A stretch of 59,278 nt of DNA, filler included, from Asterionella formosa (GCA_002256025.1; 6 parts of 6 records of this genome joined end to end with filler, not necessarily neighbours in it), one strand, 5' to 3'. Positions 1-59,278 are shown, numbered from the whole stretch's first letter. Translations and numbers: made by a program. The notes: generated from the letters alone by a model not told the origin.

Positions 1-140
1 GGGCTCGTTAGTACAAGTGGTACGAGGAAGAACGTGAAAACCAGAGGTCGACAGTTCGAGTCCATCAGCAAGAACAGAAAGAAAAAGAGAAAAGAGAAAA
101 AGAAAAACAGAGACGAAGAAAACGAGACGAAGAAAACGAG
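1..140 (+). repeat. tRNA-derived head (Pol III A/B boxes) followed by an A/G-rich tract; SINE-like or part of an LTR
   Basis: A-box-like TAGTACAAGTGG (9-20), AGGTC variable-loop motif and B-box GTTCGAGTCC (54-63), then an AAGAAAAAGAGAAAAG tract. Stems do not pair well enough for a functional tRNA. Confidence 0.5.
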
Positions 141-1061
141 AAGGCACTATGAGAAATCCTGTAGGAAAGGATGTGTCGAGCATACACATTAGGATGATGT
201 GGTATGTCGAGCATCAACAGGGGAGGGTGTCAGAATGTGTCTGTTAGGCTGTTGATGTCGACAGGTGTCCGAAGACTAGGTAGTCTGAGGAATGTCTAAA
301 CGGAAATAGACAGGATTTATATAGCAGAAGAATCTGCAGACGAGCGGCGTGAGAAAGATCTTGACCGGTCATTCCAGGGTAGTACTGGAGCGCGCTAGAG
401 TAGCGCCATATATTTCAATATAGATGTAGTATCATGTGAGAATTGAAAATGTCAACGAGAACAAGTGGAATGTGTTTGTTTACGGGTTGATTGGCGAGAT
501 TGTAATGCTGGTGGTTGACGAAACGGATTCACAATGTGCGCTGTGTGCGGAACCATAACGAGTTCGAATGATTTCTTCTCTGTAAACTCTTAATTGAATG
601 ATTATGAACAAAGGTTCACTGCACATGACAATTACTCAAAGATATAATGATCACTTGACCAACAATTGAAGACGCTGTTATCACAAACAATCCTTCCACT
701 TGTCATCGCTAGTATTTTGTTGTTGCTGCAAAAATCAGAGTGATGACAGATGGAAATGGCAAGCCCAATGGAAATGACAAGCCCAATTACATTTCTTCAG
801 CTGGTACATTATCCTACCCAGAAATTCGAATACAGGACTCTAATAGAAATAATAGATATAATAATTAAATATATGTTGTCAAAAGGGATATTATGTAAAT
901 TACAAGGGCATTTTTCAAAACTATTAGACAATATAATAAAAAATTATGATCAGGTGATCACAATCCTATGATGCATCATGGAAACAGTTTCTCCCTTGAC
1001 GTGATGTGCTAAGGCAACTCATTTAGCTCGTATTCAACCACCAATCCAGCCAAATAAAGGA

Positions 1062-3442
1062 ATGGCTAAAAATGCTGCATTGCTTCCTGGATCCATAACA
1101 TCCAGGAAAAACACGGCAATCTCGAAATTATCCATACTAGCAAAGAACTCTAAGCCAAGCTCGCCCATTAAAACAGGAACAGTTACAACAAAACGCCCAA
1201 TGTGGTCGCCGGATAGACAAACAGAGGATCCGGGACTAGCTCTGATGTCAGAAAGCCCAACACAGCACAGTTCACCAGATGTTGACATGCTCGACTTGCA
1301 GAGCCCTCCTGGAACTCCCAAAACAACGAATATGGAATTCACGCCACCAAAGACAACAACAACAACAACGACAGAGCTCCATGTGAATGAACAGATGCGA
1401 TTACTTCCAGAAACTACGGTGGTTACAGACAACCGAGGTTTACAGGTGAAAGATTTGGAGCAAGAGGAGCAGGACCATATCGTGGCCAAAGTTTCTGAAC
1501 AACACTGTGATCCGCCATACACCTTGACAACAACTAATCCTCATTCTTTGGCGAAACAAAATAATCAATATACAGCAATAAAAATAAATCACATGGACAA
1601 AACAGCAAACAATGAATCTATCATGGCTATTATCTGGGCATTTCTCAAGGCTATTCTCAATGAAGTACCATCCGTGCAAATCATTGCTCCAGTTACATCC
1701 AAGGTGCTTGACCCTATCACAAGGAAGCAGGGTAACATTCCAGCTTCAATTGAAACTCGAATTATCAGACGCTGCTATGTGCACAAAGTCGCATTACCTA
1801 AGGATAACTTCCATGGGTGGCTTACTGCATCTGCAAACACCTCAGCCATTGGATATTCTTGGAAACAATAGCCTTCACAAGGTATTATCAAAGTGTCCAG
1901 CTTTATCTGCATCGCAGGCTTTATTTGGGATATCTCCAGTGGGAATGGTGGGAGTATCGTACGGTTCAATGGCAGCGGAAAATCGAATTTGGCTAGCAAA
2001 GCATCTCACTCAAAAAATTCGTATTCATACTAAAAATAAGGAAATCCCTATTCAATTAAGCAGGTCAAAAATACACGGCTCTTCTGAAACATCTCCATTG
2101 GCATTTGCCACTACCATTCGTTCTAAAAAAGGGATTACGCTGAGGCTTGTTCAGCGCTGACAAAGCTACATGGAACGGACATTGCAAACAAGGACTGGAC
2201 AAGACCGCTTTTGCGATTCATTCCCTTAGCTAGCAATGCTCAAGAGTACAGCAGATGCAAATGATAAGTTTATCCAGCGTCAGTTTTCAATTCAAAAGAA
2301 CCTGATCACTTTCATGCCACACAATCTTCGAGGATTGGAAGAGATGATTGTGTACAAGGATGCAGCACATAAAAATGAGTTTACTATATCAGTTGGGGAG
2401 ATCCTGCGAAATCTGCTTGATGCGGATGGCAATAATATGTTCCAACGCGGTGGTGCCACATGGCACTAAGCAAAAGACGGCAATATTGGCCAGCACAACG
2501 CGCAAGAAGGCTAAGATGTATAAGGTTAGATATCACTTGCTCACGGTGGCTAAAGAGACATTCCCAGACCTGAATGTACATGAATTATATAATGAGATGG
2601 ACTCACTACAGGAACAAACAGCAGCATATCATCATTCACGAATTGTTTACAAACATGATGAAGAAGCAAAGCTGGATGATATCTTTGCTGAGCTTGATAG
2701 CACTTTCCCTTCCTTGTCACTCTCATCTAAAGCTACATCTTTCGACAGCAGTGCAGTAGATTCATACATTTCGGCAAGTGGTGTGATCTCTACCTTAGGA
2801 AACGCATCACAATCAGCAAACTATCTTCACACTGAAGCACCAACACGCTCCAGTACAAAACATACTCAGTCAATGAAAGCGCGACGACAAACAAGGTACA
2901 ACACTGACAGCGACCTCAGCAGCGGTAGTGAGGATAGCGCTAGCACTCACAAAAGTCGACTACAATCCAATAAGCTTCATCAACATTGCACAATTCCTGC
3001 CACACCCCGAAAATCATATCTACAGGTAGAAAAAGATCAAATAATCTTGAAAGGTCCAGAAGATCTTTCTGAAATTACTCCATCGGACTCTACTTGGCGT
3101 AATCACAGTGCTATTCAAATTGAAATGTCCTCATTTCATAATGAACTGTTGAAAAAGGAACACAATATATATGATCAAGGGGCGGCACAAGAAGCACTCC
3201 AGGACACAGTGACCATTATGCAACAATATACTGAGGAAAATAAGGGTAACTTACTTCTGATGATGGACATGTTGAGTCAACTGCGCCCTAGTCGCTTGGT
3301 TCCTAGTCTGTCCCCTAATACACCCCTCAATATCCCGAACAACTCCCAACCTGGAAGAAACCAACAAAACAATGAGATATCACTATCACCTCCATCCTGT
3401 CCCCGAGCTGGCGAAGCAAGCCAGAGTGGGCATCCATCATGA
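1062..3442 (+). pseudogene. ORF1 of non-LTR retrotransposon 1 (frameshifted)
   Basis: Overlapping same-strand ORFs 1062-1871, 1612-2160, 2236-2469 and 2348-3442 lie directly upstream of an APE-RT ORF2; Ser/Thr-rich. Confidence 0.6.
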
Positions 3443-6400
3443 ATGCTCACATGGATCATCTGGCCGGACAATCCTGGTTCAACATTACCAGGAATCGAAG
3501 AAACTCATATCCGCCAACCACAAGCTACAACACAAAACCAAAATAGGGCATCATGTGCACTCGGAATAGGAGGAGTACATATCTGTCACAAGAATGCGCA
3601 AAGTTCGGGAGGGCCAAATGTTACAGAATCCAGTGACTTCCAAGGCTTATGGGGAGATGAACTCTCTCCAGTAAGTGGTGATGTAATTCGAATAATTTTC
3701 CAGAATGTGAACGGCATCACACAATCCAGTATGGTCCACGCCGAGATCCAACAAAACATGAAGCGCCTCCAAGGGCATATTTTGGGGATGAGCGAGACAA
3801 TGTCAATTGGAAGAATACAAGGTTTCGGGACTCATGGGAGCGAAAATTGCAACAAGGGTACACAAATTTGTATTTTTCTCATTTTTCCTGTAATGAAGGC
3901 ACATCTACTATTTTGCAAAGAAGGGGGATGTAGCATGATGGCTACAAACGCATTGGGGTCTAGATTGACACAAAGTGGCTCAGATGAAGACATGGGTAGA
4001 TGGGCACGGCAACGCTTTACATGTCACAAACAGTGTCAGTGAACAATCTTCACTGCGTATCAAGTGAGTCAGAAATCGGCTAAGGGGTTGGAAATGGAAA
4101 CGGGGTATATGCAACAGTGGTGGTTTCTGAGGGCGCAGAACAAGTCACCTCCTGTCAATCCCAGGGCGCAACTTTGGATAGATTTATCAGTTCAGCTCAC
4201 GCATTTCCAGGATGCAGGGGACGAAATTATTTTAATGTTAGATGCAAATTCGGACTTTGAAAATGCTCAGTTTCTTCGCATCGTTACCCTCCATAATCTC
4301 ATCGACATTCATTCTATCTTCTATAGCTTGAACCAGCCTCCCAAATCTTACAGATGGGGGAAGAAAAAGATTGACTATATATTTGGGTCTTTTGCGGTAT
4401 CTCCGGCAGTTGCAGGGGGGGGGGCATGACAACATATCATGACAGTGGATTGAAATTGTCTGATCATCAGGCACTTTTCATCGATTTAGAAGTAGGAAGC
4501 ATTCTTTCGACCACAGTGAGCAACAGATCCAGTTTCCCAAAATCGCAGGGGTCTCCACTCCAAAAACAAACAACATGTAAAAGTGTATTTTGCTATGGTT
4601 CACAAACATCTAGCAGCTCATAATATTGTGGCACGATGCACTCACCTACAAGAGCATGCTCATGTCCAACACACATTGAGGAGGTAAAGTTTGAGGTGGA
4701 AAACATTGATAGAGAGGTTAGAAATGCAGTCTTGCAAGCAGAAAAGAAGGTGGCGAATAAGAATTATGGATACGGATGGTCTCCCAGGCTAGCGCTTGCG
4801 GGTCGTACAGTTACCTTCTGGCGTACTTGTCTGCGCATTCATAAGGCTGGCAAAGCTCCTATGATGGTGATGCCTCTTCGCCAATGTCAAGAATTTGGGT
4901 TAGGCAAGTTGGATGATGCGTCGACAGTCTTGCACATTACTCAGGATGATTCATCAGCACTCAGATAGAAATTTTTATCAGATTTAATCAATGAGGCAAT
5001 GATTAAACAAAATAAGCCTAGAGAAGCTGCGGCGCTCTAAAGAGCATTAAAGAAGCTGAATACATGGCCAGGTGATGACAACGACTACATAAATACTCTA
5101 AAGGGGAGGTACGGTCTGGATTAAATAAAATTGAAATCCCGGTTTATGATACAACAGGCGAAATCGTCGACTACCGCATGGTATCGGAGTCGACGGAAAT
5201 GTTCAAGCCCCTTATCCAATGCAATAGTCATCGTTTTGCACAGGCAGCAGCACATACCCCTTTTGTTAATGGTATTTTTGGGAAATATTTGCATCCATTT
5301 GAGCAAAAAATGTTCTCTGAGTTCATATTTGAGGGCACCATAGACCTGAAAAAGTATGAGGTTAGTTCATCCATTAAGAGATGCATCAAGGAAATGAGGT
5401 ATGCACTAGGAGAAATGGTGAGGATCCTGTAAAATCTTCCACCACCTTTGATGAGTTTAAACAAGGATTAAAATCAGTTGTGGAAAAGACTTCCTCATCC
5501 CCCAGTGGGACAAATCTGGGACATTACAAATCTAGTCTCAAGGACGACACTTTTTGCCTTGTTTACTAGACTGGGCTGTCCATTCCATTCGAATTAGGCT
5601 TTACAGTAGACAGGTGGTTGAATGCCTACCAATGCACAGCCTGCCTCGACAAACTTTGGGGTATTCAGTTGATGGAGGCAGATTTAAACATGATGTTGCA
5701 TATCTGATGAAACGTATCACATACAACGGCATCCGCATTTGTAAGAAGATCGGGATAATTTTCAATAATGATGTCAAGGCTGCCTTTGATCGCTTGGTAC
5801 CATCAGTGGGAGGTATTGCACTACGCCGACTTGGGCAGGCTAGCAAAAATGCAGTTCAGAAATTGTTGCTCACTTTAGAGAAAATGTCATGTTGCATCAG
5901 AACAACAATGGGAATTCTGAGGAGAGGTACTTGAATCTTCACAATTGAGTCTTGGGAACATTGCAGGGGTCTGGCGCTTCTCCAGCGTCATGGTTAGCAA
6001 TAACATGCATATTACTGGGGGCAATTTCTGAAGTATCGAGAGGGATCACTTTCTGCATCCCGCGAAACTCTCTTATCATAACGCGGGCTGCAGAAACATA
6101 TGTAGATGATACAGAATTAATGCTAGTAGTGGATCACGGCGATATACATGCATTGGCAGAGGAAATGCAACACATTGCTCAATACTGGGAGCAACTCCTC
6201 TATACAACAGGGTGTACCTTAGCATTAGAAAATGATTCTTTGTTGCAATGGTTTGGAAAGTCGTTCATGACCAATACCACCTCAAAACAAACAAAGAGTT
6301 GGAGTTAGACATTGCGTTTTACTCTGGTGATAATATCGACGTTCACACAGCAATTCCTCAGCGCGATTCTAGTGATGGCCCACGCAATCTTGGTGCTCAG

Positions 6401-7290
6401 TTGGCACCCAGTGGAAACAATGCGGAAGAGATGTCGCACTTGATCCGAAAAGGTAGGCCACTGAGTCAGAATATTTCAGCATCACAACTTCATCGGCACA
6501 AAGTGATGATTGCTTACAAAACCATGTTCCAACCATCCATGAAATAACCCTTATGCGGAAACTCATTCACCGCACAATGCCAAAACAAAACGACTTCATT
6601 TTTTTGGTCCTCCATCTTTGGGGTGCTTTGGCTTTACTGATACATAAATGGATCAGGGAATCAGTCAGGTGCAGATGTTTCTCAGTCATATGCGTCATCA
6701 AGATGAGATTGTAATCTTGCTTCAAATCTTGCTGGAAAATTTACAATTGATCATTGGCTTACCCCTTCTTCCCATGACTTATGATCCACAACAATTCTTA
6801 TGTTTTGTAGAGCCATTGTGGTTGAAAAATGTCTGGGAATTCATTTATTCAATTAAGGGTCAGGTTCACCTTGAGGATTGTTGGGAATTAGGCGAACAGC
6901 GGGTTTAGGACAAGAACCTCATGTACATATGGACATATCCTGGTTGGAAACTCGCTCCCAGGGAATTGAAATGATTAAATGCATGTAGGCAATTCCTCCA
7001 GGGGGTTACAGTTCCAGACATAAGCAAGTGATGCAACAGGAAGATTTATTACTAATAATGTCTTTAAAGGGAATTGTCATCCTGACAGAAAGAAGCAACC
7101 ATCCTCTCTTGCATGGGGCCGGTGGCGTAAAACACTTTATAGAACATTATGCACCAGTTCCAGGCGGCTATTTATTCCATTGGGGAACTGGTTCTCACCT
7201 CCCAAGCACCAGCATTGGACTTTCACCTGTATCGGGAAACACATCGATTGGTGGAATAAACTGAAAGTGGGCTATTCAGGATATATGATC
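3443..7290 (+). mobile_element. Degenerate ORF2 (APE endonuclease + reverse transcriptase) of an Ambal-like non-LTR retrotransposon, 3'-interrupted
   Basis: APE motifs IRIIFQNVNG, GMSET, IILMLDAN, KIDYIFGS, LSDHQALF; RT motifs NDVKAAFDR, GTLQGSGASP, TYVDD; many stops and frameshifts. The Ambal clade label is inferred. Confidence 0.85.
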
Positions 7291-7294
7291 AGGG

Positions 7295-9809
7295 TAACGT
7301 TTTACTTTCTGGGTTACATCCCCATCATTACTTCGGTACACGGCCAACGGCCACCCCTATGCTGCTGTTGCTGCTCCGATCATCCCCCACATGACGCTTT
7401 CGGCAGCCGCAATGCCGACCACCACCACCCCTATTGAAGATCCCATCGATGCCGATCTCCCCTTCACTCCTGTTCCCAAATCCAAAGCGTCGGCTGGCAA
7501 AGCGTCGCAGTCAAAGCTCGAAAAATCGGTTGGCGCCAGACAACCGCGCCTAGGCGCCTTTTTTAAGCGACACGCCATATCCTTCCCATTAACGCCTTCT
7601 GCACCGTCTCCTGCCTCCCATTCCCCACTCTCCATCCATTCCCGACTCCCAACACAACACCAAGAAGCGTTCCTCCAACCCCGCAACCTCCGTAGACACT
7701 CCAATAATCCCCTTCGACACTCCAGCAACCAAAAAAAAGCCTCCCGATCCAACCCTTCCTCTCCGTCTTCTTCTCTTTCTCATGGCTCTCTTGCTCCTCA
7801 ATATGTTTCCGATCCTCTGTCCATCAAACCCGTTCGCCCCTCCGAGGTGGGCTTTCACCAAGTCTGGTTTTTCTTCCAACTTCCGATGCCTCTCGTCACT
7901 CCCCTGCCCAATAATTATTCGTCTGCGGAGATCGCTGCTGCTCTTCTTCCCTTTTTCTCAACGATTTTCTTTCATGATTGCCATGTCTCGATTCTTCTAG
8001 TTTCAGGAGACCCCGCCAAGCATCACACCATGGATCACCCCAACCCCACCTCCGCCAAATCTCTCCAACATCTGATTCGCCTGAACAACTTTACATACTT
8101 ACTTCGAGGTGGACGGAACCTCGATGATCGAATAGTAAAAGGCCGGATTCACCTTGCTTCGCACATGCAAGGCTGCATCCATTCTTCTCAACTCAATCAC
8201 TCTGTCTCATCCCACTTGGATTTTACGGTTAGACAAATTCAACGGCGACCTCCCCACTGATTGCGGCTGGTTCTTGTATTCATCAGCCAGGATGAATTGC
8301 TCTGTTTTCCAGGCTCACCTTAAGGCTCTCTCCTTAGAGGTTCTAGGAAAGGACCTCCCAATCATATGTTTTTGGCGAAAGCTCCATGGCCCAGGGCTTT
8401 ATCCTGCCTACTATATCAGCATCCGCCATTATTGTCGCATCCTCTCCTCCTTTTCAAGTCCAAGTACGCCGCCTCCTTCAGGAAATCATCTCCCCAAAGG
8501 AACAGAACTGTTTCCCATCCCCCTATCCATGCCAACGCACTATAGTATTTTTTTCTCCCACCTTTATCGGCCTCACTGCTGACTATGCCTATGCCCACAA
8601 ACTCCAAGAGCAACAGCAATTCCAGCTTGCTGAAGACAATGTTTGCATTAGCGGCCTGCTCTCCCTCGATCATGTTCTTCTGGACTCATTTGATACTCTT
8701 GGGCACGCATTACTCAGTCTCCCAGAACCCTCTACCGGTCAGAACTACCTAATCAGAAGTATAGAAACTGACAAATTCGATCTATCAGTAGTCTACTTTT
8801 GTACACACTTTGCGAACAAATGCTACGTAGAATCATTGGTTGAAACTCTCTATCCCACCCTACTTCAACATTATCCAGCCCTTACCTCCACTGATGTATG
8901 GCATGACCCTGGTTTACACACAACTACAGTAACTCTAGATGAATTGGTCTCCAGCTCCACCACTGACCTTGATTCCCTCCTTCGCTACTCTCCTTTCGAC
9001 CAACTCAGTTTGTGCGATCTCCCGGCTCCAATAACAAACTCTCTTCGATCTCGCCCCACTTCCAAATCCTGCAGAGGGGGCCGTGGCACCAACAATCGAT
9101 TTCGTTCCACCACATCTCAGTCCCCTACACATTCCCAGCTCCCATCCTCACCCTCGCCATGGAACTCAGGTCCTCCCTCAGTATCTGGGACTACATTATC
9201 CACTCACATCTCCTCCCATGTACCACATCTCCTTGTATTGACCTCTAATATCGCCCTTCTCAAAACCCAAGTCGACGACCTATCTTCCAGGCTCAATACC
9301 TCTGCTCTAACCACATGTGATCCTTCCCCATTGGATACTGTTACAGTCTCCGCCCTCATGGACTCCAAATTAAGTGCATTTGCACTCGAGCTATCTGCCT
9401 CTACTCCAACCGAGGCAGATATGCTGGCTAAAGGGACCTCAACTGCCATCTCCTACGCCATTGTGAAGCAACTAGATCTTCAACATATCCAGTCCCCCAC
9501 AATTTCCCTCCAAGAGTCGTCTCACCCCACTCGAATGATGGATGGGGGAGACGACGGGCTCAATTAGTTCGCTTGGCAATTCTGCCAGCCAATACCAGGA
9601 AACCATCCGGACTCTATAATCTCATTCATTTTCGACTCGGCTGTCCAGGCCGGCGTGCTATGGAATCATGACTCAATGAAAAAAGCGTTACGGGTCTCCT
9701 TTTGAATGTTCCTATACCAGACATATTCTCCTGTCCAATTTGTCTCAAGGAAAAACTACCCTCCTTATCCAGAGGTCCTACTGCTGAATCTCCTTTTCAA
9801 GGGAATTGG
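7295..9809 (+). mobile_element. 5' part of a second, divergent non-LTR retrotransposon (frameshifted ORF1 7391-9567 plus start of ORF2), cut by the contig end
   Basis: Abrupt switch to a C/T-rich strand at ~7300; overlapping ORFs 7391-8260, 8154-8582 and 8386-9567. The last codons of the contig read GPTAESPFQGNW, matching GPNVTESSDFQGLW just before the APE domain of element 1. Confidence 0.65.
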
Positions 9810-9909
9810 NNNNNNNNNNNNNNNNNNNNNNNNNNNNNNNNNNNNNNNNNNNNTTAATTAATTAANNNNNNNNNNNNNNNNNNNNNNNNNNNNNNNNNNN
9901 NNNNNNNNN
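9810..9909. other. Artificial contig linker N44-TTAATTAATTAA-N44
   Basis: Identical 100-bp structure occurs five times; the 12-mer gives stops in all six frames. Confidence 0.98.
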
Positions 9910-11899
9910 CTGGAGCCTCTAAACCTTTGCCCTGGTATCCTTGAGAATCTGTTAAAAGCCGTGCTGAGCTTGCGGATATCCTTTGCCATCAATTCGACTT
10001 GTGCCTGCAACTGCTTCACATCCCTTTGTGTTTCCTATTGTTGACTGTACAGCCCGAGGAGTTCGTTCCTCTGCTGACTAACTCGGCGAATTTCTGTCCC
10101 TCTTGCACCTGTGAGTCCTACTTGCGCCACAACACCACCACTTCCATCCTCCTGTCTTCCAACTGTGTGCATAAATTCAGCATCAATATCATCAATATAC
10201 AACTCCGCCTCTGAACCAGTGACAACAACCAATCGTTTCTCGACAGGATTTTTGCCTTGTGGTAGACGGCGAACAAATGCGTATGCCGACCGAATTCGGT
10301 GCGTCAGTGCAGGTGGTAGGTACTCTTGTAGGGTTGACTCAAAAGAAGCCCACAAAAGTGGGCGGGCCAACGTCAATGCTACAGCCCGTGGATACTGTAG
10401 GGAAATATTTGGAACAACATACCGGTATTCCAGAAGCCACTCATCCAAGAGTCCGCAATTCTCAACAAGAAGGACATACTTACATGGTCCTCCAATGCAA
10501 AGAGAAGCTGCAACCTTTGCATCAGGATTAGGAAGCTCCACATCAATGTAAGTATCAATTTGTTTCTTTGTTCATTTCCAGCGCCCTCTGAAGTCAATAT
10601 CGTCTCGCAAGCAGCCGCATCGTCGTGAATATGTCGATTGATACTTTCGTAGACTGTGTGTTCCAATCGGACCACTATTTAATCTCTGGAACACACCATT
10701 GTTCCATTCCTCCTTCAGGATCTCATATGCCCTCTTTTTCGCAGCTATTGGATTGTTGGTTTCAAGAGGGAAGACCCAGGGATTTTCAGGGGATGCGCCT
10801 CTGTCCATTGATTCTGTCTCAAGATGGATCGACATGGAAAGAAGAACACAATAGAGCGGCGATATGGCTCCAAGGAGAATTTGTTTGGGTGCCTCTCTCT
10901 CCTCTTCCACATTCTTAGACCAGCACAGCTGGCAGATCAGAGCAAAGGGGAAGCGCACACAGGGCAGTAAATTTTCTTTTTTTAGTTGACAACAATCATC
11001 AGTGCGGCCAACCATTTGAAACTGGAATGTGCAAAGTGCAGGCATCTGGTAGCGCCGGACGCCATCAGAGCATGATCGAAGGCAAGTAATAGTGTTGGTG
11101 AACTCATCCGACTCCAGAGGCCGTACTGCTGCTGATTTTTTCCCTTGTTTTCTCACCTCTTTCTTTTTCACTGCCTTGATCAGTTCATTGACAGGAATTG
11201 ACCTGGTTGGGTTGCCACACCTGATGAGACTATTCCAACTGGCAAGTTTGTTTGGCATAAAGTATGACAGTGCTTTTTTATAGTACTGCAGGGAAGTTGA
11301 TCGGCCTAATGTTGGATTGTCATCGCCATTTGGGTCTGGACGACCATACACTTTGAACGCCATCCATTTGTAGATGTCCTCGGGCTGCAATTCACCTAGC
11401 TGCTCTTGACTAAATTCAAAGTTGAAATCATAGTCCATTCCATCTCTATAGGACATCATAGCAGCTAGTATCCTCTTATATTGAGCCCATTGTTGAGGCT
11501 CGTTCATTCCTCTTGTCCTTGTCATGATGATTTTATTATTATATTATTGTACGCCCTTATCTGCTACAGGAGGTATTCTTTATTCACAAGGCATGATGGT
11601 TGATAACAATACAATGGGTAGAATTATCGGCTTGGAAAATATCACTGTTAACCCTAACCTAGTTACCGGTATTATGATTGGTAGAATATACTACCAAAAC
11701 GAGATAACAAATTCTACCAAAAATTCTACATGGTGGAATTTTGAGCTGTTACATACCTCATACTGACCACGTAAATATTTGCCAATACCTTGGAGGTATT
11801 TTCTGTCCTCAGTAGAAGACTACCAAGGCCTACGAGAAAATACTACCTTGGTAGAATTTCGGGACTACTATAGGTATACCGGGAACGTACTGTCCCATA
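9910..11899 (-). mobile_element. Crypton (CryptonS-like) DNA transposon; tyrosine recombinase CDS from 11525 to the contig edge with two in-frame stops
   Basis: YR catalytic motifs VGRTDD, GTHSLRK and FRGRWK*TKKQIDTYID (nucleophile Tyr). The frame continues through TGA (10572-10574) and TAG (10035-10037). Putative 5' terminus TATGG (CCATA at 11895-11899). Confidence 0.85.
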
Positions 11900-11929
11900 C
11901 ATCACTTTTTTGAGCAAGATGCAATAATT

Positions 11930-13127
11930 TTCGGTGTCGGCTTTTGTTTCATAGCCAAGCTCTTCTATTCCTTCTGGCCAGCCAATATAGATTCTAGGAA
12001 TGCCGCTTCCACATCAACAATTTCGCAAATCCATTGTTTGTTAACATCCTTGCTGTGATTAAAGAGTGTGATTGCAAAAACTGTTCTTGTTGTTGTATCG
12101 GTTGCAACTGGGGCAAATGACTCTGTGAAGTCGACGCCAGGGATTTGTACATATCCCTTCACAACAATTCGTCCTTTATAGCGGATGGATAAGTCTTGTT
12201 CAGACTTCTTCTTAAACACCAATCGACTGCCTAGCATCTTGCGTTCATTGAGCATTTTCCTTGGAAATTTCTCCCACACTTTGCGTTTGTAGAAATTGTT
12301 AATTTCCATTTTCATTGCCTCGATCCACTTATCACGTTCAGGATCAGTCATTGCTTGTTTGTACCCTTTTGGTTCTCCAGCCAGGATCAGATGCTAATGA
12401 TGTTGAATATATTAAATGTATTTCAACGACTCTGTCAATTTCATTGAACATTGTTGCAAGAACCTCTTCGTGTTGTTTTGGTGGTGGTGACGCCATCATT
12501 AGTGCTCTTCTAGCATTTTTTATGGGGATCTGTGTCCATCCATCCAATTTCCTCATTTCTCATTGCAATTTGCTGTCTTTAGAAGAACTATCTGTATTCT
12601 CTCTCCCTGCTTCAGGGTCGGCAAAATGCACATGAGGTTTAATGGGGGGTATTGTTATAGCCGGGGTACTAGCTCCATCACCAAATACTGCTGGTAGGGG
12701 TACCACAATTGCTGGGGGTATTTTGACATTTTCTGTGATGTCATATACAGTCATATCTGTTGTGATATTGGACTTCCCATGCCACTCTCCCCACTTGATG
12801 TTCCTAGTATTGATCACTTCTTCCCATAAGAGTCCTTGTGACTCACCGGAAAATTTAGCCTTCAACATTGCAGCGACGCTTCTGTCTCCAATAGTCACAA
12901 TTTGCTTTCCACCAGACCGTTTTGCTGTGGGGTGCGTGGAGCAGTAAATTCGATAGTGATATTAAGCTTGTCACACATTGCAGAAAGTCCCTTGATATTT
13001 TCCCCAGCATTGTCACATCGCAGGTACCGAATGACGTAGTTAGCATTGCGTAATTTAAGCAATAGTGGTTCCACTGTAGCCGCCATCTGTGACTTTTTCT
13101 TGACAAAGAAAATCCAGGATTTTCCAC
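11930..13127 (-). mobile_element. Ty1/Copia (CoDi-like) pol fragments: integrase core and RT, internally deleted
   Basis: Integrase motifs SGKSWIFFVKKKS, YLRCDNAGEN, TAPRTPQQNGLVE; RT motifs WIEAMKMEI, YKGRIVVKGYVQIPGVDFTESFAPV, DVEAAFL. Confidence 0.9.
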
Positions 13128-13220
13128 TACTGTAAACCTCTTAATATCTCCACGTACTTTTCGGGTTTTGTGGAGCACGCTTAAATTAGTGATGTAATAA
13201 AACCGGTTGTGGAGATATTG
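13128..13220 (+). mobile_element. Putative terminus of a TA-targeting (pogo/Tc1-type) DNA transposon inserted into the Copia integrase
   Basis: TA|CTGTAAACCTCTTAATATCTCCAC starts exactly where the Copia integrase frame stops; internal inverted pair AATATCTCCAC / GTGGAGATATT. The partner TIR was not found. Confidence 0.5.
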
Positions 13221-13639
13221 TGAAACCCTAACCCTAATCCGCCCAAATTTGGGGATAGGGATAGGTTTTATGACGTCATCGGACACGAAAATAAATGGCA
13301 AAAGACACCATCCATATAAAAATTTAGTATAAATACTGGTACACATGTTATACATACATGATACCATGTAAAATATTTGACAGTGGTGACCACTAGGAGT
13401 AATGCAATGTAGTTAATGAGTGAGCCAGCCATGTGAATGAGTGAGAGCATCCCAAGAACCTTGTTCCCATGGTTATAAAAAGTACGAAATCAAGGAAGAT
13501 TTGTTATACATTAATTTCAATCTCAAGTGGCTAATATTTGTGGTATATTGATAAACAAAGTTATATGAAAATCAGTGGTGGGACACAATCATTGGCAAAA
13601 TTGTGTTGCTTTGATATAAAATGGTGTGGTGACATCAAA

Positions 13640-15348
13640 GCTATAGAATATTGTGCTAATTGCATGAATGATATAGCTATTGATAGTAACTTATTGTATA
13701 CTATCTTCCAGTGACTTGCATAGTGATAGTAACTTATTGTACAATATCTTCCAGTAAATTGAATCATTCCACATCATACATCATTGGATGCATATCGATA
13801 CTAGGATACTACAGAAGAGTCAATAGCAAGGATTAGGTGGCTGTGCGGCATTGATATAGAACTGTATACCGACACACCTAATCATGAACATGGTACTTTT
13901 TGCATGAATGATAAATTGAAAGCATCTTACTCTATATTATGTGCCAGTGAATTGAGACGTTCAACATAATGCGTTGCTTGAATATTGATGGAGTTATAGG
14001 GGAATCAGTATAGGGAAACCATCGTAACAACAACCAAATGGTGTGGTTTTGTTATGAAATGATATCATGCATACTGAAATCATCTGGAAGTCGATCCTTT
14101 CTTGTTGTATGATTGACATATTGATAGTCCCTTATTCCATACTATGAGCCAACAATAAATTGAGACGTTCAACATGGTGTGTTGATTGAATATTGATGAA
14201 GTTATTGGGGAATCAGTATTGGGAAACCATCATTACCAAATTGTGTGGTTTTGCTATCAAATGATATAGTGACATCATCTGGAGAATGTTCCATGTTGTA
14301 TGAATGATATATTGATAGTACCTTATTCCATACTATGAGCCAATAAATTAAGACGTTCAACATGGTGTGTTGATTGATTAATTATGAATTTATTGGGCAA
14401 TCAGCCAGTATTGGGAAACCATCATTTCTACCAAATTGTGTGGTTTTGTTATGAAATGACAGAGTAACCTCATCTGGAGGATGTTTCTTGTTATATGAAT
14501 GATATATTGATAGTAACTTATTCTAGACTATACACCAGTGTATAGAGACGCTCAACATGATGAGTTGGTTGATTATTCATGAAGTTATAGGGTAATGAGT
14601 ATTGGGAAACAATCATTGCCAAATGCTGCCGTGGTCTTGTAAAAGATATAGTGACTCATCTGGACGACGGTTCATCTTGAATGATTGATATATTGATATC
14701 ACCTTACTCTATACTTTACGCCAGTGAATTGAGACTTGCAACATGATGCGTTGGTTGAATATTGATGGAGTTATGAGGGAATCAGTAATGGAAAACCAAC
14801 ATTCCCAAATGGTGTGGTTTTCGTATGAAATGGTATGATGCCCTCATGTACTTGTTGCAGGAATGATGTATTCATATTAGCTACCTTATTCTATATTGTA
14901 TACCAGTGAATTTTTTGTTCAGCATTTTGCATTGGTTGAATATTGATGGAGTTAGGAGGGGGGAATCAGTAGATGGAGTTAGGAGGGGGGAATCAGTAAT
15001 TGAAAACCAACATTCCCAAATGGTGTGGTTTGATATGAAGCGGTATGATGCCCTCAGCTGGAGGACTGTACTTGTTGCAGGAATGATGTATTCATATTAG
15101 CTACCTTATTCTATATTGGTGTATACCAGTGAACTATGGTATTCAACATTTTGTATTGGTTGAATATTGATGGAGCTAGAGGGGAGCAAATCAGTAATGA
15201 TTGAACAGTAATGATTGAAAACCAACATTCCCAAATGGTGTGGTTTTGATATGAAGTGGTGTGATGCCCTCATCTAGAGGACTGTACTTGTTGCAGGAAT
15301 GATGTATTCATATTAGCTACCTTATTCTGCTATATTGTATACCAGTGA
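13640..15348. repeat. Degenerate tandem array, ~180-220 bp unit, about 8 copies
   Basis: The block AATATTGATGGAG...GGAAACC...CCAAATGGTGTGGTTTT...TACCTTATTC recurs near 13981, 14189, 14378, 14571, 14758, 14939 and 15163. Confidence 0.9.
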
Positions 15349-17299
15349 AGGAAGCAAGATGTTTTTCAAAACTGTTCAAGTTGGCTGACCAAGGATCCTG
15401 CCCACATGTTGCAAATGCAGCTGCAATCCATCTCCTGGGCTTATTTCCTAGGTTTATTTCATCAAAGGCAGTCTCAATCATTCCAACCAGATCTTCCCTT
15501 GGTACTGTGAGAGCACAATCTACCAGCTCTCTGGCAGTTTTATCAGCTATGGCTTTTTGCCTGAAATCATAAAACAGCTTCTTGATTGCAGCCTTGAGAG
15601 GTTTATTCAAAGCAATATCACACACCTGATGAATTGATGTCATGCCTTCTAAGATGTAAACAAGGAAGACTTTACCTGGTACAGGTGATGAATGGTTTGT
15701 CTCCAGCCAATCTGTAATAATTTTTCCAAAATGAGTTTTGGATCGATCTACAAAAAGCAAAGACCTTTGACAAGTTGTGAAGAAAGAAGACTAGCTGTGA
15801 CTGCCAGTGTGACTCCCTTTTTGTCATTTTCAACTGGAACCAAGGTCCCTACTTGTTTTGTTCCTTTTGGCACAAGGACCTTGTCCTTACCAGGGTAGAA
15901 AAGAATGAAAGTCTCATCCATGTTGAAAACATTATCCACTTGGAGCTCAATGGCAGTTTTGCAAATAAGTAGTGACTGTCTCCGGGCAATATCAGCCCAT
16001 TTAACAGGAACCTTTTGTGAAATTGTATTTACACGCTCAGAAAACTGAGACCTTGAAATAACTCTTCTAGTCCATGTACAAAGACTGACAGGATCTTTTA
16101 ATAACTTATGAAAATCTTCAGAGTAGTTCTGTCGACCAAACCGATGTCGCAGTGAAACAATTACTTCTTCAAATGAAGCAGCATCGCCACGCTCAAATCT
16201 GGAGGAGATCATGCATGTTGGTGACATGAATCTGCTGGACAAGATATTTTATTGGAGGTCCAAGGGTGGATCCCTTTGTAGCATGTGGAATGCGGCAATT
16301 AGCGGATCCGATATATAATGCATTGTTGTTTTTCTTTGCTTGTGATGCTGCCAATTGGGGAGAAATATTTGCATTTCGGAATACAAGTTGCTTCTGGCCT
16401 CCACTTCTTTTTAGTTGTTACACTATTAACAAATACTTTTTCAAATGTTTTGATTTGATCAAATCTTGTCTCCTGGTTTTACTATGCATGACAAACAAAT
16501 ATTGCTTTCTCAATGGAACAATTTTCATTATACCTTCTGGGGTTGCGGACTTGGCAATTGAAATCCATTTGTAAATGTTCTCCTTTCGTAACCAGCTCCT
16601 CAGAGTTTCTGGTCTTACCATGGACCCAAAAACTTCATCAAACATCTTGAAAAGAGAGGTTCCCTAAATCTTGATGTAGATAAAAAGAGATCATCAGTGA
16701 CCGACAGACCCATGTCATTTCCTTTTTCCCAGTAGGAGATACAGTTGCAGTGCCAAGAACAATAGAAACACTTGAAAAACTGAAACTGAATCTTATCAAT
16801 ATGATCATCAAGATTTTTCTCAATAATTGCACTTTTGACACATCTATTTGCATGATTATTCAATTCAATTTCATGATGCAAGTGCTGGTCCAAACGGGCA
16901 GCATTATGTGCAGCAGCAGCTTCAGTATTGACATTGAGCATGGTACGCACGCCATTGTAAGATAGTTGCCATGCTTTTCTCATGTTCCCCCCTCTTTATT
17001 GCAGATAATGGCTGGGGAAGTTTCTGCTCTGGCTCTGGAGATAAATTTGCTTTGAAAGTTTGTGTCTTATTCGAAATTCCCTACCTTTTTGCAGATTGTG
17101 AAACAGGCTTGGTAAACCAATTGAGTAGTGATGGTTGTTTTGAAATTTTTTTGCCATAAGGTGTCTTTGATTCCAGGATGTTGTTCATTCCTTCAACATT
17201 TGTAATTTGTTGTTTAAGGATGGAGTCATGATTTGCTGTAATAGAATGCTGGTAGACTCCACTCTGACCTTTCAGAAGAATCCCTGTGGTGGGCATCAA
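15317..17299 (-). pseudogene. pogo/Tigger-family DDD transposase, fragmented
   Basis: HTH-like VRPETLRSWLRK; catalytic motifs FNMDET, LFVD..H and GMTSIHQVCDIALNKPLK (DDE_1-type); spread over five ORF fragments. Confidence 0.8.
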
Positions 17300-17839
17300 G
17301 TATCAAAAATGATTGGCTCAATGTGGCTGGCTTGATGGGATTGGAGACAAGGGTAATCCGAAGCGATGGTGGTAGACATGCACAGCTGGAGAGTCACTTG
17401 GTAGATGGAAGCAGGTACGGCTACTCAAGAAACTAGAAGAATTGAATTACTCTATTGACTTGCTGCTATTAGTGAAGGATATTACATTTAGTCCAAGCAT
17501 AAAAGAAATCATCACATGTGCATGATTTGATAAGAAGACTCCATCCTTACTCATAGATTCCATGTTGGATTCATAGGTAGAATGGAAATCATATTGACTC
17601 TTTAAAAGGAGTGTCCATGTATTCTCACTAAGCTCACGACCTTCCCCCAATGAAAATTTGACATATTTTGCTTGATCTAAAAATACCTGCCAAAATATTG
17701 ATGAAAGGAGATAGCTCCATGGCAGAAAAGTTGCAATTTCCGTTGCCTTAGACATCAATTGGCTTATATAAAATCCCTCCTTGAAGAAGAAAAGAAAATT
17801 CTTTCCATTGATTGCACATATTCATGATGGGAATGTTGG

Positions 17840-18571
17840 TTGACTCCTGATGATGGGAGTATGCAGCGCCAGCCAGGGATATAGATGGGAAGATGATTGG
17901 ATCAGTAATGGAAATGCAACGCAGAAGAAATGACAAATGTGAAATCCTGACAATGAAAGTGAAGCAACAGTGAGGTAACTGGGATGATGTAGGGAACTAT
18001 GACGGGAATGCAATAGGTAGGATGGTGGTTAAGTGATGATGAGAGAGTCACTGGAAATGATGGGAAAGCAGCAGAAATGAAGCTGGGATGACTGCTGGCT
18101 GGAGCAATGATGAGAATGCAACAGGAATGACGATGAAGGTCAAGTTATGATGAGGGAGTCACCGGAAATGATGGTAAAGCCAAAGCAGGAGAATGAGGCT
18201 GGGATGGGTACTTGAGCAATGATGGGAATGCAACAGAAATGATGAAGGGTAAGCTATGATGAGAGAGTCGCCAGAAATGATGGTAAAGCAGCAGAAATGA
18301 GGCTGGGATGACAATTGGAGCAATGATGGGAATGCAATAGGTAGGATGGCGGTGAAGTGGTGATGATGAGAGAGTCGCCGGAAATAATGGGAAAGCAGCA
18401 AAAATGAAGCTGGGATGGTTATTGGAGCAATTATGGGAATGAAACAGGAAGGATGGTTAGGAAGTGATGATGAGAGAGTCGCCGGAAATGATGGGAAAGC
18501 AGCAAAAATGAAGCTGGGATGATGGGTATTGGAGGAATTATGGGAATGGAACAGGAAGGATGAAGGTCAAG

Positions 18572-18619
<48 letters not shown>

Positions 18620-18780
18620 GTGAGTAGCCGGAAATGCTGGGAAAGCAGCAGGGATGATTATTGAGTGGTTTGAGCAATGATCAGTAAAAAGCAATAAGGC
18701 TTGCTCCTTGAGTGTTGACAGGAGAGGCAGGTGCAGTGATGATGGGAAAGCATTCGGAATGTAACTGGCAGTGGAATGAT
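17840..18780. repeat. Degenerate tandem array, ~107 bp unit, about 7-8 copies
   Basis: GGGAATGCAA-type anchors at 18004, 18112, 18224, 18328, 18435 and 18542, with shared GAGAGTCGCCGGAAATGATGGGAAAGCAGC. Confidence 0.9.
18572..18619. repeat. (TGA)16 microsatellite
   Basis: Read directly; it is an expansion of the GATGATGA segment present in the other array units. Confidence 0.95.
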
Positions 18781-19083
18781 GGATGATGTGTTGAAGATAG
18801 TGAAAAAGGACTGGCAAGATAGAGCAGTATGGTTGAAAGTATGTAGTGCCAGTATTGCTTGTGCAATTTGGAGAAAATGAGTGAGCAAAATCAGCGAGCC
18901 TTGATATTACACTGGTATGTACTCCTATGCTGTATTAGGTATACCGGTATCTACATGTACCCCGATCTAACAACAATACACCGGTACCTGTGTTTACAAT
19001 TTTTTGTACCGGCTACATATACTGGTAAATACCACCAGAGTGCGCTATACCTGAACGTGACAGGTGCAGGGTACCTGGTACCT

Positions 19084-19720
19084 TGTGAAGTATCTAACTA
19101 GAAGTAGTAGTATTTGTTGAATATATGAGCTTATTTGTTAATCCTTGTGTGTAACTCGTTCTCCAAGTCGACACCAAAGTATACAATGAGGGTTAGTCGA
19201 GTCGAGTTCTCTCATTATTGAGTTCTGATACATATATGATATAACACTAACCCTATATACATCTGTATTGATGCGCAAGATCGCTCACTCTCCCACACCA
19301 AGGGAAAACCTTTTACCTTTGAAAAGGTTTGATGTAATGGATATTAATTCGTTCCGTTGTATGCATAGTTTGTTGAAAAGTAACTGTACCATAGGATTCG
19401 ATAGTGATGTAGGAATAACAATACGTCAAGTATCTCCTGGATTCTTTACAAAATACATGAAATGTATATGATGAAAATTGATAGAGGGAAAATTTAACAG
19501 ATGTGTTTGGTTTGTTGATTGAGAATGAGATGAGTTGTTTGATTGAGAATCAATTGTATATCCAGCAATTGTCTATCATGTATGGAGTAATATTCCAGAG
19601 GATATTGAATATTGTCTGCCAAAATTGGATGATTGAGGGAACAGGTAAACAAAGGTTCATCATCTACTTCAATTGAGAAAGTAGAAATGGATGTTGATGC
19701 TGAAGATTTCGGTCCAAGAT
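19084..19720 (-). mobile_element. Ty3/Gypsy 3' end: LTR 19084-19287, PPT-like GGGAGAG, internally deleted integrase end
   Basis: 204-bp TG...CA LTR nearly identical to 58521-58719. The minus-strand ORF ends GTVTFQQTMHTTERINIHYIKPFQR*, a Gypsy integrase C-terminus. Confidence 0.8.
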
Positions 19721-19820
19721 NNNNNNNNNNNNNNNNNNNNNNNNNNNNNNNNNNNNNNNNNNNNTTAATTAATTAANNNNNNNNNNNNNNNNNNNNNNNN
19801 NNNNNNNNNNNNNNNNNNNN
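19721..19820. other. Artificial contig linker
   Basis: N44-TTAATTAATTAA-N44. Confidence 0.98.
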
Positions 19821-20559
19821 ATGCTAGCTCTTTCTAGACAAGCTCAGTGTGCTAAGACCTTTTGTTCTAGTCCCACGTTATTGCAAGCTTATTTGATCTA
19901 TATTATAATTGTTCATTTGACCAATTACTAAGGTTCTCTTCCCAAATTTGTATATTGATATTCATTGTTCAGTTAGACATTCAACTCTCAACTGACAACT
20001 CAACTCCACTTACTTAGTAGAACAATTGCGAATATTCGATGCTATCTGAATTGCATATATACCTTTCCTTCAGTGAAATATTGATTGCTTAGAACATTCT
20101 CCATTCGCATATTTATCATGGTTTCCTGATATAGTTCTTGGCAATCAATGCTGTTCAAATTCTCACAACAATTCAATACAGGATTTTGGCTGGAATGTTA
20201 TTCAAGATTTTTAGTTTGACTGAACTAATTTACATGCAGTACTAAATCTCAACATTATATTAGGCAAACATTTCAAGAACCGATATGATAGCACCAGTTC
20301 CACTCATTTACACTATTAGAGTCCATGTCCACAATTTGTTCCCATAGCACATTGTTATTGTCCTAAACAATGATGGATGAAGTAGACCTGATCAGTACAA
20401 TGTGTACAAGGTGCTGTCTTGAATAGTGTGCTAACCAACTGTAGACTATTATTGACTACTAGCTACCGGAGTACCACGCAGTAAAATTCGTTGAAACTGG
20501 ACGTTTCTAAATATCTGATACTTTCCGTATGTTCCAAAACAACAAGCCATGTGCGCTCA

Positions 20560-20880
20560 TCATGCCGAAATAAACGAACAAATGTATTGACAGGGTTCGC
20601 CATCGGCAACAGTAATGGTAAAGCCACTGTTGGCTCCCACTGAAAAGGAAGATCCCTCTGCCACAGAGATGACCTCGGTTGTTCCATCCAAGACATATGA
20701 ACAAGATCCCGCAGTAATTTCCATAAGCTCCGCCAACTCTGTTCCAAAGTGATATTCGCCAGGGAGAATGACCCCAAAGGACTTTTTTTCTCCCGTGGGA
20801 AGGAGAATCACATGAGAAATCACTTTCCCATTGAAATAAACATTTCCCTTGGCAAGAGCAGTCACGTTTTCAAATTGCAT
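20560..20880 (-). CDS. ppnP: Pyrimidine/purine nucleoside phosphorylase PpnP (YaiE/DUF1255, cupin fold), intronless
   Basis: 106 aa with the family signature NVYFNGKV.S, GEKKSFGVILPGEYHFGT..AELMEITAG, F.V.ANS.F, Y.C.F. Confidence 0.88.
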   Translation of the reverse strand: MQFENVTALAKGNVYFNGKVISHVILLPTGEKKSFGVILPGEYHFGTELAELMEITAGSCSYVLDGTTEVISVAEGSSFSVGANSGFTITVADGEPCQYICSFISA

Positions 20881-21532
20881 GATGGAGGTTTATATGGATG
20901 GGGGAATGACGGTAGTGGTGTTTGATGACAAGGATATGAAAAGATTGTGACGCTGAATGAATATGTAGGATAAAATCACACATACCGGTAGCGGAAAGAT
21001 AGGATGGATGCGGCATCGTCTCAGTGAACCTGGTACCTGGTAGTAGAAGTATACACTGGTAACTGATGTTGCATCCATCTTGAGTAAGTTGGCGGTATTC
21101 CACTACCGGTATTCAGGGATACATGGTACTGAGTACCAGGTACCCTTGTACCAGGTACCAGCAAGTTGCGGACATGTTGCTTAAATAAATAATTTAATTT
21201 TCAGGATAAAGTAAGCTAAATAAAGCGTTATGTAGGTTCTGGAAAATCAAAGCAACTTGCACAGGTACCAGGTGCCGGTATGGTACCTGAAAAGCTTTTT
21301 TGTGGTCGTCCTACTTGTAATTCAGTAGGAGCTGGAAATAAACACAACAAATATACATTTCAAAAACAGCAATGGGCTATATTTGCTAAATATTGTTATG
21401 ATCATCATCATTCATCCGCTATTGTTCACCTTCGAATTCCATACTCCCAATCAAGCAATCTAAGAAACTAACGAACGAGCAACGAAACGATCGAACAAAC
21501 GAACAACGAAACGATCGATCCATCACAAAAGC

Positions 21533-24500
21533 ATGGGAAAAACAGAAAAGAAACCACTAACGGCGGTCGAAAAACTACAGGCTCTGAATTTAGTCTCTCG
21601 AGTGACAGCCATTTTATCAGAAACGTTGGGACTTAAGGATAAAACGGTATCTGAATTTGTTATTTCCTTGGCAGAAACTGAATTGCGTGCCGCTATCAAG
21701 CAAGGTACGATAGCAACAGCGAATGCTATGCCATCGTTGGAGGTGGCACAATCGCTTCGAACCAAATTGATGGACTTGGGAGTGACGACTGACATGCCAT
21801 TGTCGTCCATTCAGCATATTTTACAACTGGTGACGGAATCCAGCCCGAAAATAGCAAGATCGATAGACACCTTGAAGATGAAGCAGCAAGCATTAAAAGC
21901 TCAGGGTACTTCCGGTAGTACATCATCATTAAGGATGGCTGAATCAGAACTTGCTAAATCGTTTCCTGGGTTGGCTGCTCCGAATTTAGAGCACTCGGTG
22001 GCTTTGGAAGATGGATTCTATGAACATTCAAAAAATGAACTGGAACAGCAAAAGATTGGGGAATCCAGCCAACGTAGGGGTATTTCGAATGTGCCGGCAT
22101 GGATGACCAACAAGGATACACAAGGTACGACGACTACCAACAACAAACGACCTAGGGACTCGGAACCCATGTTGCATGAAATTTATAGGGGGAAAATCAG
22201 CAAAATATTAGAGTTTGGTATCATTGTGGACTTGCCAGAATTTGAAAAAGATGGAGTGGTGTACAATGCGGCCATTTCGAAGCAACGTATAACCCATGCG
22301 TCGGATGCTGGCTTCAAAAGAGGAAACGATGTGTGGGTCAAAGTCATATCCATGAGAAATGGGAAAATATTACTAAGTATCAAAGATGCAGACCAAGAGA
22401 GCGGGAAGGATTTAATGCCTTACCGTTCGGTGGCTCGAGCCGATATCGGGAATGAGTCATCGTCGAAACCTACGACAGCCATTATTCATCCTGGACTTGA
22501 TGTTGCAGCCTTGAAGAAACGAGAAGACGACGAACAAGTTCGCACATCTCAGCTTCAAAGCGGAAATCACTATGGTCCGCAACGGGGAGATCCAGCATCA
22601 AGGAACGATGCCGGACCCACAGTCAGGCGTACGAAGCAATTGACAGAGCAAGAGCTATTTGAAGCACAGCAGCTCATTCGCTCTGGAGTGTTACCAGTTG
22701 AACAATATCCAACATTTGACTCGGAAGGTGGCTTGGGGATGCTAGCTGTTGAGCAGACGGAGGAAGAAACCGACGTTGAACTTGCGGAAGTGGAACCAGC
22801 ATTTTTGAAAGGACAGACTAGGCGAAGTGGGCGTGATTTGGAGCCCATCAAGATCGTCAAGAACCCAGACGGTTCCATGCAACGTGCAGCAATGCAGCAA
22901 GCAGCTTTGTCCAAGGAAAGAAGAGAGCTACGGCAAGCTCAAACAAATCAGCTTATTGACTCAATTCCCAAGGACTTGAATCGACCATGGGAAGATCCTC
23001 TCCCAGAAGCTGGCGAACGTCATTTCGCTCAAGAATTAAGAAGTATCAATATGAGTTCCTTCGAAGGGGCACCCGAATGGAAACAAAAGGCAGAAAGCAA
23101 GACCCTTTCCTATGGAATTATTTCCAATAAGAGCATCACGGAGCAAAGAAAGACTTTGCCGATTGCCAAGTTAAAGAATGAGCTAATGGGAGCCATTGTT
23201 AATAATCAAGTATTAGTCGTCATTGGTGAAACAGGTTCTGGCAAGGTGAGAAAAACTTTGTTGCAATGGCATCGTTTCCATTGAATATTGTTAGCAAAAT
23301 ACTAACAAATCCTTGTTGTTACTTTGCTTCAGACTACACAAATGACACAATATATGGCTGAACTTGGGTTTGCAAAGACGGGAATGATTGGATGTACACA
23401 ACCAAGACGTGTCGCTGCAGTGAGTGTAGCGAAACGCGTCTCAGAAGAGTATGGTTGTGCTCTAGGAGAGCAAGTTGGTTATTCTATTCGTTTTGAAGAT
23501 GTCACGTCCAAAGAGACTATTATAAAATACATGACCGATGGTATGCTGATGAGGGAATATCTTGCTGACAATGACTTGAATCGATATTCAGCATTGATGT
23601 TGGACGAAGGTGAGTGAATACTGCAATAAGATACAACAAGCTTTATGATTACAGCGACTGGCGACATGATACTCACAAAAGCCTCTCGATACAATATTGA
23701 TTTGTAAGCCCACGAACGGACTATTCACACTGATGTTTTATTTGGACTGTTAAAAGATTTATGTCGTCGTCGCCCAAGTTTGAAGATTATTGTGACAAGT
23801 GCCACTTTGGACGCAGAGAAGTTCTCGACCTACTTTTTTAAGTGTCCGATCTTCACAATTCCAGGAAGGACCTTTCCTGTCGAAATCTTGTACACAAAAG
23901 AACCTGAAAGTGACTATCTCGATGCCGCCATGATTACTGTAATGCAAATCCATCTCTCTGAGCCTGCAGGGGATATTCTTGTCTTCTTGACAGGACAAGA
24001 AGAGATTGACACTTGCTGTGAAACTTTGTTCACCCGTATGCAAGCGTTGGGGGATCTCGCTCCAGAGCTCATTGTTCTGCCAGTATATTCGTCCCTGCCT
24101 TCCGAAATGCAATCCCGAATCTTTGAGCCTGCTCCGCTTGGCGCCCGAAAGTGTGTGGTTGCTACTAACATTGCTGAAGCGTCACTTACTATAGATGGAG
24201 TGTTCTATGTTATTGACCCTGGTATGGCAAAGGTAAAGGCTTTCAACCCAAAGCTAGGTATGGATTCCCTGATTGTCACGCCAATTTCTCAAGCTTCGGC
24301 GAGACAACGCGCAGGTCGTGCAGGTAGAACCGGACCAGGAAAATGCTACCGACTCTATACGGAACAAGCATACAAGATGGAAATGCTTCCAACCAATATT
24401 CCTGAAATTCAGCGAACAAATCTGGGCAACGTTGTACTTCAAATGAAAGCAATGGGAATCAACGACTTGATTGGTTTTGATTTTATGGATCCTCCCCCAG

Positions 24501-25306
24501 TAGCTACGTTGGTTGGAGCCATGGAGTCATTGTATGCGCTTGGTGCCCTTGATGACGAGGGATTGCTGACCAGATTAGGCAGAAAGATGGCAGAATTTCC
24601 GTTGGAGCCTAACTTATCAAAAATGTTAATTCTTTCCGTTGATCTTGGATGCTCAGACGAAATTCTCACTATAACATCAATGCTCAGTGTTGAAAACCCA
24701 TTCTACCGTCCCCGCGACAAGCAAGCTCAAGCTGACATGAGGAAAGCAAAGTTTCACCAAGCAGAAGGTGATCACCTAACGCTACTAACCGTCTACAAAG
24801 GTTGGGAAGCTGCCAAATTCTCCAATCCTTGGTGTTTTGAGAACTTTGTACAAGCGCGGAGTATGCGACGAGCCCAAGACGTGAGGAAGCAATTAGTTAC
24901 TATCATGGACAGATATAAACTTGACTTGACAAGTGCTGGGAAAAACTACAAGATAATTTGCAAAGCAATTGTTGCTGGTTTCTTCACCAATGCTGCAAAG
25001 AAGGATCCGCAAGAGGGATATCGTACCCTTGTTGATCAAAATCCGGTCTACATTCATCCTTCTTCGGCTGTCTTCAACAAAAATCCCGAATTCGTAATCT
25101 ACCATGAATTGGTTCTCACTTCGAAGGAGTACATGCGAAATATTTTAGTGATTGATGCAAAGTGGTTGATCGAGCTCGCCCCCGCTTTTTACAAATCTGC
25201 CGATCCAAACAAAATTTCCAGGGCTAAGCGCAAAGAGAAAATTGAGCCCCTCTTTGACCGATTCAATCCCAAGGATTCTTGGCGGCTCTCCAGGCGAAAG
25301 GGCTAG
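21533..25306 (+). CDS. PRP22: Spliceosomal DEAH-box helicase PRP22/DHX8; exons 21533-23245, 23333-23609, 23709-25306
   Basis: S1 domain; [41 protein letters not shown] and QRAGRAGR motifs; GT-AG introns of 87 and 99 bp, the first with a TACTAAC branch point. Confidence 0.96.
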
Positions 25307-25947
25307 TAATTTTCTCACATGACTCAAATAGATGCCTATGGGTGAGTAGTACATAAATAGCCGCCAGAAGGAGCTGCAAATCGCCAGAAAGAGCTCCGTG
25401 AGTGGTATGAAAAGCACTCCGATGTCTTGTGTCTGCTGTAGTGTCATGAAACAGAGTTCATGTCGTGCGAAATAATGGAAGGACAGGTAGTGATTTGTGC
25501 ACGTGTGAGAAAACTTAAAATCATCATTAACAAAAATATTGTTAATTTAATAACATGATGTTGTTGGCTTAGCCTGTGTCGGCAATTATTATGCACCATA
25601 GTTACAGCATATTTACAGATACCGGTAGTCAGCTCATAGTGCAACTTGGATTAATGTGTCGGACTGGATGGTCAAATATTATACCCTGTTAGGAGCACGA
25701 ACACTCTCCTCTGCATAGGGGGGAAGTCCAAATATACAAAAAGTGAAGTGAACCCTTTGCTCTCGCACGCTTCGTGAATCGACGATTGGAGTGATGTAAT
25801 GAGTTTCCCCAATTAGTATCTGACCATGATGGTCTTCAAACATTAATTTGAAACGTCAACCATTCAATAGGGCTCCTGATTCTCCATCACTAGAATCTAT
25901 TGACGTTAGCTACCGATGGAATGAAAACTGACACCATTGATTATACG

Positions 25948-28509
25948 CTAAAAGTCTACATCAACCATAGAATCAAGTTCGTCCGTTTGGCAAAACTTAA
26001 CGGCTGCCTTCAAGTTCGCACGAAACTTTGACTTCTTCTTGTTTTTTGGGCTGGACTTTAAAGTCTTGAGAAAGAAAACAGATAAGCTCTCCTTCATACC
26101 TTCCGAGTCTCTGTGGTGTTCAGCCACTTCGCTGGTGGCTCCTTTGGAATCGCCAATTCTTCGACGCGGAAGACTGCGGTCGAAAATCTGTTGAATTTCA
26201 AATGGGTCGTCAAAACTTTCAAACATTGTAGAAAAGAAAACAGTAAGAAAAATCATAGCCGGCTCTTCCATAGTATTCGGAGCCATATCAATGACTTTCA
26301 GGACTGTGAGCCGCAAGCTGTTGTGAACTACCACCAGATGGTATAATAACTTGGCAAGGTTGGCGGCCTTTCGTAGCTTGACTTCTTCAAACTGTTTGAA
26401 TACATCCCAGAAAGCCAGCTGAAAAGTGAACTTGCACTGGGGTTGATAGTCACAGATTCGAGCAGCCAGATGAGAGTAGAAGGGATTGTACGTGGTTTCG
26501 TTGCCGCAGCATTCCATGAGAACACGAACAGTTTCTCTCTCAGTCCTGTTCGTCAGCATACTCATACGCACCAACTTTTCAAATGCATCGTCACAGTCGG
26601 CACTTCCCATCACGATACAAAAAGCAGACCGTCGAGAATCAGTATTCATTCGATATTTCGACGCTAGCTTCAGAAGCTCTTCCTCGTCGGCTGTGTCCTT
26701 CTGGTCACGACTCATTTCTTCGCTCCGGTCGCCACTTTCGTCCTTGTTGTCATCGGCGTCGTCACCATCATGATGCGTATATTGGTTCCCAACCCACGAA
26801 GCCCCAACCTTCCACCAGCGACCCTTGCTCTCTACACTCAAAATATCCTCCAGAGAGATACGCAAGCAAGAGTCTGCGGCCCTAGATATCCCAGCCGAAG
26901 CCGCGCTGGACTTGATTCGACCAATCTGCTTTCGGAGTTTGGCAGTTTTTTCACTAAATACCGTGTCTTGCTTTCTTTTTTTATTATTCTTCAAATCCGT
27001 CATTGCCGAAATCATGTAACCCAACCGTGAGGATGTGGGACGTCCCTGATTTGTGTCTTCTTGCGTTCGTTTTTGCACCATCAAGACAATCTCCTTCAAA
27101 GATGATGGATCGTCAGAACGGAGGGAATGACCACAGTGACTCAGCGTTAGTAGAAGGAGTTCCACATCGAGCTCGGAGAAGTGATTGATAAAGTGCCGAA
27201 TCACGTCATACATGAAAGTGGAATGAACCATGCTGTAATTGTATAAATAGCAAAGTACCAGCATTAGGTTACAAACTTGCTTATTGACTTCCACATCGCT
27301 TGGAGTGACGGCAGCATCATGGCTTGATGATAGTCGCGATGATTGCAATTCACTCCATAATTTCGTTACAACATGTTCTATCAAGAATCCACCAAGTTGT
27401 ACAGTGTCACCTGTCTGAACATGCACACCCACCAGACACGCGACGTACACGGGTATCATTCCAGTCATGAGAGTCGGACGATCCACTGAAGCATTAAAAA
27501 CATTCGTCCACAAGCACTCATTGACATCTGATGTGGCATGCAATGGATAGAGGCCAGTGACGGACTGAGCCACGGAGATGAGAGTATCTTCCGAGAGTCG
27601 ATTCAAAGCATTGTTGAGAGATCGCTGCAACCCTCTAAGTTTCTCCTTTCGGTCTTGATTATCCTGTTGGTTGTTTCTCAAATGTGGGGGAACATACTTC
27701 TTTGTCTGTGTAGCTGCTTTATTATTATCGATTTTGTTGCCATAAATATCTTCACCAACGGTTGGTCGATAAATGTGAGTGACATCGTGATCGGGCTCTG
27801 CATTTGATGCATCTCCCTTAATTGGTTCGCCAACTTCAGAAGCGTCGTCATCCACTGAACTACGATCCATTTGTTGAAGCGTGGGAATATCATCATCGTC
27901 ACTACTTTGTTCGTGTTCCATGCTCCCCTCGTCACTTAATTCGGCGACGACGCTCTCGTCGTCATTATCAAAATCCTGTGCGTCCATTGGTCCTTTCATA
28001 GGGACAAGCTCTTCGTCCTCAGAAGAATCGTCATAGTTGTCCGCAGCGTCGTCGGATGGATCCTCTGCACTTTCACTGTTATCCCGATCAGAAATCCCAT
28101 GAGTCATGAGATGGTCCAGACCGTCCAAAAAGTCACCAAAGTCATCACCAAATCCTTCTAGTTTAGCATATTCTCGATGTAAGCGCGCTTTTTCCTTACT
28201 ACCAGCTTTCAATCCCATTTTTTCTTCCAGTTCCGCAATCTCATCATCATCTCGTTTCATCGCAGCTGCCGTTTCAGCATCCAGGCCGGCATATTTGTTT
28301 TTGGACTTGGCTGAACCCTCATCTCGAGCCTGAGGTGCTTGGATTTTGCCAGGTGTCGTTTTGGATGGACGAACCATCACTTTCTGTTTCTTTTGGACAA
28401 GTGGCGGTGGTGGTGCGGACTCGTCATTTGGCTTTCTTTTCTTGGCATGTCTGTCTTCTTTTCGACGAGCCTTGCGGCTTGCAATGTTGGTGTTTGAGAT
28501 TTTCGCCAT
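25948..28509 (-). CDS. NOM1: Nucleolar MIF4G + MA3 domain protein NOM1/Sgd1
   Basis: KKYVPPHLR, LNRLSE, LRSDDPSSLKEI, LKNNK, GRWWKVGASW, MNTDSRRSAFC..M...D..DAFEKL, YNPFY; first ATG at 28509. Confidence 0.9.
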   Translation of the reverse strand: MAKISNTNIASRKARRKEDRHAKKRKPNDESAPPPPLVQKKQKVMVRPSKTTPGKIQAPQARDEGSAKSKNKYAGLDAETAAAMKRDDDEIAELEEKMGLKAGSKEKARLHREYAKLEGFGDDFGDFLDGLDHLMTHGISDRDNSESAEDPSDDAADNYDDSSEDEELVPMKGPMDAQDFDNDDESVVAELSDEGSMEHEQSSDDDDIPTLQQMDRSSVDDDASEVGEPIKGDASNAEPDHDVTHIYRPTVGEDIYGNKIDNNKAATQTKKYVPPHLRNNQQDNQDRKEKLRGLQRSLNNALNRLSEDTLISVAQSVTGLYPLHATSDVNECLWTNVFNASVDRPTLMTGMIPVYVACLVGVHVQTGDTVQLGGFLIEHVVTKLWSELQSSRLSSSHDAAVTPSDVEVNKQVCNLMLVLCYLYNYSMVHSTFMYDVIRHFINHFSELDVELLLLTLSHCGHSLRSDDPSSLKEIVLMVQKRTQEDTNQGRPTSSRLGYMISAMTDLKNNKKRKQDTVFSEKTAKLRKQIGRIKSSAASAGISRAADSCLRISLEDILSVESKGRWWKVGASWVGNQYTHHDGDDADDNKDESGDRSEEMSRDQKDTADEEELLKLASKYRMNTDSRRSAFCIVMGSADCDDAFEKLVRMSMLTNRTERETVRVLMECCGNETTYNPFYSHLAARICDYQPQCKFTFQLAFWDVFKQFEEVKLRKAANLAKLLYHLVVVHNSLRLTVLKVIDMAPNTMEEPAMIFLTVFFSTMFESFDDPFEIQQIFDRSLPRRRIGDSKGATSEVAEHHRDSEGMKESLSVFFLKTLKSSPKNKKKSKFRANLKAAVKFCQTDELDSMVDVDF

Positions 28510-28987
28510 GTTCCACAACCTTACCCCGGGTTAACGGGTGTCGAATGATATATCGGTTAATTCTGAGAGGAGAGCAGAAAGATCAGATCACTGTTCACAG
28601 TACACTCTTGCTTTAATTCTTTATTACCCGTGGTGTCGCATTGAATTTATTCTTTTGTTACATCATTTCTGCAGATTTTAGTCGATTGGAAGCCAGCATC
28701 GTACGTCTGTCCAGCGTCAGCGTTTCGTCCAATGATCGCCTGGGCGGAGCTGGTAAATCGATTCACGAGATTCCAGCTGGAATCTTCATATCATGATCAT
28801 AAAGCGAGTTTGATGCAGACTCACAGCACAGCCATGTTTTTAGTAACCTACTACTACTACCTGGTACCGTGTGTATGAAATATGATGTGGAGTACCAGAA
28901 AATAGTTGTGTACGTATTTACCGGTATATATCATGTTGAGGATGTTCATATCTCGGAATCTGCTACCGGTAGTTTTCTATTGACACC

Positions 28988-29600
28988 ATGAAGCTCTCTG
29001 TTCCCCTTGTTGCTCTCTTTGTTGTGGGCACAAATGCCTTTTGTCCTTCTGCCTTTCATCGACCCTCCACATGTTTGAATCTATTTGGTGGTGGAAATAA
29101 GGATGGCGGAGGTGCCAAGAAACAACCAAATATGATGGATCAATTGGCCATGTTCAAAAAAGCGCAAGAGATTGCTCAAAAGAAGAAAGATATTGAAAAC
29201 GAATTAGCAAAGATGGATTACTCGGGATCTGCTGCAGACGGCAAGGTGACTGCGACAATTAAAGTAAGTAATTCACCCCAAAAAATGACAAAGGATTATA
29301 CAACATTGAATTATGCTCATGGACCTTCCTTCCTTCCCCTCTTGCAATAATCCACCACGATGTACATAATAGTTTGTCCCTAGTACCAGCCCTATGGACC
29401 CTAACCCAGAGTACGCAGTGAAATCATTTAAATTTGATGAAGCATTTTATGAGGCAGCAACAACGGAAGAATTGAGCCAAGCTATCACGGACTCGTACCG
29501 ATCTGGTATTGTGGCTGCCAAGGTAGATTCAGAAGACAAATTCAAGGTGCTAGGAATGGAATTACAAGCCATGATGCAAGGTATGGGAGGCCAGAAGTAG
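28988..29600 (+). CDS. Plastid-targeted YbaB/EbfC-like (STIC2-like) protein; exons 28988-29263 and 29373-29600
   Basis: Signal peptide ending TNA|F plus transit peptide; MFKKAQEIAQK...ELAKMDYSGSAADGKVT resembles YbaB/EbfC; GTAAGT...AG intron of 109 bp joins the two ORFs in frame. Confidence 0.7.
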
Positions 29601-29620
29601 GACAAGAAAGTTCCTTCAAA

Positions 29621-29720
29621 NNNNNNNNNNNNNNNNNNNNNNNNNNNNNNNNNNNNNNNNNNNNTTAATTAATTAANNNNNNNNNNNNNNNNNNNNNNNN
29701 NNNNNNNNNNNNNNNNNNNN
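29621..29720. other. Artificial contig linker
   Basis: N44-TTAATTAATTAA-N44. Confidence 0.98.
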
Positions 29721-30557
29721 TTATAGTGCGCGCAATTCGCTGATTATCGGACCTCCCTGTGTTTTAGACTTGTTGTACACTTTCTACATACCGGTATGTA
29801 TTTTACCGTTATTCTGGCTGTCATGCTAAAATCGGCAATTTTGATACCGAAAAATTCGAATTGCCCTATATTGCCCCTAAATAAAAATTACTTAGAGCCA
29901 AATAATTACTTAGAAGTACCCGAATGGCAAAACGATAGCTGGAGTGGGAATTGCCGTGGACTGTCAAGATCTATCTCCCGCCGCGCGTTTGCGTATTATT
30001 ATTCTGCTATAATATACCGGTAGAAATCTTGTCTATTTCCGTTTTGACATTCCTCAGACAAGATCAAGCCTTCGGACACCTGTCGACATCAACAGCCTAG
30101 CACACACACTCTGACATACATCACCAGGGCAACTTTACTTGATGGCTTTTTCTGTTTGGAGGCTGAAAGTACATACGGAATCGGTATAGGCACTACATTG
30201 AACGTCCTGCTTCCACCTTGAACCTGCTTGGGCCGAAAATCTTGACTTATTTGATCATTTGAAGAAAGAACGAAGAAGCAATTATGCATAACCGGCATGA
30301 TCGCAAATGATGATTCTGTATAATAATATTAAGTCGAATACAATATATCTACCAGTTTTATTACACAATGAAAGCAACAGCACAAATACAGGATAAAATT
30401 GGTCACATTTGATCAAACAGAGCCCATCAATGAGTTCATATGATTACCGAAGCTATCTCGCATAATTGATTATCCCTGACTTGGAATTTCAGTGTCTACT
30501 AGTAGGATAGGCCATCAGTTTGTACAGTTTGGTTCCATTACAACCTACAGTTGAAGA

Positions 30558-32741
30558 ATGATGTTGTCAGCACTTACCTCAACAATGCTTTTGAGCATGC
30601 TATTACAGCATTCGTTTGGATTTCAAACTGCAGCGTCAAACTATCAAAGAATACGGACGACAAGCACTCCATTACTTTCAGGGGTCGTCGCCCTCAGTAG
30701 TCCATTGCCATGTCCTTCAGAATACAATTCGATAGAAGGGTTCAATCAAGCCATTCATCGTTTTTGTCAAGATCGGTCATCTGTTTTCAGCGCTATTGAC
30801 TTGCTTCGATCCGCGGAAAGTCAAAGCGACGGTGATGCACTCATGGCCATTCCCAACATCGAAACGTATGTGACAATCCTCAAAGCTTTGGTATTGCAGC
30901 GATATCCTCCTTCCTTGTCAGAAGAGGTCTTCGACAGCATGAAGAAGAATTGTGGACAAGTTAATGTCCATGCGTGCAATGCTGTTATTGCAACTTGGGC
31001 GAGGTCTCGAGAACCGGCTGCTCCTCAACGAGCAGAGCAGCTACTTGCAGAACTTTGGCAGCTGTACGATTCTACTGCGGATTCTCAATTCTTGCCGAAT
31101 CGAGCAACGTATATGGGTGTCATGACTTCGTGGGCATGGTGTGGCACAGGAGTTACGGCAGCTCGACGAACTGAAGAGTTGCTAGAAGAGATGGAAGCAC
31201 ATCGCGAAATACACAGGTTTTTAGCACCCACTACTCCCTTTGTTAATGCTGTGTTAAATGCATGGAGTAAGAGCCAAGCTCAAGGAGCAACAGAACGAAG
31301 TGAAATTATTCTCAATCGAATGGTGAAGTTAGCAAGGAGCGGGCGCCGAGAGCTGGAGCCAGACACAGTTTCGTTCAATACTGTCATTGCTTGCTTGGCT
31401 CGAAGTGGAGAACACAATGCTGAGTGGAGGGCAGAAGAATTGTTAGGCCGTATGGATGAATTGGCCAGATTAGGAATTCCTTCGGAGCCCGACACAGTGT
31501 CATTCAATACTGTGCTTTCGGCATGGTCCAAATCTCGCCAGAGAAATGCTGCCCAGCGCGCAGAAGATATCCTGAAACATATGGAAAGACGATATGAATC
31601 TCGCACAACTAAGATTGTCCCAGACACAACCTCATATACATCAGTGATTCATGCTTGGTCTAGAAGTGGGCATCCCCAGCGTCATGAAAAGGCGGGCAAT
31701 ATTCTTGCAAGAATGCACGCGGCGTACAAACGAGGCAACGAGGATGCTAAACCTAATGCAATGGTGTACAATACTATGATTAATGTATGGGCTAAATCGC
31801 AAGATCCAAATTCAGCAAAGTTGGCCATGAACATTCTAGGATTGATGAGAAAACAAGGTTTGCGTCCGGACGTCTTTACCTACACATCGTTAATGGATCT
31901 TTATGCGAAACAAGGAACACTCGAAGCAGCTGAGAAGGCCAGGGCATTGTTAGATGAAATGGAACGAGAATACAATGAGACTGGTATCCGAGAAATCAAG
32001 CCCAATGTCCGAACCTACACTTCGGTGATAAATGCCATAGCACGAACTCGCAAAAATCCCCAGGAGGCTGAGGCCATCTTGGATCGCATGTTAGATGCAA
32101 ATGTCCAACCAGACGTCGTTTGCTACAATGCCGTCATTAATGCCTACGGTTGGTCTGACCTCGAAGGCAAGGAACAACATGCCTACGCTGTCCTTGATCG
32201 TATGTTGAGATCTTACAAAAGTGGAAATACATACTCGAAGCCAGACATCATTACATGCAACTCTATACTTAACTCATGTGCCTTTGCGATCGGGAATGAT
32301 CGTGCTGCGGCCATGCTAGTTGCCATTAACACGCTCGAAAAATTCCAATCAGCGGCTCCAGAATTTGGATGGCCAAATCATATAACATTTGGAAGTATGC
32401 TAACGGCCATATCTCGACAAATGCCCCAATCAGAAAAGCGCTGCGATTTAGCTGAAGCTACCTTTTGGCAGTGTTGCGAAGCAGGTCACGTTTCTACTCT
32501 AGTGGTTCATTCGCTACGAGGTGCGGTGACACCGCAGCGATTGAAGAAGATTTTGGGCTCAGCTTTGATTGCCAACAATGAACATTTGTTCAAATTTGAA
32601 ATGCGAGAGTTACCAGCTAAGTGGAAGCAATTTGCACCTCGCAAAGCTCACAACGCTAGCCTCAAAAGGATGACCAAACCAAGTGCGAGACAAAACGAAC
32701 CCGAAATCACAAAGCAATACTGTGATAATCCCCCTAGCTAA
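30558..32741 (+). CDS. Pentatricopeptide repeat (PPR) protein, probably plastid-targeted
   Basis: 727-aa intact ORF with many PD/PN.VS(F/Y)N.VI.AWS repeats; signal peptide ending SFG|F. Confidence 0.92.
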   Translation: MMLSALTSTMLLSMLLQHSFGFQTAASNYQRIRTTSTPLLSGVVALSSPLPCPSEYNSIEGFNQAIHRFCQDRSSVFSAIDLLRSAESQSDGDALMAIPNIETYVTILKALVLQRYPPSLSEEVFDSMKKNCGQVNVHACNAVIATWARSREPAAPQRAEQLLAELWQLYDSTADSQFLPNRATYMGVMTSWAWCGTGVTAARRTEELLEEMEAHREIHRFLAPTTPFVNAVLNAWSKSQAQGATERSEIILNRMVKLARSGRRELEPDTVSFNTVIACLARSGEHNAEWRAEELLGRMDELARLGIPSEPDTVSFNTVLSAWSKSRQRNAAQRAEDILKHMERRYESRTTKIVPDTTSYTSVIHAWSRSGHPQRHEKAGNILARMHAAYKRGNEDAKPNAMVYNTMINVWAKSQDPNSAKLAMNILGLMRKQGLRPDVFTYTSLMDLYAKQGTLEAAEKARALLDEMEREYNETGIREIKPNVRTYTSVINAIARTRKNPQEAEAILDRMLDANVQPDVVCYNAVINAYGWSDLEGKEQHAYAVLDRMLRSYKSGNTYSKPDIITCNSILNSCAFAIGNDRAAAMLVAINTLEKFQSAAPEFGWPNHITFGSMLTAISRQMPQSEKRCDLAEATFWQCCEAGHVSTLVVHSLRGAVTPQRLKKILGSALIANNEHLFKFEMRELPAKWKQFAPRKAHNASLKRMTKPSARQNEPEITKQYCDNPPS

Positions 32742-35700
32742 GCTGCATTATATAGTAGAGAGTGGGACACGAACTAGATTGTACTACAGTCCATATGAGT
32801 GTATAATTCATTGCATATTTTCCTCTGTTGAACACTAGATACTCTCACTGTGGTGTCATTGCTGTTTCAATAGCCTTGTTACTCCGAGTTGTTGCAAGAG
32901 TGAGGAAGCGCCTAACAATGAAGAAAGTCAGCGTATTTGTAGTAGAGTCCGTTCAATAATGGTTTATTGACTTCTCCTTCAGTGTCACTGTAAGCTGCTA
33001 CTACTGGGTGAATTTGTTTAATTGGAGATCTAAATTATCCATCTTGACAATGCTTGATGAGAACACACCAGTTGAAGGGGCTGCATTAAGGAACAGTGAG
33101 TAAAATTTTTTGAATATTGAGGACCTGGTTGAACTTCTCTGTCATCAAACTGAGTTATGGAATGATCATGTGCAAGAAAGGTTAGGGTTAGGAGTTGATT
33201 GCAAAGATGACATTGCTCCAATTTTAAATGCACTCAGCATGATGGCGCCATATGAAAAACATCAAATGTGATGGTATTGTTGAATCATTGGCCATCATAT
33301 CAGAATTGGCTTTATGAAGGCAAGAATCATGAATATTGATGCTATTTGGGAGGCACTGTCAAGATCAAAAATCTCAAGTTCCTGCATTTTGCAGTTTAAC
33401 ATTGGATAGTTGGTAGCAGCAGCACTCACCTTCTCCAATTGAAATGCAGGAATTTACAAGAAACAAGAAGTAGCAGCCATGACGCATTACTAGATTATCA
33501 TCAAATCGATGATAAAGCAGGCACCTTGACCTATGAAACAATATATAAATTGCTAGACCTTTGTAACTCATTTGTATCTCTAACAGCAACAACAGAAACA
33601 AATTTTGGGAGGAGGGATCAATAGCAGTTATCAATATTGCAATTCATGTAATTATGGTATGCTTCAGTACTTCTTGCAACATTTACAAGTTGCGCTTCTT
33701 GTTGTTGTTACTTTTTATAGAGCAATGGCATGGGATGGCGTTCTTGCCTTTATTGGGAATGGATGGAAATGCCTTCTTCCCCACAACCTCAAGGAGAGGC
33801 TATTCAAGTTATTTAAGAAAACCACATTTCCTAAAAAAATGAATTTCAATACCACTTTATGGTTCGACATTTTTTAATGAAATGCAAACCATTCCTTGAA
33901 CACATTGCTAGTTATACCAAGTAGATGGTACAACAAGCCATGTATTATATTAACCTTATAAGCCCTTCTACACTGACTATACTTGTTCTCACTCTCTCTA
34001 ACAAAGGTGTTTACTTGTTGTACATTTCACACCAACATGGTGTCTGTATGCAGTACATTTATATTTACATGGGATGGATCACCATGATTAGTATGTGATG
34101 CCATGCATGGCTAGCTATTACTAGCGTGTAGCTTGTATTGCATGTTGTATTATGTAGTACCTGAGACAACATATGACTCCATCATTACTATTGGTACATA
34201 TGTACCTCTAGATTACTAACAAAGCAACAATGCTAGGCTAAATTCTAATACTAAGTAAAAAGTACACCTACAGCTCACAGACCTAGAGTCTAAGAATCTC
34301 TTAACACTCTTGATAACAAAGTAATGAGAACTTGGGATTACAATCTTGGAGGAATCCCACTAAACATGAGCTAATATAGATGAACTATCTTTAAACTCAT
34401 AATTTTAAAATTCACAATGGTTTATAATTTACAAGTGAAGATTACAAATATGTACCTATTTTAATCCTGAAAATCATAGGGCAACCCTAAGTAAGGAAAT
34501 AAACTGCCCTTTTCTGATAAAATTTTTTTTACATCATAATATGGTTTATTATTATTTTTGGGATGACTTGCTTATTGATAAAGCATTTTGCCTTTGTAAA
34601 TGAGGATGTTTTGGGTTTGATTCCTACTTCTTTTTTGAGAAGCAATTGTTGCATTCGATTCCCACAGTTGTCCATACCATCATGTATGATGGGGTTCTTG
34701 TCTGGCTGGTGGTGTGCAAGAAAAAGTGTGTAGCCTTCTTCATAGACAGTCAAAGTGTTGTGGCTAAGTTGATCATCTTTCATGAAAGGTAGTTGGGGAC
34801 TCACCTATGATGCTAAGCAACAAAACTAAAAAAGCACAGGTCTTTTTGGCAGGTCATGCTATGAAAAGCCACATGTAAGCCAACCACAACAAGGCCTTAG
34901 AACACATGATATAAAAGATTTACATTTTATATTTAATCAGTAATAGCTAGTCAGTATATCACTTGATGGTGTAGTGATGTATAAGAAAGATTGAGTCTTA
35001 AAATGGAAGGTGGTAGGAGACTCTGGTAGTAGGCAAAGGTAGATGAATAGAAAGGTCCAGACGATGACAGATTGTAGAAGGATCCAAGATTGTGTAGAAA
35101 TTAATAACAAACTGTGTGGAAAGGTCAAGAAGGGTGGATCGTGCAGGGATCCAACAAGGTGGTAGATTGTGTAGGGATAAGTGGTGGATCATTTAGTAGG
35201 GATCTAAGCTGGTGGATCGTATAGGAATCCAAGGTAGTAGTAGAGTACTAGCAAGCTAGTAGGTTTTGCAAGAAGGATCAAGTGGCAAGCAGTACTGAAT
35301 GTAGGGGAGAGAGTAAAGGTTGAAAGAAAGAAGGAATGAATGTAAATTTGGTTGACAAAACTTTTCAATTCTATGAGCTTAATTCTAGCTGGCAAAATGA
35401 GGAAGGTGAGGAAATGCCAGAAGCAACTAATGAAGTGCTGGTACCATAGACTGAGTAGTGAATCTACAGATTCCTAAGGGAAAGGTAGAGAAATGCCAGT
35501 AGCAAGATCAGAGGTTGTGCTGGCAGTAGACTATATATGAATGTACAGCCTGGTACCATAGACCTGCCTGCTTAGTACCAGCAGCATTGTGCTGTTATAT
35601 CAGTACTATGCATAAACCTGGTACACAGTAAATTCCTGCTGGGAAAAGTATCATAATACCACAGAACCATCTGACAGCTGGTAATACTACTAGGTACCAG

Positions 35701-36354
35701 CAGGTACCAGGTACCAGGTACACAGCCTGGTACTGCTAGTAAGCATCACTAAATTCCTGTGGCAGCCAGTATGCAAATCAGTAATACCTGGTAGTAAAGT
35801 GCTGCTCCAGCAGTATGGTGCTGCTGCGGTTGACAGGGTGGAAGTGATACTGTTGTTGGTTATATACCAGCATGCTCCTAGTAGTAGCTCCTAGTGCACA
35901 AATGACCAGTAGACTGACTGTAATGCAAAAGTTTAGGCAGAATACCTGGTACCCTGGCAATACTATCAGGTTTAAGGAAATGAACATATTGGGTTCAAGT
36001 TAGTGACTTGGATTGACTCTTTGTCCCTTTCTTGTGCATTCATATCAGTGGTTTCAGGTGTGACTTCAACAACTGGTGGTCTACTGTGACTGTGGATGAA
36101 ATTACCTTTATATTAACCTGGTGCATATGCCATATTACACATATTTGTAAATATACAAGTTTCTATATTACCATTTGCATTATAGATTACTAGTAGTATG
36201 ATAACAACATAGACTTTTTGTACAGGATCAAACTGGACTACTACACTACCGGTAGCAGAGAAATATTGGAACATACCTCTGGTATCATCACTATTCAATG
36301 GTGAACAGAACAGCAGTATGATATATGGGTACACACTGGTACCAGGTTCAATGC

Positions 36355-36740
36355 TGTCAAGAAGATAGCATCAATGGCTAGAATGAGTCACAAGGACTGT
36401 GGACTCGACTATAGTCCAATGAGTCAAATGGTTCGTTCCCAAGTCAAGAAGCTTGCTAACAAGATTGATGTCTTAGATCAATCAGAAGAAGGTTGATATC
36501 AACGAAAAGGGAACACAAAGAACAGGTTCTAGAAGTGCGATGAATGGGATTGAAATGTAGTTTTAGTTTAAGCTTTTATAATTAGGAAACAGTGAGAATT
36601 GACAGAGTAAGGTCAATGGCGAAAACTAGCACGAAGGCTAGCAGCAGAAAGAAGATAACAATACTAGTGGTACAACAAGTAAGACCAACGTAAGAGGATG
36701 CCCGTCAGACGGGAAAAAAAAAGTACGAGACCTTTTAACA
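36355..36740. mobile_element. Solo LTR, 386 bp, with 6-bp target-site duplication CAATGC
   Basis: caatgc|TGTCAAGAAG ... CCTTTTAACA|caatgc; imperfect inverted termini; no coding content. Confidence 0.7.
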
Positions 36741-37574
36741 CAATGCATGCCGGTAATACGATTGAAAATCGTAGCGAGCGCGAGCATAGTAGCCTGCCGT
36801 CGCATTGGCACAGGTCTGACGCATATATATGTGTCGACTGTATTGTGAAAAGCTGAACGACCTTGTTTACACCCGACTCAATGTGTCATTACGGGGCCGT
36901 CAGATTGTCCAACTACCGGCGTACGGCATTTGACCATCCGAAGCAGAAAATGGTTCCAGATTCGATGGACGAGCTATCCACGTGCTTCCCATTATGAAAA
37001 ATACATGTATGTATGTACATGAATATCAAATAAGTTTTGAACACATTGCTTCTTGAAATGCTCATATACTCGGCCCGCTAGGTCGGCCGCCGAAACGCTA
37101 GATCGTTCAGGTGGCGGAAAATCCAAATCATGGCATACAGGTACCGGTATGCGACCTGCTATCTATTTTCGTCACACGTCGTTAAAAATCAACAATAGCG
37201 GAAGCAAAACGCCTGAAAATCAAAAGGAAATCGCAGCGCCTGCATTGCACACTAACCTTTCGAGGCACTGTTGAGCATTTGAGTCGGTACAATAATCATA
37301 GGCTTTTGTGAAGCTGCAACCACTTTAAACAGCAGATCAAATTCCGAGGAGCGCCAGGCATTTTTGAGATCGCTTGTGCCGTGAAAGGAAGGGAAATACT
37401 GGTGGACGTGGTAGAGCCTTCCGACCTCTGTAGGAAGGACCTCAAGCCTCCTTCTCCACCTCGAAAGGTTTAAACAATCCGTGGAGTCGTGAATCGAAAA
37501 GCGCGTTGCGTGCTTCAAGAATAATACACCTTATTTGCGGAGAACAACAATTTGACGCAACCCTGTGCCTCACC

Positions 37575-39164
37575 ATGTCTTTCCAAGTGAATGCGGCAAC
37601 TGCTGCCATCACTGCCTTGCATTGCGTCATTTGCTTTGACGAATTCAATCTGCAGGATCAGCCTCCTGTCGTGCTGCCGTGTGGGCACACATACGTCTGC
37701 GCACCCTGCTCCAAACGGATAAAGGTGTGCATGGAGTGCCGAGAACCACTCTTTTGGACTCCTCCTCGAGCTGCGCCACTGCCTCGACATGTGCAGCAGC
37801 GGCAACCCCAGCGTGGCTTCAATCCCACGAGATACAACTCATTGGACTCTGCAGCCCCGTCAAGCAAATTTCCGGTCAAGGAAGTAACAGAGCCTATTCC
37901 ACTTCCTCTGCCGCGCAACTTGGTGTTGTTGGCCATTATGGAAGCAGCCGAGCGAGCTGTCAAACTGCATAGAGACATGAGTATGGAGGACGAGGAGGAC
38001 GAGCTCAACCACATTTTGTTGAGTTTAGAGAATCTTAGTGGACCCTACGGAACGTACGCGGTCAAGGACAAGGAGGGCCTCGCGGTCCTGCCATTGGATC
38101 CTCGAAAGCGCAATTCCCTGCAGGACGTATCAACGCAAACTTCGGAATTGAAAGAACCGTATTCTATTCAATGGGGACAAACAGTACAGATTTCGGATGT
38201 GCAGGATGGAGTCTACAAGCTAGCACGTGGTAGTGGATATATTGTTGCCGGTGATAGTCAGTTGGTGAAAAGTGCGTAGCTTTTGCGTAATCTTCAGTGT
38301 TATTCAGCATTGTTCGCCTCTAACTTGTTTTCCCTCTCTATAGTTGGCGGGCCTCTTGACAAGTCTTGTGAATTGGAAGGAATGCATGAAATGATGGAAC
38401 AACGGAGGCAAGAGCTACAGCGACAGTTGAAACAGGTCGAGCGGCTATCCACCGGCCTTTTGGATCGTATTCTTTACGAGCAACAGCGGGAGCCCACCCA
38501 CCCCATTCTCACATTAGCACCCTCTGCCACAATATCAGAGGAACAGGTCATAGAACCCTCAAGTCCGGATCGACACGTGATTACTGCAGCCTGGTCTAGT
38601 CCGGCAACACCAGGACAGGAATCCGTGACAGGATCTATACTGAAATCAGGAACACCACATACAATTGACAATTCAGATCTTACATTGAGTGCATACGTCG
38701 ATGAGAATAAGAGGCCTCAATCTGTCGAATTCAGCTGCGGTGTCAGTTTCCCTTTTGGAGAAGATGATGCTCCTTACGTTCGATCCTTTGACAGCATTGA
38801 GGCCAGTCCACGAGCAACGCGCAGGGAACCAGCCGCTATGACACATTCTCTGGAACAACTAGATTTAGGAGGGACTTCTGAGTCCTCCTATGACACGGTT
38901 GATTTTCGGACAGGTCGCAGTGGTCACCTTGGACTTGGGTCGTCCCAGACAGCTGATCGAAGGGGAAATTCCACCTCTCGTGGGCAAATTAGGATGATGG
39001 GTGAGCATCGTGGTATTGGGCCTTGGGTGACTACACCGTTTTCCTTATCTGCGATGCTTGGGTCACTTCACTCGCACGAGGAAACGGGTAACGGTACTCC
39101 AACCACCCAAGGAAGAAAGAATGGCAGCAAGAGAACCCCTCCGACAATGGTTCATCCAATCTGA
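37575..39164 (+). CDS. RING-finger (C3HC4-type) protein with coiled coil; exons 37575-38271 and 38344-39164
   Basis: CVIC...LPCGHTYVCAPC...CMECR and LPRNLVL; a 72-bp GT-AG intron joins the frames as LVKIGGPLD. Confidence 0.8.
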
Positions 39165-39516
39165 AGGGAGGGTTAAAAGTTGACGTAAAATGCAATGTAT
39201 ACCTATATAATTCTGCACAACCTTGGGCGTTACGGTAAGCGCGACCATGAACATTCAACGAAAATTCATCGCCGCATCAAGTATGCCATGTTCACTACTT
39301 CCAGTACTATGCTCTTTAACTAGCTACATAGACTAATATGTTAATCTTGTATTCATGCTTCAGTCCCTTAGTGGTGGTTCTTTTCCAGAACACAAAGTGT
39401 TGAGATATAAATTCATTGATTTGCTGATTCTTGCGGATTGATGCACAGGTGCAACGGGGCCTACCGGTAAATAAACACTTTTCTGTGCGCCATATCAAAA
39501 GTAGAGCCATATAATT

Positions 39517-39616
39517 NNNNNNNNNNNNNNNNNNNNNNNNNNNNNNNNNNNNNNNNNNNNTTAATTAATTAANNNNNNNNNNNNNNNNNNNNNNNNNNNN
39601 NNNNNNNNNNNNNNNN
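39517..39616. other. Artificial contig linker
   Basis: N44-TTAATTAATTAA-N44. Confidence 0.98.
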
Positions 39617-41412
39617 GAGTATGTATGTCACTGTTTGGTCTTGGCCATATGGCTCATAAATTCGGTCTATTGCTTTGTTGTTTGCAGGAGTATCACCAGC
39701 ACAAACTAGCATTGCAACTGTCTCCCACAGAATTTTGCACCAGTCAACCCTTGTAAATAGCCTTGCTGGGGGCTTTTGCCCTCCAATCCCAACCTCCCAT
39801 TCCTGTCAAAGAACAACTAGCATCTTTGGTGTCTTAGCTACTCCTATTGTACTAGACTGGATCAACAGCCATTTTACTTTCCAAATCGTTTTATTTTGGG
39901 TTAAAGTACTGAAAGACTATTTAGGTTTAAGCAAATGATGGAATCTAATTTAATCAAGACAACTTTAAGCAATATTTTTCTTCAACTTTGTAGACAAGCA
40001 TGCACAGTCCTTAATTCATCATATGTAGATGACTGCATGTGTCACTACAGAAGGAAAGAGATTTACCAGCATTAGTCTACTGGTACTACTATGTCAACAA
40101 TATGCTGGTAATAACAGTGGATCACTATGTGTAGCATTATTTCATAATGATGTTCTGTACTCCTTTAAGCACTCACATGTATGCTGCATGAAGGGGCTGT
40201 CAAACATTAACTATAGGGTATTACTAGTAGTAGTTTTGACAGCATACTTGACATTTGTCAGCTTTCACATGCCAATTCGTAATCAATCAATTCTCAGTAG
40301 ATAAATAACTTATTTAACATCTGTTGCTCCAATTATTAATGTTATTGACGTAGTCTTAGTCTTACTTGTTGTGTAATTACTGTAAAAGTGTCAAAGCTCC
40401 TCGTAACATGTCATTTTTAAAATGGTGCATCACTGATTTACATGAAAAAATGTGCCATCAGCACCTTCAATTTTCGTTGTCAATATTAATGTAATTAGCA
40501 TAATTGTTTTGATTGTATTGTCGATGATGTCGTTATTGTACATACCAAATAGCAAAGCGTCATTCTGATTTTCATTATGTTATTTGTTATCTTTGTCATG
40601 GTCAAGGCTGAGACAACATTATGCAATACTCGCTCTCCAGCCATTCAGAATGACTACACTGTAGTGTATTAAGTATAGAAAAAGCATAATTTAAGCTAAA
40701 TAATTACATTCTAGTAGTGCCTATGTGGGCTACCTCAGGTACCCTGTACATGAATCCATCAAAAGATGTATGATATATTTCATGTTTCATGGGCAATACA
40801 TTGCTTACTTCACCTTATGTTTACCGGTATGTTGTATCATTAACTACAGTGTTATGTTGGTATGCGGCTGTGATGGCATTTGGGTTGAAATGATGACATC
40901 ACACATGAAGGGAAATTGATACTTTAATCAAAACGGTCAAACATTAAGCAAATCCTAGCTACTATGGTACCAACTGGCAGAATAAGTAAAAAGATACTAG
41001 GTCTCAATATTGTAGGCTAAATCAGATTAAAGTTACAGTCAATTTCAAACAACCAGCAGGTGGTCAGGTGGTTTATTAAATGAAAAATCAAAAGAGATAC
41101 ACATGAATCAATTTGGAATTGGAATCACTATTGCCAGCACAATGACGTATGCAGCACTAAAGTTTGGATACTGCTCGTATAGCAAAATCACCGCAACTTG
41201 AATACTATGATATGCTACCGTAATTGGTATCATTACACCCAAGCTGTTTTTTCCTGTAGGCCTCTGATATGTGTCTACTGGGTCGTTTTAATACTGGCAC
41301 GGTATTGATCTGAAAATACTATTGGAAGCACCATGTTACAACAGTATTTGCCAGTAGAAAAATTAAACCCGGTTTAACTGGGGGTTTAATTTTTTGGTTT
41401 AATTAAACCATA
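39617..41412 (-). mobile_element. Degenerate Crypton copy 2
   Basis: Minus strand 39617-39845 reads TPKMLVVL*QEWEVGIGGQKPPARLFTRV..KILWETVAMLVCAGDT..AIDRIYEPYGQDQTVTYIL (CryptonS-type C-terminal domain). FQFQ remnant near 41110-41125 (cf. FQFQMVGR in copy 1). CCATA (TATGG on minus) at 41408-41412. Confidence 0.65.
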
Positions 41413-41569
41413 CACTGTACGAGTACATAAAATTAGCTATTACACTGTACTGGTACCACCTGGTACCTGGTACCACCTGGTACCAGTACCGGTCGTACAC
41501 ACAAATTAAACTCCATCCTCATTCATGTACCGGTACCATTGGTACCTGTTACCTGGTACCAGGTACTCG

Positions 41570-42763
41570 GTATTTCGGTATGCAGCAGCGGTAAGGAGAG
41601 GAAGGTGTGACTGATGGGACACCAACAGCAGGTGAAGGAGGGAAGTATGAGCTGCCAGTTTGTTTTTGGAACTATATACTTGGGTTATACTCCCAGCAGA
41701 TCGAGATGCCTTGTCGCCTAGTTTTGAAACTAAGGTGGATGACATCAGCCAGTCGACTCTCGTCTTGAAGGAGTTTTGACTCCTGACTACTAGTTATTGA
41801 TGGTAGCAGGAGTGACAAGTATGCAGAATGATGATTGAGAGTCCAGAAATGCCTCAAATGTGGTGTTTGAAGAAGTTTTCAACAATTAACAAGTTGATGA
41901 ACCAACAGAAATGATGCAGGATGTGTGTCAAAGAGGTACGAGGGAGGAAGCAATTCTGTCAGTATTGTAGTCTTTCTGTTACACCAAAAACTATTTGTTC
42001 TTTGGTAGGAATGCAAAAAGTTGGAATTAGGTTTGTAAGGTGGCTGAAAATTTTACAAGGGTTGAGCAGGATATAGTAAGATCGGTGGAGTATGGTTGCT
42101 TGGCAAAGCGTTGTGTGGGATATGATGACTGCCCTACTTTGAGCTGTGTTCTTTTCACTGCCACATTGCAAATTGACAAAATGTATGAGGTATATATTCC
42201 AGATAGAACAATGCCACAGATTAGATTGCTAATCAATTGATATCTGCTGATCATCACGCTGGTGGTCATACACAGCTAGTGTGTATTTAGGCTATTATTA
42301 CACAGATGCATGATTTCATACTAATGTAGCTACATTATTTTTTTCACTATTTTTCATTAGCTATATATTGATTGTTTTCACGTCATTTCGGGTATATGTA
42401 TATTAGACATATACACACCTACCAATAATGGACTTGGTCCTTTATTTACTGTAATATAGTGCTATAGTATATGTACTCGTGGTGACTCCAAATTAAGTAC
42501 CTGGTACTCTAAATACATAAAATGGTCAATTCCCGCATACACGTACCCTGGTACGGTACCTGTACCCTGGTAACCAGTCGATAGGAGCAAATGGGCGCCG
42601 GTACGGTACTAGGTACTGGCACCTGGTTCCAGAACCGGTATTGTCGCTAGCTTTGTGCACTGTACTCTAGTACTAGTAAACTACTAGTGCTAGCTTCGAC
42701 CACGGGTTTAACTGGGAGTTTAATTTTTTAGGACTACGTTCCCGGTATACCATGTTCTTATGC
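41570..42763 (+). mobile_element. Degenerate Crypton copy 3 (C-terminal domain remnant 41972-42250 and 3' end)
   Basis: Frameshifted LSVTPKTICSL..., KVAENFTRVE, VVWDMMTALL and FTA..IDKMYEVY are homologous to copy 2. The 3' end shares 24/25 bp with 41371-41395 and a 17-mer with the copy 1 end. The left boundary is uncertain. Confidence 0.55.
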
Positions 42764-43118
42764 TGTAAGATAGTAAACCAGTACAGTATTAGTTGACATA
42801 CCGGTACGTACCAGGCACCTGAAGACGTTTGTACACGTGTATTGCTCATATCCACGTATCTTCATGTAGGCCTGAGATGATGTGGTAGATGGCGCGCCAT
42901 TCCGTTTTAGTAGGTGTATCTTATACATATATACAGTATCGATGATGAATACAATCAAAAGCGACAGAAATCACAACCCGTACGAAATGTGCTTCTAATT
43001 TACGTACAAGGTACTACCATCAACATATCGATGTTCGCTTGTGATGCTGTGTGATCACGCAGTACATAGGATAAAACATTTTACATTGTGCAACCAAGCT
43101 GAGACACCAAAGTCAACC

Positions 43119-46100
43119 ATGGTAGAAGTTATTCGGCGCTCCGGACGTGCTAAGCGTCAAGTAACATCTATTTATGACGAGGCCAAGAAGCAGATCGAAG
43201 AACGAGAATCGATTTCATCCAGAGAATCAAGGTATGAATGACGAAATGAACGAATACTGCTTGGCGGCAGATTTTACATTATTGCGAATAATTTGAATAT
43301 CACTTTCCCGTTCGTCATGTTGACCTCTTTCTTCGATCGTGTGCTGAACATTTGATAACTTTCCGCATGCTACAGAAAATCAATAATTATTGACGAAGAA
43401 GAATCAGAACCGGAGGAGGACGACGGCGAAATGACGTCGGACTCTGAATCTGTCGACGGAGAACCTCAAGAAGACCATGAGGAAAACAAAGAAGGTGGAA
43501 AGTCGGACGACGACGACGAAGAGGATACAGTCCACCCAAAATCCAAAAATAAGATCCCCAAGAAAAAGACACCCGTGAAGACCAGAAAGCCGAGCTCCAA
43601 AAAGGTCCAGGTCAGGATTGGAGAAGCTAAATCCAAGAGCCCCAAGGCGCCCATCAGCAAAGTGTCTTCGGCAAACTCAAAACGAGGATCGCAGAATGCT
43701 CTTGCAGCACTCGCTAAGAAAGTCTTAGAACCAGGAGAAACGACTGATAATTCTTTGGTTGCTTCCCTATTGTACACTTACAAGACCGAAAACTCTGAGA
43801 AGCGAACCCATTCAGCGGACGACAACCGCACAATGTATACTGCCCAATTGGAGCGAGTAGCTCGCAAGGTTGTCGAGGGACACAAGGATGATACAAGCAG
43901 GACTCAAGTTGCTCTCTTGAATCTTCTCTTTCGCTCGGTTGGGGGTACCACAGAAACAATTCTTGATGACGATAAGATTCTTGAAGACATGGACAGTGAA
44001 CAATGGGGCCAAATTGTCACTGATCTGGTTGATGATATGCGCTACACTCCTGCGGATCGAGTCTTACTATGTGCCGATCCCGACGGTGCTGTCCATGCTG
44101 CCGCCATCGATGGTAAGCTTGGGGATGTCGACATTCCTCTCTCGGTCTCAGCTAGTGGCGCACGTGAGTATCGCAAGGTCTACGAAGAATTCTGGTTTGT
44201 TCTCGGGACTGTGGCATTATCTGAGGGCTACACACGAAGTGGAGACAGCAAGGATGAAGGTGATACAGAGACCAAGGACGAATCGTTCATCACTACAAAC
44301 CGTTTTGATACGGAGATACTTAGAGATTTAATTCTGCGGGTCAGCGAGCTGGTCACTGTTGGGCAGCCCGATGTGCGCGCAGCTGCCATGATTGCAGCGA
44401 TGCAGATGGGGTTGGCTGTCTTGAATCGCAGTGCTGAAATCAAGGCAAAGCTGGAAGTCGCCACCCGACAGTTCAACGCCACTAAGGCCGGTAAGAGTGG
44501 ACACCGTAAGGCCGAAGCACTTGGAATTCAAATCGACTCGCTCAAACGCACTAAAGAAGATTTAGAGGAGTTGGTAATTGGTAATATTATGCAAGGTGTC
44601 TTCATGCATCGATACCGTGATTCCAACATGCATATTCGCGCGTTCGCACTCGAATCACTTTCCAAAATGACTTTGATGCGCCCTGATATCTTTCTTGGAG
44701 ATAAGTATCTCAAATATTTTGGATGGATGCTCAGCGACAAGTGTGCTTGTGTCCGTCAGTCTGCCATCGCTGGATTGGCAGCTCCATTCAAGGCACTAGT
44801 CGAGCGAACCAATGGTACTTCTCGCAATCGAGTTGTTTCATTGGATGTTGAAAGAATGCAAAATGTTATCTCAAAGTTCTTACTTCGCCTTGTTGACTGT
44901 GTCATTGACGTCAATGTCAAAGTCCAAGAGCAAGCAATGGCTCTACTTCTCATTCTCGCCAGGAGGGGTTTCATGGACGAAATGGAAGACGATCGGGCTT
45001 GGAGCCAAATCAATGTTCGGTCTCTAGCCTCCGATACATCTGCTATTGTTCGCCGTGATGCCCTTTACTTTGTCATCGAACAGCTGGAAGCATGGGACGA
45101 ACAAGAACAAAGTCAGGATAAAAAGTGGTCAAAGGACACACACGCGTCGTTGGTGCAATCTACCGAGATACTTATTGTCCAAAAGTTGGACAGCCTCGCG
45201 GCGTGGTGAGTCTTCGTACCCAACGTGCCCTCGTAAATGCTCCCAACGTCACAGCTTACCTTTTATTTCTCTTCTTTCTTAGGATCGCACATTCTCTCAC
45301 CAACGGAGAAATTCCCCTCGACAAAATTCGAATTGAACTTGTTGATCATGTCGTTGAATCTCTACGCGCGATGCCTGAACACCGAGACGTTATCACCAAC
45401 TGGTCTGCAATCATTCGAGCGATTGGCGATGATGGGGCAGTGGCTTCAGAGGGCGACGGAAACCGCATTGAGGTTGCGAAGCAACGTGTGCTTGTGCAAA
45501 TGCTGGCTTGTGCAGCACATGCTGAGGTAGGATCTGTCGCTGAAGCTGATTTCTTATATGGTGATCTTGATGACGACCTAGTCCAAATACTCAAAATGAA
45601 GGCAATCCCTCCTTTGGAGTCCGGCACTAAAAAGAAGAAACCAAAGCAATCATCAGGCATGGCTCACGAGATTCTAAGTGTTGCGTTGCTCCAAGCTCTT
45701 CCAGGTTTGATGAGTCGTTTCAAGACGGATCCTTCCATTCTTGGAAGTCTAAGCATCCTTCCCCGATATTTGTGTACGTGGTTTTTCCCTGCACTATTAC
45801 ATGCAACTGATGTCTACTGACTTTGCCTTTACCTCAACAGTACCAGCCATCTTCAGCCTTCCACAGCGAAAGACTGATTTCATCGCCGTGGTCAAGAACA
45901 TGACTGAAACTTTCTTGGAATCTTCCAACGAGGAAGTCATTTCAAACATTGCTCAATCCCTTAAATTTTTGGCGCAGGGAGATCATGTTCGATCCAAAGA
46001 TGTTCATTTGCAACTTCAGAGCTTAGCATCTAGTTTGTCAAACAGACTTGTCGAGCTTTTGGATCTCAGTACTTCAATGAGTGACGAGGGAAAACTTCAA

Positions 46101-48017
46101 ATAGCGAATAAGCGAAAAAAGAAGAAGAAAGTTGCACGGTCGTCAAAGGGTCAAGGGCAACCCTCCCGTGCTGATCAGAGATCACTGGCCAGTTCTGACA
46201 AGGAGCATGTACATGACAAAGGAGAACAGAGTGCTGAGCAAGACATCGAATACTCAATATTTCTCTGTCTGAAGCGCCTTCGCATCCTCTCTAAACGGAT
46301 GTGCTTCGTGGATCTTCTAAAGATAGAAGATTCTTTGTCCATCGGAGCACTCTGCAACAAGATTGTAGAGGCAATCTCCAATCGTCTCAAGAATCGTCAA
46401 GTCATTACCTCAGACGAAGAAGCAATACCAACGTTCGCTGTGCCTGAGATATGGAAGGATAGTCCCAAAGGAATCCACTTGGTGGTTGCAAAGCAGATTA
46501 CAGAGGGTTTGGACTTTCTTCTTGCAGTCACACTTTGGAGTCGCAAGGCCATTTTGCATCAAGACGACGACGAGAGTGACGAAGATATTGACGATTTGCC
46601 TGTGGTCTTACAAAGGGACAAGATTGTTGCTTTGGTTTCATTGTGCTTTGAGCAGTTTCTGCCTCTTAACGAAGGAGTGGAACTTGAGGACAAGTATAGT
46701 AATGAGCACATCGCCTTCTCCGACCATGTGCAGTCTACGGCTGCTCAAGTCATGTCCGATCTTCGAGCCTTGTTCCCACGAGAATGGGCAGATGCTACAT
46801 CCCCGTCGCTTCGTGCAATGGCCTTGACTGATGACCAACAGCTTGCAGCTGGATTTGTCCGATATTTTCGATCCATGGAGGAACACCTTAGACTCGCTGA
46901 GACTGAAGGGGGCCTTGAAGATGTGGATCGTGTCCGACAGATGCTCCTGCCGTTTGCCCGAAGCCTCGGTACCAACTGGAAATGTGGAAATCGTCGAGAG
47001 GCTGGGTACGCTCTAGCCCACATCACTGGAAGTGGCCCAGAGGCCTCCAAAATTGTTGCTGCAATGGCTCGCGTTGCAAAGAAAATCGACTCTGTAAGAT
47101 TGCTCGAGACTCAGATGGCATGTTTACGTACGTCCTTTGAAGAGTGGCTCAACACGGAACCCGAGGAGCCTGAAAGTGATCGACCGACTGACGAGGAGAT
47201 GGCAGCGTTTGATGACGCGGAACGCAAGCACAATGACGCTTTCCAGCTGATGGAGCAACAAGCCTCTCGACTATCCCAGTCGTTAGGCGTTGGGAAACTG
47301 AGTGATGCTAAATTGAAGAACCCCATATTAGGTTTCGTTCGCGAGGGCGTTCGTTACGCTTTCTCGACTGATATTCCTGGCGAGGACCCTCTCATGCCTG
47401 GTGGTCGTCTCACATTCCTGTTGCTTTTGTGCAAGTACGCCACGTGGATCCGACGAAATAATGAGCAGCGAGCTGCACTTCTCGAAGACTTGGATACACG
47501 AGAGGACGACCTTCGTTGTGATCCTGAATTTTCGGAAGTCCTTCATGACGACCTCGTCGCCATTGAACAGTTTCGCAGAGCGTTGGGATTTCCAACATCC
47601 GATCCAAAATTATCGTCCCCTCGCAGTATTGCTGCTAGCGAGAATTCCGTCGGTTTGGATTCTGGGGACGAAAGAAGTGTAGGTAGTGGAAGCACCGGAC
47701 CAAGCCCAACATCGTCAAAGATTCGTAGTCACCGTTCCCGTGGGTCATCTATGGGCAGTGTACGGTCATCACGCCCGTCGATGACCCAGTCATCCTTGTC
47801 GCCGCTTCCCGAAGAAGACGGTCTTCGCTTATCTCCTGATGATGATGAAGATCTATATCCCTCACCAGAAAAACGTTGTAAGGTGTCCGTGACGCAGCGC
47901 TCTACTCGATCTTCCAACAGCAGTAATCGTTCTGGGTCATCTATTGGCCGTTCTTCTACGATTGAAGAAGCTAGTGGAGAAGATTCTGACATGAGTGAAA
48001 CACATTATATTGACTAG
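43119..48017 (+). CDS. SCC3: Cohesin subunit SA/STAG (Scc3); exons 43119-43231, 43376-45205, 45283-45773, 45841-48017
   Basis: SCD signature VFMHRYRD..IR...YLKYFGWMLSDK...VR; three GT-AG introns restore one frame; acidic N-terminus and Ser-rich C-terminus. Confidence 0.9.
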
Positions 48018-48527
48018 TGCCGTTGACGGGGAATCTCGAAACATGGTGGAGAAGCTAAGCCTATTCGTATAAAAAAGGAAATTGTATTGAAATTGAAGTG
48101 TTGGGCACATCTGCTTATTTTCACGAAAGCTGTTAGAAGTAGACTGAATGTGGTAAGGTGAATTCTGTTTGTGCTGTTAATTACCGGTATGCTGATATAT
48201 CTGGATTAATACCTGGGGTAATATTTTAAGTCGCTCGATACAGCAAAGGAACAAGGCAGACAGATGGGGGAGGAATCTTGATGATGCCAGTATGAATTTG
48301 AGAAAATGGTCAGCCTATTTCTTACCGGTATATTGTAAGCATGTATAGCTACAAACTACCGGTAGACTATCTGGTACCGGTACGATGGGGAATATATTCA
48401 TAAACTCCTTGACGTTTTTATTTACTATCTTCATCCATGATTGTCGTCATTGTGCGACATGGATGCATTTCGTTTTGCTCATAACCCATTATTCATAAGC
48501 CTGCCCCTTTGCTGCAGCTATCACTAT

Positions 48528-48645
48528 GGGCATGCTCTGATATGAAAACATATTATATCATGTGTATTATAACACAAATTGTTGTACCCATAGAGGTGCA
48601 AACCAGAATTACCTTATTTGGTCAGCACAAACACAAATTTTTTAC
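48528..48645 (+). mobile_element. Terminal sequence of a Harbinger-family element, homologous to 50722-50842 in inverted orientation
   Basis: GGGCATGCTCTGATA...TATTATATCATGTGTATTATAACACAAATTGTTGTACCCATA matches the reverse complement of 50778-50842 with several mismatches. Confidence 0.7.
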
Positions 48646-49399
48646 AGATGTAAATAACAGTGTATAATATAAGTGGATGTCTTGGCATAAATGACTACAA
48701 ATAATTTCCCATAATATTTCAAGACTTGCTTGCTCATACTGAAAATGGCTTGATCTCACCAAAATAGTTATCGGTATGCATATATGCATGCACATCAATC
48801 ATCCTAAAGGTATATTAGATAGTCATCAATTGTCTGCTTCCATTTATGTTGTGATCATGTCTTCTTGCTCACAATCTACCTGCAGTACAATCTGAGTGGT
48901 CACACTATCAATTCATGTGCAAGCAATGGCTGTACTGGTTGCTGATAATTAAGTTAAATGAAGAAACTGAGTGCATTTTTTATTCTATACATTTGTTTGA
49001 TAGCTTTAATATCATTGCTACATGATCATTGTCAACAATTGCCTCCTGAAAGTATCTTGCTGTGTCACTTGGATTGCATATTTGTGCCTGACAGGCCCCC
49101 ATGAGCTTCTTGTCCTTGCTCCTTGGCTGTGGTATATGCTTTTTGCAAGTGTGTCATGGCTTCTCCATACTTTCCCTCCTTGTAGTTGGATTCCCCAATG
49201 GCGCCATGTAGGTACATTCATGGTGTCCACTAGCTACCCAGTAGTCATGTCCGAAAAAGTTCCTGGTGTCATGTCCTGCATAATGGCTGTCCTGAACCGT
49301 CTTTCTGCCATGACAATACTAGTGTACTTCGGCTTGTCTAAAGTACTTGCTTGGATAACTCCACAAGATCTTGTCATGTGTAATAAATCTTGTTGTGCA

Positions 49400-49499
49400 N
49401 NNNNNNNNNNNNNNNNNNNNNNNNNNNNNNNNNNNNNNNNNNNTTAATTAATTAANNNNNNNNNNNNNNNNNNNNNNNNNNNNNNNNNNNNNNNNNNNN
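49400..49499. other. Artificial contig linker
   Basis: N44-TTAATTAATTAA-N44. Confidence 0.98.
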
Positions 49500-50842
49500 A
49501 TGACTCCACCATGGCAATTTGGTCATCGATCTATGATCAGATTGAAACAGTTTACAGGGATACAGGCAAAAAAGTAGTTGTGGATTCAGCATTTGCATCT
49601 AAAAAATCAAATGCAATGTTGAAATCGCATCAAAACAATGTTGATGCAAATGGTAATCCTCGACAAAGATTTGGCATGAATCGCCAAGCCACCTCCATCC
49701 GACAGCTGTCGGAATGGGGAATGCGATGCCTTGAGGGATCATTTCCGAGAATCAAAGACAAATTTCGTTATGAAGAAAAAGGTGAGAGTAAATTAATTCT
49801 CCAAATGATTGTATTGCTCTTCAACTTTCGTGCTAGCAAAGTTGGTCAGAACCAAATTGCTTCAGTGTGTATGCCCTATTTGCATAGGAATGCAAATAGA
49901 TATGCCATGTAATTCAAAGAAATTATTCCTTCATGATTATTTAGAACCACTTCTTTCACATTATATTAGAATGAATTAATTAAATTTTATTCATCATCAC
50001 TACTACTGCTACCACTGTTGTTTTTTGGTGTTTGACATTGAGTTGAGGCAGACAAAGTTTGTTGTGCATTGGCACCTGCTGTCGAGGTTAGATTTTGGCT
50101 TTGCATTGTTTGCTGCATTGAAATCATGTTTGAAGCAATAATTGAATTCATCATTGCCTGAGTGGTGCTCGCCTGGCAGTTGCCGATCTTGAAACTGAAC
50201 TAGTAGGAGCACGTGAAAAATCGTTGTTGTTCCTTGATGGGGACTGAGTAAACCCAGAAACACCAATCTGAGAAACACCTGGGACACCCATCCTACTGTC
50301 CTCATTGTCACTGGCAAACTCATCAGCACCAGTGTCATCTTCATTCTTGTCGTTGTCGTCGTCCTCGTCCTTGTCCTCGTCCTCGTCCTCTTCTTCTGGT
50401 TGAGTCTGTTGTTGTTCTTGTTGCTGGTGACGGCGACGTTCAAGCAGCCTTGGAGAGGAAGGGAAGCCCTCGCTCCCTGGCTGCTCTCCTTTGACCAGAA
50501 GAAGATGAAGACATGGCCGAAATCTAAAAGCGATGACGATCGATTTATTGAGGAGGTTGATTGATATGTAACGATATGCATATGTATATGCATACCTATT
50601 TTGGCAAGAGCAAGCCATTTTGAGTATGAGCAAGCAAGTCTTGAAATATTCCGGGAAATTCTATAAAGTCATTCATGTCTAAACATCTTTTTATATAATG
50701 CACTGTTATATATAAATGTAAAAAATTTGTGTTTGTGTTGACCAAATTTGGTCAACACAAACACAAATTTTGGGGTTATGGGTACAACGATTTGTGTTAT
50801 AATACGCATGATATAATAATTTTTTATTATCAGAGCGCGCCC
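49500..50842 (+). mobile_element. PIF/Harbinger element right part: transposase C-terminus (to 49912), a convergent acidic ORF remnant (50151-50633, minus) and TIR ending GCGCGCCC
   Basis: VVVDSAF and ATSIRQLSEWGMRCLEGSFPRIK are DDE_Tnp_4-like motifs; the GGG-starting terminus recurs at 48528. Confidence 0.75.
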
Positions 50843-50968
50843 AATGTATCAGTTAAAGTAATGTGGGTTGGCTCATAATCCTTGCCACATGATATAATAA
50901 TTTTTTATTATCAGAGCGCGCCCAATGTATCAGTTAAAGTAATGTGGTTTGGCTCATAATCCTTGCCA
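50807..50968. repeat. 81-bp tandem duplication (1 mismatch) spanning the Harbinger end and its flank
   Basis: 50807-50887 = 50888-50968, except GGGTTGG vs GGTTTGG. Confidence 0.95.
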
Positions 50969-53664
50969 GTCCTTGCTCTGATTCTGGCAACCACGATAAA
51001 GCAGCCATGTCGAGAGGCATGAGTGTTTGTGATAAAATCTTTGTTTGTCGTTCAAGTCATCATATGTCTTCGATGAATCATCATCTACATTGCACAGAAT
51101 GTTCGTCTGCAATCCGTTAAGAGCTTGAAAAGAAATCCAATGAAAACGAAATGGCTCATCACACAAGACGAATATTTCCGGTCTGTCACCAGAGCATCAA
51201 TCAGTGCTACAACCTTAATCATAGCTAAACAACATCCATTATCATAGAACAGCACAATCTACTTCTATGTAACATCGTCTCTCTAAGAAGAACGTAATAC
51301 ATCTAGAATTGAAAACGCAGCATAGCAGGCGATATGCACAAAGAAGCATGAGACTGTGCCGTCTATTTATAGTAACAGAGTGATTCTGGTTTCGTAATTT
51401 TTCTATCTCATTAGATTTTCTTTGTCATCGTACTAGTTCCTGACCTTTGAAGACAGGAGCGTATTCTTTGATGTATCTGGAATATTTCAATGGATGGCAG
51501 CAGTTTGTATTTAGACACCAACTTCGACAAAAGCACTAGTACTTTGTAGATGTTCAAAAAAAGCCAGAAATTTTGGCCTATCAACCACCTGCCAGCAGTC
51601 TATACTGCAAAAATGCAAGAAGCACAAGTTGAACGCCCATTTATGGATTCAAGTTTCAGTAGTGCAACAATGCAAAATATTAGAAACCGGAAGTCACATT
51701 TCATCTAGTTTCGGTTTTCATTAGCTATACTAGCTAGTATTGATTGAGAGGAAGCAATTGTAGAATGCCAAACAGGCGAGGGCAAACACAGAGAATCCTA
51801 CTAATTTTTCTCCCCAATGATCCCAGACCCTTCTTGAATGTCACTTGCTACAGTAAATGGACAACAGCCGCCATGATCTGATGATTGTTGCTTACTGTAT
51901 GGTGCCACTGAGGACCAAAACCTCCAGAAATCTCAATGAGTTGCTTGTTTCTTGACTTGAATGCAAAAGGGATCGAAACCAGTGAAAAATTCAAAAGGGA
52001 ACTAAAAATGCTCTGCGAATATCAGGACCATTATGAAAGAGAAATGAAGGTTCTTGGGAGGAGAAGTAAAGGGATAATTGCTTCTGCTGGTCTTGCGGGA
52101 ACAAGAATGGATTTAACCAAACAATATTGACAAATAGGTACCTACCGGAAAAGGAAGCAATGCTTTCGGCATCATCAATCTAGCTGTACACAAGCCTGCG
52201 CCAACTGACAGCAATATAGCTACCTCGACTTCATCAATGAAGAAGTCAATGGGTGGAGCATGTGAGGAAATTCGGGGTTGAGGTTTTCTTGACGCCAACG
52301 TGGACCTGCTTGGCTGAACTCCTCGCATATGAAGGCATTGAGTAACCTGGGCCTGTGAAGCCAAAGGATAAAGAAAAATCTATGACAAGGGTGCGTTGTG
52401 AGATAGTGTTTAGGAGGCAGGGGGGAGCAAAAGTTATCATAGCTGAACGCATTCGAAACTCGTGTAGACAATAAATGGTGGCATACCATGGTTGCTCTTG
52501 GCTGACAGTTGCCAAGTCAAGTACAAACACAACGAGGGTGCACAAAAGACAGTCCAATTTGAATCGACTGGCTGATACTTAGTTGTGAGACTCACCATTC
52601 TGCAATGGGGTGGACTTGCTTTGATCATTGCTTCGTTCGAAGCACATTCAATTCGAATGCTGTCCAGTGAAACAGCCAATGAAAACAATTGTGGCGAAAA
52701 AGCGCAGAAGAGATCAAGAGATTTCATAAGAATTAAAATAACAGGGCATAGATGATGCACTGCTCCTTGTGTAGATCATATTTGAAAATTTCCATATTTC
52801 ATACTATACAGGTTCAGCATGGATGACTCCATCCGCCCTTTCATTAGATATGCAGCCATGTTGCGATAATTCTACAGGACCTATAGGATTGGTAGTCTGG
52901 TGGTCATCATTTCCGCATTGTATATACCAGCCAGTAGTAGGAGTCATGTATACATGCATGCTGCGATAATTCTTACAAGACATAAAAATTTGGTAGCTTT
53001 GGGGTTATCACTTCCGTACTGAAGTATACAGGGGGGAGGGGTTGCATGCATGAGCAACTACTCCGGTATAAACTATGATCTTTAATGAATAAATTTTGAT
53101 TCGTTTATCCTATACCTTTGATCATAACATATTGATCATATGATAAATGGTGTCGTTAATGAGAAAATGAAAGATCAAAAAGTATTTTCAGGATAAATTG
53201 ATCTTAAAAATATGATCAAATGATCCTAAACACATGAGCATATTCAGTTTTCCGCTGCACTATTGTGGTATTCCCATGATAGAAGTAATACCCAGCAAGT
53301 ATACAGTGCTACCGGTATGTCAATGTGTCTATATACATAAATGTATGATTTCGAACATTTGAAAAATTGGTGATGACTCCCGTTTATTAAGGTGCTTAAT
53401 TAAATCAGCCACTTACTTGTAGGTACAAGAATTGACACAAAAAAATGAAAAAATTGATCAGGTCGTGGAAAATTATGAACTCATAATGCATTGTATATAT
53501 TTGAATTATGTATTATCAAAATTGATGTTAGTATACACAGGATGTGCCATATAATGAGCGTGCTTAAAACTATGCAAATGTTCAACTATATATACATTTA
53601 AACTGCTTACAAATCTTTATGTACATGTACTCATGGCTGAAACATTTGAAATCATGTTTTTATT

Positions 53665-54010
53665 TTCCTTGTCATGCATACACTTTGCTCCTGAAATGAA
53701 GGATCATCACAAATGATGACGCGGAAAACGAAAGTGATAATACAACACAATGATACTTTAGGCTTAGAAGGAGTGACTACGGAGAAGGGCGGAATCAATT
53801 GATGGTAAGTCAAGAGCAAATGCCTTTCATGTTCCTTGTCATGCATGAACTTTCTGAAATGAAGGATTTGAAGCAACACATGATGCGAAAAACTGAATTG
53901 ACAATACAACACGATGATATACCACGTGGCTAGCTAAGAAGGAGTGAATATGATGGAGAAGAGCGGAATCAACAAGTTGTGCATAGTATCACGGTTTGTC
54001 AAGAGCAAAT
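53665..54010. repeat. Diverged ~170-bp tandem duplication
   Basis: CCTTGTCATGCAT...CTGAAATGAAGGAT...AATACAACAC...AGAAGGAGTGA...GCGGAATCAA...GTCAAGAGCAAATG occurs twice. Confidence 0.8.
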
Positions 54011-57000
54011 GACAGGATGATCAATTGTTGGGATTACAAATACAGAATGACTTGTCCCCTTTTCAGTGATTCAAAAGCTCCTTTTCGATTTGGTGGCTGG
54101 CCAACCATCAATGTGCACAAAAGAAATCGGTAAGTGTTATCATCATTGAATCAATCCACAACTGTTAGAAAAACTGACACATATGTGTTGCTTCTTTCAG
54201 AATAATGGTGTATTGATCATACAAAAAACTGATTGATATCAACTAATGTTTTGGTGTTCGATCTAAGGATAGTAATCGTGAGATCAAATCAGTTATTCAT
54301 TCAGTCTAACCTTTGGAATGCTAATATCAAATATAATTTTCAGCTTTCAATCCAACCTTCATTACTAGTACTGATCTAACTTATTTCTCTCATTGATCGA
54401 ACCTATTATCATGTTCGATCAATGATGAACAAAAAACGAATTAAATGGATTGCTATTTAATGCTCAAATATTCTACTTCTGGTCACCCATACTTTACACT
54501 GTGCATCCTCTATCAGAATGAGCACACAGTGGTCTTCAATACCTTAATTTTCACATCCGGTAGCTATGTTTGGATCATTGCCTTTTCAAAATGAAATGAG
54601 AGAGTAAACGAAATTGATGATGCTTTATTCGAACGTCTACCAATGCGAATAGCAGCAAGTCACATTCTCCAATGTTCTTGTACAACTTTCCTGTAAGAAA
54701 TGAAAACAGCAATTTTAGCAAAACTGTTGCATCAAGTAGGCACGGCATCTAAACGAAGATATGTGCAACGAAACAAACACATGAACAATCCATCACTCCA
54801 ATTTCCGTATGAGCAGGCAATGTGCACAAAACTTGCCTGTGCTCTCATGGTTAATTGTTGCTTCCATTAAGAATGGTAGTAAGCCACATTCTCCAAGGTT
54901 CCTGTATAATTTTGAGGAGATAATATCAATGTTAGCAAAAGTGTTGCAACGATTAAAGCATCTCCAGCCACACATGTGCCACGAACTGATGACAAAAACA
55001 ATCTCTATAGTAACTTCACGTTACAATCGACATAACGAGCATCAAATTAGAGTATATTAACTTACCTATGCTCTCACTGTTGATTGATGGGTGACAGGGT
55101 AGCGTTGTTAACCCTCACATCTGCATATTTGGAAGGGAAAGATGTTATTAATGTCGAAATCCTAATTATTGGACACAGACACTACAAAGCCTCTGCAGCA
55201 TTTTGAACAAAAATATTAAGTGCGGTTTCTTTCCTCGTAATTAGGTTAATTTTTATCGTTCGTCCTGAAGAAGTGTAGAAACTTTGAGTGGTAACAGCGC
55301 ACACGAACAGCGATACAATTTTATAGTTTGCTTCTGGTCTCACACGGTACCGATCATAAGCCCCTTAGTAGCCACAGTTGAGAAGCAAAACAATCATATA
55401 ACTTACCTCTTCTCACCGGTTGTTTTGATACCGATAGAAGGCTCTCCATCACCATTCCCTCATTAGTTTGTTATGTGGAATAGAATGCATTACCGGCATG
55501 AATTTTTTAACAATATCTCAACATTTCCTCTTCTTCAAAAAGTGTGTATAACATACATCTCTGTATGTCTAGTAACTTTTTCGAAGGAAGATTTAATACC
55601 CTTCTTCCAGTATGTATGATTAGATTAAATATACAAGACTTAACAGGAATTCGAATACCCGGTAGTGTGAAACTGTACCTATTACTACGCTGATACTATG
55701 AAACTTTAGTTTTGCCCTACCAGCATTCCCTTCTTCCCCTTGTCTCAATACCCGGTCGGAACATGACATGGCTGCCTACATGGAAACTGTACCTATTTCT
55801 AAGCTGGTACTATGAAACTGCAGCTTTGCGCTACCGATCTAACGTCTATCACTGAGTATGTCGGTGCTGCATCTCTTCCAATCCAGCACTTGCCCACTGT
55901 CTAATCCTACAGTTGACAGACCATTATCCCTTTTTGCTCCGCTCCTTGTTCTGTTACAGTCACGTTTTTCTTGACAACTTGACATTTGCACGCTATCGAT
56001 AGTGTCATATATCACTTGTTATCTGGAATGGCAAATGTTCTGAGTGCTAAAAGGAATGGAACGATCTTGGTTGTGAAGGGGAAACCGATCGCAAATTTTT
56101 CAATCAGGAAAAACGTTTTTCTATGGCGTAATTCATGTTGTCTGTTAAAGAGACAACAGAAGAGTAAGGCACGACTCTTACTGGTTAGATAATTTGTTCA
56201 GGATGACAAAGGCAAGGAGAAGAGACTAGATGACAGTGTCCTGGATTTTTTTCTCAACAAATTCTATGTGGTCCTAGAGTCTGGCTTGTTTAACAAAGCA
56301 TCATTTGAAACTTCAAGGAAATTTCGGAATCATATAGGGCCAGCAATGATTTTATGGAAAACTCACTTTCCTCGAGATTTTAGACTACATCAGAAAGACG
56401 ACAATATCCACCAAATGCACCCATGAACTACATTCAGACTGGCGACCATGTCCTGTTTCAATATTTCCAACTCCTTACTGGATAAATGGGACAAATCACT
56501 TTTCTCCTCGACCTGTTCTTTATTTACTTTACCAATCACAATTTCGGAACTCTTTGGTGACAAGTCATGGACTGCTTCTTCCGGATTGGCAACCATGTCT
56601 GGAGTTGCCTTTAATTTCCATTTTGCTTTTGCTCTGGAAGGGGGAGATTTTGTTATATCAAGTCTATCAGATTCGATAGACTCAATAAGACGCTCTGAGG
56701 AAGTAGAAATAAGATCTACCATAGGCATAAAAGCAACAAAATCTTTACTTCTTGAAATTGTATTGGGAGAAGATGAACTGGCATCAACTTTTTCGTTTTC
56801 ACTCGCCTGTGTCAATGCATGAACGGAAAATACACAACATCGGTGATCTTTATTTGGAATGGCTGACAGTGATGACTAATTCCATCGGCTTGGCAGGAAA
56901 AAAGCTTTCCGATTTTGGCGATGCTTCTCAAATGTAGCGGTAATGGTGCACAGAAGCTTGTTCCTCTTTTCTTCTGTATCAATACCAGCACCAACAATAT

Positions 57001-58019
57001 TAGTAAAAGTACAGGGATCATTTGAAACGCCCCAATAACGGAGAAGTTTATCAACATCATTGGACTCATTTCGACAACCATTGTTGCTGTACAAGAACAT
57101 ATATGTGGGACAAGCTACACTATGTATATATAAGCTATATATATAAAGCGGTCACTTTGTGGAAAGTATATGTGTGGCAATGGGGTTAGGCTGTCCTATA
57201 TATTGCCTCTGATGTTGCCGATAAAGAGATTCTTAAAACAATGGGATAGTACAATGCTATTAAGCAAAGTTTCAATTATTATTTCGAACCCCCTGCTGTT
57301 CAAGGTTCACGTGATGCTACTATTTCCTGAATGAAATGAAGCTACTTCCTGATTAGTGATGTTGCGGCTCTAATTCTGCAACATACAAACGTTCTCGCCA
57401 ATAGCTACTAGTCAATGAGATTGGAAGACCCATGATTAAGGCCATGAGCAACAAACTGCGCCGCCATCTGGTCCATCTTCACTTTGATCCACATCTCATC
57501 TTGAAGAACAGATTCGAAATACGGATTGATGTTCGCAATGGACAAATTATGATCAAAAGGTATTATCTTCTTGATTTCGGCTGGAATTGCAATTGGGTAT
57601 GGCCTTCAATGCATCGTTCTCCAATTCTGTTGTATAAATTGACCAAAGCTTTTGATTTCGAGTAACAAACATACAATCAAACTTCGCCAGCATAATTCCC
57701 CATCAATATCGAGACCATATCATTTGTTATGAGACTGGGATCATCTTTGTCCCTGCAAGAAGGTAGCTTGTAAGGGATTCAACAAACGCACAAGGCCTGT
57801 AAGAAATTCGATTACTGATATGCGAATGGAGAGATAATGACGAGAATACTACCGGTATAAGAATTGGATCAAAGCATGTACCGGTAGAGCATTCAAATCG
57901 GAATGGCAACAAGGAGCGCACCGTTGTTGTACAGAATTCATTCTGATAGCATCATCAGGTACAAGGTTTACATACACGTAAGGTGATCTGTGTAAAATCA
58001 TAACCTTCACTAAAACAAT

Positions 58020-58420
58020 AATTGATCAAAGAGAAACAGCTATTGATCAATCAAACAACATATCAATTTATCAAAACATTTGGTTAGCAGATTAGTTTTG
58101 ATAACTAATATATATGACTTCTATCTATGCATGTGTAACCTCACGTGTGTAAGTAAATAATCTGACAAACAAGTTTGATTGACCACACCAACACAGTCAT
58201 TGATACATCAAAATTATCATGAACATAACAAAACATTTGATCAGTATATCAACAATTATGGTTAACCAATTAGATTTGGTAAGTAATATATACGAGTTCT
58301 AATATACGCATAACTTAACATGTGTATGCTACTAAGCTAATGTTCAAATTTAATTGATCATACAGACACTGCTGTTGATATATCAAAATTATCATCAACA
58401 TGTCAAAATATTTGAATAAT
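58020..58420. repeat. Diverged ~175-bp tandem repeat, 2-3 copies
   Basis: TTGATA(C/T)ATCAAAATTATCAT.AACAT..CAAAA.ATTTGA recurs at ~58200 and ~58375, with a weaker copy at ~58045. Confidence 0.6.
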
Positions 58421-58520
58421 CAATCAGTTTTTTAACGTATGCTGAGTAAAACGTTGGATCTAGAAGAGGCAGTCCTAGGCAAAGCGGCAGAGGCTGCCTG
58501 CTACCAGGTACCTGGTACCT

Positions 58521-59278
58521 GGTGAAGTATCTAACTAGAAGTAGTAGTATTTGTTGAATATATGAGCTTATTTGTTAATCCTTGTGTGTAACTCGTTCTC
58601 CAAGTCGACACCAAAGTATACAATGAGGGTTAGTCGAGTTCTCTCATTATTGAGTTCTTATACATACATGATATAACACTAACCCTATATACATCTGTAT
58701 TGATGCGCAAGATCGCTCACTCTCCCACACCAAGGGAAAACCTTTTACCTTTGAAAAGGTTTGATGTAATGGATATTAATTCAGTCCGTAGTATGCATAG
58801 TTTGTTGAAAAGTAACTGGACCATTGGCATATACTTGAATAAATAGAATAAGGACCTCGTCCATGGTTATCCAAGGTAGTAGGATTATCCAATAGGATTA
58901 AAACCTCATCAACAACCTTGTAATCGCAAGAACGACGACGGAAAGTATCACGACGTAGTCATTTGTCAATTATCACTTATCGACATTGATATCCCAATAT
59001 CAATTTCATATCTGTAATCAAATCGTGTTGGAAAACCCATGTTCCTGGTGAAAATACACAATGTACTATAAATAGTAACTCGAGCTGCATATGATACAGC
59101 AAACTGGTATCCACAATATTCTGAACTTGAAATTCCTTGATTGGAGGATGAGCCTTTAACATGACTTGTACATAGATTTTTACTGATAGATTGATGTAAA
59201 CGTTCACGGATAGCATTTGTTTGTGGATTCTTGACTGTAAAGGTCCCAATTTTAATTCCATTCAACACTTGCATGTGT
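58521..59278 (-). mobile_element. Ty3/Gypsy 3' end copy 2: LTR 58521-58719 plus degenerate integrase
   Basis: 199-bp LTR matching 19084-19287 (which carries an extra GTCGA); integrase motifs TVKNPQTNAIRERLHQ, YAARVT and SPG..VF. Confidence 0.85.

Follow-up and report, generated by a model that had tools for sequence, protein, structure and literature searches.

Excision footprints are mostly regarded as rare curiosities; those of Sleeping Beauty read TACAGTA/TACTGTA. Among prokaryotes, the cyanobacterial octamer palindrome HIP1 (GCGATCGC) is common inside genes as well. Stramenopiles include both diatoms and oomycetes. The excision of Tc1/mariner elements is described as leaving behind, flanked by TA dinucleotides, 2-4 bases from the start or the end of the element (PMC6943129), and in C. 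elegans the palindrome TACATGTA has been cited as a footprint of Tc1 (PMC3520976). For the oomycete occurrences of TACATGTA, the account of Seidl et al. weighs this Tc1-footprint idea and then sets it aside without an empty-site test (PMC3520976), and in Roy et al. (PMC3597505) the word 'transpos' is absent.

The window analysed here, by which we mean the whole stretch of DNA (59,278 nucleotides), comes from a freshwater diatom and consists of six segments of ~9.8 kb each with N linkers between them. An earlier note had reported 23 exact copies of the octamer TACCGGTA on five independent contigs. All 23 are present in the 59-kb window, and they fall in five of its six segments (0, 3, 5, 5, 7 and 3 copies in segments 1 to 6), making TACCGGTA the commonest 8-mer of the window where 0.3-0.9 copies are expected. 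Apart from the copy at 10420, which is treated below, the copies are as follows (no strand assigned):

11664..11671, ~130 bp past the 5′ end of a Crypton-like ORF
18942..18949, in a stretch rich in the related words ACCGGTACC, GTACCGG and GGTACCTGGTACC
20983..20990, 550 bp upstream of the DHX8/PRP22 start codon
21104..21111, 429 bp upstream of the DHX8 start codon
25620..25627, where the DHX8 and MIF4G/MA3 genes converge, between their 3′ ends
28919..28926, divergent spacer between the MIF4G gene and a YbaB-like ORF
28964..28971, same divergent spacer as 28919
29789..29796, 769 bp upstream of a PPR gene
30015..30022, 543 bp upstream of the PPR gene
36247..36254, distal intergenic
37142..37149, 364 bp upstream of a RING-finger ORF
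39462..39469, ~300 bp downstream of the ORF at 38283-39164
40822..40829, within high-copy repeat DNA
41528..41535, high-copy repeat DNA, in the chain TA-CCGG-TA-CCATTGG-TA-CCTGT-TA-CCTGG-TA-CCAGG-TA
42799..42806, single-copy DNA, 288 bp before 43087, the first base under a stromalin/cohesin spliced RNA contig
48182..48189, downstream of the stromalin gene stop (48017), under the RNA contig
48323..48330, cluster downstream of the stromalin gene
48357..48364, same cluster
48375..48382, same cluster
53310..53317, distal
57850..57857, paired with the 57879 copy 29 bp away
57879..57886, paired with the 57850 copy

The excess is robust to base and dinucleotide composition. None of 100 dinucleotide-preserving shuffles reached 23 copies (mean 0.26, maximum 2), and Markov models of orders 0 to 3 predict 0.81, 0.24, 0.39 and 0.89 copies (expectations are per site, with both-strand counts halved). 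At orders 4 to 6 the expectation climbs to 5.8, 14.7 and 20.8 because the sub-words are almost restricted to TACCGGTA itself: 23 of the 30 ACCGGT in the window lie within it. The motif is also sharp, with 24 one-mismatch sites (9-12 expected) against the 23 exact ones, and the commonest variant class is the CpG-decay form TACTGGTA/TACCAGTA (n = 5). Sequences flanking the 23 copies are unrelated, and the copies are therefore not one repeat family; the enrichment that the earlier note described is confirmed. Flanks carry a weak symmetric preference: T is favoured at +3 (22 of 46, p = 0.008) and A is scarce at +1 (p = 0.015).

When the spacer in TACC-n-GGTA is allowed to vary, 23 sites have none, 17 have one base (T in 10, A in 6, C in 1), and each longer spacer is found 1-4 times, a spectrum that looks like a footprint spectrum. 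The one-base-longer companion TACC(A/T)GGTA occurs 16 times in the window, including three groups (no strand assigned):

21034..21157, three copies (21034, 21134, 21149), DHX8 upstream region
35705..35951, four copies (35705, 35712, 35785, 35943), partly in GGTACC-W-GGTACC chains
41464..41565, three copies (41464, 41550, 41557), in GGTACC-rich chains

Chaining, scored as a half-flank of GG/CC, is rare for TACCGGTA (3/46) and frequent for the companion (17/32), and the two forms may for this reason differ in origin.

How a copy arises can be read at one position, where TACCGGTA lies within a dead mobile-element gene:

10420..10427, no strand assigned, TACCGGTA in the Crypton-like ORF, a 6-bp in-frame insertion with codons TAC CGG TAt (Y R Y)
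9912..11531, minus strand, Crypton-like pseudogene of the GCR1_C family, present in multiple copies and interrupted by an in-frame TGA (10572-10574), the comparator for empty and filled sites

This copy, within gaa TAC CGG TAt gtt, adds the two residues YR, and removing CCGGTA restores a Tyr codon beginning with TA. Among 33 distant homologues, 30 lack the YR and show a 2-residue gap in its place; one more has a longer gap, and the remaining two, which are distant, align gap-free. The YR is likewise absent from the close relatives P0161 and P0162, which are ~90% identical to the window ORF over the parts shared and have identical flanks at the site (LLDEWLLE / YVVPNISLQYP). A third relative, P0160 (86% identical), carries the insertion as YQ, the change of R to Q being as expected if the central CpG had decayed. 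Empty homologues thus have a plain TA, and the filled site differs from them by a 6-bp indel rather than by substitutions. From these empty and filled relatives it follows that the 10420 copy arose by gain of six bases at a TA, TA becoming TA+CCGG+TA, and the DNA sequence confirms it. Elsewhere, the 30015 copy sits in an ~11-nt indel when aligned with a paralogous segment 1 repeat (228-321), an alignment that is messy. The earlier note had found no copy inside coding sequence. That holds for the six recognisable host genes (0 copies in 15.5 kb), a zero that is uninformative because the expectation for them is well below one copy; the 10420 copy, by contrast, is in frame within the Crypton-like ORF.

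The best reading of these data, and one we consider somewhat probable, is that TACCGGTA copies are transposon excision footprints. A cut-and-paste transposon of Tc1/mariner type that targets TA and has CC...GG ends would duplicate the TA on insertion; on departure, two bases of each end would be left behind and sealed in by end-joining, converting TA to TA-CCGG-TA with six added bases. We infer such an agent, and the same origin for the other 22 copies, whereas the excess over chance, the unrelated flanks and the insertion at one TA are shown. A TA, a few terminal bases and a second TA are found as TA-CCGG-TA in 23 cases and as TA-CC(A/T)GG-TA in 16, in keeping with the rule described for this superfamily (PMC6943129). 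TACC(A/T)GGTA would then represent a three-plus-two variant of the footprint, and chains such as TA-CCTGG-TA-CCAGG-TA could arise when the TAs of existing scars are hit again.

The scar model proposed in the earlier note is partly supported: it gains a 6-bp CCGGTA indel at the one site that can be tested, whereas the CC...GG-ended donor that it calls for was not found in the window or in 80 related contigs. An ungapped scan of the window for a TA|CC...GG|TA element with inverted termini returned a single match; it extends across two host genes and is not above the 0-1 matches given by each of 13 control end-words. The corresponding gapped scan of the window returned none, the related contigs gave one low-complexity match and nothing credible as a donor, and a scan of 61 ORFs against Pfam revealed no transposase of the Tc1/mariner kind. 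The only candidate for a CC...GG-ended element is the following:

21149..21272, no strand assigned, MITE-like inverted repeat of 124 bp with arms of ~21 nt beginning CC(A/T)GGTACC

Its flanks are imperfect (TA at the left; TG and then CCGGTA at the right), and it is present as a single copy. With 39 scars in 49 kb, the missing resident donor is awkward because the scars look young. Among the indels listed for three DNA runs ~99.7% identical to the window (X1, X2 and X6), none lies at any of the five segment 5 sites in single-copy DNA.

The copies are gene-proximal, with no specificity for the upstream side. Within 800 bp of six host genes there are 14 copies in 6.5 kb, as against 8 in 24.9 kb elsewhere, a 6-7-fold higher density (p = 1.6e-5). 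Upstream (8 in 3.7 kb, 2.2 per kb) and downstream (6 in 2.9 kb, 2.1 per kb) densities are alike, and distal DNA has 0.32 per kb. On the excision-footprint reading, this distribution could stem from a preference of the element for gene-proximal DNA or from local hopping.

Comparable words occur in related DNA. In 6 of the 13 sources examined, the window included, a lineage-specific word of the form TA-NNNN-TA heads the ranking of palindromic octamers: TACTAGTA in L007 (11 vs 0.40 expected), TATGCATA in L010 (9 vs 0.12), TACCGGTA again in L012 (3 vs 0.14), with further cases in L051 and L064 (TACATGTA, 3 vs 0.06). A constant TA...TA frame around a varying core is as expected if the element families differed in their end bases. 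The nine TATGCATA copies of L010 lie inside 320 bp and have a longer consensus in common, and they resemble a cluster of binding sites, or the product of local duplication, more than nine separate excisions. In 28 other diatom-like contigs pooled after removal of 22 duplicate loci, TACCGGTA occurs 7 times (1.76 expected) and ranks 11th of 256 palindromes. The window DHX8 is 90% identical to that of Seminavis robusta. Across the upstream 1 kb of DHX8 at 26 loci, conservation of TACCGGTA was not observed: one locus has an exact copy and four have one-mismatch matches, which is chance level, although the species are distant and turnover could mask conservation. The single exact copy, in one other species, is at -525, with the window copies at -550 and -429.

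Several other processes could enrich a short palindrome. Hitch-hiking within one amplified repeat family, or a few of them, has some footing, in that two of the seven segment 5 copies lie in DNA ~700-fold over-represented in a DNA run and one copy of the 23 lies within a multi-copy gene family. The other five in segment 5 are in single-copy DNA, however, the flanks are unrelated and repeat finding joins no two of the 23 copies, so that within the window this explanation is largely refuted and we regard it as most improbable. A HIP1-like word whose frequency is maintained by methylation centred on CCGG together with biased mismatch repair would suit a palindromic octamer whose CCGG core contains a CpG, and TA stands on both sides of 26% of window CCGG and 16% of window CC(A/T)GG. 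The fit is poorer because host coding DNA has no copy of the motif (with the small expectation given above), and biased repair yields substitutions, not a 6-bp insertion; we consider it very unlikely. The six bases might also have been added without transposon excision, by an ultra-short self-propagating palindrome or a TA-specific nuclease-and-repair reaction. Such a process would accommodate an insertion at 10420 with no donor element found, as well as the lineage-specific TA-NNNN-TA words in related contigs. We know of no such six-base insertion mechanism in eukaryotic nuclei, and literature searches on this octamer found none described. TA duplication around a few constant bases is, on the other hand, the textbook Tc1/mariner footprint (PMC6943129), and a non-transposon origin seems to us quite unlikely.

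Published work bears on a further possibility, namely that TACCGGTA is a cis-regulatory palindrome for a dimeric factor (for example MYB-related) and the diatom counterpart of the oomycete motif M94, and that ordinary mutation and selection created and maintain it. Its sequence is identical to Phytophthora infestans M94, described as a 'high-confidence' promoter motif (PMC3597505), and matches both streme-5 of Plasmopara halstedii and Seidl's motif-9 (PMC10031896). The sister palindrome TACATGTA is reported to be bound by PsMyb37 in yeast one-hybrid and gel-shift assays, and knockout of PsMyb37 to lower effector expression (PMC11134190). By its DHX8 the window is from a diatom, and diatoms, like oomycetes, are stramenopiles; the density near genes, the homotypic clusters (28919/28964, 48323-48382 and 57850/57879) and the -525 copy in the other species point the same way. 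This account nevertheless leaves the exact 6-bp insertion in the dead mobile-element gene unexplained, and it sits poorly with equal densities on the two sides of genes, an exact motif upstream of DHX8 at just one of 26 loci, the modest excess in the pooled contigs and the presence of some copies in high-copy repeats. It also needs a different core for each species. As an account of how the copies arose we find it unlikely. The literature support for the protein-binding alternative is real, but in our assessment bears on function rather than origin, and TACCGGTA may have a regulatory role, possibly one gained later.

If the excision-footprint reading is right, a footprint is the most frequent eight-letter word in a diatom genome, with its copies concentrated next to genes. 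This octamer, together with a sister that matches a Tc1 footprint, has been catalogued for more than 10 years among the transcription-factor sites of oomycetes, in particular ahead of effector genes. It is conceivable, though doubtful, that the highly abundant stramenopile TA-NNNN-TA promoter palindromes start as excision scars by genes and that some are co-opted as MYB-related sites; with the same reserve, this might extend to TACCGGTA, to TACTAGTA and TATGCATA of other diatoms, and to Phytophthora M93 and M94. Were this true, transposon departure rather than arrival would seed a genome-wide regulatory vocabulary, whose core letters follow the active element family of each lineage. Comparing empty and filled sites makes it testable whether transposon scars supply stramenopile regulatory sites, and TA-NNNN-TA words offer a simple marker of past DNA-transposon activity in algal genomes whose elements are hard to find.

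Set beside known systems, TACCGGTA shares with Tc1/mariner footprints (Sleeping Beauty; Tc1 TACATGTA) a duplicated TA around a few constant bases, one dominant canonical form with minor length variants, and an insertion at a TA that is evident, here at one site, from relatives with and without it. It differs in its CCGG core and in that neither donor nor transposase was found here, and we know of no footprint at such abundance, as the commonest 8-mer and about one per 2 kb. Like HIP1 it is a hyper-abundant octamer palindrome; unlike that motif, which is prokaryotic and has another sequence, it has no host-CDS copies and arose by insertion at the one testable site. With oomycete M94 it has in common an identical octamer that is abundant and clustered in gene-adjacent non-coding DNA of a stramenopile. 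M94 and M93/AM-20 (TACATGTA) were defined through co-expressed promoters, according to the published descriptions, and the sister also by protein binding, whereas for diatom TACCGGTA binding would be only a possibility and it is the origin by insertion that can be seen, at one site.

The octamer palindrome TACCGGTA (TA-CCGG-TA) occurs 23 times in the window, always at positions listed in the earlier note, and is its most frequent 8-mer. The excess claimed there holds: across 100 dinucleotide-preserving shuffles the average was 0.26 copies and the maximum 2, and Markov models of order 0-3 predict 0.2-0.9 sites. Higher-order Markov expectations lie near the observed count because the sub-words are almost restricted to the motif. 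Copies number 0/3/5/5/7/3 across segments 1-6, placing them on five contigs as had been stated. Their flanks are unrelated and repeat finding joins none of them, so the enrichment is real and not an artefact of one repeat family, the origin that the earlier note had offered as a possible refutation. The motif is also sharply defined, with 23 exact versus 24 one-mismatch sites (9-12 expected), and the top one-mismatch class is the form predicted by decay of the central CpG.

The six stretches of ~9.8 kb each (59,278 bases in total) are joined by linkers of 44 N, TTAATTAATTAA and 44 N. Eukaryotic genes identified within them encode a DHX8/PRP22 helicase, MIF4G/MA3, PPR and RING-finger proteins, a stromalin/cohesin subunit and a YbaB-like ORF. 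The best named match of the helicase is from the diatom Seminavis robusta (90% identity), and segment 5 is present in public runs labelled freshwater, lake or algal metagenomes; the window is therefore nuclear DNA of a freshwater diatom.

Features of the window
1-9809, plus strand: series of ORFs in segment 1, without Pfam matches except one weak
9810-9909, 19721-19820, 29621-29720, 39517-39616, 49400-49499: linkers
9912-11531, minus strand: dead copy of a Crypton-like gene (tblastn, read through an in-frame TGA at 10572-10574)
10038-10571, minus strand: ORF holding the motif copy at 10420, with 33 longer homologues
13657-15349: degenerate tandem array, period ~190-208 bp
17962-18800: degenerate tandem array, period ~107 bp
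19070-19395 and 58507-58827: 326-bp dispersed repeat, copies 96-99% identical
21149-21272: 124-bp inverted repeat, arms of ~21 nt starting CC(A/T)GGTACC
28988-29350, plus strand: small ORF encoding a YbaB/EbfC DNA-binding domain (E=5e-6) and oriented divergently to the MIF4G gene
39617-39898, minus strand: C-terminal fragment of the multi-copy Crypton-like family
43087-48691: spliced polyA RNA contig over the stromalin gene (RNA run on segment 5)
43230-43373, 45205-45281, 45774-45840: three short stromalin introns, from that RNA contig
48537-48800 and 50580-50830: dispersed repeat, inverted copies in segments 5 and 6

Segment 1 has a strong A-over-T skew, a weak endonuclease/exonuclease/phosphatase Pfam match at 4043-4426 and zero copies of either TACCGGTA or its companion motif; it may be a retroelement. 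Both degenerate tandem arrays adjoin a Copia-type reverse-transcriptase fragment at 11968-12393. The segment 6 copy of the inverted dispersed repeat contains an 81-bp tandem duplication (50807-50968); this repeat begins ~160 bp from a motif cluster and is uninformative on it. Contigs from four sequencing runs (three of DNA, one of polyA RNA) were overlaid on segment 5, and the stretches from 39617 to ~42650 and 48446-49099 proved to be over-represented hundreds of times in the three DNA runs. Summed depth there is ~550,000-785,000 versus ~700-900 in the single-copy part of DNA run X1, which suggests that repeats are very abundant in this genome.

A single site allows the origin of the motif to be read. 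The ORF around the copy at 10420 has 33 longer homologues by BLASTP (up to 59% identity), nine of which carry a GCR1_C domain, and the tblastn match of the Crypton-like gene runs from 11531 down to the segment edge at 9912. The region is a dead member of a multi-copy, Crypton-like family, with an architecture (GCR1_C, as in CryptonF) described by Kojima and Jurka in the available text of PMC3212892. Support comes from the GCR1_C end alone, as Pfam and PDB searches gave no match for a recombinase domain. At 10420, the window copy has two additional residues, WLLE-YR-YVVPNI, encoded by gaa TAC CGG TAt gtt. Exactly these two residues are gapped in 30/33 homologues; in one the gap is longer, and the two that align ungapped are both distant.

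A second search, against proteins of similar length, yielded three close relatives. Two of these (P0161 and P0162, ~90% identity over the shared parts of the window ORF) have identical flanking residues without YR; the third (P0160, 86% identical) has the insertion as YQ, the change expected if CGG had decayed to CAG. Copies of this family are therefore either 'empty' or 'filled', the filled state being a plain TA converted to TA-CCGG-TA. At this one readable site, then, the motif is a six-base insertion at TA, and the choice between indel and substitution that the earlier note had posed falls here on the side of insertion. Integration of the Crypton itself was rejected on mechanistic grounds as the source of the six bases: judging from the description in PMC3212892, a tyrosine recombinase exchanges strands conservatively and would not be expected to add length.

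Other sites are harder to interpret. The copy at 30015 lies within an ~11-nt indel that separates it from a paralogous segment 1 repeat, in an alignment that is not clean. The ORF at 40029-40301, which contains TACTAGTA, gives no readable indel because its residues at that place are unchanged in four relatives. Motif copies also occur in DHX8 coding DNA of related contigs: one is a chance codon run (L-P-V, in L049) without an indel, one lies in a variable and ambiguous stretch (L018) and one in an unconserved N-terminal stretch (L047). Two TACTAGTA copies in low-complexity coding DNA of the related contig L007 are likewise ambiguous. At single-copy TACCGGTA sites in segment 5, no indel appeared among the rows listed from the three DNA runs; as these runs are ~99.7% identical to the window, the result carries little weight.

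Insertions of this kind could come from cut-and-paste transposons. Those of the Tc1/mariner group duplicate TA, and their excision leaves 2-4 bases from the start or end of the element between the TAs, as in the Sleeping Beauty footprints TACAGTA or TACTGTA (both from the available text of PMC6943129). Excision of an element with CC...GG ends would thus leave TA-CC+GG-TA. Several features of the window fit such footprints: forms extended by one base (A or T), spacer lengths dominated by a single form and trailing off in a tail, a weak symmetric preference in the flanks, and chains built of TA-bounded units. The longer form, TACC(A/T)GGTA, has 16 copies, and TA stands on both sides of 26% of CCGG and 16% of CC(A/T)GG in the window. 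It often lies within GGTACC-W-GGTACC chains and has GG/CC half-flanks in 17/32 cases versus 3/46 for the octamer; we treat the two forms as related, though not necessarily identical in kind.

The donor predicted by the earlier note, a TA-flanked element ending in CC...GG, was not found in the window or in 80 related contigs: ungapped and gapped scans of the window and the search of those contigs gave nothing above control end-words for TA|CC...GG|TA with inverted termini. Nor did the scanned window ORFs include a transposase of the Tc1/mariner kind. The single-copy 124-bp inverted repeat folds better than 199/200 shuffles and is flanked by TA on its left and by TG then CCGGTA on its right. The 326-bp dispersed repeat (19070 / 58507), which begins at GGTACCTGGTACC and contains a conserved TATGCATA, was rejected as a donor; its ends share only ~10 bases and its right side lacks TA.

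We also considered where the copies lie. Within 800 bp of six host genes there are 14 (8 in 3.7 kb of upstream and 6 in 2.9 kb of downstream DNA), compared with 8 in 24.9 kb of distal DNA. This gene-proximal excess has a binomial p=1.6e-5, to be read with the caveat that clustered copies are not independent and 'distal' DNA may conceal unrecognised genes. Three copies occupy the 470-bp divergent spacer between the MIF4G and YbaB-like genes. Four lie 3' of the stromalin stop codon within the spliced RNA contig, which extends ~670 bases beyond that stop and ends in a repeat. In segment 5, 2/7 copies fall in over-represented repeat DNA and 5/7 in single-copy DNA. The statement that host CDSs contain none stands (0 in 15.5 kb, uninformative given the low expectation), with the amendment that one copy lies within a mobile-element ORF.

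To compare lineages, we used the 80 metagenome contigs recovered with the helicase probe; removal of 22 near-duplicates left 28 diatom-like and 30 more distant contigs. The diatom-like set (250 kb) contains 7 copies of TACCGGTA versus 1.76 expected (rank 11/256 among palindromic octamers), and the distant set 4 versus 2.36. Because both DHX8 neighbors, the MIF4G gene and the YbaB-like ORF, are absent from all 80 contigs, comparison was limited to the region upstream of DHX8. An exact copy is found there at 1/26 orthologous loci (L007, at -525; window, -550 and -429), and one-mismatch sites are at chance level. The very high density is therefore lineage-specific. The top-ranked palindrome has a TA-NNNN-TA frame in 6/13 sources examined, the window counted.

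Top-ranked palindromes of this frame in related contigs
L007: TACTAGTA, 11 versus 0.40 expected
L051: TACTAGTA
L010: TATGCATA, 9 versus 0.12 expected, at L010:593-917
L012: TACCGGTA
L064: TACATGTA, three copies, in GC-rich DNA (65% GC)

Differing transposon families would give such a pattern, in which the TA...TA frame stays constant and the core is lineage-specific. Counter to this, the nine TATGCATA copies in L010 lie within 320 bp 5' of the helicase gene with a common 12-base consensus, an arrangement more suggestive of clustered binding sites or a local duplication.

On balance, we read the TACCGGTA copies, with moderate confidence, as footprints left by transposon excision. There are two main rivals. 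A purely regulatory motif, the protein-binding alternative of the earlier note, would be in keeping with the placement near genes; set beside the insertion at 10420 and the single helicase locus in 26, we consider it unlikely. Insertion of the six bases through an unknown, non-excision mechanism would account for 10420 and needs no donor element; we consider it quite unlikely. The regulatory reading concerns function and could be compatible with an insertion origin. This combined case is the most interesting possibility remaining.

We found no published account of TACCGGTA in diatoms and no treatment of it as a footprint; among the matches listed, it appears mostly in primers and constructs. 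The same octamer is known in oomycetes as a promoter motif: in the available text of PMC3597505 it is Phytophthora infestans M94, which with M93 (TACATGTA) is counted among the stage-associated promoter motifs of high confidence. Both occur in excess in front of RXLR effector genes and of several further gene families for secreted proteins. Nowhere does the main text of that paper contain 'transpos'. A Plasmopara halstedii motif, ATACCGGTAT, is equated with Seidl's motif-9 in a passage of PMC10031896, and the MYB-related P. sojae protein PsMyb37 is reported to bind TACATGTA (PMC11134190, in part). Seidl et al. judged a footprint origin of TACATGTA unlikely, given the conservation and abundance of the motif (PMC3520976, relevant passage). 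As cited in that same source, TACATGTA has been described as a footprint of Tc1 in C. elegans, whereas in the diatom studied here the core between the TAs is CCGG, giving TACCGGTA.
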